The notes beneath the pieces were generated by a model that had not been told where the DNA came from, did not search any database, and saw only the letters and a list, made by a program, of their open reading frames with translations. A DNA stretch of 64,000 nt, from contig RHPI01000273.1 of assembly GCA_009103225.1 (NCBI GenBank), forward strand, positions 1 through 64,000, read 5' to 3'. Shown here piece by piece: positions 1 through 64,000 of the stretch. The translations under genes and the position numbers were made by a program. The DNA is from Chlorokybus atmophyticus (taxonomy: Eukaryota > Plantae > Mesostigma and Chlorokybus algae). Each line of letters opens with the position of its first letter. The stretch's first letter is position 1.

Positions 1-96
1 GTATGATGGCGTGAGGGTGGTATTAAGTAATAGAGATGAGCGGGGCACAGTAAGAACTATGGTAGATGTATTGAAGAATCTAGCACTGAGGCGACT

Positions 97-3000
97 TCAA
101 ACTCGCAAATCTCCTGCTACTCGGCATTTGGTTTTGCAGTCCGGTCCGCAGAGATCGCTCATCAGTGGAGGCCACGGGTACTTAGTGACGTCCTTGAAGG
201 GGCACTCCCGTCGGTGCGCAAAGTCCTTGCGCACAACACGTACCTTTGTTGGATCGCGTTGATAATGGTAACATGTTCGACATGTGCGAGGGACCGTCTT
301 GCCCCCAATCCCCGTTCCCTGATGAGTGTTGCGCAAAGGCCCACCTTTTACTTGTCCCACCTCGCTTGTGGGTGGCGGCCTGCCGGCTGGCGCTGAGCTT
401 GTGGATGCTCGGCTTGCTGCTGGAACGCGCGGTGCTGTTGCCGTCAAAGGAGGAGTGACGCTGGCAGCGGTTGAAAAGAACCCCTGCATAGCATTGCGCA
501 TGGTTACATGCTCGTTCTCCACCATCTCCTTGACTAGCTGACGTTCAAACGCTTGCAGGTGATGCTTGCACTTCCAGTAGATTGGGGTGCCGTTTCTCTG
601 AGCTACATGTTCACTCAATTGCAAATTCCACTCCCGACACATAGCGTCCCAATCGGTTTTGCCATTGTCACTTGTGAAAGCCTGATGCAGTTTGAACCAT
701 ATTCGCCGTTCTTCGGCGTTTGCAATGTGGCGTGCAAAGTTGATGGGTTTCTTTTTGCGCAACACACTCGCGCGCACCTTCAAGTCGCGTTGTGCTCCGC
801 GCGCCGCATTCCTTGATGTTTCAGGTTGAGTGCCTAGGGAGAGTTATTATGAATTAGTATGAATGGCACACAAACAGTAACAACCATAAACTATTGGAGC
901 ACATGATTTGTGTATGCGCCCACAATAAGCAAGTACATGCAATAAGCGTATGCGTATGCTGGATTGGCTATGACTGCAAATGGCAACTTAGGGTGAAGTT
1001 CGGAAACTTCACACACCTTCATTGCGTGCATTGACGTTGCTGGTGGGCTGAGATGTAATGCGCGGGCTTAATCTCCATGCTGGCCGTGGAGGACGTGGTG
1101 ATATGCTCATTCTTCGTGTGCCTTCAGCCAGCATATCGGCATCGTATGATGGGTTTTGTCCTTGCCTGACACCCTGCAGATTAATCGATATTACCACACA
1201 ACACCTTTATCAACTGGCACTGAATAACTCACCTGTTGTGTCGCGCTATGTTCTTGCTCAAAAAGGGTGAAGTGATGGTACAACTCATCGTCAATAACCT
1301 CTTCAATCTGCAGATGTCAGCATATGTAACCCACACGCGCACGCTCACGCGCATGCACACTGTTACGCACGCACGCTCGCACATCACATACTTGTGCCGT
1401 GGTGTTGCTGTCATGCTGAGAAGACGAACGTTGCGGCTGGGTTGTGTTGGCGTTGCTTGAAGGGGAGTGATCAAGATTCACTGCCGTTGTGGCTGGTGCC
1501 TACAACAATGTGTGTCTGTAGTGTTTACACTCAACATCACCGCATGCATGTATTGACATGCTACTATTATTTACCTCGGTCGTGGCGGTGGTGTCACTGT
1601 TATGCTGTGAGCGTGTGTGCGCGTGTTGTGGTTGCTTGGTGTTGATGTTGTCGGGCGGTGAGGGGTTGTGTGCTGCAGAAGACTGCGTCTGCGCAAGTAG
1701 TGTGAGCAATGGCACAAAACATAATAACCAACACGTGTTGCAAATGTTGCAAAATCAAACACCTCTGCGTCGCGATGATGTCCTCTATCCACTCTTCGCC
1801 TTCCACACCTCCATCTGCAAATACTGCGGCATCCACCTCGGTAAAGCTCTGCATTGAGGGTGGTAGATGATCCATGCCCAACTTCTCATGTTGCGTGGAG
1901 GACATTGACACCACCTCCCATTTTTGAAATGGATTTGGCCAGCTATGCTTGCTGTAAAGCGTATGAATTTTCTGCACGAGTTCACGCATATCAGCGTATA
2001 CTAACTGCACAACCTGACACATAGCCCTTGATACACATATCAGTGTAGTACCTGAATAAGCCAATGGTCAAAGGTGCCGTAATCGACATCACCTTTATTG
2101 CGTATGCCGCTGCGGGTATTGTGGCGGTTGATGTAGTCGGTAACTATGAGCTCCGCCAACTCCGCGGTGGTGTTTGAGCCATGCAGAATGCTTCGTAATA
2201 ACCTATGAAACCCTTCCAGTGGAGATGTGCCTCGCGCACACATGTATCTTGGCATGGTTCCTGCTTTGTTCACATTCCAGTACAGCTTCACTCCCTCAGG
2301 ATCTGCACGCAACAACCACTTGCGGTCAGTAGGAGTATGAGAGAGAGAGAGAGAGAGAGATGATGCTTGTGCTCATAGGCTATGCACAGCACTGGAGCAC
2401 AACGTACCGCTCAACCTGCCTGACCATACAAGGTCCATTTGCCGTTGGCGAAGGGCTTCCAGCTGCTTACTCCAGAACCGCTCCTGTGTGTCAGGCTCAA
2501 TGGCTTCGCGATACTCTTCCATCATGCTATCCAACTTGGCCGCCAATGTGTGGCGCTCAGGAATAACATGAGGCACTCGCTTTCGCCAGTATCGTCGCGG
2601 TAGTTTTGCCACCTACAATCAAGGCTTATCAACAAAGCACCATGATGGCCTCAATACTTGACATGCGTACAAANNNNNNNNNNNNNNNNNNNNNNNNNNN
2701 NNNNNNNNNNNNNNNNNNNNNNNNNNNNNNNNNNNNNNNNNNNNNNNNNNNNNNNNNNNNNNNNNNNNNNNNNNNNNNNNNNNNNNNNNNNNNNNNNNNN
2801 NNNNNNNNNNNNNNNNNNNNNNNNNNNNNNNNNNNNNNNNNNNNNNNNNNNNNNNNNNNNNNNNNNNNNNNNNNNNNNNNNNNNNNNNNNNNNNNNNNNN
2901 NNNNNNNNNNNNNNNNNNNNNNNNNNNNNNNNNNNNNNNNNNNNNNNNNNNNNNNNNNNNNNNNNNNNNNNNNNNNNNNNNNNNNNNNNNNNNNNNNNNN

Positions 3001-4927
3001 NNNNNNNNNNNNNNNNNNNNNNNNNNNNNNNNNNNNNNNNNNNNNNNNNNNNNNNNNNNNNNNNNNNNNNNNNNNNNNNNNNNNNNNNNNNNNNNNNNNN
3101 NNNNNNNNNNNNNNNNNNNNNNNNNNNNNNNNNNNNNNNNNNNNNNNNNNNNNNNGGGGGGTGCAGCGCGGCACAATTACCTTTAAGTTTGCTCGAGTCC
3201 ACAGTTAGCCTGGCATACCTATCCATGAAATGCCATGGATCCTCTAGTATCAGTAGATGGTCTGACCCAAATCCTTGAAGCAAAGAGCTCTCCATGCTTG
3301 TCGAGTTATCACAATACACCACCTTCAACGGCTGCACGAATTTGATTGATATCTGCATGCAAATACACAAAGTTCCTGTGCAGCAGGATGCAGTGTTGTG
3401 CAGCTCACATTTTGCAGCACCGCGTAGTATGCACGCTTCATGATCCTTTGCAAAGCAGGAACAACTTCGGACAAGGCGGATGAGCTAGCCAGATACCATC
3501 CAATCACCTGATAATACCGCGTTAATGAGCTTGCACAATTGGCATTGTGATCAATTAGCCTCAGATGCAAGACTTGCAGATTATTTCAACCATACTTGCT
3601 TGGTTTCGTTATACAAGGTGAAGACAGCTTCAGCCACTTTGCGTCCTTCTTGACGTACAAACTTGGGTAGCTTGAAGCTATGGTCCACAGCTAGTATAGC
3701 TCCACCAAGTGTCGTCATTCTCATTTTTTGCCATTCTCGTCTTGACTGACCATGCTTGATGTATTGCTGAGTCAAGTACTCAGCGCTTGGCACGTACCCG
3801 CGCCATCCCTTGGGATCATCAAAAGCTCCAAACGTCGGTGGTGGCGGTATGGATGTAGTGTACAAGCGAGCAAGGGCATTGCTCGGTTTATGCACATGCT
3901 CCCAAACCTCAGTGTACGCCAACAAAGTCTGTGTCCATAATAGTCATGTAGTTAGTGTCATGACATCATCATGCAATCCGCATGCATATGCAACCGAACA
4001 ACACCAGTCCACCAAAGCAATGTACCCGTGTGTAGTCGGTGCGGTGACTCTCTTTTAGTTGCTCGCACACGTCATGGAGGGATTGACCATTCGATATGGC
4101 TCTTGTCACGAAATCAAATAAGTCCTTCTCCAAGCCTACTCGGGGTGTTAACAGGATCTTGAACTCGTCTCTCACAAATGATGGCAGCTGCTCCAGGATT
4201 CTATCATCATAAGTGAGACAAGTAAAATCTTTGCTTTCATTACCTGCATCATCATCACACGGTAAGTACTTGCATGTTGAAGCTATCATCATGAGGCACA
4301 ATGATTGTGCCCATGACACGTGTGTAACAGCGCATACCTGTGCACTTCTTGCATCGCAGACTCATGCCATAGAGCCAATTACTACCGCGTAAGCCCGTGA
4401 CTTTGCGTATGTGCTTGTACCACCCGTCGGATGTCATTGCCTTCTTGTTGCATGAGGGGCAAATGTACTGCTTAACATATTGATTGAAGAAGACATGTGG
4501 CGCCCAGTATGTCACCTACACATATACTTGCACATCGGACAACATCTATAGCACAACTCGAGATGCATACAAGGTTACATCCACGCGCGTGCAAGCGCGC
4601 GTGAACGCCGATGGACATGCTCGCATGCGCACGGGCATGCATGTCAATCACCTCAAATCACCCCACATAGCCACTCATGTCAACAGCACTTACATGACAG
4701 TCTTTCTTGTAGAAGGTTGCCGGCGTACAATCCTCTTTCGACTTCACCTCCAACAAAGGGTTTGTGAGCGGCATTCTAATGTCCGGCCAATGCATAAGTT
4801 CCAACGGTTGCTTGAGCTGCCACATTTGGCTGACATTGTTGCGCTGAAGTTCTGGTGCATACGAGCGCACCCGCTTAGAGGCTTCTTCGTATACGGGGTG
4901 CCCCGCTCCAATCTCCTCATTGTCCAT
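97..4927 (-). mobile_element. Multi-exon DDE transposase gene, DUF6729-like family (ISL3/Mutator-type DxxH signature), interrupted by an assembly gap; a Pro-rich upstream exon may lie at ~5480-5730
   Basis: Successive minus-strand exons give CPSC...GW..IRKV..L.G..WLYG..LRCKKC, TYDDRILEQLP, AILAVDHSFKLPK (D1), VYCDN (D2), LEDPWHFMDR (DxxH), IPERHTL...GRLS|DPEG, YMCARGTSPLEGFH (E) and a C-terminal Cys/His region. GT/AG sites flank the exons. Confidence 0.65.
2674..3155. other. Assembly gap (482 N)
   Basis: Run of N in the sequence. Confidence 1.
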
Positions 4928-4939
4928 TCACACATCAAT

Positions 4940-5470
4940 GTCAGCACATGCATGTTTACAACACATACCACGCACCACACACACGAGCCTTGGCGACCAC
5001 ATGCGCCCACAAGCACACACACGCGCGTATATGCATATGCGTTCACACGCATGTAAGCACGAACACGCACGCGTGCACGCAACACACCAGCCTTGGCAAT
5101 CACACACGCCCATACACATTCACGCGCGCGTATATGAATATGCGCATTCACACTCATGCACACGCATGTCAGCACGCACATGCATGCGTACACGCGCACA
5201 CACCAGCCTTGGCGCCCACACGCCCATAAACATACACACGCGCACATAGATGCATATGCGCGTGTGCATATACTAATGTACGCACCCACGCCCGCCCCGA
5301 GAGCAGCTTGCATGCGCGCACCCGTTTTGACAAGATACACATGCGCACATACGCGTCCGCACGCACACGGGCACGCACGCACGCACGCACGCACGCTCAC
5401 AAACATGTGATGTGCGCATATATATACAAGCGCATACACACTCGCACACCCACACACACCGTGTGTACCT
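4940..5470. repeat. CA/CG-rich low-complexity tract containing about three degenerate ~110-bp units
   Basis: The unit AGCCTTGGC...CACGCGC..ATAT/GCATATGCG recurs at ~4985, ~5088 and ~5204 within ACAC/GCAC repeats. Confidence 0.7.
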
Positions 5471-5865
5471 ATCACTTACCCTCTTGCCGCGATTGAGGTT
5501 GTGATGAGGGAGGTTGTGTGGCAGGTGGGGGAGGTGGGGGAGGTGGGGGAGCATGAGGAGAGGGAGGTGGTGGATGGACTAGCTTCAAGCTGGCAGTATC
5601 CCCTCCCAACAATGTCGCGCATGTGCACAGCCATGTAAAGAGCTTATCGCAATGAAACAAGCTCATCCACATCATGAGCATTGACAACATCATCCCCGCA
5701 CTACTTAACAACATGTCCATATCTGCAACCATTATGTCTCATCACATGCCTATATTAACCACGCCTCCCATGCCGCCGCCTACGCCGCCGCCCACGCCGC
5801 CCACGCCGCCCACACAAAACCCTAGATGAACAATGTTGTGTGGACACCGAGACTTGCTCTTTTTG

Positions 5866-5965
5866 GCTGCATCTATGTAGATACACAGGTTGCTAAATAG
5901 ATACAAGTGTCTAAAACAATGTCGTTGTATCTACATAGCAAACTGTGTATCTATGTAGATGCAGC
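5866..5965. repeat. Imperfect inverted repeat (41-bp arms, 18-nt spacer)
   Basis: 5866-5906 GCTGCATCTATGTAGATACACAGGTTGCTAAATAGATACAA is the reverse complement of 5925-5965 at 36 of 41 positions. Confidence 0.85.
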
Positions 5966-8299
5966 GTGTGAGGGGTACCATACGAGTGCGTACCGCACGC
6001 TGACACATGTACCAATGGTACAGTACCGTGCAGTACTGACAGGTGACGGCGCGACGCTTGCCGTCGATCGCTATACAGTCGGCAGTCAACAATTGTATAA
6101 GACATTGAGTAATCGATCGGTCCCTGTCGCCGCAATCCAACGGTGTGTGTATTTACTTTGTAATGACTACCGGCAGCTCACGAGAGCCATCGATCCTTTG
6201 TATTTACTAAATACAAGAGTAGTTACAAAGCCGTCCATTCCAGCCCGAAGAGGGTTGCCGTCCCCTACTACTAACAAGGTTCCACAATGCTATCGGAGCT
6301 AAAGGTCTCGAGTTCGAGTCCCACCGGGCGCAAAAAGTTGCGCGCGAGTGGGTAGAACGAGACCGCGGTTAGAACGATCCAAGGCCGAATTAAGACCGGG
6401 TACGGCTGACTGAGTCGGCGCGCAGAGTCGCTCCTGCGCGTGGCAAATTGGCAAGTCGCCGCGGATAACTATGCGGTATGACCAGCTAGAGGCAGGTTGT
6501 GACCGGACGTGAATCAGCCCTGTCAGTTTGTGTGTCGCTGTTCAGGTAGTTCACGGTTAAAGCCGGGTTGAATGTGGTGCTTGTTGATAACTGAGTATGC
6601 TAAGAGAGCATATTCAGCCGTTTATAAGCATTACACAGCCTCTCATAGTAGCGATTTTGCTACTGTGGCGAAGTCGGTTAAAGCCAGGTTCCACACACGG
6701 CTGAGTCGCGTGGCTGCACGTAAAGTAGCGCGGCCAAGGTACCTAGCCGGTACGGGGTCCTGAGAGGGCTGTTTTGCCGTACACGGGACGCGACGGTGAG
6801 CCACGGGTTAACGCTGGGAGGAATGTAACGCCGCACATAATACGTTACATAATCGTTACGCCTCCTCTGATGGTAACAACTTTTACTACCGCAGCAAATG
6901 ACATGGCCGAGGTGGTTGTGACACGTACTTTTGGTTGCACCGCGAGGAAGGCTTGTCAAAAGAAGTGCTTCACCAACTTCATGAGCATGAGTTGTGCTTT
7001 GGCCTGATTTTGAGTCAGTAGCGGGGCTGGCACGTATGCTATAGGTAGTGGTGTAGGTGGCGCGGTTGCTAATGCTATTGGCGCAGTGGCTGACGCAGCA
7101 GGTGGGTGGGGTGAGGGTAGGGCACGTTGTTGAGTTTACTGAGTGGTCGTCTCTGCTGCTGTCATGATCTTCGTCGCTCCAGTCTATGTTGAATTTGCAG
7201 CTAGGCAATAGCCTATTTGCATCTGAGCGGCCAACCTTAGCTGGAGGCAAGCCGTTATGGCCTCTGAGCCCGCTTACATTTATCCTTCATGTATACGTGC
7301 AAACTGAGCTCTAATTTATGGTTGCCAAAGTCTCGAGGCGCTTTCATAAAACAGAGCAAGGTGTTGCAGACAGATGCTGATTGTTACATGGGGAAAATTA
7401 CGGCACAAAAGCAAAATGGGTGCTGAGGACATGTGGAACGACAGCTGTCATGCCGGTGAAGGAGTTTGATTGTCTCGGGGTATGACAATATGCAGAGGAA
7501 TAACAGATTGTGAGCTGGTTGGAGGCATGAGCTAGTTGAATTTTCTTGTGGAAGCATATTTGGATAATATTAATTGTTGGATTTTATGATGGGAAGGTAG
7601 ATGAGAAAGTAATTGAGGGGAAGTGCATATGTTTAACGACGCTAGTTTTAAGTGGTTATGCATTCCAAATTAGTAGATTAATGGGTTGAACAACGATGGT
7701 CCCCTAATATGAAGAGTTTGTTGCAAATTTTATATGGTGACTGATTAAGGATTGAGGGACTGGCGGGTGCCTGAGCCTACCTGAGCCTGCCTGCTGCTGC
7801 CTGAAATGTTACTTGGTGACTGTTGGGTTTGCCGTTGGCTTGAGTGGTTTGACGCAAACGGCCGCGCGCCGAAAGTATTTGTCAGTGGCACTGACCTGCC
7901 GAGAGTTGTCAACCAGTTACCCTTTGGTCGATGTGCAGACGGCCATAGGCTGGTAGTCACAGACAGCTGACAGCAATAGCCGGCAGTTTTTTTGCCGTTA
8001 CACTGCTGTTAATTTGTGACCCTTACCGTTTGACCAAAGTTGGCAATTGCCATAAGCCAACACTAACATGCCATGCAGCTTGTACGAACCTTGGATCTTT
8101 GGTCTTGCAATTATAAGCCCACAATGTATATAATGTACCGGAGTGGTGAGAGTATGTCCACTTGCAACTGAGCAGCCGACTTACGCATGAAACTACCTAC
8201 AACATTTGTTCCAGCTGTCGCACTCATGCGCAGCTTGTCAACCCGTGGTGCCTGCCTCAGCACTTCTCCTCAACCCCCTCCTCCTGTTCCTCCTTCGAC

Positions 8300-9200
8300 A
8301 AGTCTTCTGCTTTAACATCGGAGTCATCTTTTCCCTCGATCGCTAATAATACAGCGGCTATCTCGTCCTTCAGCTAGAATGTTAGCACCTCGCCGTGTAC
8401 GCGCATGCGCTTGATGGTCGCTTTGAGAGTGACCACCTGCATTTGGTAATGCTGTAAGAGTGGCGTGCTGTCAGAGGACTAGCCCATTAGCTTACACATG
8501 CTTACCTCGTCTTTCGCTTTGTTGCACTCCGCCAGGCACACAGTCAGCCTGCCGCGCTGCTCTTAATTCACTTTGACCAACATGGCAATCTACAAGCATG
8601 CTGCTTAATTGCCGCTAAAAACATGAAACTAGGTCATGGATTACCTGTTCGTGGTACTCCGCAGCTTCTCTTTTGCGACTTGTGAGCTCCTGCAAGTAGA
8701 AACAGGCTGTGCATTTACGAGATTGGTCATGCTGTACACGTGCATGACACTGGAGGCTATGCATGTGGTATTATTATATTGACAATGTATGTCATGTGCA
8801 AGATACTTGCGGCTGTGCATGTGCAAGCTAAAAGAACCCTATCATGTGGCATTGACAGTGCATCGTAACCCACCTTAGTTATGCCAGTCTCGTTTGGTCC
8901 CTTTAATCATGTCGCTGTGGTCGCAGCTGCTGGTGGGTCGGATGTTCTTAGATGTAGTATTGTGGTGTGCCTTTGCCCACTCCGAGGGGGAGCCCTGTAA
9001 GATATCGCCCAAGTCACTGTTGTCATGGGATGTGCCCTTGGTAGGCATGGTGGGGTTTAACACCAAGGGCACCCCACCGGCACCTTGCGAACATAGGCTT
9101 CGTCCCGGACCTCGACCACAACGCCCACTACGCCCCTGGCAGCGCCGCCAACGATCCACCAAACGCCACATACCCTCGGCATCACCGCCATGTAAGGGCA
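8300..9200 (-). pseudogene. Possible decayed multi-exon coiled-coil/acidic gene, divergent from the Plavaka transposase
   Basis: Short GT/AG-bounded segments read ELTSRKREAAEYHEQ, EQRGRLTVCLAECNKAKDE, VVTLKATIKRMRVHGE and LKDEIAAVLLAIEGKDDSDVKAEDLSKEEQEEGVEEKC. No family recognised. Confidence 0.3.
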
Positions 9201-9289
9201 TAGCTTGGCGGATCCATCAATGGTGGTTTTTTGCGCAGGGACTGGCATTGCTCGCACTTGTCAATGGTACGAAGCCATTGCCACTATAC

Positions 9290-9425
9290 AAAGGTACCAT
9301 TTCAATGGTACCTTTTGGCAAAGGCATCTTCGTACTATTGAAACGGTTCAATCAGGATATTTATGCAGAGAATTAACCTTGACGTGCAATGGCTCGATCG
9401 TACCATAGTAGTGGTACGACAGAGC
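9290..9425. promoter_or_regulatory. GTAC-core palindromes upstream of the Plavaka transposase
   Basis: AAAGGTACCATT-tc-AATGGTACCTTT (9290-9315) and TCGTACCA-tagtag-TGGTACGA followed by CAGAGC (9398-9425). Regulatory role is inferred. Confidence 0.4.
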
Positions 9426-9570
9426 TAGTGAATGGCGGCCAATTTTCCCGCCTCGAGCATGCAAGGGTAGCGGCGGCAGTGGCGGCGGCGGCGGCGGCGG
9501 CTGTGCGTGTTGCTGGATATGATGATGCAGGTTACATTGGCGACACCTGTGTCGACGTCAGTAGTGAGCT

Positions 9571-12500
9571 ATGGGAGTCCTTTGTCCGTATTGCCACATG
9601 CGCTTCACCACACGCAGCTCGGTCTACATGCACATTGTTAGCAGCAGGGTGTGCAAGCAAATCGAGCTGTATGTTGGCCAGCGTCCATTACAGTACGATG
9701 TGGGTCATGTTGAACCGGGGAGTTTGATCCAGGATGCGCACATGCTTGATGCTGAAGAATTCCTCCTTGAGACACACGCACAGCAGCAACAGGAGGAGGA
9801 GCAAGTGAACGAGGGCTTTCGATGTGTGCGTGTGCTTGAAAAACCTGTGGCACGCCAACATGGAAGTGGAGGCGTCCCTTCGCACGCGTTGAAATCCAGG
9901 TGGTATGGCTCGGAGCATGCTCTTGCAGTGGCATTTATGCAGTGCAACAACGGCTAAGGCATGTCGGCCTCTGACATGAGGCGGATCATCAAGTGCATCC
10001 GAAATGCACACTTCCTGACGGAAGAGCTCCAATGGGAGACCGGTGTGCATGTGGCCAGCTACTACCGGACCACAATTGCTTACTCTCAGTTTTAGGTGTG
10101 TTCACGGTGCATGTGCTTCAACCAACAGAGCCATGTCACATCTGCACATACAAGTGTGCTGCCGTATTAGGACTACGTGACTGCTGACCTGCGCAAACCT
10201 ATAGACCCTGAGGATCAGGACATCAGCGTCACATATATGCCGGCCAAGGTAAGTGAAATGCTATACCGAATGCAGTATCGATGCAGTATCTATTCTGAGG
10301 CCAGCATGCCTGTTAATGCTCTTAGTCGGAGCAGGTATGGCTCGCACGATTGTATGGCAATCCACATGCCGCTAATGGCTTCGATCTCCAGTACAGTGGT
10401 CACGAGCACAGCTTTGGCCATCCTTCCACGGGCTATTGGTGGAAGGATGTGGAGGTGGATTTGAGGAGAGAGGTGGGGGAAGCGTCCTACTTCAAGTAGG
10501 ACCAAGTTGGCGCCTGCCATTCTATACAGTGACAAGACCACGCTGGACAGCGCTCTGGCTACCCTCAGATGGCATCGCTTGCAACTACAGTTGGGACATG
10601 TATACTGGCAACATGGGGGTTGTTATGTTAGCGCTTCTGCCGGTTATTCACGCAGTGCCCGGGCATCCCACTTGAGCGCAGGGCAAGAAATCGATCTCAA
10701 TTCGGAAACGTGAGAGTTTTCATGACGCTTTGAATGTAGTGTTAGGGGATGTGAAGCGGGCGAGCTGGGAAGGTCTGCAGCTCATCGACCCGAATGGCAT
10801 CGAGCGTCGTATGTTTCCCGTGCTTGCCAACTACATCAGTGACTTGCAGGTAGTGGGCATGCATGGTTGTAACCGGATGCAGCCTGCCGGCAAACAGTGC
10901 ATGAAGGATGTTGTCAGTGGAGCATCTAAATTTGTCGTGTTGCAGGAGACTGCCACACTCGCACGCACTGTATCGGGCAACCAAGCACAACATCTTTGCG
11001 ATGTTTGTCTCGTCACCAAATCAGATCTGTTTGAGATGGATGAGGACCGAGGCTTTTCACACACCAGCAATACGTCAGCTATGGGCGGTCTTGCATAGCG
11101 GTGTTACGAATGCACGCTAAACAGTCAAAGAGCAGCACTCTATGCATGTCGAGGAGGTAATGGTCAAAGTACCGGCATTCGTGAGGATGAATGTCTCTCC
11201 GTGTAATCAGACAATGTAGTTTGGCAACAGAATGCACTGTGGGGTTGGCGACAGTCGCGGGTGCCGGGAGCTGACTGCTACTCTCGTCTTGCCCATGACG
11301 CAATGCATGTGCTGGGAGGCATCATTAACCACCTGTTTGCTGCTGTGTATGACGCTGCGAAGGAACGAATGCGTCCATCCATGAGACCGATTCTGCAGGC
11401 TAGGCACGTCTCTGGTGTTGCTTTTGTGTTGAACACAAAAGCCAACGACATGTGCTCACAAGCAGATGTGCACAGGCTTAATGCATGCAATGTGACTCTA
11501 CGGGTTTCGCACTTCAAGGCACCCACAAGCATAGTAGATGCATGTGCTGGGAGGCATCATCGGCCACCTGTTTGCTGCTGTGTATGACGCTGCGAAGAAA
11601 CGAATGCGTCCATCCACGAGACAGAGTCTGCAGGGCAGGCACGTCTTTGGTGTTGCTTTTGTGTTTAACACAAAATCTAGCGACATGTGCTCACAAGCAG
11701 ATGTGCACAGGCTGAATGCATGCAAGGCGACTCTACGGGTTTCGCACTTCAAGGCACCCACAAGCATAGTAGATTTCTTCCAGTCCGACCACGTCTTTCA
11801 GGTGGTGGAAAAAAGTAGCGGTACTGCAGCTGCTGCCGGTCCTTTCAGACGGTTTGCTGCTCGACAGTGAGGGCAACGATTTCTTCACCATTGCTGCCGC
11901 ATCGCTTGCCTTGTGGAAGAAAAAGTTGCTCAAGGCGCATGAACACACAAGAGAGACCCTGACCACAGCCGACAACGAGCTGACTGCCTTTAAATGTGCG
12001 ATGTTGCATCCGCTACTGTCGTCATATTCTGCACAGAAGTCAGGTTAGAGGATTGCAAATATGCATCAGCTCACTCATTTTGGGCCGGCAATTGTCAGTA
12101 GTGGACACCCAGATTGGTTCAGCGCCAACCGCATGAAGCAGACGCATGCCCAAAATATAAAATGGTGGGCGCGTGGTGGCAACAACCGGGACTACCAGGC
12201 GTGTAGCCTGAAGGCATGGAGCTGTGCGGAATATGTGAGAGAGGATGGCATGGTCGTAGATCTGGAGATGCGCTCGGTCATGGCGCAGGCGCGGCAGCAG
12301 TGCTGTAAAAATGGAGAAGACGGACAAGTTGCCACGTATGGATGTGCTGACATGGAGTGAGTCTAGCCCGTACTGGAGCGGATCTACGTAGCCGCCAAGT
12401 CGCCCTGAAGACTCATTCGCCGACAAGCTGCCTGCCACCCTTGACAGCTGGTTGAGGAGGGAACAACTGGAGTTGGCCGACGGGTGGCGTGCTGTTCGCG

Positions 12501-12915
12501 TGGTGAAGGCGCAGCGGTGTACATGACATCAGAAGTCAGCATGGCGCGCGCAACTGGGATGTTCCATGGTCGGCCTTGGTTCTCTACACTTGAGTCGGAA
12601 GGTGATGAGGACGGTGTAAATGTGACGTGGTGGGCTCAGGCACTCCTTTGTCTGCGCGTGGTGGTGTGGGGTGGTAACGACGAGCGCGTGTGGAAGGAGG
12701 TTGTAATTTTCCGCTGGTACACAAAGCTGGATGTGACGAGTGACATAAAGTGCATCGCTCTGGAATGGGAAAAGCGTCGAGGGGGTCCACATCTCGATGT
12801 TGTGACCCTGTAGCAAGTAAAAGGCATTGTCCAGCTGCTCCCCATGTATGATAAGGACAGCGCCCGTGTACAAGAGGGCAAGTATTGGGTGAACGTTCAC
12901 TGCACTGCCACGTGA
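9571..12915 (+). mobile_element. Plavaka-family (CACTA/CMC-related) transposase pseudogene
   Basis: N-terminal C2HC finger CPYC..F....VYMHIVSSRVC; ILYSDKTTLDS (D1); LQLIDPNGIERRMFPVLANYISDLQ (D2); CDVCLV; HDAMH; LRVSHFK; GHPDWFSANRMKQTH (catalytic E position reads K); C-terminal WAQALLCLRV...VIFRWY...IVQLLP...YWVN. Many stops and frameshifts. Confidence 0.8.
11304..11775 (+). repeat. Tandem duplication, 235-bp period, inside the Plavaka ORF
   Basis: CATGTGCTGGGAGGCATC...CACCCACAAGCATAGTAGAT starts at 11306 and again at 11541. The copies differ by roughly 10%, and the period is not a multiple of 3. Confidence 0.95.
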
Positions 12916-13122
12916 CACATGTACTTGTCTCACTACTCTGAGTTTGGAGCATATCAGTTAGTTATCATTGCATTGCTAATCGTATGCCAAAACTTTTGCA
13001 TGTAAATGTGTACAATATATGGCAGCTGTCACTGCACAACTGTCACCACAATCGAATGTTGAATGCAACATTCAACAATCAGTCAGCTGTGTGCTATCAA
13101 GCATCAATACAGTGCACCACAC

Positions 13123-15347
13123 TCAAGCCTCATAGTTCCATGACATAGGAGGGTAGTCGTAGCGCATATTCATTGCTTCAAGCATGAGACGCCCTATGCA
13201 CTCCGCCATTGCGGGAGGAACTGCATTCGCTATGGTAACAGACAAGGTCCTCCATGGCACTCCCAGCACTGTTTGCCATGCAGCAATGCCGCCCCTGGTG
13301 CTTGGAAGGCCATAGATCGGGTACATTTGCTGTGGCGCGTTTGATGTCACAATTGTCTTCTTCGCGCTAGCGGACAGGTGCGGCAATAGCGGTCCAACCG
13401 CCTTGCCCGCGTGCAAGCAGCGTGCTGGTGGGGTAGCTACCACTGGCTGTGTCTCAAACAGACTGTGTCGGCAGGTTGATAGGCCAAACACCGTGCCATA
13501 CAGAGACAAATTGGTCTAAATGAGGTAGCTGCTCCTGACACATTCTCAATCACAAACTTGACCTGGCTTGCAAGCAGCAGATGTCGAACGAGCGGTATCA
13601 TATTCTTGTGTCTCCAGGATGTGCCATGTGCCGCCTGTTGAGGTGCCGAGATAGCACCTGAATAGGCCTGTATAGTGGACTGGCCCATATGAGCTCGTAC
13701 TCGCTCAGCTCTCCTGCACTCAGGGTGCATACATTGCGGTGTATAAAGGGCAGCGGGTACTCAGAGCAGGGACTTATGTCCATCCCGGTCACGTAAAAGC
13801 CTGCGTGATATGGACCGACACTGGCATCGCCACCGCCGCAATATAGGTCGAGTGCCCTTGGTCTGCGTGTGCGTCCAAGCTTGTTGTCAAATGGCGTGTA
13901 TGTGGTCAAGGCTGGCCGTGGTGCTGGCCAGGGATTAATAATGATGCCGTCCGGGTTTACTTTGCGACTGACATTCTCAGAAGGCTCCCGTCCGGCGCGC
14001 AAAACATGGCGTGCCCCGTTAACTGATGTGTACGCGAAAACGTTGCGCCCTTTAAAGTTTATGGTTTGTGGTTGATCACCGTCATCGAATATTATATGGT
14101 GCTGCCCTGCAAAGCCATTTTGCATTGCACCATGCATATATGATGCGTCTTCAATCTCGCACGCCTATTGAGGATATTCTTGTATCCGGTCAGCTCCCCT
14201 TGTGGATAAGAATAACCGCGAGAAGATTCAGGCGCGAGAAGGTGCCAGTCGAGAAAGGACCAGGCGAAGACTTCAATCGAGGAGGTTCCAAGCGCGGATT
14301 CGCGTCCGCAGTCTGGAGACTTCCAAGCGCTGTAGAAGAAACGTTGTAGCTCGATGGTTACATCATTGTATGGCGCGTGTTATAGCTTGTTGGAAAGCTC
14401 TTGAAAGTAGCTACGTGGTGCAACTTAGAGCGCAAGAATTGGTTGAGTGTAAAAATCGTGGTGACTTCCAGACTAGACAGGTGCAGAACTGGCGGGTATA
14501 AAAGCCCGCGGTGTGACTTTGTTGTAATCCTTAGAAAGCCTTTTTGGATTAGCCTTATGTGTATGCTCTGGTAGAGTGTGTGTGCTTGTGCTTGCACCAA
14601 CTCCATGCATGATCAGTAGTGTTCAAATCTCAACAACGCCAAGAAGCGATGCTAACCTGATACTTGCTTCAATGAGTCCACAACGCCCGCATACCATTCC
14701 CCATCCAGCGGCCAATGCACCATGACACTCACACCGATCAGCTGCTCGCATCCCAACTTAACTGCGTTCCGCAGCGATGCAGTGCGCTGTTCAATGGTCG
14801 ATGGTCTGCCTCCTCTACAGCGGCCAGGGGGTGGAACTGCCCACGCCTACACCGTGGAAGACTGCTCTGAATGCAACAACAGCTTCGACATGCATGAAAT
14901 AAGCATACGCCCAACATAATATGCAATGATACGTCGCTGTCCACTCTGCCAAATCACCTCCATAGCATCCACCACTTGTCCACTAACCACATGTCTAGGT
15001 GTTGTCCATGTGAAGAAGCGCATGGGTTCCCCTCGCCACTTGAAGCATGAGCGCGAGCACGAGCACAATTCACACACGCATTGCACGCAATGGAAAAACT
15101 CGGGTTCCTTACACAGCACTTTGCCGCGGCGGCAGCCAAACACGTTGACATTGTGTGTGGTGTAATGCCAGCAAGCAGCATTAAAATCGTGGCACACTGT
15201 TTGCACTCGCTGGCATTCGGTCAAGTGTGCTCGCATTTGCTGCCTACGGCCATTGGCACATATGTACGCATTGCATTGTGGGCACAATAAGCATGGTCTT
15301 CTAAGTGAGGGGGATTCAACTGCTGTAGCCGATATCATGCAAAACAT
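13123..15347 (-). pseudogene. Cys/His-rich domain + Tudor + phage/bacterial-type C5 DNA cytosine methyltransferase, copy 1 (decayed)
   Basis: Cys-rich ORF 15347-14847, then in the same frame after one TAG: EQLIGVSVMVHWPLDGEWYAGVVDSLKQVS. A phase-1 intron at 14656-14107 joins this to GQHHIIFDDGDQPQTINF, which is in frame with ALDLYCGGG (motif I), GMDI, IWASPLY (motif IV, Cys lost), FVIENVSGA (VI), RHSLFET (VIII) and NAVPPAMAECIGR (X). Confidence 0.8.
14166..14599 (+). mobile_element. Diverged solo LTR related to the copia LTR at 27724, inserted antisense in the Tudor intron
   Basis: Co-linear matches to that LTR: TATTGAGGATATTCTTGTATCCGGTCAGC vs TGTTGGAGATATTCCTACATCCGGTCAGC; TAGCTTGTT..AAAGCT...AA..TAGCTACGTGG; CTGGCGGGTATAAAAGCCCGCGG vs CTGGCGGGTATATAACCCCGCGG. 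Candidate TSD ACGCC/ACTCC has one mismatch; the right end is approximate. Confidence 0.75.
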
Positions 15348-15544
15348 GAATCGGCACGGCTGCCCAAAAATTGAGCGAGACTTTAGGGTATGGGCATCAT
15401 TCTAGGGTTGCCAGCTTACGAACCCTAAATGAATCACACTTCGAGAAGCACGACTGTACCATGGAGGGTATTACAGTACCATGCATGATACTACATCAAC
15501 ATGAATGGTACTCCATCCAATAATGATACTACAGTATAAGGATA

Positions 15545-18310
15545 CTAGCATACAACCACGATCGTAGAGAAATACTGTGCTGTCATTCCATAGAACCCGG
15601 AGCGCTGTCCGAGTTTGTTGCTGTCAACCACGCTCTTAACCTGCAAGGTATGCAAGCCATGCACTGACTCATGCGCCGTGCAGTCATCATACACATGTAC
15701 AGCCAACGCTTCTGACAGCAGCAAATCTCGGGTGCACCACGCGCCATGCTGCAACTATACATGTACCCACATGGTTCACAGGTGTTCAACACAAATCTGC
15801 AGTACATGCACAATTGTCATCAAGGCGGGGGCCAAATCACCGCCGACACATTGGCGTCTTGCAGCAGGTATGGCGACCAAAACGGGTGAGGTTGCTTGCA
15901 CATGGGACACGCTTGTAGCTCCTTTTATTTATTTGCCACGTGTTTTCTGCTGGTATATAATGCAGATATGGCACATTCTTTTCTTGCAACAGGGCGTCTC
16001 TCCATCCGCTGGGGGGGTGGGCTCTCAATGCAACAATTTAGCACGCATGGTGCATGCGGGTGTGCAAGCTGCCTCTGCCACCAAACTTTGCTATCGCGTT
16101 GCAGGCGCAGCGACTCCCGTCTGAATGCCGCAGCATAACGCTCCACTGCCTGCTCGATCACCCAACGCCCATCTACCGCCATACAGCACCTGCTGGTCTG
16201 GTGGTCTCGTTCAGTATGCGTTCATCCAGGCCCTCGACATGGCTGTCGTCACTCGTGTAATCGCCCGCATCGCCATTTTTTCAAGCTTCTACGGAATCAG
16301 GTCGACGTGCCGTATGACATGCAGCCACTGCCAGCCAAAGCAGTCAAGTATAGCTCGAATGGTTTTACTTGCCACCCAGTATGTTTACTCAAGTAGTTGC
16401 ACACTGCTCAACCCGCATCAGTCAACATCAACAGGTACATTTGTTGCAGTAGGAAGTTCTGCTCCGTGGATAGCTCTTGCACATTGCCGGGTTGCTGCGG
16501 CAGCAACAACACCATTATATCGACAACGGTGTGGGGCAACAATATACTACGGATGGCCATGTCGTGTTTGGGTTCCATCTACGGCCAATCCCCAGAGGTC
16601 TGTTTGGACCGCACTCTCCGCATTTGCTTCCACTCATTGCATACTTTCGTCACCCACCTTGAGGCATGCCGCATGCGGTGATGCAGCGCGTCTTGGGCGT
16701 ATTGTAGGGTGATTAACTCCTTTGCACTGCGAGTCAGCCCCTCAAAGCGTCTGCGCGTGTGCTTTGAGCTTAAGCAGCTCGTGCCGCACCGGCTATCTTT
16801 CTGGACGATGCTGAGCAGTCACATGACGCTGTAAACGCGCCTGTGCTTACTCAGGACACACAGCCAGCCCCAATGAGGCTTCAAGCAATGTGCTTCTTCT
16901 AACTACATTGTAACAATGCCTCACCTTTGCTTTTTTGGTCCTGTTGGCGTCTCTTGTTCCAACAATCTTCTTTATTTTTCATTAGTCAACCTGCAGATCC
17001 TGGCAGGCGCTCTCCGTGGCACTGTCACTCAGAGGAGGTAAGACGTTATCTTCTTGCTCCACAGCCTTGTGCTTGTTGGTTGCCTCCCGTTCCTCCACGA
17101 CCTCATGTTGCTTCAAGAGGTCGAGCATGAAGCCTTTATCTTTCAGCGCAGCTTTCGGGACACCTCGATCAATCTTTGTACCAATAAGGCAGGGATGGGA
17201 TTAATGTGGCAAGCTTAGAGGGAGAGGGCGAGCTACCGCTGCTTTTCGATGGAGTTGCCTCCAGATGGTTGGAGTGCGGTGGCAAGTGAGTCTCTGCAGC
17301 AAGAAGGGAGGGTGCTGAATTATTATTGCGAGCATGTGGCTGTGGTTGGGGGGAGGCATGATGTGCAGAACAGTTGGCTACTTCTTGCATAACACACGAA
17401 GGCGAGGCCTGAGGCGTTGGCGCAGCACCCTGGGTTACAGCCGATGGTAGCGAGGAATTGGCAACGCCACTCCGCTACTTTTCGATCAGGTCTGTTACCT
17501 CCGGTGGCACTTTATAAGCATAGGCCACGACCATTGTTCGGTGCTTGCAGGCTTGAAAAGCCAAAAATGTGCTTCTGGCTCATTAGGAGCAGTGTTGCCC
17601 ACCACCAGAACTGAGTTGGGGGCTTCTTTATTTCCAACCCAAACTGCGCTGCCGAGCCGTGGCACCCACTCCCCATGCTTGCGCTGAACGGTCACGCAGC
17701 CAATCAACAAGCCCAGCTTGTTGGCAAACATGGTCATCCGCAAGTGCTCCACGTACACATCTTTTCTCCGCACCATCTGTCGCATCTTGGCCATAGCTAT
17801 GTCAATGTTGCAATTGACATCAGCCAACATGGTCGCAGGCAGTTTGTCGTAATACCGCGCCATCTCTCACGCGGCACCAGCGGCTCTGCAGAAGTTCAAG
17901 ATCCTGCTCGCCACACCTGCATCGACAGCCTTGGCGGCGATTTTGCGGAGAGTGTCCCCCCTGCCGTCGTCGTCCATGGTGTCTAGCATGGCTCAAAATC
18001 TGCTCGAGCTGGGGCACTTGTAATCACTGCGTCATTGCTGGTTGATGCACTACTGGTTGAATGCCTGATGATTGGCCACGCGCTCCTGTGCTCAATCCCA
18101 GCCTACTTCGTTCTCCCCAGCGCGTTGCTAATCTCGCTGACTTCGCACGCTCATGCACATCCTAGCATGCAAAGGTAGGCATGCATTGGAGGTTCATGCA
18201 GCCAACATGCACAGCGAGATTGGCAACAACATACCGCCACCGAGCTCTGTCTATCTGATGTGGCTTCCGCAATGTCGGCCTGACTATGGGGTGGGTATGG
18301 GTGAATAGTG
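15545..18310 (-). pseudogene. 3' part of an unknown multi-exon gene remnant interrupted by the gypsy insertion (5' part at 34840-35340)
   Basis: Coding-like segments include MLDTMDDDGRGDTLRKIAAKAVDAGVASRILNFCRAAGAAREMARYYDKLP... and IDRGVPKAALKDKGFMLDLLKQHEVVEEREA. Removing the gypsy plus one TSD restores an open exon (ASTIHPYPPHSQADIAEATSDRQSSVA) between an AG and a GT. Confidence 0.45.
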
Positions 18311-18314
18311 GAGG

Positions 18315-18965
18315 TGTCATGCCATCTACCCTCGCATGCCAGTCCTTCTCGAGCATGCCTACACCCAGCCCCACACCCGGGCTACCAGCATGAAGACCGC
18401 GCGAGCCCCAGCCTACTGCTAGCTACTGTACCTCTCATGTAGCATGTAGCTAGGGCTACTTTATAGACCTGTCTGTAGGGACCGCGCGTAGCTGATCAGT
18501 TGTAAGTCTGTTAAATAACACATGTGCTATATTGAGTCTTAGGGGATTTCCGAAATAGCATGAGGCCTCGATGTGACCGTTGGCCTAGTGCCCGCGTGGC
18601 ACTGCACAGTCATAATTTGCCATGTATAAGTAGGAAGTCACGTCACCAGACTGGCTGATGACACTGTAAGTGAGTACTGTGAGTACTAGGAGTACTAAGA
18701 AGTAAAGACTCTGTTTCTAAAGAGCTTGTGAAGCGACTTGAACTGGAAGCACGCTGTCCCGGTTGCCAAGAATTCCCTTACTGCGTCAGACACGGTGCAT
18801 GCTCTTGTGCGCTGTGCCTGTCATTGCTGTGAGCTTGGCGGTGGTGTGTTGTCTCAGTAGTCAGGGTGTTGTATCCACGTGTTGCACACTCATTCACCTC
18901 ACTTAACAGTGTATCATTCTATCCACTCATGCAAAGAACTGTATCCACAGCACTACCTATCGTAG
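18315..18965 (+). repeat. Gypsy repeat A1 (651 bp), followed by 13 bp identical to the start of repeat B
   Basis: Matches 33946-34596 with about 10 substitutions by eye. TGGCTTGTTGACT follows at 18966-18978, then the sequence diverges. Confidence 0.95.
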
Positions 18966-19179
18966 TGGCTTGTTGACTTACAGTGTCACCCTCTTTGCAC
19001 AAGTGAGTGTGTTGCAATCTGCATCAGATAGTGCAGTCTGCACCCAGGGATACATCGCTGGGCATTCGTTATCATTGTCATCACATAGTGCGCACAAGCA
19101 CTAGTGTGTTGGGTGGTAACAGCATTAGGATAGACGGTAGAGCACAAGCACTCTACCCTTTCACCTCTGGACCAGCTGT

Positions 19180-22074
19180 ATGAGCAGGCCCACCCCGTTC
19201 TCCCCAATAGACGAGGGTGACCTTATCAGTTGGAGCCCAACCACCAACCTCACCTACGAGCGGACCAGTGACGGGAGCATCGACCGCAGCAGCAGAGGCT
19301 CGCGCTCCATCTACAGCTTCACCCCGCTCCACTCTACTCCTCGTCATCAAGCTTCTCCACTATTATCGGACAGCGACGACAACGAGATGGAGTCTTCCAG
19401 CTCAACCACATCCCTGCGCTTCTCCGGACGTGCCGGCACCACCTCGCTGGATGAGTTCATCATTAAGTTCCACTCCAAGATGCGGCAGCAAGCTCTGAAG
19501 AACAAAGACTGGTCAGATGAGATCTCTTTCCACATTGCTGCTCAGTATGTTGATAATGAAGCACACGATGTCTGGAAGTCCGTTGCTGAACTGCATCGAG
19601 TAGACGGCTATGGCGAGCTTGCCAGCACCATAGCATCTGCATCTCTGCACCGTCCAGCAGGTGTCGTTTCACCTGCCACTTTAGTTGCAGTAACAGGCTT
19701 GTCCATAGCTGCAGCTCTCAAGCAGGCAGAGGAGGAGGAACCAGAGTTGGTACTTGTCAACTTGACCCCTGCAGAAGTTGAGTACAAGGAGGCCACACGT
19801 CGAGTCCGCATCCTTGACCGTTCTGCCATCATCATTGAGGAACAAAGAGCTGCACAGCAAGCGGCAGCCGCAGAGTTGGGTACTCCTCTACCTCTAGCAA
19901 CACCTGGCTCTCGTGCAGGAGGCAGTGCTTTCACCCTCGGGTCAGTAGCACTGCGCGCACCAGCCATCACCGTAGGTGCTGCCATCTCTGATTCTCCACT
20001 CAAGGACCTGTACGCTGCCCTGCGCCGCACCTTCCCTCCTCAGACCACCAGCAAGGTTGAGGAGCTGAGACGCTTCCGACGCAAGCCCAATGAGGATCCC
20101 CTCCGCTTGTACTCCAGACTGGAAGGTCTGCTAAAGGACACTGACTACAAGATTGTCAGTGAGGAGGTTGCTGCAGTGATACACGTCAATGAGTTGGATG
20201 CTGCTCTGAGCGAGTCGACACGCCTAACTCTGAACTACAGCAGGCCCCTTGGCTACACCCTCAAAGAAGCCTTAGAGACTACACAAGCCATCCACAAGCG
20301 CTTGGTGTATGAGAAGGCAGTGCTGGACACCTACCGCAGCGCCGCACGGCCTGTAGTCAGCACGACAACTGAGCCTCCTCGCCGCGACCGTGGCCGGGAC
20401 GCTCCACCAGCACGCGACAAAGGGAAACGGTCAGCTCATGCTGCACTTGCTGCCCCTGTGCTGTGTCATCGCTGTGGACGGCATGGGCACTACAAAAGGA
20501 GTGCACCGAAGAATACTCAACTTTGGTTTGCGACCACTGTCACAAGACTGGTCATTTAGAGTCAGTCTGCTGGCTCAAGTTCCCATAGTTGAGGCCCGCC
20601 AACAGCTACAACCACAACTTCAGTGGCTACAACAGCAACAACACTGGAGGCCACACTGGCAACCACTTCAGTGGCTACAACAGCAACAACACTGGAGCCC
20701 ACAACAGCAACAACGCTGGTGGCAGTAACAACAGCAACAACGCCAGTGTTCGCAAGGAAGAGCCAGGCTACAGGGGGAAGAACAGACCTCCTCAGCGTAA
20801 GGGACCAGAGACACGTCCGCGCGCTGCTGCTGTTGCCGCTAAGGCTTCAGCCAACCCACCAGCTGATGACCATATGGCAGCCCTCATGGCGCGTATGGCA
20901 CGCTTGGAGGAAGACAAGGAGCAGGACTACCGCGCCTGCTACGCTGCCCGATGGGCGCTGATGGCTGCAAAACGCGAGAGAGACAGGAACACTCCGTCCC
21001 GCGTGCAACCATCACGACGAGCACGAGGGGAAGCTGCAACAACATCAGCAGGCACCTCCTCCGAAACCACCAGTGGTGCTGCCTCCGCAGCAATAGCCAC
21101 ACCGGCTACAACATCGACTCCACCAACGTCAGCAGCACCCACTCCAGTTGCACCACAACCTGGTACACCGATGGACATCGTGACGCCGACACTGGTGAGC
21201 ACAATGGCAGCAGCCGCCATCTCTACCGAATCCGCACCAGTGGGCGGTGCACTTCCCACTGCAGCAGTGCCTCTGTCTGTAGGCGTTGAGACCACTCTCG
21301 CACCACTGACCGGTACCGTTGCAACTGCCGCAATTGCCATCGTCGAGCCCGCTGTCTCTGCAGCGACGCGCGTAGCCACTCTGCCCGCTCTCGACGTCGC
21401 TCAGGCTGTCCCAACGGGTCAGCAAGCTGAGCGAGCATGGGAGACCATCCTGCGCGGAGCAGAGCCCACTACCATCGCCTTCGGTCGGGGGGGGGAGCGC
21501 ACCACGCGTGTAGCCCGCGATGATCGCGTCTTCCCACTACCAGAGGTTCACACCCTTCCAGCACTCACTCAACACTAGTTGGAAGATGAGATCCTTGCTG
21601 GCACTGCACCTCCGATGCGTGACAGGGTGTCTTTGATCAGCTACAGCCCACCTGTAGTGTTGGAGTTGGCCCTGCAGCTGCTCTGGGCGTTGCACCACAA
21701 CATGCAGACCGCCCCGCGCCAGCCTGCACGCATGCCAACCACCACCTTTGAACCCAGCCCGCTGGACACGTATTGGCCGAGACACCGTCCAGCAGCGCAT
21801 TGCCAACGCAGCCGACCTGCCTTTGGGCACTTATGAAGCACTCGGACCTCCTACAACCGCTCGCCTTCATCAGCGCTACCACGCACTGGAACAAGCATAT
21901 CATTGGCGACAAAATCAAGCTGCCGCCATTGCTGCACGTGAACAAGCTCATGAAGCTACGCGTGCACCAGTACCTCAGTCACCAGCTGCTGGTCCATCCT
22001 CCAGCACCACTCGCTCTCCGTCGAGACCAACTCTGACCAAGCGAAGGCGATGGCTCAACAAACCAGGGGGGTGA
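19180..22074 (+). CDS. gag: Gypsy gag region (frameshifted/stopped) with two CCHC knuckles and Asn-rich and Ala/Thr-rich linkers
   Basis: ORF 19180-20559 has a capsid-like LRRFRRKPNEDPLRLYSRLEGLL segment. CHRCGRHGHYKR(E)C spans a frameshift and is followed by CDHCHKTGHLESVC; downstream ORFs 20589-21578 and 21748-22074 continue it. Confidence 0.75.
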
Positions 22075-23139
22075 TCGCCCCGTTGCTGCCTGCGCTGGTG
22101 GAGGATCTACCTGAGGACCAAAGGGAGCCAGGGAGGGGCTACCTTACACCACAAGGGTGTACACAAAGAGATGGAGTAGGACTGGTTGGAGAGCAACAAC
22201 TACGCACTGCTCTGTTGCGACAAGCGACCATGCTGCATCAGCAAGAAGGCATTTCACTTCGGCAGATGCTTGGGATGCGAGACAATGGCAACGCGGCACG
22301 CGCACGGTTAGTGACGTGGCTGGTCACCAACCATCCCGCAGTCCCGTTGTTCGCTTTCGGCGCCAGAATAGCGTGGGTGGACGCATTTCTTCGCTCCATA
22401 CGGCAAGCCTATGATGAAGTGGCTTCCGCCGCCACTGACACTCTGGAGGGAGCTTTGGAGGCTATACCGAGTTTGCCAGGAGTGGAGGCAGGACGTCAGC
22501 GCAGGCGCATCGCCGCTGCTTACGAGCAGCATGTCCAACAGCCAGAGACCCGCCTCACTGTACGCGCACGAGCAATAACAGTGCTGGAAGTGGGAGTGGT
22601 CAACGGCAGATGGGATGCTTACATGGCAGGGATCCTCAGGGTGCCCACCATCACTCACGACATGAAAGCGCGGCTCCTACGCGCAGTGTACCTGCAGCCC
22701 ATGCCTCAGAACCATCGCTGGATAGACGTGAACAACAATGCGACGGCTACATGGGAAGGTACACTAGTTAGAGAGGCAGCCCATGCTGTGCGATGGAGCT
22801 ATGCAGAGGAGCAGGCTGCACGAGAGGCAGTCCCGCAAACACCAGGTCCTCCAGGGTTCCCGCCACAGCCACTGGCCACTCCTACTGGCATGACAACAGC
22901 TGCACAGAGGGTCAACCCTCCTGCACCTCCACTTGGACAGGTTGCAGCAGCACCTCCAGTGCCTAGGCCACCGCGCGTGTACCAGCAACCGCGACAAGGA
23001 TGGTTTGGACAAAGCCGAGGACAAGGAGGCCCACAAGATCCATCAGGCAGAGGAGCCCTGGCTGCCCTACGGTCAGGCCCCGCAGATGAGAGTGAAGCAA
23101 CAGTCTCTCCACGCAAGAAGTTCCGTCGCTTCGAGAGGC

Positions 23140-23560
23140 TGCGCATCAACGCCAATGTAGCCATAATCGCCAACCAAGGCAAGCACGTGACCGTCAATGG
23201 TCGGGCACCCAAACGCGTGATGCTGGACACTGGAGCACAGCCTGTCATCATTGGGCGCTACTTCGCACGAGATCTCGGCATCACCAGCGCTGAGCTGCTT
23301 CCCTGTCCCTACCAGCTGGACACCGCAATCGGCAACCGCGACAAGGTGCTCGGCCTTACCAAGCAGATTGTGAGCATCCGCCTCACAGGACAAAACCCTT
23401 TCCACAGCACCGAGATTGTACAAAGGTGTGTGGTCACCGATGCCGGGTCCTTTGACCTACTGCTGGGACAGGACTTCAACTTCCCTGTCGGCCTGAGGAT
23501 GGACTGCTGGACTGAGCAGGCATGGTTCCGACCGCATTGGGATGAGGATGATGGAGAGGA
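23140..23560 (+). CDS. Retropepsin aspartic protease domain of the gypsy polyprotein
   Basis: VTVNGRAPKRVMLDTGAQPVIIG...FDLLLGQDF in ORF 22050-24236; catalytic D at 23226. Confidence 0.9.
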
Positions 23561-23948
23561 GCACGGATTCCTACCTCTCGAGCTGGTGGCCAAGGCCCGC
23601 TCGCAACGAAGGTCGGCCGCAGCAGCCACCTACAGTCCTACAGAAAGCTCACGTGTGCCTCGTGCCCGAACGCAGCCGAGGACAACTGCAACGTGCTCGA
23701 GCCCGAGCCTAAACTCTGAAGAGGACTCTCCTACACCGTACGATGAGTCTCAGGAGACTGTCACCAAAGAAGTGGCCTTTCAGGAGCCATCCGAGCGTCG
23801 CTGGAGCGCACAAGTAGCAGCACACATGCTACTGACCAGGCCTCAGCTCACTGCACACTTCCCTGTCTACAAAGACCAGGCTACAGTGCAGGAGCAGTAC
23901 CACATAGCTACTGGAGTTGTGGAGTTCCACATGTTCCGCCGACAACAA

Positions 23949-24900
23949 GGCATCACCGTGCTGGAGCTGTTCGGAGGCATAGGCAGTGGGCTTGCGGCTG
24001 TCCTCAACACAGGAACAACAGTCACCAAGTACCTCTACTGTGACCCTGACCCTCATGCACAAGAGGCTCTGAGCCATCATTTACGACAGCTGCACCAGCG
24101 CTACCCGCAGCAGCTACCGCTGTCGGCACTGCAAGGGAGCCAGAAGGCTCTGCCGCAGGGCATCCGCTGGATTACCAAGGATCACCTGCAGGCAGTCGCC
24201 AAAATTGATCTGCTGATAGCAGGATGGGAGTGTTAAGGGCACTCCGGGGCAGGCAGAGGCCAAGGGCTCTCTGATCCTCGCTCACAGCTGTTCTGGGAGC
24301 GAATGAGAGTCATCAAACTCCTGCAGACCAGTTAGGTCGCTAGGCCCTTTGGGTACATCATCGAGAATGTGCACTATGAGGATGACAAGCGGCATCACGT
24401 CGCCAAGGCCTATCGACAATTATGCTCCTTGCTGGGGCATCCTCTCAAAATCAACGCCGCGCGTCATAGATCTCGCGCACACCGCGTCCGCGCCAAGTGG
24501 ACCAACCTGGCCATTGTGGAGGACCTGTTTCTGGCAGAGTACCAATACAGCAATCGGCCACGGAATCTCGTCGTTGATGACATCCTGGACCCTGGACGCA
24601 CAGCGCAACCGGTCACACGCCTTGACCACCACCACTTCTACCAGTGCAACCAGCCTGGTCAGCCGCGCCGCGCACTACCCACACTTGTATCCTATCCAGG
24701 CTCCTACGCGTTTCGCAATGGAGGCGACAGCATGGTGTTAGACTCCAACACTGGACAGCTGGAAGAACCCAATGCTCGTGAGCGCGAGCGTGCTATGGGA
24801 TTCTCTCCAGGCAGCATCACAGGCTCCACGCTGACAACCAGTCAACAGTGTCAGTTGTTAGGGCGCGCCATGGATCAGAACAGCATGGTGTGGTACTTGG
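23949..24900 (+). CDS. DNMT3/DRM-like C5 cytosine methyltransferase domain embedded between protease and RT (two in-frame stops)
   Basis: ITVLELFGGIG (I), LYCD (II), IDLLIAGWEC*GHSGAG...GLSDPRSQLF (IV/V), GYIIENV (VI), SRAHRVRAKWTN (VIII), PNARERERAMGF (IX), QLLGRAMD (X). One frame throughout, with TAA at 24234 and TAG at 24333. Confidence 0.9.
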
Positions 24901-25229
24901 AAATGTGCTTTGCTCTCCAGGACCGCCATGTGTCCTTCCAGGAGCTCGACCACCTGACTGGGGGGTGGATTGCTCGCTTTTCAGAGACCAAAGCAGCACA
25001 CACCGCACTCGAAACCGCCCACATGGAGGAGCAGGCAGCAGCCACTGTGGAAGACATTCCAGTGGTCGCCAACGCTACCTCGTGGTCCCACGCCATTGGA
25101 CCGCTGGCCACAGGCCAGACTCGAGAGCAATTCGAGGCTCTTCTCAATAAGTGGAGGAGCCAATTCAGCTTCAGTGTGAAGGAGGTGGGCATTTGCTCAG
25201 CATACCAGATGGACATTAAACTAGTGGAC

Positions 25230-27723
25230 ACCGAACCGGTGTTCAGAATACAGTACCGCCTCTCCAAGCTAGAAGAAGACTTGATGGAACTGAGGTGCAA
25301 GGCGCTGCTAGATGCAGGCCTGATCGAGGAGTCCACATCGGACTTTGCGGCCGCGACCGTCATGCCCCTGAAGAAAGATTCAGCAAGCAACTGGACAGAC
25401 CGGCGCATGTGTGGCGACTATCGCCCCCTCAACAACAAGATCAAGCAGGACAGGTATCCAATGCCTACCGCAGAAGGCATCTTTGACGATGTAGGAGACT
25501 GTACGGTCTTTAGTATCCTGGATATGCGCCAACGGTACAACCAGATTGCCATCAAGGAGGAGGACAAGCACAAGACTTCCTTCTGGGGAAACCGGCAGCT
25601 GTACCAGTGGACGGTCATGCCCTTCGGACTGAAGAACGCTCCGGCCAAGTTCCAGCGCGTCATGGACAAAGCCCTCAAGGGGTTGGACTGCGCACGCTGC
25701 TACATCGACGACATCCTCATCTTCAATCACAGCAATGAGGAGCATCTCCAGCACGTCGAAGAGGTGCTACAGAGGCTGAAGGAAGTCGGGATGACGGTGC
25801 ACCCTGACAAGTGCACCTTCTTCACCCACAAGGTACCCTACCTAGGACACATGATTGTGCCCCATGGTGTGTACGTACAGCAGGCCAAAGTCGAGGCACT
25901 GGTGGCTATCCCTGCCCCCACAGACCTCACGCGGCTGCGGGCCTTCCTCGGCCTGGCCAACTATTACCGCCGGTTTGTCAAGGACTTTGCCAAGATCGCA
26001 AGGCCTCTCAATGAACTACTAAAGAAGGACACCGAGTTCCTGTGGAAGGAGGCGCAACAGGAGGCCTTTCAGGAGCTGAAGCTCCGCCTCACCACAGCTC
26101 CCATTCTGCAACGCCCTGACTACACCAGGTCGTTCATCAAGCACACAGACTGGAGCAAGCTCGGCATGGGGGCCGTGCTTGTACAGCACGACAACAACAA
26201 GAAGGAGCGCGTAGTGTCGTACGCCAGCCGCAGCAACAACAGGGCTGAGGCCAACTACAGCAGCTACGAAGGGGAGTGTCTCGCCGCAGTGGGGCCATCT
26301 CCTTCTTCCGACCCTTCCTGTTTGGACGGCAGTTCCAACTGGTCACTGACCATCAACCCCTTAAGTGGCTAATGAACAACCAGCACTTAACAGAAAAGTT
26401 AGCACGATGGGCGCTGCTGCTCCAGGAGTACAACGTTGAGGTGGAACACCGCGCAGGCCTTGCCAACCAGGATGCGGATGGCCTCAGCCGTAACCCCAAC
26501 CTCAGCACCAACGACGCCACAGGCGCCCGACATGAGTTGGGTCCTACAGCTGCACCTTCAGGTGTGGCCACCATGTTTGCTGTCGCTGCGCTACGCTCAG
26601 GACGCAGGACTCAGATCGCTGAGGCAGCAGCAGACGGGGACATGCCCGCTCTCGAGCCCGCCATCACCACCACAGATCCTTTATCCGAAGAAGCGATCGC
26701 TGCCGACCCTAAGGTGGATGATGAGGAGCTGGCACCCACCGACACACGACAAGACATCTGGCTGGACGAGCCATCCCTCGCACTGCTTCAGACTGGACAG
26801 CTTCCAGCAGGCATGAGCGCACGCGAGAAGGACCGCGTCCGGCAACGCACTCATCGTTACCGCTGGGCCAACGACAGGCTGTATCGACGGATACAAGATG
26901 CAGATCAGGAGGTCCCCACACCAGCTGCACGTGAAGGCATCATCTCCTCCCTTCACACCGAGCTCGGGCACTTCGGTGTCAAGCGCACGGTCAGCCTGGT
27001 CAGGACCCAGTACTGGTGGTATGGGGTGCACAGACAGGTGCGGGAGTTCGTCAGCAACTGCCAGCAGTGTGACATGGTTCGCGCCAGCCTCAACACGCGC
27101 AACGCCACCTTGCATCCCCTTCCCATTTTCGGGTTCTACCGCTAGGGACTGGACATCCTCGGAGACCTAGCGCCCTCAGCGCGAGGCAACCGCTACATCC
27201 TCGTCATGATCGAGCACTTCTCCAAGTGGGTGGAGCTGGTGCCCCTGCCCGACAAGAGCAGTGAGGGAGTAGCCCAGGCTTTCCTCTCCCATGTACTCGG
27301 ACGCTTCGGCAGCTGCGCTGAAGTCCTCACCGACCAGGGTACGGAGTTCAGAGGAGCCTTCGACAAGCTTATCGACAGATGCTTCATCGACCACCGTCGC
27401 ACCTCATGCGACCACCCGCAGGCTGACGGCCTCGCCGAGCGTACCGTGCAGACCATCAAGAAGGCACTGCGCAAGTACGTCCTCGCCTACGAGAAAGATA
27501 CCTGGGATGATCACCTCCCATGGGTAGCAATGGGCTACCGGCTGTTCAAGCAGGCAGCCCTGCGAAAGTACAGCCCATGTTATCTACTGTTCGGAAGGCA
27601 GCCATTGCTCCCTTTCCGCGTACAACAGGAGGTCGACAGAGTGGTGGACAATCTCGACAACCCCGACGAGATGTTGTATGATCTGACAGTGCGCTGTTCA
27701 AACACACAGTCCCCATGGCCTTC
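25230..27723 (+). CDS. pol: Gypsy RT, RNase H and integrase (N-terminal and core)
   Basis: RMCGDYRPLN, LDMR, VMPFGLKNAPAKFQRVM, YIDD (25701), HTDWS...ASR...EGECLA, LVTDHQPL, HTELGH...CQQC, LDI...TDQGTEF...QADGLAER. Frameshift near 26290 and TAG at 27143. Confidence 0.95.
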
Positions 27724-28432
27724 TGTTGGAGATATTCCTACATCCGGTCAGCCTGCCCTGCATACAAGAGAGAAGAGAAGGGACCTCGATGGGAGGACCT
27801 CGAAGACTCCGGACATGAAGGTCCTGGCGCGGACTGCAGAGAAGGGTCCTAGGAGAATCGTCATATCTCCTAGGATACTCAGTCTTATAGGACGTGGCAT
27901 AGCTTGTTACAAAGCTTATCAAGTTAGCTACGTGGCACATCTTACAGCGTAGGATATGGTTCAGTATATCGGACGCTGTTGCATGTAGACCAGCAGTGTG
28001 TACAAACTGTGTACTGACTGGCGGGTATATAACCCCGCGGTCTGTTGGCAATAAATCGGGAAGTGTGTTGCCTTCTCCTGTGTGTCATTGCTTGCCCTCT
28101 TCACTTGCATGCTTGCTTCTCAACAGGTTATGGGCCCACACTACGCGTGAAGAGTGTGAGAAAGAGATTGAAAGCAAAGTGAAGAAAAGTGACAAAGTGC
28201 ATTGAAGTGAAGATCGAAGTCACTCAAGACTTAAGAGCGAAGAGAAGACTGAAGGCGCTGAAGAGTGAAGTGAAGACCGAAGTCGTTCAAGACCGAAGTC
28301 ATTAAAGTCACTCAAGAGTGAAGTGTAGATTAAAGTTACTGAAGTCAACAAAGTCACTCAAATCACAACACGTGAAGATTATCAAAGCAAGTCTCAAGTG
28401 CTAACTGCAAGAAGAAAGCAGGCGCGGCAAAG

Positions 28433-31400
28433 ATGGAGGTAAGCTACGATAAAGGGCTGATCACAAAGCTGGACACAAACAACTACAGCACTTGGTGCGT
28501 AGAAATGAAGGCACTACTTATCCACAAGAAGATGTGGAAGTATGTTGACCCGAAGGCATCTGCACCAAGAGCAGGAGAAGAAAGCATCTGGCTTGAACAC
28601 TCAGTTGAAGCACATTCCTTGATGGTGCTTAACTGCAAGCCACATCACTTTCCCATGCTCACAGCATGTGAAGATGGCAGACAAGCTTGGGAGAAGCTTG
28701 CAGCCGTATTTCAAGCCAAGAACAACGCCAGAAAGATGCAATTACGCAAGCAGCTAAGCGCGCTTCATAAAGAGACGGCCGAGCCGGTCACAAAGTATGT
28801 TGCACGTGCGAGAGAGCTGTGGGCGGACCTCATCAACATCGGCCACAAGATGGAAGAGACGGAGGTCGTATTGACGATTGTTTCAGGACTGCCATTAGAG
28901 TACGAAGTTGTCGCTACTGTTGAGAAGCAAGCATGCAAGTGAAGAGGGCAAGCAATGACACACAGGAGAAGGCAACACACTTCCCGATTTATTACCAACA
29001 GACCGCGGGGTTATATACCCGCCAGTCAGTACACAGTTTGTACACACTGCTGGTCTACATGCAACAGCGTCCGATATACTGAACCGACAATATCCTACGC
29101 TGTAAGATGTGCCACGTAGCTAACGTGATAAGCTTTGTAACAAGCTATGCCACGTCCTATAAGACTGAGTATCCTAGGAGATATGACGATTCTCCTAGGA
29201 CCCTTCTCTGCAGTCCGCGCCAAGACCTTCATGTCCGGAGTCTTCGAGGTCCTCCCATCGAGGTCCCTTCTCTTCTCTCTTGTATGCAGGGCAGGCTGAC
29301 CGGATGTAGGAATATCTTCAACAGCTACTCTGCTCGAGACATCGTCATCGGAGCTAACCCTAGACGATGTGCTACCCAAGTTGCTCACTGTGGAGCAACG
29401 CGTCTCAAAGAAGGAAGAGCAAGCGGACTCTGTGGCCTTCTACACACGAGACAAATACAAGAAATTAAGCAACTATGAAGACAAGAACAAGGCGAAAGGC
29501 AGCAACTCAAAGTTCAAAAATCTCACATGCCACTATTGTGGTATTAAAGGACATATCTCAAAGGATTGTCGTAAGCGCCAACGAGAGCAATCTGAAGCAG
29601 GCACCAGTAGCGACGCTCAACGCAAAGAAAAGAGTGTTGCATTTACTGCCTCAAGGAAGTTTGATACAACTTCATGGGCAATTAACTCAGGCTGTGACCA
29701 GCATCTCACACCGCACAAGGAGGTGATGGAGAACTACAGGAAGATGTCAACCACAAGGAAGGTGGAAGGCTTTAGTGGTCACGAGTTGGAAGCAATAGGA
29801 GTTGGTGAAGTGAGGCTTCAATGCAAGATTGGTGATGGTGAGAGAGAGGTGGTACTGCGTGAAGTATTGCACGTACCTGGAGCTGCTGCAAGCTTGTTTT
29901 CTGTGAGAGTTGCTGAGCGCGTGGGAGCTGAGATAGTGATCCGGGAGGGACGCTGCTCCGTACGCATGGATGGGGTCGAGTACATGGTCGGCACCCAACG
30001 AGGAGGGCTCTACATTGTGGAGCAGACTCATGGCAGCAAGGCCATGATTGTGAAGGAGAAGGAGACGGCTGAGCTTTGGCATCGAAGGTTCGGGCATTTG
30101 GGCTACAGCAACCTCACACGCCTGGTCGCTGAAAACATGGTGAAGGGCATTACTGGGAGCAAGGAAGATTTTCAAGCGTCTTCAACTACGCTCTGTGAAC
30201 CCTGTGTGTTGGCCAAGCAGCATCGCATGCCGTTCTCATCGTCTTCTTCAAGTAGCAAACATCCCTGCGAGCTTGTGCACATGGACGTTTGCGGGCCTAT
30301 GCGCATTGTGGCGAAAGGAGGGGTAAGGTACTTTGCAACATTCCTCGACGACTACAGCAAGCTTTCCATCGTCTTCCCTTTGATTCAAAAGTCAGAAGTC
30401 GCTGGAGCTGTGCGTACAGTCATTGCATTGCTTGAGATTCAATCGGGCAAGAAGATGAAAGCAATGAGAAGTGATCGAGGAGGGGAGTACATCAACGCCC
30501 AGCTCAAAGAGTTCTTCGCCAGCAAAGGCATACGGCATGAGACAACAGCACCATACACTCCGCAGTAGAATGGAGCAGCTGAACGTCTCAACCGAACGTT
30601 GTTGGAGCGTGTTCGAGCCATGCTCAATGACACCAAGTTGGAGGACAGTTTGTGGAAAGAGGCCGTTCTCACTGCCAACTACATCCGCAACCGTTCACCG
30701 ATAAGCTCTGAGCAAAAGACTCCGTGGGAGCTCTTTTACGGTGAAGCGCCAGATGTGAGTGGCATGCGTGTGTTCGGATGTGTGGCATATGCACTTGTGC
30801 CAAGTCAATTGCGACACAAGTTGGAGCCGGTCAGCAAGAAGGGCATCTTCGTTGGCTACGAACCAGGCTCAAAGGCGTACAAGGTCCTACTGGAGGACAC
30901 GCGCAAGATTGTGGTGAGCAGAGAAGTCGTGTTCCACGAAGGCTCATCACAAGTTGAAGCTGAAGAAGGTTTCTACCCTCAAGATGAAGATGACAAAGCA
31001 CAACCTGAAGAGCTTTCAAGCAGAGAAGAGGTTGAAGGCGAGGCATCAGTCATCAATAAAGAGCAGGGCTCATCTGTAGCAGACGAGAAGCAGAAGCAGC
31101 AGGAGCAAGCTCGACGCTACCCAGTGAGGGAAAGACAAGCACCTGACTTCTACAAGGCACACATCGCTAGTGTGCACAATGACGAGAGTGAAGAACCAAG
31201 CACCTACGAGGAGGCATTGCGAGCACCAGATGCAGAACAATGGCAGCGAGCTATGGATGATGAGATTGCATCACTCCATGCCAACAACACATGGGTGTTG
31301 GAGAAGCCCCCGCAAGGTGTGAAGCCCATTCCGGTCAAGTGGGTGTTCAAGGTGAAGCGTGATGGTCAAGGCAACATCGAGCGCTACAAGGCAAGGTTGG

Positions 31401-32725
31401 TGGCAAAGGGATTTTTGCAACAAGAAGGTGTGGATTTCAATGAAGTGTTTGCACCTGCAAGTAAGCATGCAACCTTCCGCACATTGATCGCCATGGTTGC
31501 TGCTGAAGACCTCGAGTGTCACCACCTTGATGTGAAGACTGCTTTCCTTTACGGAGAGCTGGAGGAAGAGATCTACACCAAGCAACCACCAGGCTACGCA
31601 GAAGGGGAGCCAGGCATGGCTTGCAAGTTGATCAAGGCTTTGTATGGGCTGCGACAAGCACCACGTGTGTGGCACATTCGCCTCACGAAAGAGTTGGAGA
31701 AACTCGGCTACAAAGCATCCTCAGCGGATCCGGGGCTCTTCATCCATGAAGAAAAGAAGGTTTACTTGCTCGTGTATGTGGACGACATCATTGTCACGGC
31801 CAAGCGAGTTGAAGACCTAAAGGAGACAAAAAACGGACTACAGCAAGCATTCGCAGTACGCGACCTTGGAGAGGTCAAGTTATTTCTTGGCATGGTGATA
31901 GAGCGTGACAGAGCAGCACGCACAATCAAGATCAGCCAAGAGCAGATGGTGAAGCAACTTGTCACCAAGTTCGGACTCAACGAAGCAAAGACCAAGTCTA
32001 CTCCATTGGCACTCGGCACCAACCTCGTCAAAGCGAAAGATGAGGAAGTACTCGACAAGGCTCAGTATCCCTATGGTGAGCTTGTTGGGAGTATGCTCTA
32101 CCTAGCAGTGTGCACAAGACCCGACATCGCACATGCAGTTGGAGTGCTTGCGCGCTACATGTCTNCACCAAGCATGGAGCACTGGCGTGCAACGAAGGGA
32201 GTATTGCGCTACGTGGCTGGAAGCGCAAGTGTTGGCATCAAGTTTGGTTGCGGAAGCACAGAGATGGAGGGCTATTGCGACGCAGACTTTGCAGGTGACC
32301 TCGATAGCAGGAGGTCCACCACGGCGTACGTCTTCAAGTTGAATGGAGGCGTGGTGAGCTGGAACAGTAGGCTGCAACCCACAACAGCTGCATCTACTTC
32401 GGAAGCGGAGTACATGGCAGCATCGGCTGCAGTAAAGGAGGCGTTATGGCTTCGCAAGCTGATGGCAGATCTGGAGCACCCGATGGCGTGCATCACGATC
32501 AACTGCGACAACCAAGGTGCCATTAAGTTGCTGAAGCACCCCATCGCCTCGACAAGGACAAAGCACATTGATATCATGTATCACTTTGTGCGAGACAGAG
32601 TCACACGCAAGGAGGTTGAGTTCCAATATTGCAATACGGAAGACATGCTCGCGGACTTCATGACGAAGCCACTGTCACCGCTGAAGTTCAAGGCATGTTG
32701 CAAGGGACTCGGCATATGTGCTTAG
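28433..32725 (+). CDS. gag-pol: Copia gag-pol (gag, CCHC, protease, integrase, RT, RNase H), disrupted by a solo LTR and one stop
   Basis: KLDTNNYSTW, CHYCGIKGHISKDC, WAINSGC, LWHRRFGH..CEPC, LVHMDVCGP..SDRGGEY..TPQ*NGAAER (TAG at 30566), RYKARLVAKGF, LYGLRQAPR, YVDD, YCDADFAG, DMLADFMTK. Confidence 0.95.
28918..29323 (-). mobile_element. Solo LTR of the same copia family inserted antisense into its own gag
   Basis: Near-identical reverse complement of the 27724 LTR, with 5-bp TSD GCTAC (28913-28917, 29324-29328). Removing 411 bp restores the reading VVATLLETSSSELTLDDVLPKLL in frame. Confidence 0.96.
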
Positions 32726-33175
32726 GTGAAAGAAGACCAAGCGTTGGAGGCCAAGCTGCCCGCGTGGGAGTGTTGAAGATATTCCTACATCCGGTCAGCC
32801 TGCCCTGCATACAAGAGAGAAGAGAAGGGACCTCGATGGGAGGACCTCGAAGACTCCGGACATGAAGGTCCTGGCGCGGACTGCAGAGAAGGGTCCTAGG
32901 AGAATCGTCATATCTCCTAGGATACTCAGTCTTATAGGACGTGGCATAGCATGTTACAAAGCTTATCAAGTTAGCTACGTGGCACATCTTACAGCGTAGG
33001 ATATGGTTCAGTATATCGGACGCTGTTGCATGTAGACCAGCAGTGTGTACAAACCGTGTACTGACTGGCGGGTATATAACCCCGCGGTCTGTTGGTAATA
33101 AATCGGGAAGTGTATTGCCTTCTCCTGTGTCATTGCTTGCCCTCTTCACTTGCATGCTTGCTTCTCAACACCTTC

Positions 33176-33658
33176 AACAACCTGCGCATCGCGCAGCACC
33201 GCGACACGCTGCGTTACGAGCGTGTGCGCAGTGGTTTCTACAAGGAGCGGGAGCGCCGCTTCGAGTCAGGAGACTTCGTCTACCGTATGGCGTCTACACG
33301 CGACACCCTCGATACCTCTGTCGGGCGTGCTGTCTACAAGGTATTGAAGGTGCACCCCACAGGGGTACTGGACCTGCTGGGACAACGAGGCGAGCGCATG
33401 AAGGACAACATGGTCAACTGCGCGCCCTGTCATCTCCCCTACATTGCTGGCTTCACCAAGATCCAGCACCCGCGTCCGCTACGCAGCACCCGATGCGAGA
33501 AGTGTGGCAGCGCCGACGACGACCCATTGATGATGTTATGCGACGGCTGTAATCAAAGCATGCACTGCTACTGCCTTGACCCTCCACTGGATGCAGTACC
33601 TTTGTGGGAGTACTGGTGCGATGACTGCCGCATCAACGGTCCCCCACACAGTCGGTAG
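33176..33658 (+). CDS. Gypsy integrase C-terminal region ending in an intact PHD finger
   Basis: Across the TSD it reads PMAF|NNLRIAQHRDTLRY. It ends with CEKC...LMMLCDGCNQSMHCYCLDPPLDAVPLWEYWCDDC (C4HC3). Confidence 0.92.
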   Translation, partial: NNLRIAQHRDTLRYERVRSGFYKERERRFESGDFVYRMASTRDTLDTSVGRAVYKVLKVHPTGVLDLLGQRGERMKDNMVNCAPCHLPYIAGFTKIQHPRPLRSTRCEKCGSADDDPLMMLCDGCNQSMHCYCLDPPLDAVPLWEYWCDDCRINGPPHSR

Positions 33659-33704
33659 GAACTGAGTTTTGGAACAGAGGGCTACCCCAGATTCTCAGGG
33701 GGGG

Positions 33705-33943
33705 TGGCTTGTTGACTGTGTGCACTACGACACAGTCTGTACACAAAGGTGGCGAGCGGCATCGGCTCGTCCACTGCACTGAACACCGCGTAGGCTCATC
33801 TTCAAGCCTATGCCCACGATTGGGGGGTTGTCTTTTGCTTGCATGACTCCAATGCAATGCACGGCACTAGCATGCGTGCAGCACTAGCACTCCTCCGCAG
33901 CCTGTCCGAGACAAGGTTGCCCTCGACCATGGCAGGCACGACA
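33705..33943 (+). repeat. Gypsy repeat B1 (239 bp), immediately after the polypurine tract
   Basis: Preceded by AGGGGGGG (33697-33704). Matches 34597-34835 with about 2 differences. Ends GGCACGACA, then GC, then A2. Confidence 0.95.
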
Positions 33944-33945
33944 GC

Positions 33946-34835
33946 TGTCATGCCATCTACCCTCGCATGCCAGTCCTTCTCGAGCATGCCTACACCCAGC
34001 CCCGCGCCCGGGCTACCAGCATGAAGACCGCGCGAGCCCCAGCCTACTGCTAGCTACTGTACCTCTCATGTAGCATGTAGCTAGGGCTACTTTATAGACC
34101 TGTCTGTAGGGACCGCGCGTAGCTGATCAGTTGTAAGTCTGTTAAATAACACATGTGCTATATCGAGTCTTAGGGGATTTCCGAAATAGCATGAGGCCTC
34201 GATGTGACCGTTGGCCTAGTGCCCGCGTGGCACTGCACAGTCGTAATTTGCCATGTATAAGTAGGAAGTCACGTCACCAGACTGGCTGATGACACTGTAA
34301 GTGAGTACTGTGAGTACTAGGAGTACTAAAAAGTAAAGACTCTGTTTCTAAAGAGCTTGTGAAGCGACTTGAACTGGAAGCACGCTGTCCCGGTTGCCAA
34401 GAATTCCCTTACTGCGTGAGACACGGTGCATGCTCTTGTGCGCTGTGCCTGTCATTGCTGTGAGCTTGGCGGTGGTGTGTTGTCTCTGTAGTCAGGGTGT
34501 TGTATCCACGTGTTGCACACTCATTCACCTCACTTAACAGTGTATAATTCTATCCACTCATGCAAAGAACTGTGTCCACAGCACTACCTATCGAAGTGGC
34601 TTGTTGACTGTGTGCACTACGACACAGTCTGTACACAAAGGTGGCGAGCGGCATCGGCTCGTCCACTGCACTGAACACCGCGTAGGCTCATCTTCAAGCC
34701 TATGCCCACGATTGGGGGGGTGTCTTTTGCTTGCATGACTCCAATGCAATGCACGGCACTAGCATGCGTGCAGCACTAGCACTCCTCCGCAGCCTGTCCA
34801 AGACAAGGTTGCCCTCGACCATGGCAGGCACGACA
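33946..34835 (+). repeat. Gypsy repeats A2 (33946-34596) + B2 (34597-34835)
   Basis: Direct copies of A1 and B1, ending in CA followed by TSD GAGG. Confidence 0.95.
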
Positions 34836-34839
34836 GAGG

Positions 34840-35340
34840 CCTGCAGCCACGCTACATGTATCACATGGACTGCGCCCCCCAACAAAATTGCTCTTGCAAG
34901 GAAATGCATGTGACCGTTGAGTGTACCTCTGCATTCCTTTGCGCTTGTTCCCACAATCGCAATTGGTCCCGCATGGTTTTGTTTAGGGGCTCCAAGGATT
35001 GCTCCACTCCTTGTTGCAGAAAGCGAGCTACCAAATAGCTCTGTGTGAAGATGGTCCTTAATGGCTTGCCTGCTGGTTTGTCCAATGTTGGTGATGCATG
35101 TTGGACAGCCCCATTGCTGACGCCTGCCATGATCCATGACGTGGCGCCTGGTATTAGATGGCTTTGCTGCTTGAACTCTTACGACCACAACTTCTCGCAA
35201 GATGTGCCACGCCGCCGCCGCCTCCTACTCTTGGTCCTCCGCCTCCTAGTTGAACCCAGGTCCACTATGCCAGACATTCGAATCGTCATTGACCTGATGC
35301 CCCTGCGCGCCATCAACCGGCCAGCAATGAAGCTGTTTGG
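34840..35340 (-). pseudogene. 5' part of the unknown gene split by the gypsy
   Basis: Exon ...SYLVARFLQQGVEQSLEPLNKTMRDQLRLWEQAQRNAE, then an 86-bp GT-AG intron (34926-34841), then an exon that continues at 18310. Confidence 0.45.
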
Positions 35341-35382
35341 GTGAGTGCACGCTAACTCCCATTGGGGCTGCTCGAGCAATGC

Positions 35383-35412
35383 CTCTGTCGTACCATGCAT
35401 GGTACGACAGAG
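35383..35412. promoter_or_regulatory. Perfect 30-bp palindrome with GTAC cores in a putative bidirectional promoter
   Basis: CTCTGTCGTACCATGCATGGTACGACAGAG is its own reverse complement. Further GTCGTACCAT copies lie at ~35455 and ~35529. Confidence 0.5.
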
Positions 35413-35599
35413 CCATAATATGCCAATGGCTGGGTTGGACAAGAGATGCCTTTGTCGTACCATTAATGTTACGCCTAAGCCATTGTTACCCTTGGTTGTA
35501 CGAAGCATGGATGGTATGAATGCATAAGTCGTACCATCAACCATAGCAGAAGGACGCACTACAAGTGCGACTCCAATGCGGGACACTAGACGCAAAACC

Positions 35600-37444
35600 G
35601 CCTCATTTTCGTTTTCGCGCCTCGTACACTAGGGCGGGCCACCTGGCGGCGGCAGCGTTGGATGCGGCAGCGCCACCATTAGCTAAGCAGGCGGCACCCG
35701 ACTATCAGTTAGAGAGGTGCCTCGTGGTCCATCTGCAGGTGCACCTCGTCGTGGAGGTCGGCGCTATCAGTCCACATTGCCCCAAGTGTTCAACCAGGCA
35801 ACCGTCGCCAATCAGCAGTAGCCACTCTTGGCCAACCAATCGCAGCAAGACCCCGCGCTAACGCCCAGCCCATTACAATAACTCCACCTAACACCGCAGT
35901 CGCAAGGGCAAGGTATAATGCATGCGTTTTTTATGCACTGTGCACGTTGCTTCTTGCTCAACTTCAAAGTTTGATGCTTGCTTCTTTCATGACTGGCACA
36001 GTGACTCACTGCATGCGTTTTGGATACACTGTGCACATTGATCTTGTTGACCTTCTTGCTCAACTGTGAGGGTTGCGTCTTTCAGGGCTCGCAGCATGAG
36101 TCACGTGGTTGTGCTTGCAGAGGGTCGATTGGAACCCCCAAACGCATTTGGCCGTGACGTAGCATCCTCGGCCGTCAGCAACCCTTCCCCAAGCAAGTGG
36201 AATATTGGCAACGAGGTAAGCACTGTGTGTAGCGGATTGTTCTTCTGTGGACAGCATTTGCGAGATGCCGTCATTGACATCATAAACGGCCACTGGGAGA
36301 GAGCCATGTTTATCTCAAAGAGGACACTATTCGTAACGTCGAGTGCTGTGAATGCTTCATGACCTCGCTGCACCATGACATTGATCAACCTGCCCGTGAC
36401 AGGTAGTTGGCTTCGACCATGACGATGAGGCTAATGCGGCCAAGTTATATGAGGCATACTGGACGCCCAAGGAGTGCCCCTTCCATTGGAGTATCGCCTT
36501 GAGAAAGCTACGCAGGTCCAGTCTGAGAACGCCACCAAGATTAAGCATGTCCTTGAGAAGGAGTACAAGTGGACACTGTTTAACAGCAACAAGCGCAAGT
36601 GAGTTGGGTCCCTCACCACCATGTCTGCTATGCAACACTGCCTTCTTACTCAGCCTCCATACACACGTACGCATCTCGCCTATCGTAACCGATTCAATCA
36701 GGCACATCGACGCCCTAATGGACCCCGAGACCCAAAAAGCCCAGTTGCGCAACGCGCTCCAAAGTACGTCACGTACACTATTCTAGCCCAATGCAGGCTC
36801 AACTTGAACTATTTATGATGTGACTAATGCCTTGTTGGTATGACTCTCGCAGACAAGTCATGGCGGCAATTTGAGGTGACCAACAATGCAGACCCGGAGC
36901 GGAGGAGATACATCCATTAATGGGGCAATCCCATAGTGTGGCAAATGATCGTGCAATGCTGGTCTTATGCCGCCATTACACCTGGTCGCCGGCAGCGGAC
37001 AGTTAACCACCTCGCATACCTGTTGCTTACGGTGAGCTCTCTGAACTCAATCACTGGCAATTCAGGAATGCTGTAGCCCCAAACTACAGGCTTGCAGACG
37101 CGCTGCAGTGATTAGTGGCTTGCAATGCCAATAAGACATGCCTGTAAACTACGCAAGTGGAGCGCATCCTAGAGGGCAAGGATGGAGACCCTCTCCTAGC
37201 TGCCAGCATTGACACACATGAAGTGTACCTCAGCGAAGTTAACACCATGTTTATATCAATGAAGCGGGAGACGAGGCGACGCAGCCCTGCAGCCAGTCAC
37301 CTTGTGAAACGCCGCACTGCATCTTGTGTCGAATACCTGAAAGATCCCAATCGGCGCCGGCCGCAAGGAACGTCTGCTCGTGACCCGCTCGCCGAGGCAG
37401 AAGCGGCATTTTTGGCTGGCGCAACCGTTTGGGAAGGAGGATGA
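35600..37444 (+). pseudogene. Unknown multi-exon gene remnant, divergent from the split gene
   Basis: Exon-like segments ANAAKLYEAYWTPKEC/PLPLEYRLEKATQVQSENATKIKHVLEKEYKWTLFNSNKR|gtgagt, HIDALMDPETQKAQLRNALQ and ERILEGKDGDPLLAASIDTHEVYLSEVNTMFISMKRETRRR... No family recognised. Confidence 0.35.
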
Positions 37445-37899
37445 GCAAGTTCCGGCGTCTCCTCCACAGGCCCCAGCGCGTGCTTTGTTCCATGATGACG
37501 AGCAAAGCGATGATAGAGAGGAGCTGTAGCGCATTTGGTAGTCCGTTTAGCTGATAGTGTACACAGCTGCAAGGCTCTTGTGACTGCGTGTTGTGCATCT
37601 TAAACTAGCTCAGTCAATCGTCATTATGCTCATGCATGTCAATGCTTGCATCTCTATAATATACAACAGAACTGCGTTCAAGTCACATAATCAAACTACA
37701 AGCCTTGGCAAGTGACTGAGAGACACTGTACACATTTCAGGTACATGTACACAGCACAGGCACATAACGATGCTAGCAGTCAATGACAGTCGCATGTAGT
37801 CAAGCTATGCAAATACATATAACGACAGTTAGGCATTTGTCACCTTCAGTTGCTTAAAGAAAGCTTTATTTATCGATAATTACCTAATTGGTGCTTGTG

Positions 37900-38232
37900 A
37901 ATTAGGCTCAGTCGCCTCCCGCGCTGGACTGGTGTGTAACCTACAGGTGCCTGTCACTTAGACTGAGTCACCTTATGACTGATGTGTAATTTGCAAGTGC
38001 CCGCTAATTAGGTGTAGTCACCTGATAAAGCCTGATGTGTAACTTACAGGTGCCCGTTAATTAGTTGTAGTCACCTGTCAAGGCCTAATAAGTAACTGAC
38101 TGTTGATTAGGCATAGTCACCTGTTAAGGCCTGATAAGTAACTAACAGGTGCCTGTTAATTAGGCATAGTCAACTGTTAAAGACTGAATCGTACCGGAAA
38201 AAAGCCTGATAGTAACGAATGTTACTATCAGG
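37900..38232. repeat. Degenerate ~52-bp tandem array (5-6 units) ending in a 12-bp-arm hairpin
   Basis: Unit approximately AATTAGG(T/C)(G/A)TAGTCACCTG.TAA(A/G)GCCTGAT..GTAACT.ACAGGTGCC.GTT. Hairpin CCTGATAGTAAC-gaat-GTTACTATCAGG at 38205-38232. Confidence 0.85.
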
Positions 38233-38272
38233 TCCTTGTATCGGGATTACAGGTGGACTAAGCCACGACGGT

Positions 38273-39900
38273 CTAAATAAGAATCTTCAGGTGCACGGCC
38301 GTTGCCAATATTTGGTCGACGGACAGGAGAAACATTTTGCGACGAGGTGGCCTACAACGCCACGTTGAAAACACTTGCTCGCCTTTACGTACTCGCCTGG
38401 CTGGGTCTTGGACAAGTTGGGCGACTTTTTCGCTATCAAACTTGCGGTTCGGGCTTTGCTTTTGTTCGGCTTCGGACTTGGCGTGGTTACCGTGACAATC
38501 GCATGTCATGCCTTGGCCTTTGACCTCTTTTGCCGGCGTGGATTGTTACAACCCCCGTTCTCACGATTATATTTTAAAGTCGCAACCTCCAGGGCCTTGC
38601 ACTTTTGTCAGTTTTGCGAAAGCCTATCAATCTTCGCTTTAGTCGTCATCATTTTTTGAAAGGAACCTTTATCCCAATAAAAGCCCGTTGATTGAAATTT
38701 AATCATCTTCGGATGATGGAGGAGTTTGGGGATTCAACTTTTTGTAAAACCGATAGGCGCGGTCATAGAGCTGAAGTGGGCGGTTGTGGTTTAGAGCTGT
38801 GGCCGTCAGTAATCTAATCTTTTGGATGTACTCGGCAATTGTTATCTTGTCGGTGTAAACTAATTCAACTTCTGCAAAGCTTCGCGACCTGGGTCCACCG
38901 ATTAGCAATGTTCGAACATCATCACCTTAAATGTCTCCACCGTCCAATCCTCGACTTCTCATAGTCATGCCACAGTTGAAGTCCCTTAGCATTGATTCAT
39001 GTTCCCACCATTTGCAGCTTTTCCGCCGAAGCCCGTCTCGATACAAAGTAAGTCTCGAGCAAACACCAAACAGTTTTGATCGTGTCTTTTGAAGGTTTAC
39101 ACCAATTCAGGAGTAATTATCAGCCGACTCAGGCTTTTATACCCTCTTTGCACGGTTTTAAACCTTTTCTTTAACTCGTGTGCTTGAGTTATAAACTTAT
39201 GCGATTGAGTCATATCTTGGAGCCGAACTCTGAGTGATATTACAACCACATTACTCTTATTTGACCACTAGCAAACCCATCAGACCATGCGCAAAATTGC
39301 CTTTCTGACTCTTGATGAGCACATTGAACAATTCTTAGTTGTTCACATCCAACTGACCAAAACCCTCTAGTAAGGAGATTTTCTCCACGTTCGTGAGCTG
39401 GCCCTTTTAGATATCCGTCATGGCCGGGGTTTGCGGCGTTCGAAATGACTAATCGGGTCCGATAACCAACGCCATCAGTAAAGAGGCGCATGGCCCATTG
39501 GCGGACTCAGTTCCGGAGGACTCCTAAAAAGTATCCGCCTGAACTATCAGTTGGGGGTGCTTTATGTTCATCGAGCGAGGGACGTCATCGTCCGAAGATG
39601 ACTCTTCGCTCGTCGATAATATTTCAAGAAATATCAAGCGATTCATTGACTTTTCGGGTGAATGGGGCTGTCGGTTGGTTTCCGAATTAGCCAATGTATC
39701 CGTGTTTAAAACATATCCCTTATTCAGCCTCCGTTGAACTTCATCAACCTCTCCCTTGGGCTCAAAGTCGGGGGTGCCGTCGGCTTGGGCATGTTTCCGT
39801 AGCTGTAGAAGCGTGAAGATATGTTGGTTCTTAAGAATGAAATCGAGCTCCGAGTGCAATGCAACGGAGGCCGTTTTTCTTTATTTATCAAGTGTTTTAC
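38273..39900 (-). mobile_element. Highly eroded LTR-retrotransposon gag remnant (AT-shifted, many stops)
   Basis: DWTVETFKVMMFEHC..DPGREALQKLN / TIAEYIQKIRLL...YDRAYRFYKKLNP resembles a retrotransposon gag. A degenerate knuckle reads KCFQRGVVGHLVAKC near 38330-38380. Confidence 0.55.
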
Positions 39901-41369
39901 TTAATGGATCCGATCTCAGCGATCTCACACGGACTTAGCGCAATTTAATTCAAGCCAAGTGTTTATGCTTAGCGGTTCTTGAAACTCGCGACTTTGCGAA
40001 TATAGTCAATGCGTCACTGACCGATTCAACTTGTTGATTCACTTAATGCATTCAATGACTATCACTCAAAACTTGCGAAGGAATGACGCCTTTCATATTT
40101 CCAAGTGCGAGACGGCGCTTCGCCACCCGAGAGTGTCGGCAGCAAGGGAGATCAAAAACCCTACCCAAGCTCCGTTTACCTGCCCAACGTCGATCAAGTT
40201 GAATCCGACTATGGGGCGTGTATTCGCGTCTCCACGAATCCGCATGTCTTTCATGATTGGCTAAATCCCAAATGCGAGCATGGGAAGCTAGCAAATCTGG
40301 TGCGAGTATGCGCCGCTAAAAAGCTAGCCAGTGCCTTAATGATTTTCGCGACAATTCGCTTGACGGGGGGTACTTAGGATAATAGCGACTTTGCGAAATC
40401 CTCCACGCCTAAAGTCTTAGGGGTATTTTCCTGCGAATAGATTAAGTGCTCGAGACCATTTGGCCCTGACATAATTGACTCCGGGGAGCGTACAACGGCG
40501 TTGTACGCTAACCTCAGGTGGCTCTCACCGCGGCTTCCCCCATCACCGCAAAAGGAATCGGATTCCGTAAAACCTCAAAACTAAAGTAGTGATTTTGTTT
40601 ATCTATCACTACCCCTTGAGTTCCACTGTAGACCTTCACCTAATTTGCCGTATTTTTGCGGACGGAACACCTACCTCATCGCATTCATTTTTCAAGGACA
40701 TGATTGGCACGCGGAAGGTTGCTCCCAAGTGCAGATGCTACAGCATCCACACACGCTGAGAACCAATTACTCACGATAAATACTTAGTACTAGGTAGTGT
40801 AAGGATTATCTACATCCATAAAAGGTCTCCACTTCTGGATTTTGTCCCTCACAAGTCTGTCCTTGCCCACCCCTCACTTCAACTCACTCACGAAATTCCT
40901 CACGAGACGATCGAAGCCTAGTGATTTCGCAGACATTATTGGTCTGCCAATCGCATCATGATTTAATGGGCTCGCCGGAGGACTAAGAAGTTGATTTGGT
41001 TTGTGATTCTCAGCGGGCTAATGGAGAAGTAACCATAAGACAACTCTCCCATCCTTAAACATGCAAATGCGAACTTGCAAATGCAAGCTGCTGCTTCTCG
41101 CAACAACACGGGCAAGTTACCAACTGCCCACTGCAACACTTAAAGCAAACTACGGCGTACAAACTACCGAGTGTTTTGTTCAAGCCATTGTCTACCAACG
41201 CGATAGTATCATCTTGGGTTAATACTATTCGCGATACATGAACCTTCGTAGTATTCGTAGTGAGACACGTCCGAGGGGCTATGGCTATGGGAGGGGGTGC
41301 GGTCGAACAAGTCGCGGGCCTGCTTTGCGCACTGGAACTAGGAGTAGTGCAAAACAGATGCGACATGGC

Positions 41370-43919
41370 AATTCAGGGACTTTGTGGACCGTGATATGCT
41401 GCATTACCTGGGGTTGTTCTGCTAAGTGCGCGCCCAGATCTGGGATCTGCGCTTGGCCAGCTGGAAGGGGTTGGGCCTTCTTCTTTTTGCGCGGGATCGA
41501 TTCTACCATCAAAGGGTGATGACCATGCACCTGGCAAACCTCCAAACTATGCCGCATGACCTCTTGTCCATGCTACAAGCAGGCGGCTTTGCTCTCAGCC
41601 TCACTGGCGCTTCTGGGCGCCTGGTGGCGCTGGACAAGGCTCATGAGTGTCAAGTTAATTGTGACATGAAGATGTCACTCTGCAGGCCCACTCCCGAGTA
41701 CCTACGCCAGAAGTCGCTGTACCTTGGTGAACGCAGTCAGTCGCACAAGCAATTAAAGCGTCAGCTCATATTGGACATGACTGTTGATCACACCGACATG
41801 GATGATGATGCAGACAACGACCCGAACCGCTTCCAACGCAACCTCAAGGCGGATGAATCCAAGTGTAGTGCAAACATCATGCACATGATGGAACTGCTCA
41901 GGAACTGCAACGCACTCGACATGCCACATGCAATCATCATTTCATGCACCTCACAACGGGGTTAGCAGCGATTATAGCTGCCAATGCAGACCTCACGCGG
42001 CATCATCAAGTGGGGATGGAAGCAATGAAGGCTTTTGTGGAGGGTGAGATCTGCAGAGAAGCACCCTCGACTAAAATCAGCAGGTGTTTCAACCTCAGGA
42101 CAATGGCACCTGCAAAGAAGAGGATGTCCAAGCAGGCTACAGTGCTTAAACAATACAGACAAGAGATGTTGGTTGCCAAAAAAAACGATTAGCAGTCAAC
42201 GAAGCTGACAGAGATGTGGTTACCGCACGCTACTGTGCGCACCAGTTGACCTTAACTGCTTGAGTTGTGCGTCACCTCGTGGTGTGGAATGCATCATCTT
42301 AGAGGGCATGTTTCTGATAAACCAGGAGTGTCAGTTGGCACAAGGCACTATCAAGGACTACATTGTCCATGTTATGAGAACAGCTGTGATTCCACATCTC
42401 GCCAACCCAACGGTCCAGAGTGTCCACATTGTCTTTGACACCCCTCGTCTGCAAACTAGAGTCAAGTCGTCATTGCAGCGCGCACGTGACGGAGCCGCTA
42501 CAGCGTTCGGCGGATAATCTGACTCTTAAATGGGAGCTGCTAAGATCGTGGCGAGACATAAAAGATCGCCGCCTTAAGCGTTCTCTGTGCGCGCTCATGC
42601 AGCGGTACCTGCCTGGCATGTTGTCTGCGCACCTGCGCCCAAACCAAGAGGTGGTGATTGCAAGCGGCTCACACTCGGAGGATGTTGGCGACTTGGCGTC
42701 GGTGGTGTACCAATAGGGCAGGTCATTCTGCAGAGTACACAGTAGATGAGTATGTGTGCAACCATGGCGAAGCGGACTCAAGAGTATGGGTGCATGCCAA
42801 CCGACCGCCCTACAATAACATCATCATCTACTACTCACCTGACACAGATGTAATAATGATCGGGTTGGCAATTACTGAGATGTGGGACTCTCCCATGAAG
42901 GATGTCACTATCCAGCTCGCGCAAAACTCGCGGGTCCACCAGGCCTCCTTTTGTCAACATAAATGAGCTGCGCCTGCATGTGACGATTACCCATCAGTTG
43001 CACTCATTGCGGTCCTCCTCAAAATGCTGGCTGCTGCTTGTGTACGCCGCCAGTGGATGCGACTACACATCGTTTGTGGGTAGTATCACGAAGCAGTTCA
43101 TATGGCGGACGGTGCTGGCACAGCATACCGAATTTATCATCGGCAGCATTAGCGACGCAGAACGAGGAGATGTGTTGCTTCATGTTGCGACTTGTCGGGT
43201 GCTCGTACTTCGAGAAATACCGCTCCTCTTTGGACAGCGGTACACCAGCCTCTCTATTCTTCAAGCTTCACGGTGGTAGCGCACCTACAAGTGACAGACT
43301 GTTGCTGGCAGCATGGCTAGATGCGATTCACAAGACTATCTAAAATAAGACTGCCACACCAAGGGACACAATGCCAACCGTTGACGCGTTGTGGCTGCAT
43401 GCAATGCGTGCAGTGTATGCGGTGCAGATGTGGATGCAAAGCTGCACTACCGACATGACATTCCCTGACTTGTGTGACTACGCTTTTCAAGAACAGGATG
43501 GTGTGTGGGTGGCCGTGCAGGACCTACCTGAGAACATTGCAGCGGCGTGCAGTCGGCGCACCCTGCTCATGAAGGGCTGCGGTTGCAAGCGTGGTTGCTC
43601 CACAAAGCGGTGCAAGTGCCACACGGGAGGGCAGTCCTGCAGCGATGCGTGCTTCTGTCTGGGTTGCGACAACCACGTCGACCATGCATCAAGTGCACAA
43701 GCAGTCAACGACCACGACGCGCCAATGGGGCAGAGTCAGGTGCCAGTGCAGCTGCATGAGGACATCAACTACGACAGTCTTAAGTCAGAGACGGATGACT
43801 TAGATGTTAAGGATCTCACTCACATGCAGTCCGACGACTTTTCAGGGAATCAATCATACCCTGGCACCGACGACAACTTTGCATGTACCTTGAACACTTT
43901 TAGGGTTACGAGCACATGA
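41370..43919 (+). mobile_element. Academ-type (AcademX-like) transposase pseudogene: transposase C-terminal part + XPG/FEN1-like nuclease + Cys8/Tesmin-like CXC; apparently intronless and 5' truncated
   Basis: W.F.DFV..D...Y...F..VR...WDLRLAS.K....LLFARDR..HQR...HL...VALDKAHE..VN.D.K; ILEGM; VHIVFD; NHGEADSRV; YSPDTDV; ASGCDYTS (H3TH); PTVDALWLHAMRA; GCGCKRGCSTKRCKC..GGQSCSDACFCLGCDN. Confidence 0.72.
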
Positions 43920-45778
43920 TTAGGGTTGCTTACGATCAGTTGCCCGCGTCAAGTATTGTGCAGGGCGGCGGTTGCCGAGTGTGTCCTGGTGTGGGGTCCA
44001 ACATCAACATGGGCGGATCCTCCACGACCTGCAATTTTTGCCATTCATTTGTTGTAAGCAACTTTCAGAGGCAGCGCCTCCACAAACACCAGCTGCAATG
44101 CACGCAGTACAAGCGGATGTACAATTTCACAGCTGCGTGCTGGCACCATCATGCCCAAGGAGTGCACAGTATCGTTTGTCGTGGCAAACACAAATGCACT
44201 TTGCCTAAGTTTTTCAACCAAAAATACGTATGTTTAGAATGTGCATGTGCTACCTTCAAATGGCACGGGCAGCCCATGCGCTATATGCCCTATATACGCC
44301 CTGGCACCCGCCTACCACAGTTCAGTATGAAGCATGCAGCGGTACGTTGAGGTGGAACATGCACCAACCTGCTATAAAAGTGCCCTCCAAGCAGTTCAAC
44401 ACATGTGTTAACCTGCTTAGGTTCAACGCCCTCGCTGTGGCCGTGGCTCCACGCAACCGCTGGCGACGCGCTTAGATGCGCCTAACACTGAGATAGCCCA
44501 GGTGAGTATGCTGTACAACACAGTACTAGGGTGGATTAAGGGCATTAATGTGTGCCCCTGTGCAGCATCCACACACTCACTTGCTTGTATCTGTACCGCT
44601 AAAAGTTTGATTGATAACATCAGAAGCGCCTTGCGTTGCGTCGAGGGCGGCGCTGCGCTGATCGGCTGCACAGTGATGGTGTTTTGGCCAGTAGAACACG
44701 GTGGTTCTCTGGCATTGTATACCACTACAACAGCAGACAAGGTACTTTTTAAGGCCCGTTCCTCCGGCAATGCACACTCTATGTCTGTGTGCAATACACA
44801 CAAAACATATGGTATATGCAGATTGTCACAGCGTGCGCTTCAGCGATGGAGACACACATCACTTGAAAGTGGCATTGCACAATGTTGTAGTTACTTTGGG
44901 GGACGATGGTTGTGCACTCGGTTTCATAGTTGGGGGTCAATGACCGCAAGGCCACACCACCCATCACGTGCTTACTTTTGCGGTCGGCTTCGTCACCTCT
45001 ACTGTCCACACACACTCACACCGACAAGGATGGTTGCCCCCGTCGCCTCAAAGTACTGGATCTATGTTGCGGAGGCGGAGGAGCTTGCATGGGCTTGTAC
45101 CGCGCAGGTTTTATTGTGATTTGAGTTGACATTAACGCCCAGCTAGACTACCCCTTTACTTTTATACAGGCAGATGCAATGCAAGTGGACCTCTCAGGTT
45201 ATGATGTGATTTGGGCTAGCCTTCCTTGCCAAGCCTACGCCAGTTGCATACCTTTTGCTCATTGCAACATGCATCAAGAGCAGTGAAATACAACACCTTG
45301 CTGCCAAACCTGCGAGGGAGGCTGGTAGCCAGCGGGAAGCCGTACGTTATTCAAACATACCATCGGCTGCTCCTCACATAAGTCCAAACATGGTCCTGTG
45401 TGAGACCATGTTGGACTTGCGACCTTCAGACACAGAGTGTTTGAAACACAACCCCTGCTCAGTGTTGAGTTCGTGTGCGACCATGCGGACAGGAGCTTGG
45501 GAACGCTGTCAGGACACCCAACAGTGCAAGCCAAGACCGCAGACTCAGCAAGTACACAGCAGATGTACCCTGTACATGGCAAAGCAGGATGCAGAGGGAG
45601 ACTCACCGGTTGGCAGCTAGCTCTGGGCATAGATTGGATACCGTCTGAGTCCACCCTTGTAGAACGCATCCCCCCTGCCTACGCTGAGTACATAGGGAGG
45701 TGCGTGCTAGAGTCATTAGGGTACACATTGTGCAGCAGTCCGCTATCATGGTCCAGTCACAGCAATGGCTACTTGTGA
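43916..45778 (+). pseudogene. Cys/His-rich domain + Tudor + phage/bacterial-type C5 DNA cytosine methyltransferase, copy 2 (decayed)
   Basis: Cys-rich ORF 43916-44350 is homologous to copy 1. Tudor reads ALIGCTVMVFWPVEH(fs)WFSGIVYHYNSRQ, then an 80-bp phase-1 intron (44742-44821), then DCHSVRFSDGDTHHL. MTase motifs follow: VLDLCCGGGG (I), [13 protein letters not shown] (IV), RHRVFET (VIII), ERIPPAYAEYIGR (X). Confidence 0.8.
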
Positions 45779-46350
45779 GCACAACTAGCACCCTATAGCT
45801 TTATCATCTCGGATTCGCGACAGCAAACAGCACAGAGATATGTACACTGCACATGCATGTCGGCTATACAATGAGATAGCGTGATGTTCCTCGCTACTGA
45901 GGAGTGCATCAAAATAGCGGACGTACCATGACTGGACTGCATGCCTTGTGTTTAGCACGCGCTGGACTGAGCGATATTCTCCTCACTCCCAGGAGCATGA
46001 GCTTGCATCGTGTAGTTGCTGACCTCGCTGATGTCGCCTCCCGGCGCATCTTCTTGCTTTTTATACTTGTTCCTCATGGCGTTGATGATGCGCACCAGGC
46101 ATGTCACCCATGTTGTGAGTCGCAGAACAGTACTTGAGCAACAAAGGCAACAAACGATGTATAGCAGGTAGTGGGATGCCGGTTAAGCATAAACCATAAC
46201 AACATAGTGACAAGGTGCAAGTTGAGCCTCACCTGGCGGTGTAGTGCATGCCACTCCCCACTCTTGACATCAGGCTCTGCTCGCAGGAGAGACTTCATGA
46301 GAGACAACCTGACACTCGAGTAATGCAAATGCGTGTTGCAACGTGCAACA

Positions 46351-46456
46351 TAGTTGGTGAGTGCAGGCTCCTTGCAGGTTGAGTGTGCACTGCGCGCATG
46401 CTGTGCCATGCGCGCAGTGCACACTCAACCTGCAAGGAGCCTGCACTCACCAACTA
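46351..46456. repeat. Perfect inverted repeat, 50-bp arms, 6-nt loop
   Basis: 46351-46400 is the exact reverse complement of 46407-46456; loop CTGTGC. Confidence 0.98.
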
Positions 46457-49400
46457 CATTGCCAAGCCTGGTACAGTGCTGTCATATGCAGGTGTTTATT
46501 ATTACACATCCAATGCACCCCAAGCGACAGACAGTTCGAAGGACGCATGAAGAGCACAGCCCAACATTCTAACTCATTGCACACCACCTACTCTATGATG
46601 GCCATCACGAGCTATACACGCTGCTCTGCACAAGCTGAGTTGCAGAAGGGACAGCTATCCAAACCACTGGCAGGGAACGGACATGTGCATGCACCCGCGC
46701 ATCTGCCCACTCAAACGCTGTTGGCAATGCAACCACAGCGCCATCGAGCACTGCCAGAAACGCAGCATCAAGTACCTCACACAATGTCAGTTCACTCATA
46801 GTAATTAGACAGGTAAACAACACTCACCATCCTCAACATGAGCACCAGCTAAACCTCCTGCTGCACGTGGATGCACCTGTGCATTAGCAAAGACACAGCA
46901 CAGACTATTGTGACTATTAGCAGATATGTCAGCATTGCCACAACTACAAGACCACAATTTCACACAATGCAGCCACACAGATTGCATGCTCATCACATAG
47001 AAACCGCCAGTGCATGCAGTTGCGTGACATTGCCAACTCAACACCACTGCGCATACATCATGCGTACGGGACACCACTTACCAGGATTTGCAGACATGAC
47101 AGGGTGCCATCCTCCTCCTTTCACCGCAAGGGGGGGGGGGGGGGGGGGGCGNTCAGCATACCCATCGTCGCCGCCCTGCAGTGGATGCATGCTCCACTGC
47201 CCAATCTCAAATGGCACCCACTCGGTGTCATGCCATTGTTCTACCTAATGCCGGCGACGTCCAGGATCCATGTCACAAGCAGTATTAATCACCCAGCGCG
47301 CAAGCACAACCCCCCCTACCACATGCTCCACAACTAATAAATCACTGCTTACATGCATAGGCACCCCGCCAGCTCGCCTAACTTTATGAAAACTAAAACG
47401 AAAACGAAACCCACCAGGCAACTCCACATGAAGCTCTCTCACACCCTCCGGCAAAGAGACCCTAAAACCAAATATCTGCACCGGCCAACCCAGCGATACC
47501 TGGTGAGAATAGACCACTCAGCTAGCAACCAAATCTCGCGCATGCATCAGCATTACAAAATTATGAGCGCAACGCAGTTTCAGCACAACAGGCGACGCTC
47601 ACCTGCTCGTAGGCCGTCTGATAAAAAGAACGGCTGCGGCTGATGGATGGCAGTGGACCACCAAGCAAGAATGTGACAGACTTGTGGGCGTTGGCGCCGT
47701 CAACGCCGTGCGCAGCCATGACGACCACAACAATATCCGCGCTAACAACGCCGCCGCCATGGACACAATGGCCTGCTAAAACATACACAAAGCCAAGTCT
47801 GTCTCCCCAAGATATCCTCAACAAGACATTTAAAAGCACGGAAGCACGGACCCGGCTGATGTTTTGCTCACACAATCAGTGCTGAACCACTTTCAACAAC
47901 TGATCTAACACCGATTCAACGGCGTGCTCAACCGCCTATACACTGCTCACAAACAACACCAAGCCAAGCCGCACAACAGCTAACGGCACATCGACATGGC
48001 ATCAACAACGGTGTACAGCGCTCAACCAACACTGATCAACCAGCGCTGAACACGGTCACTAAATTATGCATATGCATGGTTTATAAAACAATATCAACAA
48101 ACACAATTAGTGCTAAATCGACGCATATCGATGCGTTACTACAAAGCAACGCGACCTACTTCGCCCACACAAACACTGATCGGGCCGGCATAAGCTTTGC
48201 CCGAGCAAAAGGCGACCGGCTTTCTCACTGATTACGTCGACGCCAAATTCTCAGCGTCGTCGAAGATTCGGTACTTACGATTGTCACCGGCGGAGTGCCA
48301 TTTGTGACAGGCTGTAACATTATAAGGTTGTAACATTCGACTACAGTCATAACATATATACGGATCCGCCGTGAAGTTTATTAAATCCGCAATTTATATC
48401 TGGCTCCGTCCATTACAAAGTTGCGGATCCACCCTAAACTTCCAAAACCCATTTCCACCGGTGTTGTGGCTATGAACATGCGGTGTGTCAGGTCGGGAGA
48501 TTAGCATGTCACATGCTGCTTTTTTACCAATACCAATGGTATAAATGCTAAGATTCATCCTTGAGAGGGATCAGTACACTAATTACTACAGCAGTGTGCG
48601 TTCGTCTTGCAAGAGGGCCACTTGTGCGTGGAGTGCCTGGTTATTAAATGTTGAAGGGGCTCTTCCCCTTATCCTTGTGGGGTGTGGTGTTGTGTACATG
48701 AGTGTGGGTGTGTTGAGCGTGTGTGCGCCTGAGGCTAGAGCTGAGTGGAGAGACCGGTGGTCATCCTCTCCGCCTGTGATCCAGAGCTGCAATATCCCGG
48801 AGACATGCGGCTTTGGTTACGCTGGTGGTACTTCCATCCGTAAGTCTTGAGTGCTTGTGCATGAGTTTGCCGTGTCGACCAACAGGTAAGTGAGTGGTAT
48901 CATTAAAGCAAGATAGTAAGGTAAAGGCTAACAGTTGGTCCGCATGTATTGTAATAAAAGTGACATATTAAAGCCGTCATTATTGGCAGCTGTAGCGGAT
49001 TGCATTAATCGCCGTTGAAACGGTTTAAGGTAGTAAGCAATTTATCTGTGATGATTACAATGTCGAGCAAGCTTGTTCAAAAACCAGTCCTCCATTAACG
49101 AGGCTAATTTAATGGACCCCTAATTGAAGGCATGTAAGTTGTTTATACAGACAGATTACCATAGACATAAAGACAGACATGCAATATAGTGCCGCAATGC
49201 GACGCAACAGCACCCAAATTTACATAAACTCTGATAACCACCCATACCCATGGAGGTGAGGCTACGAAACCTCCCTTGCCTGAGGACTATGCATACTCTA
49301 TAGCTATAGCATGTATACTTTATATACTCTATAGCTATAGCAAACTTTAAAACCACACTATATGTATACTCATGATTTTACAGAAGTACATACACTGTAC

Positions 49401-49663
49401 CATTGTGTATGTACTTTCCTTATTTCGTTCATTATGCCTGGTAATATCTGTCTTGTAACATGTAGAAAGATATCATGCTTAAGGATATTAGCAATGCGGT
49501 ATTTGTGCGATTACCCTCATGCCCCACCCCTCTTACCTATATAAGTTGTACAATATTATAACACCCTCAATTACAACACGAAGGGGACTTTCTTTATAAG
49601 CCCCCCGCGCATTTAGCCCTACAACAACACTTCATTAAATTAGGTGGAGCGGCGAGGAGGGGG

Positions 49664-49758
49664 CCTGGCACCGACGACAACTTTGCATGTACCTTGAACA
49701 CTTTTAGGGTTACGAGCACATGATTAGGGTTGCTTACGATCAGTTGCCCGCGTCAAGT
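49664..49758 (+). repeat. 95-bp exact copy of 43860-43954, ending at a single N
   Basis: CCTGGCACCGACGAC...GCCCGCGTCAAGT is identical at both sites; N at 49759. Confidence 0.95.
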
Positions 49759-50300
49759 NAAGGAGGCTCCAACTTGTATTCGAATGAATACGGTGTGTGC
49801 GGCAGACACACTGCAAGTCCTCCTAATAGGAGCCTCCTTCCCTCAGGATCGGATCCTGAGGAATACATTACCCATTTTAGTAAATGTCTCCCCCCCGCTG
49901 GTCAAATTTCGATTGGCTCCGTGCCATGTCCCTGTCACGGTACACGGCCCTGCACCCCCCCACGCCCACATACTGAAACCTGAATCGGCGCCTGACACGG
50001 AGCCTTCAGTCAGGCCCAGGCGGCGGCCCTGGCACGGGTGGCAGGGAGACAAAAGCGAAGAAAGGAAAAGCGCGTGCATCAAGAAACAAGGGACAGGGCC
50101 TGCCAGAGGAACGTGTTGGAATTTGAAACGGTGATCTTTGGGGGGGGCCACTGTAGGTGATGCTGATATGATCGTTGACGTCAACAGCAACAACATGCTG
50201 GATGATGCCGCCGCCACTGCCGCTGCCGCCGTAGAGGAGGGCGGCCAGGTAGGTGCGGTCGTAGAGGACCGTTGTAACCTGAAGGTTGATCTGCAGCAGC

Positions 50301-52104
50301 ATGTCGCTGCTGCCAGCAGCAGGGCAGCAGAGCAGCAGCGGCCAGCGGCGGTCGCCTGTGGTCGCCGTCGCTAGCAGTAATACTAGTAACACAAACTCTC
50401 CAACCGAGGCGCCAACCTTTGCACAATTGTTGTCGCCTTCCTCTGACGGTATGTGTGTTGGGGGTGGGGAGGGGTGTGTTGGTTACATGCACACATTGGT
50501 AGCGTGTCCTCCATGGAACGCGCGTGACAACGTGTTTGGAGTATGTTTGGAGTATGTTTTCACAGTTTGTGTCTGTTGGCATGGCAGTGCCTGTGTCGTC
50601 ATGACGGTAAACCGGTACCAGAGCACCAACAAGCACAGTAAAGCCACCAAACAGCATGAGTGCAACCGCACCACAACATCCACAACGCTACTTTTCCCCA
50701 AAAAACTGCCCATCCACCACCGTAGTCAAGTGCCACACACAACACCTCATGCAGGTAACAGCATGCACGCACCTCCCCAAACAAGCGCCGGTTCCGGTCT
50801 CGTGCTGAGTATCACACACACACACGCTCGCACACGCACGCAAGCGTGCAACTTCTTGCGACATTTAGAGCGTGCACACGCTCGTGCACACGCACACACA
50901 TACACATGCTAATATGCACACGCGCGTGCACGTGTACAACTGCAACATGACATAGTCAACGACCCCAACATATGCGCAAGAGTGTTGGGTTACACATACA
51001 TGCACACTGACTTCAACTCTGGCATGCTTCACCTGCTTGTCTGTGTGCAGAGCGGAGGCGTGCGGGGACACGTATCATCGCAGCCATATGGGGGTCGCCA
51101 TCTACCCGCATTGCCACATTACTCCTCCTCGTCGCCCCGCTGCTCGCCATCCTCCTCTTCGTCCACCACCCGCCACGCGCCCGCATCACCACCAGTATCC
51201 ACAAGTTGGATGTGGACACGCTGTCCGCTGCCGCCGCCACTGCCTGCGAGGCCAACAACAACGACCTCACGCGTGTGCTTTCACCCAACAACAACAACAA
51301 CAACAACAACAATAATGTTAGTGAGGCCACGCTTGCGAGGAGGCCACATTTTCTTCCCGCATGTGGGGTGTCGCCCGTGCCGGGCTTGAGGGGGACAGGT
51401 TGGGGCATGAGTGTGTTTGATGATGTGGGTTTGCGCCGCGCGCACGACGTGTACACCCACTCTTCTCCCCCTCCCAAGCTCACAACGGACTACGTGAAGG
51501 ACGCCCCACCCTTGTCTGCGGTGCTGAAGAATGTGTGCGTGCGGGCGATGAGGGGTTCAATGTGGCAATACGTGTTCATTAAGCGGGACGAGGCGTGGCT
51601 TAATGAGGACCCGCAGTTGAAAATGTCCGGACCCGAGTGGAAGGAAATGTACCACTCTTCGCACACGCCGAATATTGTGTTCGCGGCTCGACCCGACCCG
51701 GGCGCAGTGTGGGTTTCGGGTATCACGCTGAGGCTTCGCGTGAGCGTGTCCAACCCCAACCACCACATGTTGGAGAACATACTTCATCAGAGTCTCATAC
51801 AGCTCCCCGAGTTTACGAGCAAGTTGGGTGGGAATGTGGCCCACTTCCTCGCAGGTGAGAAGTTCTTCCGGCTGCGTGAACCCGAGTACGCGTTGGCTTC
51901 GCACCTCACGCGCGTGGTGACGACGCTGTCGCCGACAGCTGACTTGATCACACTCGGCGAGGCGGGCAACATGGTGTGCTTCGACACGCTCGTGGCGAAC
52001 CAGATGTGGATCATAGTGTTGGGTAGGGAGAACCCGCGAGACCGCGTGTACACGCCGGAGCAGGTGCGCGCACACACGCACACGTGCGCGCGCACGCATG
52101 CACG

Positions 52105-52152
<48 letters not shown>

Positions 52153-53189
52153 AGCTATGAGTTGACACTTTACTGTCCAGGTGTCAGAGGCGATTGCTCG
52201 CTTCCGCGCGGCCACATTCGCATACTTGCGCGTGCCTTTACCGCGTCTTTCCCGCCCCCTTGCTGGCGAGGAGTTGCGAGTGTCCGTGTACGCGCGAACC
52301 CACGTGTTCCACCGCTCCCTCTCCAACCCGTGCGAGGTGGCCGCGGGAGTTGTGGCTGCCTTGCGCACGCCAGGTGGACCCGATGTTAAAGTCCACATCA
52401 CAAATCTTGATAAGGTGGAAGCAGCCAGCATCGCGTGTGATGCTACTGAGCACCCCAATCGGCATCCGGAGTTCAGGGACCAAGTGCTCGCTTTTGCCAA
52501 CACGGACGTGTATGTTGGAGCACACGGAGCACAGGGCGCCCTTGCACTGTACCTACCGCGCTGCGCGGCCTTCCTCGAGGTGAGGGCATACACGCACGCA
52601 TGCAGACACGTACATGTACTTCTGCACACACGCACATCTACAAGCATAGATTTGTGCACTCGCATGCATGCATGTCTCTGCGTGTGTGGGTGTGCCACAC
52701 ATGCACACGCGCAAGCACACGTGCAGACGTGCGCTTGCACTCACAGACACGCAGGTCTGCACGGATGCATGCACACACATGCACAGATACGCGCATACAC
52801 AACATATCAACAAGCATCTCACACATTGTGCTTGTGTCGCGCACTAGATTGATGCGGACTGCCCTAAGGGCCACTGGTCCGCCTCCGCTTTATACGCTCG
52901 CGCTCTCGGCCTTCACGCCTCTTTCCGTCGCGCCAACGACGTGACCTCTACGGGCGTGCGCGTGTCTCACGTCCCTCGCGACTTCAGCTCCAGGTTGGGT
53001 TTCCCGCCCGGCAGCAACGTGTCGCAGACGTGCCAGGGGTTCATTAGCACGATGGGACACAAGGGGAGTCAATTTACTCCTGACTTCAGAGCGCGTGGGG
53101 AAGATGTTGGTGAGTGGACACGCCGGGCGGTGAGCGAGTGGTTTGATGCACGCGCGCAAGATCGGTTGTTGTCCACTTGCGTTGGGTAA
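50301..53189 (+). CDS. Glycosyltransferase family 61 (DUF563)-like type II membrane protein
   Basis: Predicted exons 50301-50448, 51049-52072, 52161-52579 and 52850-53189. TM segment IATLLLLVAPLLAILLFV, a poly-Asn stem, and the GT61 motif FRDQVLAFANTDVYVGAHGAQGALALYLP...FLE. The start exon is uncertain. Confidence 0.75.
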
Positions 53190-54053
53190 CAAATTTGTCG
53201 CCACATTGAAGAAACATCAGCAGTTTTGAGCAGTACTGGAGGAGGGCTTGGTAGAGATGAATGCGTAGTGTAGACCTGCATGCCTGTATGAAGCGCTAGT
53301 GTACAGAGTAGCGTAGATGAGGTTGGCAGTGATTGCTTGCGGGGGGGCTGAAGGAGAAGGGCCCAGCAAATGGGTAGCGTCTCGTTACCCAGAATAAAAC
53401 GTGATACCCTTTGAGTGCCATTAGGAAGCAGCGGTAAGCAAGCAGCTGCAGAGGAACAACTTGCTCTCAGTTGGACGCATTACTTGAGAGTATTGTGCTG
53501 ATGATACATCTCTGTGTACATTTCCTTGCGCCATGCCCATTGTTTGCTGCTCACAACCCTGCCCTGCTTCTCCCCAGATATCGCGCGCACGCATGTAGCC
53601 TAGCAGCCCCTGTAAGCTAATGCAGTGGTACAGTTACTTGCTATGCAATGTGCGGGTGATGCCATTGGTTGACTGCGTGCCATGTTGGTTTCGGTACATC
53701 TGCACCATGCTGCAGTATGCGCTACCCAGTACCCTGCAGATACACAGACTGTGTTTTTCGGTAGTGCTAGGCTATTGCCGCGCAAGTGATATCCCGCCCA
53801 TGCATGTGTGTAAGGAGCAGTAAGTAAGGCTTGTACCAGCAACACGCCGCGTTGTCAGTCCAAGCTTGGTAAACGACCTTTCGTGCTAATTACACATGCT
53901 GTATGTGTGGAATCCACAATGCAGACTCGATGCACATCACTTCAACGTGCTGCACGCATGTGCAGTCGCCTCGTGCAGCATATAGCTTAGAAATTACATG
54001 CTTGACTTAGGGCAACCAGACTGTACACTGTCGCAAATAATGTCGCATGTGCG

Positions 54054-57000
54054 CTACGACAGTCTGTGGCTATCACTACGCGCTTGTGCCGTCTCTCGTT
54101 CTGGTTGCACTCCACTACTACTTCTTGATTGCGTGGATCTGGTCTCATCAGCCGGTGAAGGGCCTAAAGGTTGTGAAGTTGGCACTGTGTTCTTCGCGTG
54201 GTACTGCAACCTCAGCAACAGGGAGTTGGCCATAACAGCCACAGAACTCAAACCCATCATGCCGCCAGCTATTGATGGAGTCAACATGAGGCCCGCTGTT
54301 GGAAGCAATGCTCCCGCTGCCACTGGAATCCCAATCTGCAACAACAATGCAACATCAACATACAGATAACACAACATCAAAACATGATACAGTATGTTCT
54401 CAGACCCAACTTTGTAGGCTGTACTGACAGACTTGTATGACAAACCCAATACACAGAATCTCACCAGATTATATGTGAAGGCCCAGATAAGGTTTTGTCT
54501 GATCTTCGCAAAAGTGGCTCTGCTGAGTGAAATGGCATCCAGGACTTGTGGCAATCGGTTGCCGGCAAGCACGATGTCGGCGACCTGGGCAGCAACATCC
54601 ACGGCGGTGCCGACAGCGATGCCAACGTCCGCACAGGCCAGAGCCGCAGCATCGTTCACACCATCGCCGACCATAGCAACAGAGCGTCCGCTGCTCTGAA
54701 GCTTCGACACAACCTGCGCCTTGCCCTCTGGTCGCACACGCGCGTACACATTGTTGGCAGGGATACCGACGGAAGCAGCCACATGCTTGGCCACTGACTC
54801 TTTATCACCTGATACGCAATAGTTAAGAGGAATGACATCAATTGTGTTCACCAACTGGACAACTGCTTCACTTGATGTCACACACCTGACAGCATGATGG
54901 TGTTTAAGCCCAGCGCTTGCAACCCGCGCACTGTCTCAGCCGCACCTGGGCGCACCTCATCAATTATCTCAAAGGCACCAGCCAGCTGTCCATCAACCCC
55001 GATATACACAACGGACGCCGTGTCATCATGCGTGCTGGGCTCGTTGCCTGTCACGCCTTCTTGTCGCAACCACTCCAACGTGCCAACAACAACTTCCCTC
55101 CCACTCACTGTCGCCTTGGCACCTGACCCGGGCTCCTCGTGAAAACTGCCACCGGCCACACGCCACTCGCCTGAAATACACACACACTTGCATGAAGAAG
55201 AGTCAAAAGCTCACGCAAAGAGATACGCAGGAACCCACACATTACCGACCTGTGGCGCCATTGATGACAGATGGGTCGTCATCATGTGGGTGTTCGGCTG
55301 CAGCTGCCACAATTGCGCGTGCAACAGGATGAGAGGTTTGTTGTTCAACAGCTGCTGCTAACCCCAAGAGTGCATTCTCATCAAGCGGAGACTCTCGTAC
55401 AGTCACCACACGGCTGACAGATGGTCGTCCTGACGTAAGTGTGCCTGTTTTGTCAAACACAACAGTATCCACCTTGGACGTGCGCTCAATAACATCACCG
55501 CCCCTGATCAACAGCCCTCTCCTGGCACCCAATGCGCTGCCGACCAACACAGCTGTGGGAGTGGCCAAGCCCAACGCGCACGGGCACGCCACCACCAATA
55601 CATTGCACGCGAGCTGTATTGACAGAAGCAATGGGGATGTCGCACCCGCTGCTGCCAGCGCTTCTGGCAACAACTTAGTGCCGACTGTTTGCCAGAATGC
55701 AAAAGTCGCGGCGGCTGTGGCCATGACGCCATAGCAGAAGTTGCCAGCCACCTGTGATAAACAAGAAGCACAACATTACCACCAACCTCCACCGTGGACA
55801 CCATGTGCTGGTGCTATGCACCAAAAGCATTCACAATCTTACCTGATCAGCTAACCTTTGCACTGGTGCGGGCCTGGCTTGTGCATCCTCAATCATGCGC
55901 ACAATGTCTGCTAATGCAGCTTCACCGCCTGCACGGGTGGCCTCCACCACTACAGCACCGCTGTAATTCACTGTGCCCGCCTTCACTTCATCCTGAAATC
56001 AACAGCTTGCCGCTGAGTGTTTCTTGCATGCTTACAGCAACAAGCTTTATTGTTGCTTTTCAACATACCCCTGGGCCTTTGGCAACAGGGATGGCTTCCC
56101 CTGTCATTGTGGATTCATCAACAGACGACCGGCCTGACTGCACAATGCCGTCCACCGGTATGCGATCCTGCATCAACGCAATGTTGAGAACTGAACGGGT
56201 GAAACAACTTGTAAAAGGGAAGGAAGACAATCCTGGACAGCATTGCTCGCACCCCAGGGAGGACGAGCACTGTGTCACCCTTCCGGATGTCTGCAGTTGG
56301 CACTTCCTTAGGCTTGGTTGATGCATTGAGATCGGACTTATTGGCACCAGTGAGCAGGCGAGCGCGCGCAGGGAGAAGTGTGAGTAGCGAGGTCATGTCT
56401 GAGGAAGCTTGCAGCTTGGCGCGCTGCTCCAGTGCGCGACCGAGCAAGACAAAAGCCAACAGCATGACAGGTTCCTCGAAGAATGTGTGCCACCCAAGCT
56501 TTGGCAGGAGTGCAGCAGCTGCACTGACAGAGAATGTTGACGACACGCCCAACGCAACAAGCGTGTTCATGTTGGGTTGCCCTCTCCGCAACGAGAGCAC
56601 ACCATCCTTGAGGAGCGTCCGCCCCGGGCCAAGAATGGCAAACACGGACAGCACAAAATGAAACGGCGTGGAGTGCAAAAACCCAAGCCACTTGGGAAGC
56701 GTCCAATGCAACATGTGCGCTGCATGGCTGACAAGCGAGACACCCGCCAGTGTCCATGCCATCGCAACATCCCGCGCTGCAACAACCAAGCACACATTGT
56801 TATCAGTTTGACATTTCTGTCAATGTATGAACGCGCCACTCTCACTCACTGCTTTGCTGCAGCTGTTTCATGCGCTGTTCTTGCTTGCTTTGCGTGATGT
56901 GCTGCCTCTCCTCAGCAGTTTCTGTGTCTTGCCCTACATGACACACATGTTGTGTCAATATTAGATGCAACGTCAACACTGCCCCATGCGACTGTTGCCA

Positions 57001-58289
57001 TTCAGCCCACAAAAAGTGAGGCAGAATGAGATACTCATGCCTGTAACAAGTACCTCGGACACGTGATGCATACCCGCGTCGAGTAAGTTCCTGCGCCAAG
57101 GCCTCACCCGCTCCAGCTGAACCGGTTTCAACATCGCGCGTGGTGCTGAGCTCCACCTGTGCCGTCTCTGTGGCGAGGTTGACATTGGCAGAGAACACGG
57201 TGGGCTGGTCTTCAAGTATCTTTTTCACTGCGGCAGCACATCTATCTAGAGCCAACATTAAATGGTATCAGTTAAAACTGCATGTGCCTCGACAGCGTCA
57301 AAAGGTCGTTCATGGTAACACAACAGTAATAACACACCCGCTGAACCCACCCGCCGCACTTCATGCCACCAACATCCAGCAATACAATCACCCCACTGCC
57401 TCCATCTGCGCCCTTGTCTGATTCGCGCGTGCTAGCTGTGGCAGTCGACCCTCTTTGCCATCTGCCAACAAACGACAAATATGTATCAGCTTGAATAGCA
57501 AACACAAACGCGCGACCTCAAGCAATATGGAGATAGTGTTTACTATTCGCATTCAATGCTGCTCCAGTCACTTCACGGAACATGACTTGACGCACGCAGA
57601 GTCGCTTGGGCCGAACACCAAACTGTGAGACAACCCCGAACAGATGCGGAAGCCTGCATGTAGTACCTGTACCTCAAATAGCATTCAAAGAAGCGCGCTG
57701 CAATTGTACAATGCCGGCTGCCATGAAGCCTGTAATAACAACTGGAAGGTCTACAATGGCTTGAGGCATCCTCGTGAACATGTAAGTATATGCACTAGCG
57801 TGCACCGCGTGAGGATGCTAACATGAGCAAGCTCGCAAATGCACGCAAGTTCTTGACGCCAGCATGCACTTATACACATTGTAATTGACCTTTATAAGAA
57901 CCAAGAAGTTCTCACCTGTCCCCACCTCCTCCTCCGCCTCCTCCGTTGCCAGCAGAGCCTGCGGAGCCGCCCCCGCCACCCAGAGCTGCTTGAACCGTCC
58001 CGCCTGAGGAGAACACAGCTCCGCTCAGCAGCCGAGCAGACCTGTAGTCTAAAGGACGTCCGATTCGCCAGAAGCCCCGTGGAGAAGCAGCAAGAGCAAG
58101 CGCTAGATCGCCTCGTCCTCCTCCTCGTCGTGCTCCGCCTGCACCATCTCCAAACCGCATGAATGAGGCGCCGGACAGGGCTGCAGCCATGCGGCTGCAC
58201 GGCCTGGCTCGCAACAGGGAGGAGCACGCGCATCCTCCCAACCCCACGGCGCTCGGCCGCAGGCCCAGCGTCGCCGCCGCCGCCGCCAT
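54054..58289 (-). CDS. PAA1: Chloroplast copper-transporting P1B-type ATPase, PAA1/HMA6-like
   Basis: Transit peptide with a poly-Gly stretch, HMA domain DVGGMKCGG|CAAAVKKILEDQP, PNMNTLV, FFEEPVML, TGE, CPCALGLATP, DKTGTLT, SHP, VGDGVNDA, LSSVAVMANSLLLR. The poly-Gly stretch favours PAA1 over PAA2. Confidence 0.88.
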
Positions 58290-58483
58290 GGCTAGTAACA
58301 AGTATCACGTAGCATACCGAACCTGCCTGATAGTCCCAAACCAGTCTCAAGCGTGGTCCCGGAGCTTGCCAGCGGACAAATCCGGTCCTGGGTCGTGCTA
58401 GGCGTGTGGTGGTGGTGCTGATAGCTGCTGACGTGCGACACGAGGTTGCGGAGGTGCTCGGCGTCGTCGGCGGCGCGGACGCC

Positions 58484-61269
58484 ATGCTGGGCTACGTGTT
58501 CCGGCAAGGAACGCCGCGTGCTACGACCGTCGAATCAGCCCAGGTTGGTCTGGTGTACTGTGTGCTGTTGGCTACCAGATGGCCAGTGCACATCAAACAG
58601 CGGAGCACAGTTTGAATTCAGCTGACCTGGAGACGGCCATGTTTCCTTTGCTTGACAAGTCGTCTTCCTTGCTTCGGGCACTGTGCTGTGGTCTTCCTGT
58701 CAATGCTCGTGCGGAGAGACGGCATTGCTCCGCTTGTTGTTATTATGGCTGTCGTTGACACAACTTGAGCAATTGCGTGCCTGTCCTGTTATTGTGTCCT
58801 GCTAGTTCACGACTGGACGCCAGAAGTCTTACAGCTCAGGACGACCTCAAAATAAATAACCATATCGACGAGTCTTGACTGTCACAATCATGGAGGGGTT
58901 GATAGCACAGGTGCATTGCAAGTTGCAGATATTGTGTCATCTGACAATTGTGGTTGTAAATAGACGCCGAGCGCCGAACTCTGTGCTTAGTCGTGGTCGC
59001 AAATTGAACGGTTTATCCATTGCGTGGAAAGTGGAATGTACACAACCTTGGCTGCAAGTGGTGCATTTGTAATGGCTCAGGTGGCTGCGGAGGTGGGGGA
59101 CGGGCTGTGCGGGGGTGAGCCTGTGGTGGTGACCGACAAGGACGTGCCACGCAACCCTGTTGTGCTGGTGCCGGGCATCGGCGGCAGCGTCCTCAATGTG
59201 CGCGACAACGCCGGCAAGGCCGCCGACGAGCGCGTGTGGGTGCGTCTGTGGGAAGCCGACCGCGAGTTCCAGCGCAAACTTTGGTCCAAATTCAACCCTG
59301 ACACAAGTATGATAGGGTTGACTAAGCTTTCACGGCAACTCTCGAACATGTACACATAAGTAACATGTCTTGGACACCCATCATTGCATATTCTGAGGGT
59401 GCTCAGTGCGCACATTCGTTGTTGCAGGTGAGGTTGAGTCCATTGACTCGACCAGCCATGTAGTTGTCCCTGACGACCGCTTCGGCCTGGCAGCCATTGA
59501 CATTCTTGATCCTGACCTGGTAAGGAGCTTGACTAGCGATAAGAAAGGTGACCTGGCAATCTGCTGTGTGCTTCATGTGTTCATTTGACGGCGGTTTGCT
59601 TGCGCAGCGCCTTCGCGTTGACGACTTGTACTACTTTCGTGACATCATTACCTTGCTAACAGCATGGTGCGTTATGGCAAAGTGGCATCTGTAATAACCA
59701 TGTAGTAACCATCTCAAGCGCACATGTACACGCATCCAACATGTTTGGCGTGCAGGGGCTATGTGGAAGGGACAACGCTGTTTGGGTTTGGCTTCGATTT
59801 CAGGCAAAGCAACCGGTAAGGTTGCTCGTTGTCAATTGCGATTGCAGTTAACAGCATATCACACATCCACGAACTAAGGCTTGGCGTGCAGGTTGGAGAG
59901 GCACATGGAGGCGTTCAAAGAGAGGCTAAAGCTTGCATACGACAGTGCCGGCGGACGCAAAGTTGACGTTATCTCACATTCTATGGGAGGGCTGCTGCTC
60001 AAGTGCTTCATGGCTCTGCGGCCGCAGGTACGTTATGTGCGAGTGATGCCTTGAACGTCTTCGTCTACGACCTGCTTACCCACCCTACACTGCTGCTCTC
60101 TTACAGGAGTTCCAACAGTATGTGGGCACCTGGGTCGCAATTACAGCACCCTTCCAGGGCGCTCCAGGCTACATTGTGGATGCACTGCTGACGGGAGTGC
60201 AGTTCACGGATGGTTGGAAGCGCGAGCTGTTTGTTAGCAAATGGACTGTGCATCAACTGGTATTGCCCCAGCCGAACCAACAGTGTCGTCTTTGCTTGCA
60301 CACGTCTAATCACAAAGTTTGGTCATCAGGTTGTGGAGATGCCGTCCATACATGAGATGCGAGCATCGCCGTTCTTCGAATGGAACGAGCTCCCCACACT
60401 TAATGTATGGAGACAGCCAGTGGGCGACAACGCTGTGGCTGTGCTCGAGTCTTACCCTCCCACCTCGCTTGATGCAGTCTTGACAGAGGCTCTGAAGGGC
60501 AACTCGGTACGCTCGCCACCAACAGCACGCGCCTCGGTATATTCGTGGACGGCTGGCATTGCATTGAAACGGCATGTGCTTGACACACGTGGGGGTTGAC
60601 TCGAGCCTTGTGCCAGGTTAAGGTGGATAAGCAGACCGTGCCGCTCCCGTTGAACCCGAAGCTTGTAGATTGGGCCAATGAAACGCAGCGCATACTCAAG
60701 GATGTACAGCTGCCGGAGGGCGTTGATTTCTATAACATCTATGGCGTTGGGTATCCTACACCGTTCCATGTGTGGTGGGTACTTGCATGCAGTTCATTGC
60801 ACACATTCAACATGTAAGAGCTTGATATATATTGAACCTTGTCCGCAGTTATGGCTCAGAGAAGACACCCCTGAAAGAGGCATCAGACATGCTTACGCAG
60901 GCGGTACGTTGCTACTGCACCTCTTTCTGCACGATGATGTTCTCTCCAACAGTTTTGCACACAACATTCACAATCACCTCCACACAGGCCACATATGTGA
61001 ACCACGACGGGGACGGCACTGTGCCTGCAGAGTCCGCTCGCGCGGATGGGTTGGAAGCCATACAGCGGTTTCCCGTTGTTGCGGAGCACCGCGGGGTACT
61101 TCGTAGTCCCGAGACGTTTGCCATTCTGCGCCAGGTGCTGCACGTCCCCGAAGACGCGCCCTCGCTTATCCCCGCCCTCCCGCCCGGCGTGTGCGAGGCC
61201 ATGCGGCTCGCGAGCGGGATAGCTGCTGTTGCTTACAGCAATGCCACGCATGCCGCCAAAGCTAATTGA
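58484..61269 (+). CDS. LCAT3/LCAT4-like phospholipase A (alpha/beta hydrolase)
   Basis: PVVLVPGIGGSVL, ERVWVR, GLAAIDILDPD, YYFRDII, LFGFGFDFRQSN, ISHSMGG, APFQGAPG, FYNIYG..YPTPF, DGDGTVP..SA.ADG, AEHRG. About 11 GT-AG exons; the ATG at 58484 is inferred. Confidence 0.88.
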
Positions 61270-61630
61270 TATTGGTGTTCATCTTTCTGTACAATCTCGC
61301 TCTTCTCTACTGGCTGTATATACGACTTAGTGACAGGTTAGGGTTATTTTTCTGCTAGCACGGTTTGCTTCAGAGTTGCTTCAGGTTTGCTTCAATGTCT
61401 TTGTACTATAATGGGACAAAAGTTGCTGGCATGATCAGCTACGCGTGTTCAGCTTCCAGTCGTGGCACATCAAGTACACCTTGGACAGATACGTAATGAA
61501 CTTCCAGAGTTTTGGCAGGGTATTGTTCCTAGTCTAACCTCCTGAAGCTATGTTTGACTAGCTAGCATGAGCAGGGTGCATGCACACTACACTACAGCTC
61601 GTGTGGGCAGATGATTGTGTGCATGCATGT

Positions 61631-61682
61631 CTAACGGGTTCAGGGTGACAGTAAAGCTAACGGGTTCAGGGTGACAGTAAAG
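61631..61682 (+). repeat. 26-bp perfect tandem duplication
   Basis: CTAACGGGTTCAGGGTGACAGTAAAG occurs twice in tandem. Confidence 0.95.
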
Positions 61683-64000
61683 GTAAATAACTAAGTATAT
61701 ATAGCCTGGTGATGGTGGTGTTGATGACTGAGTTTGTGCTAGTTGTCATTGCGTGTGTCGTGCATGTTTCACGCCTTCTTGCAGAAGGTAAAAGGCATAC
61801 CTTATGCAATATCAAAGTATGCAGTGTACGACTGCATACTTTGTACACTATACCGCCAAGGCCACATGCACGCAAAAGGCTATGTTGCTCACAAGATCAA
61901 GAGCCCTTTTGATGACTTGTTACATGTGCAAATGGTTGATCAGCAGCAAGTGCAACACACCATCCCACCATTGCTTGTGCAGACTTGGCAGGACCCGTTG
62001 GTGGGGTGGTGCTACAACAACAACACACTTGGACGTGGCTTAACAAGTCAGCGATGATAGCCTCGATCTCAGCTGAGCAGCAAAATGCTGTGTGACGTGC
62101 ATCATGTGCATGCATGTCACAACGCAAGCAACCATTTGTGCAAACATCTCTTACACATGTTGTGACATGTCATCACATAGCTAAATCGGACGGGTTGCAG
62201 CTGTTGCTGGAATGTGGGGGAATGTGTTGGCCCAAAGCCATTGCCCTTTTACCAGCTTGTGTGGACAGCATCACCCCAGGGGTGCACGTCTGTACCAAGT
62301 CATAAAAAGAAGCGTACGCCAGCCAGGCATTATGCAATCATAAGCAAAGACATGGTGACGGTACTCTCAGCTCATGCTCAGTCTTTGCACACACATAACC
62401 TACTGTCAACTGGCATGTGGTTAACAGCTTGCAAATATCAGTCAACAGCGAGATGGCCGGCGTAGACACGAAATCACGGTGTGTAGGAATGTGCGTGTGT
62501 GAGAGAGACAAAGAGAGACCGAGATCTCGTGATGATCGAAGACGGTTTGCAATACTGTGAGCAATAGGATGTGCGTTATGAGCGTGCGCGCATTCGCATG
62601 TTGAAGAGTCATGTGGTGCGCTAAGACAGCCCGTACTGATCTGGTGGCTAGGCTATTGCTGGCTGCGGTCGTAGGTAGTAACCTCTTGATGCACCCCGAA
62701 CAAAATGCGATTATCATTGCGCATGCTTCATAGGGACAGAGGCCTCAGCATAATTGAATGGTTATGGAACGTTTTATATTACAATGATGTAAAGCGTATG
62801 AAGATGGCATAGGTAGGGCACCTTCCTTATTGAACACGTGCGAATTTGCGCCACCGTGTCACACATGCGCATGTTAAGCCACGGTAAAAGTGAGGATAGA
62901 CGGGATGTAATGTTGGAAGGAAAACATTTGCAAGCAAAAAAATGTAGAGATGATTGCAGTTTGCATGCATCGTAGTAAAAAGTGCGTAACATACTGTATG
63001 CGTCACATACACCATGGTCAATGTCACTCTTAATAAAAAATGCCTTGGTCGTCATGGATGATCTAAACTTAGCTGTGATAAGGACATGCTTTAAAACTTG
63101 GTTAATTGCAAATGCCGCATATGTCACAAGCCACGAAGCAGTTTTACTCAACTTTACCGCGGTATTTGCGATAGGCGGTTTCTCAACGCGCCGAGATACC
63201 ACTGCTCACTGAATTGCAATTTAGCAAAGGGACTCATCGTTGAATAGCCATCGGCATTTATGTTGTGTATTAGCTACATTATCACTCAAACCAAGCAATT
63301 AAAGCATATAAAGGAGGTCTTTTAATTGTATAGAATATTGAGCTTCATTATGAGTACCATATATTAATCATGAGACACCATAAAAATTGCATATCATACA
63401 TTTTATTCCAATTAGGTATTAGCTGTGTGGAGCATGGTACAAAATCAATGCAATAATAATCGCTGTTGTATGATCAATACAATGTCTCTAACACGCTACG
63501 GATGAATGTTTACATGTACAAAATGCGATTACCGCGTTCATATTACCCATATTGCACGGACTGAGGTGTTCGAGGGTTGGCCTAACAACTGCGGCAGGCT
63601 AGCGATTCGGTATTTTCGGCAGCCTCGCATGCTACCAATCAGATTGTTACCTATGCCCCTGTCTTTCGGATGGTGTTGAAGATGGACGTATTACTAATAG
63701 ATCAGTTGAGGTATAATGAGGTTGTGGCTCATATTGTCATTGTCAATTAACTAGAACCGCACGGTGTGCTCACGGTGAGTACATATATTGGCCTGTTGTG
63801 CAGGTGTTACGAGTATTGACATTGTCGTATGCTGCAGATGCGTCTCAACACGGCAAAGTTCAGCGCCACATTGCATGAGTGGCGTATAAAACTTGCTGCT
63901 ATCGAACTTGTGGTGGTGATTGTGCACCTTATATGTATGTAGCTGATGTATTCCAATGATTGCTAATGTGTATGTATCATTCATGCGTTGTGACAAAACA

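Follow-up and report, generated by a model that had tools for sequence, protein, structure and literature searches.

Enzymes that modify DNA have been described as the cargo of several kinds of genomic parasite, earlier cases being DNMT3-like methylases in retrotransposons, and TET/JBP oxygenases and adenine or N4 methylases in DNA transposons. TET/JBP genes travel as passengers in fungal Plavaka and KDZ transposons (PMC12730594), the accessory genes of red-algal Plavaka elements include PAG2 (an N6A methylase joined to a SET domain) and PAG3 (ParB joined to a 2OG oxygenase) (10.1101/2025.02.11.637652), and a ParB-methylase is found in the Sola1 element of Ectocarpus (PMC12477816). Cytosine methylases of the DNMT type are borne by retrotransposons of dinoflagellates and charophytes, namely Symbiodinium and Klebsormidium (PMC5890265). 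The N4CMT enzyme of bdelloid rotifers, as cited in PMC12344493, joins a bacterial N4C methylase to a chromodomain and represents a bacterial methylase fused to a histone reader and recruited against mobile elements. Once mobile elements and viruses carry such enzymes, silencing by the host is no longer sharply distinct from self-regulation by the parasite.

Two genes in a 64-kb stretch of Chlorokybus atmophyticus DNA (hereafter the window) belong beside these systems. Like the accessory genes of Plavaka, KDZ and Sola1 elements, they are prokaryotic-type modifiers of DNA or chromatin adjoining a gene of transposase type, for one of the two copies a Plavaka; unlike them, the enzyme is a C5 methylase and the reader is a Tudor domain, and carriage inside an element is presumed. 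They share with the DNMT retrotransposons a cytosine methylase associated with mobile elements and with N4CMT the fusion to a reader, whereas those systems have DNMT3-type or N4C enzymes encoded in retrotransposon ORFs or host genes, with neither a Tudor domain nor a DNA transposon. DNA methylases borne by parasites and equipped with chromatin readers are already known; what is new is a phage-type C5 methylase with a Tudor domain and virus-like kin, one of which has a methyl-CpG-binding domain (MBD). A gene joining a Tudor domain to a small virus/phage-type cytosine methylase is undescribed. The two copies are best read as defunct representatives of a eukaryotic gene family that is old, contains introns and most likely travelled as passengers of DNA transposons, a reading to which we assign a probability of roughly one half.

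Two Paralogous Genes with a Cys/His-Tudor-Methylase Order

Copy 1 occupies positions 13123-15347 on the minus strand and was delimited from ORF pieces, direct reading of the DNA and collinear tblastn matches to copy 2, which lies at 43916-45778 on the plus strand. Both encode, in the same order, a Cys/His domain, a Tudor domain and a C5 methyltransferase. When the pieces of copy 1 were searched against the window by tblastn, copy 2 was recovered with their order unchanged, at a protein identity of 35-42% (35% for the Cys/His domain at E 3e-14, and 42% and 41% for the N and C parts of the methylase at E 9e-9 and E 2e-22, respectively). An earlier note on this DNA had placed two homologous genes of this architecture at these positions, and both the homology and the C-terminal motifs it quoted are present in the two copies. 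Protein-level similarity between the loci is limited to this gene, and blastn gave essentially no similarity at the DNA level, for which reason the copies are regarded as old paralogues. The proposed fusion of reader to enzyme is directly visible in copy 1, where the C half of the Tudor domain and methylase motifs I-IV fall within one unbroken frame of 179 codons (13598-14137).

The N-terminal Cys/His-rich domain (14970-15347, minus strand, in copy 1) is defined by its alignment with copy 2, in which eleven Cys/His positions are common to both, and is probably zinc-binding. No relatives of this domain were found among word-indexed proteins, JGI metagenome contigs or IMG/VR, and the AlphaFold model of the copy 1 domain was unusable (pLDDT 39).

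Both genes are pseudogenes, as had been claimed. Copy 1 is interrupted by an in-frame TAG (14847-14849) and by frameshifts at motif IV (13659-13690) and near 13510, while copy 2 has an in-frame TGA at 45122-45124, further stops, and frameshifts in both the Tudor and methylase domains.

The C5 Methylase Domain

The methylase domains (copy 1, 13165-13867, minus strand; copy 2, 45041-45718, plus strand) were delimited by tiling with a profile HMM built from 30 bacterial and phage relatives only. Copy 1 covers profile positions 2-79, 76-118 and 113-217 and matches phrog_363 at E 5e-6; copy 2 covers positions 2-28, 30-79, 69-103 and 120-215, and the C part of each copy reaches an hhalign probability of 97%. 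This HMM detected no third methylase copy in the window.

Motif I, the AdoMet loop, reads LYCGGG in copy 1 (13829-13846) and LCCGGGG in copy 2 (45062-45082), both aligning to profile positions 2-28. Motif IV is retained as LPCQ in copy 2 (45218-45238) and is disrupted in copy 1 by the frameshift already mentioned, which leaves no Cys there; the ancestral gene evidently had the catalytic motif IV cysteine. Motif VI shows the reverse state, with ENV intact in copy 1 (13539-13550) and degenerated to QTY in copy 2 (45337-45360). Motif VI, motif VIII (RxR) and the C-terminal IPPAY..IG block follow one another collinearly within the domain. The C part contains RHSLFE (13453-13470), QQMYP (13318-13332) and VPPAMAE (13201-13221) in copy 1, corresponding to RHRVFE (45428-45445), QQMYP (45557-45571) and IPPAYAE (45668-45688) in copy 2.

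The end-to-end tiling of a phage/bacterial profile of ~220 aa (phrog_363) bears out the assignment, made earlier, to small C5 methylases of phage/actinobacterial type. Relatives of this domain match PF00145, which corresponds to the N half of such enzymes, and phrog_363, and the family profile matches the solved C5 methylases 3G7U, M.HaeIII, DNMT2 and M.HhaI. The small phage and bacterial enzymes share with the window genes the collinear motifs FCGxGG, PPCQ, ENV, RHR-FE, GIDW and IPPAY-E-IG, at 41-54% identity over matched stretches of 60-85 residues; unlike those enzymes, the window genes add the Cys/His domain, the Tudor domain, introns and a C-terminal tail, GYTL..P.SW.

Membership of the DNMT1, DNMT3, CMT, DRM or DNMT5 families was considered and rejected, the best relatives being instead phage/bacterial proteins of ~220 aa and virus-like proteins. 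Whereas about 110-130 positions of the family profile align with DNMT2 and with bacterial methylases, its match to DNMT1 is confined to motif I (E about 0.003), and none of the accessory domains RFD/BAH, PWWP/ADD, chromo, UBA or SNF2 was found in the methylase genes of the window.

The Tudor Domain and Its Intron

The Tudor domain of each copy is divided by an intron. In copy 1 (minus strand), the N half, with the aromatic-cage residues Trp and Tyr, forms the end of an exon (14657-14741), followed by a 550-nt GT..AG intron in phase 1 (14107-14656) and by the C half (14030-14106), which contains F-D-D-G-D and is in frame with the methylase that follows. In copy 2 (plus strand), the two halves (44658-44893, with one frameshift near 44695) surround an 80-nt GT..AG intron, also in phase 1 (44742-44821). 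The intron interrupts the same codon in the same phase in both, despite the paralogues being only ~40% identical, in keeping with the earlier proposal that the gene had gained spliceosomal introns. Within the copy 1 intron, ~140 nt (intron positions 270-409) resemble a Copia LTR and are 75-89% identical to 27893-28044.

The N half of the copy 1 domain alone matches PDB 7DE9 at E 0.007. Once spliced according to the model, the domain matches 7DE9_A, the Tudor domain of Arabidopsis RDM15/PDS5C, at E 1.2e-8 over 45 residues aligned without gaps across the splice junction, which agrees with the PDS5-like identity that had been suggested; the next-best PDB matches are the 53BP1 Tudors (E 0.003-0.06), and no Pfam Tudor model reached E 0.01. 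RDM15/PDS5C is a reader of H3K4me1 tied to RNA-directed DNA methylation, and the roles of individual Tudor residues are taken from PMC8184781. Its cage residues Trp616, Tyr623 and Tyr641 correspond to W/Y/F in copy 1 and W/F/F in copy 2, with identical spacing (the second residue at +7 from the first and the third at +18 from the second). Both copies also retain, as D-x-D, the counterparts of Asp643 and Asp645, the pair that selects monomethyl-lysine. From this likeness the window Tudor would be expected to read a low-methylation lysine mark, with H3K4me1 as the model. In contrast to RDM15, the window Tudor lacks the equivalent of Glu647, which contacts H3R2, and the peptide read may therefore differ. 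The context also differs, the RDM15 domain being part of a cohesin-associated HEAT protein and the window domain part of a methylase.

Relatives on Giant-Virus-Like Contigs

The nearest relatives of the methylases are two metagenomic proteins on giant-virus-like, presumably viral contigs, here designated L002/L003 and L067. They cluster with the two window copies in a single group (SH-aLRT 97) and are 42-48% identical to them, as close as the two copies are to each other. The earlier derivation of the methylase from prokaryotes is thus accurate for the deeper phage/bacterial lineage, although its nearest relatives are giant-virus-like, not bacterial; given these relatives, a giant virus was probably the proximate source or partner of the methylase.

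All four proteins have CxHAG..LG, QM[YF]P and W[QA]..[LM][GQ][IV][DP]W in common, and the tail GYTL..P.SW occurs, outside the window genes, in the L002 protein only. The L002 enzyme is likewise coupled to a chromatin-type reader, but that reader is an MBD inserted in the variable loop rather than an N-terminal Tudor domain, and its gene is split by one in-frame TGA. The L067 protein (401 aa) has in its turn an insert of ~105 residues without a recognised domain. In contrast to the window genes, neither relative has a Cys/His domain or introns. No other gene of the window matched the related loci.

Neighboring Transposase and Transposase-Like Genes

Copy 1 converges with a decayed Plavaka (CMC/EnSpm-type) transposase gene, traced from ORF remnants at 9568-12915 on the plus strand. 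The identification made previously is supported by a match to PF18759 above its curated cutoff (E 2.5e-6; 27.4 bits vs. 26.3) at 10676-11095. The tail-to-tail gap of 207 bp that had been reported holds provided that the Plavaka frame is taken past its stop at 12811-12813 as far as the following one at 12913-12915. An internal tandem duplication of 235 bp is present at 11303-11772 of this gene.

Copy 2 directly follows its upstream neighbor, as had been stated, its ATG overlapping the stop of the upstream ORF in the sequence ATGA (43916-43919). This decayed neighbor, pieced together from ORFs at 41426-43919 on the plus strand, is a candidate Academ gene. A PIN/XPG-like GEAD...SPDTDV pattern is discernible by eye at 42658-42963, and the C-terminus (43344-43916) is a cysteine-rich CXC region whose weak match to TCR/CXC (E 6e-4) falls short of the Pfam cutoff. 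XPG Pfam models gave no match at E up to 1, a PDB search gave none at E up to 10, and a homologue search found none; the DDE/RNase H-like core of the Academ transposase has no Pfam model (PMC5751038).

The two loci are now separated by a later insertion of 16.3 kb, a Gypsy-type LTR element on the plus strand (18312-34609; 667-bp LTRs, 98.4% identical) in which a Copia element is nested (27724-33070). Without it, the start of copy 1 would lie ~10 kb from the nuclease-like gene upstream of copy 2. About half of the window consists of transposon debris, and host genes for a P-type ATPase, a GT61 protein and an LCAT-like protein are located 5-15 kb away.

Proposed Transposon Cargo and Alternative Origins

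In favor of the passenger-gene reading, no more than 0-207 bp separate either copy from a transposase-like gene end, this gene is all that the two loci share at the protein level, and multiple, decayed copies are typical of transposon genes. The epigenetic passengers named at the outset provide precedents. By a hand estimate that assumes uniform random placement and three such genes in 64 kb, proximity of this kind would arise by chance for both copies in about 2/1000 cases. Cargo status, and the exchange between transposon superfamilies that the earlier note proposed, are putative. Neither unit is framed by convincing terminal inverted repeats or target-site duplications, the elements being old and single copies being compared. 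The search for intact copies elsewhere recovered none, and no further Cys/His or Tudor-methylase copies were found among 1.84 billion protein representatives, word-indexed proteins, JGI metagenome contigs, IMG/VR or 108 related loci. Observed/expected CpG ratios of 0.63-0.88 in transposon regions overlap those of 0.70-1.06 in host-gene regions and thus give no transposon-specific methylation footprint.

The ~10-kb spacing before the LTR insertion weakens the assumption of two independent transposase associations, since the loci may be parts of a single composite element or nest. In that case one giant Plavaka-type element, or an old transposon pile, would have carried the nuclease-like gene together with the two methylase copies, with no Plavaka-Academ exchange. 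Plavaka elements of giant size that bear several accessory genes are indeed known from red algae (10.1101/2025.02.11.637652) and Amoebidium (PMC11244446), and the Academ label of the second neighbor comes with neither a Pfam match nor homologues. Yet that neighbor is transposase-like in size and decay, and copies ~40% identical are not the product of a recent duplication inside one element; element termini were found for neither arrangement. We regard a shared element as possible, if unlikely. It is still harder to see the copies as ordinary cellular chromatin genes, two decayed paralogues that merely lie in a transposon graveyard. Spliceosomal introns, a plant-type Tudor domain and the bona fide host genes nearby would suit such a family, and transposase neighbors are frequent where so much of the DNA is debris. 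Both copies, however, lie within 207 bp of a transposase-like gene end, one by a 4-nt overlap, the genes are multi-copy and dead, and the lack of a conserved orthologue in the 1.84 billion representatives would be unusual for a green-algal or plant chromatin enzyme, which together make a host family quite improbable.

An origin in endogenized giant-virus DNA, with transposases inserted nearby later, would fit the closest relatives, which lie on the L002/L003 and L067 contigs of presumed viral nature. Green-algal giant viruses are known for their many DNA methylases. Endogenization of giant viruses, and methylation of the integrated DNA, are documented (PMC11244446, PMC12344493). Against this, the intron conserved between paralogues only about 40% identical and the eukaryotic Tudor domain suggest that the copies have long been nuclear genes subject to splicing, a Pfam sweep of 150 window segments revealed no viral hallmark gene, no other window gene matches the related loci, and transfer could equally have run from the alga or transposon to the virus. 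We consider viral remnants very doubtful and retain the passenger reading.

A Candidate Reader-Writer Module

As passengers, copy 1 would have been carried convergent with the Plavaka transposase and copy 2 would have been carried starting on the stop of the nuclease-like, putative transposon gene. In an intact protein, the Cys/His domain may have targeted DNA or a partner protein and the Tudor domain may have docked the protein onto marked nucleosomes (with H3K4me1 as the modeled mark), after which the C5 methylase, if its conserved motifs imply catalysis, would have methylated cytosines nearby, so that a single polypeptide would act as reader and writer. The element might have benefited through methylation of its own DNA, dampening of its activity or manipulation of host chromatin. 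More broadly, and only tentatively, one compact C5 methylase lineage might circulate among algal giant viruses and DNA transposons and be wired repeatedly to chromatin readers (an MBD in the viral case; a Cys/His domain and an H3K4me1-type Tudor domain here), so that parasites would possess self-contained reader-writer modules with which to establish or copy cytosine methylation, whether on their own chromatin or on that of the host.

As both genes are dead here, their value is that of a lead. If intact, active copies exist, they would constitute a compact, testable reader-writer system that might serve as a tool for methylating DNA in a mark-directed way, and through them the capacity for cytosine methylation would pass between viruses, transposons and algal genomes. 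The genomic parasites of algae may thus bring their own writers of DNA methylation.

Two decayed genes with a Cys/His-Tudor-methylase architecture

Two genes, copy 1 on the minus strand (15347 down to 13123) and copy 2 on the plus strand (43916 to 45778), encode a Cys/His domain, a Tudor domain and a C5 methylase. Compared as DNA, they bear essentially no relation to one another; their translations match with identical domain order, at 35% identity over the Cys/His domain (E 3e-14), 42% over the N part of the methylase (E 9e-9) and 41% over its C part (E 2e-22). These collinear protein matches confirm the two homologous genes, with their coordinates and domain order, that the earlier note had described. 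The gene is the sole similarity between the two loci in a protein all-against-all comparison of the whole window, and the family HMM detects no third methylase copy in the window.

Both copies are pseudogenes, as had been claimed. In copy 1, a frameshift at 13659-13690 has removed the motif IV cysteine, another frameshift lies near 13510, and there is an in-frame TAG (14847-14849), which may alternatively lie inside an unrecognised intron. The reading frame of copy 2 is interrupted by a TGA (45122-45124) and additional stops, its Tudor and methylase are both frameshifted, and its ENV motif is degenerate. A probability of about 0.9 is assigned to the molecular identity argued for here, namely a reader-methylase fusion of phage or virus lineage, with introns, that is now dead.

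The methylase domain belongs to a small phage and bacterial class

Pfam gave no match on the raw ORF pieces of the copies because these are too short, and the assignment was resolved by a family HMM together with PHROGs. A search of 1.84 billion representative sequences with the 179-residue piece of copy 1 returned 1093 relatives, and at the top of the best 150 of these stand proteins of ~220 residues or tandem doubles thereof. The N half of the ~220-residue relatives matches PF00145, and these proteins match the PHROG family phrog_363, 'DNA methyltransferase', with E values of 1e-30 to 1e-34, against E 5e-6 for the piece of copy 1. A profile of 219 positions, built from an alignment of 30 small methylase proteins, matches the solved C5 methylases 3G7U, M.HaeIII, DNMT2 and M.HhaI, and its match to DNMT1 is confined to motif I. 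The corresponding HMM tiles both copies collinearly across practically all 219 positions, and the C parts of both reach an hhalign probability of 97%. The profile, HMM and hhalign matches therefore support the earlier proposal that the enzyme falls in the small phage/bacterial C5 class and outside DNMT1/3/CMT/DRM. One relative, P0007, is adjoined by phage-like genes such as RusA, and relatives are encoded at 63 loci in IMG/VR.

A plant-type Tudor interrupted by a shared intron

Past the Cys/His domain, the frame of copy 1 ends in a WP..EWY.GVV segment followed by GT, and an AG 550 nt downstream starts a frame (..HHIIFDDGD) that is continuous into the methylase. The N half of the Tudor alone matches PDB entry 7DE9 with E 0.007, while the spliced 65 residues match it with E 1.2e-8 in a gapless 45-residue alignment spanning the junction, which validates both the Tudor identity and the splice model; the PDB matches that follow are 53BP1 Tudors. 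The 7DE9 structure is the Arabidopsis RDM15 Tudor in complex with H3K4me1, in which Trp616, Tyr623 and Tyr641 form the cage and the monomethyl state is selected by Asp643 and Asp645 (PMC8184781). The cage positions are occupied by W, Y and F in copy 1 and by W, F and F in copy 2, and the D-x-D pair is retained in both, in copy 1 at the exact positions; Glu647, through which RDM15 contacts H3R2, is absent from the window Tudors. The 7DE9 match, the cage residues and the D-x-D pair bear out the plant-type Tudor suggested previously.

The Tudor is joined to the methylase in copy 1 by a single ORF of 179 codons (13598-14137), so the two domains form one polypeptide and the fusion claimed for them stands. 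None of the best 150 of the 1093 matches covers the Tudor half; all of these score at least 47.5 bits, and relatives as diverged as copy 2 (~46 bits) fall below that score, so Tudor-bearing relatives may occur among the lower matches. When 108 related loci (1.2 Mb) were scanned in all six frames with HMMs, neither Tudor nor Cys/His domains came to light.

An 80-nt GT..AG intron interrupts copy 2 at the identical codon and phase, in keeping with the intron gain that had been postulated. The copy 1 intron is longer, at 550 nt, because it contains a Copia-LTR-like fragment, ~140 nt at 14248-14387 with 75-89% identity to part of a nested Copia element's LTR (27893-28044). An intron common to paralogues of ~40% identity points to a long past as a spliced nuclear gene.

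The Cys/His domain retains 11 Cys/His positions between the two copies. No homologues were found in the word-indexed protein database, the JGI metagenome contigs or IMG/VR, and an AlphaFold2 model from the two-sequence alignment reached a pLDDT of 39 and is unusable. Our guess would be that the domain targets DNA or a partner.

Genomic setting and the transposon cargo question

The window consists of eukaryotic DNA rich in transposons, and its GC content is ~0.52. A Gypsy-type LTR element (18312-34609; 667-bp LTRs, 98.4% identical) contains the nested Copia element (27724-33070), the named relatives of whose polyprotein are all from green algae or charophytes (Chromochloris, Myrmecia, Tetradesmus, Klebsormidium, Volvox and Haematococcus; 45-57% identity). 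These relatives make a green-algal host probable and speak against a red alga, which the literature on Plavaka and Academ had at first suggested; as evidence they are indirect, retrotransposons being capable of horizontal transfer. Intron-bearing host genes occupy 50900-61300 and include a GT61-like glycosyltransferase (51011-52162, plus strand), a heavy-metal P-type ATPase (54057-57267, minus strand) with HMA, E1-E2 ATPase and hydrolase matches, and an LCAT-like lipase (about 59000-61300); CA/GT microsatellites lie near 52100. CpG depletion is mild and alike in transposons and host genes, which makes the methylation footprint uninformative.

Remnants of a Plavaka transposase (about 9568 to 12915, plus strand) precede copy 1 in window coordinates. 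Their segment 10676-11095 exceeds the Pfam Plavaka threshold (27.4 vs 26.3 bits), which upholds the Plavaka identity reported before. With one stop read through, the frame closes at 12915, so that 207 bp separate it from the stop codon of copy 1, in line with the tail-to-tail arrangement noted earlier. The transposase gene also contains a 235-bp tandem duplication, 93% identical, at 11303-11772. A third transposase-like remnant, with pieces bearing ..AVDHSFK.. and ..ARGTSPLEGFH.. motifs, lies on the minus strand at 100-4400 around an N gap (2674-3155) and has no adjoining methylase copy; the one DUF6729 match in a Pfam sweep of the window (E 3e-7) probably belongs to it.

Copy 2 is abutted by a decayed gene detectable from about 41426, the last ORF of which (43344-43919, plus strand) has a stop codon that overlaps the copy 2 ATG. 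It shows a weak CXC match in Pfam, and inspection by eye adds a PIN/XPG-like pattern (GEAD...SPDTDV) without Pfam, PDB or database support; Pfam, PDB and homologue searches gave no support for its assignment to Academ. Academ lineages are described as having a nuclease or helicase (PMC10045372), and the Academ core is without any Pfam model (PMC5751038); the label is therefore plausible, and the gene is a candidate Academ. The junction of this gene with the start of copy 2 (43860-43954) recurs as a 95-nt exact repeat at 49664-49758, which stops at a single N (49759) with dissimilar flanks on both sides; it reflects either a faulty join in the assembly or a patch duplication of very recent date. 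A 46-53-nt unit is repeated four times in tandem at 37998-38202, some 3 kb upstream from the nuclease-like gene, and these repeats may be subterminal binding sites of a transposase. About 570 bp beyond copy 2 stands a near-perfect 118-bp palindrome (46345-46462), the two 56-nt arms of which are 96% complementary and enclose a 6-nt loop.

Plavaka and other DNA transposons are already established as carriers of epigenetic passenger genes. TET/JBP genes occur with fungal KDZ/Plavaka (PMC12730594), N6A-methylase+SET and ParB-oxygenase genes are carried by red-algal Plavaka (10.1101/2025.02.11.637652), and a ParB-methylase by Ectocarpus Sola1 (PMC12477816). DNMTs are found inside retrotransposons (PMC5890265), a Tudor in an Ectocarpus Gypsy element has been termed the first transposon-borne Tudor (PMC12477816), and domesticated bacterial N4C methylases are noted for rotifers and Marchantia in work cited in PMC12344493.

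The odds that the methylase genes are themselves transposon passengers appear evenly balanced. In favor of this reading, besides the precedents just named, the distance from each copy to the end of a neighboring transposase-like gene is 0-207 bp, and the family is multi-copy and decayed; by a hand estimate under uniform placement, both adjacencies would arise by chance in roughly 2 cases in 1000, a value that assumes three transposase-like genes in 64 kb and that is raised by the clustering of transposons. Against it, each unit is known from a single insertion and no termini were found, the intervals 5500-18400 and 34200-50000 yielding no terminal repeats or target duplications and inverted-repeat pairs at chance level only. 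The loci were separated by only ~10 kb before the LTR insertion, a spacing that fits a single composite element or nest to which both may belong and that undercuts the idea of exchange between superfamilies. The earlier interpretation is supported in part, above all in its molecular identity; a transfer of the methylase gene between Plavaka and Academ is doubtful.

Virus-like kin of the window methylases

A quick maximum-likelihood tree, calculated from the methylase domains of the window copies together with 75 relatives, unites both copies and two metagenomic proteins in one group (SH-aLRT 97, a quick-tree support value) with no resolved order inside it. One of these proteins, encoded on metagenome contigs L002 and L003, which are identical across two JGI samples, has 42-48% identity with the window copies, as close as these are to each other, and shares their unusual C-terminal tail. 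Contig L002 carries tightly packed, intronless genes, among them an mRNA-capping triphosphatase, a divergent TBP, Ser/Thr kinases, a thioredoxin, a YqaJ recombinase and a 1089-residue Topo II without C-terminal domain, of which IMG/VR holds no close relatives. From this typical gene content, we infer that L002 is giant-virus DNA. It also has a 610-residue TnpB/Fanzor-like ORF (18137-19969) with a C-terminal Cas12f1-like TNB domain (E 3e-5; 24.4 bits vs a 26.3 cutoff).

The L002 methylase (9239-10534, equivalent to L003 1064-2359) is broken in two by a single in-frame TGA (10019-10021). Motifs I-VIII lie in its N part; the second part opens with a methyl-CpG-binding domain (PF01429, E 6e-9), after which comes the methylase C part, so that the MBD occupies the variable loop. 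Such a split gene may encode a reader-writer enzyme, either of two subunits or made by read-through. The other metagenomic protein of the group, a methylase of 401 residues from the same subfamily (8963-10168), found among ORFans and a GT47 glycosyltransferase on the 45-kb metagenome contig L067, carries at this same site a ~105-residue insert with no recognised domain. Neither a Cys/His-Tudor-C5 methylase nor a viral C5 methylase bearing an MBD was found described in full-text literature searches of partial coverage. These virus-like kin provide a new lead, in that the Chlorokybus enzyme is prokaryotic in type and its nearest known kin are virus-like, one of them likewise coupled to a chromatin reader.
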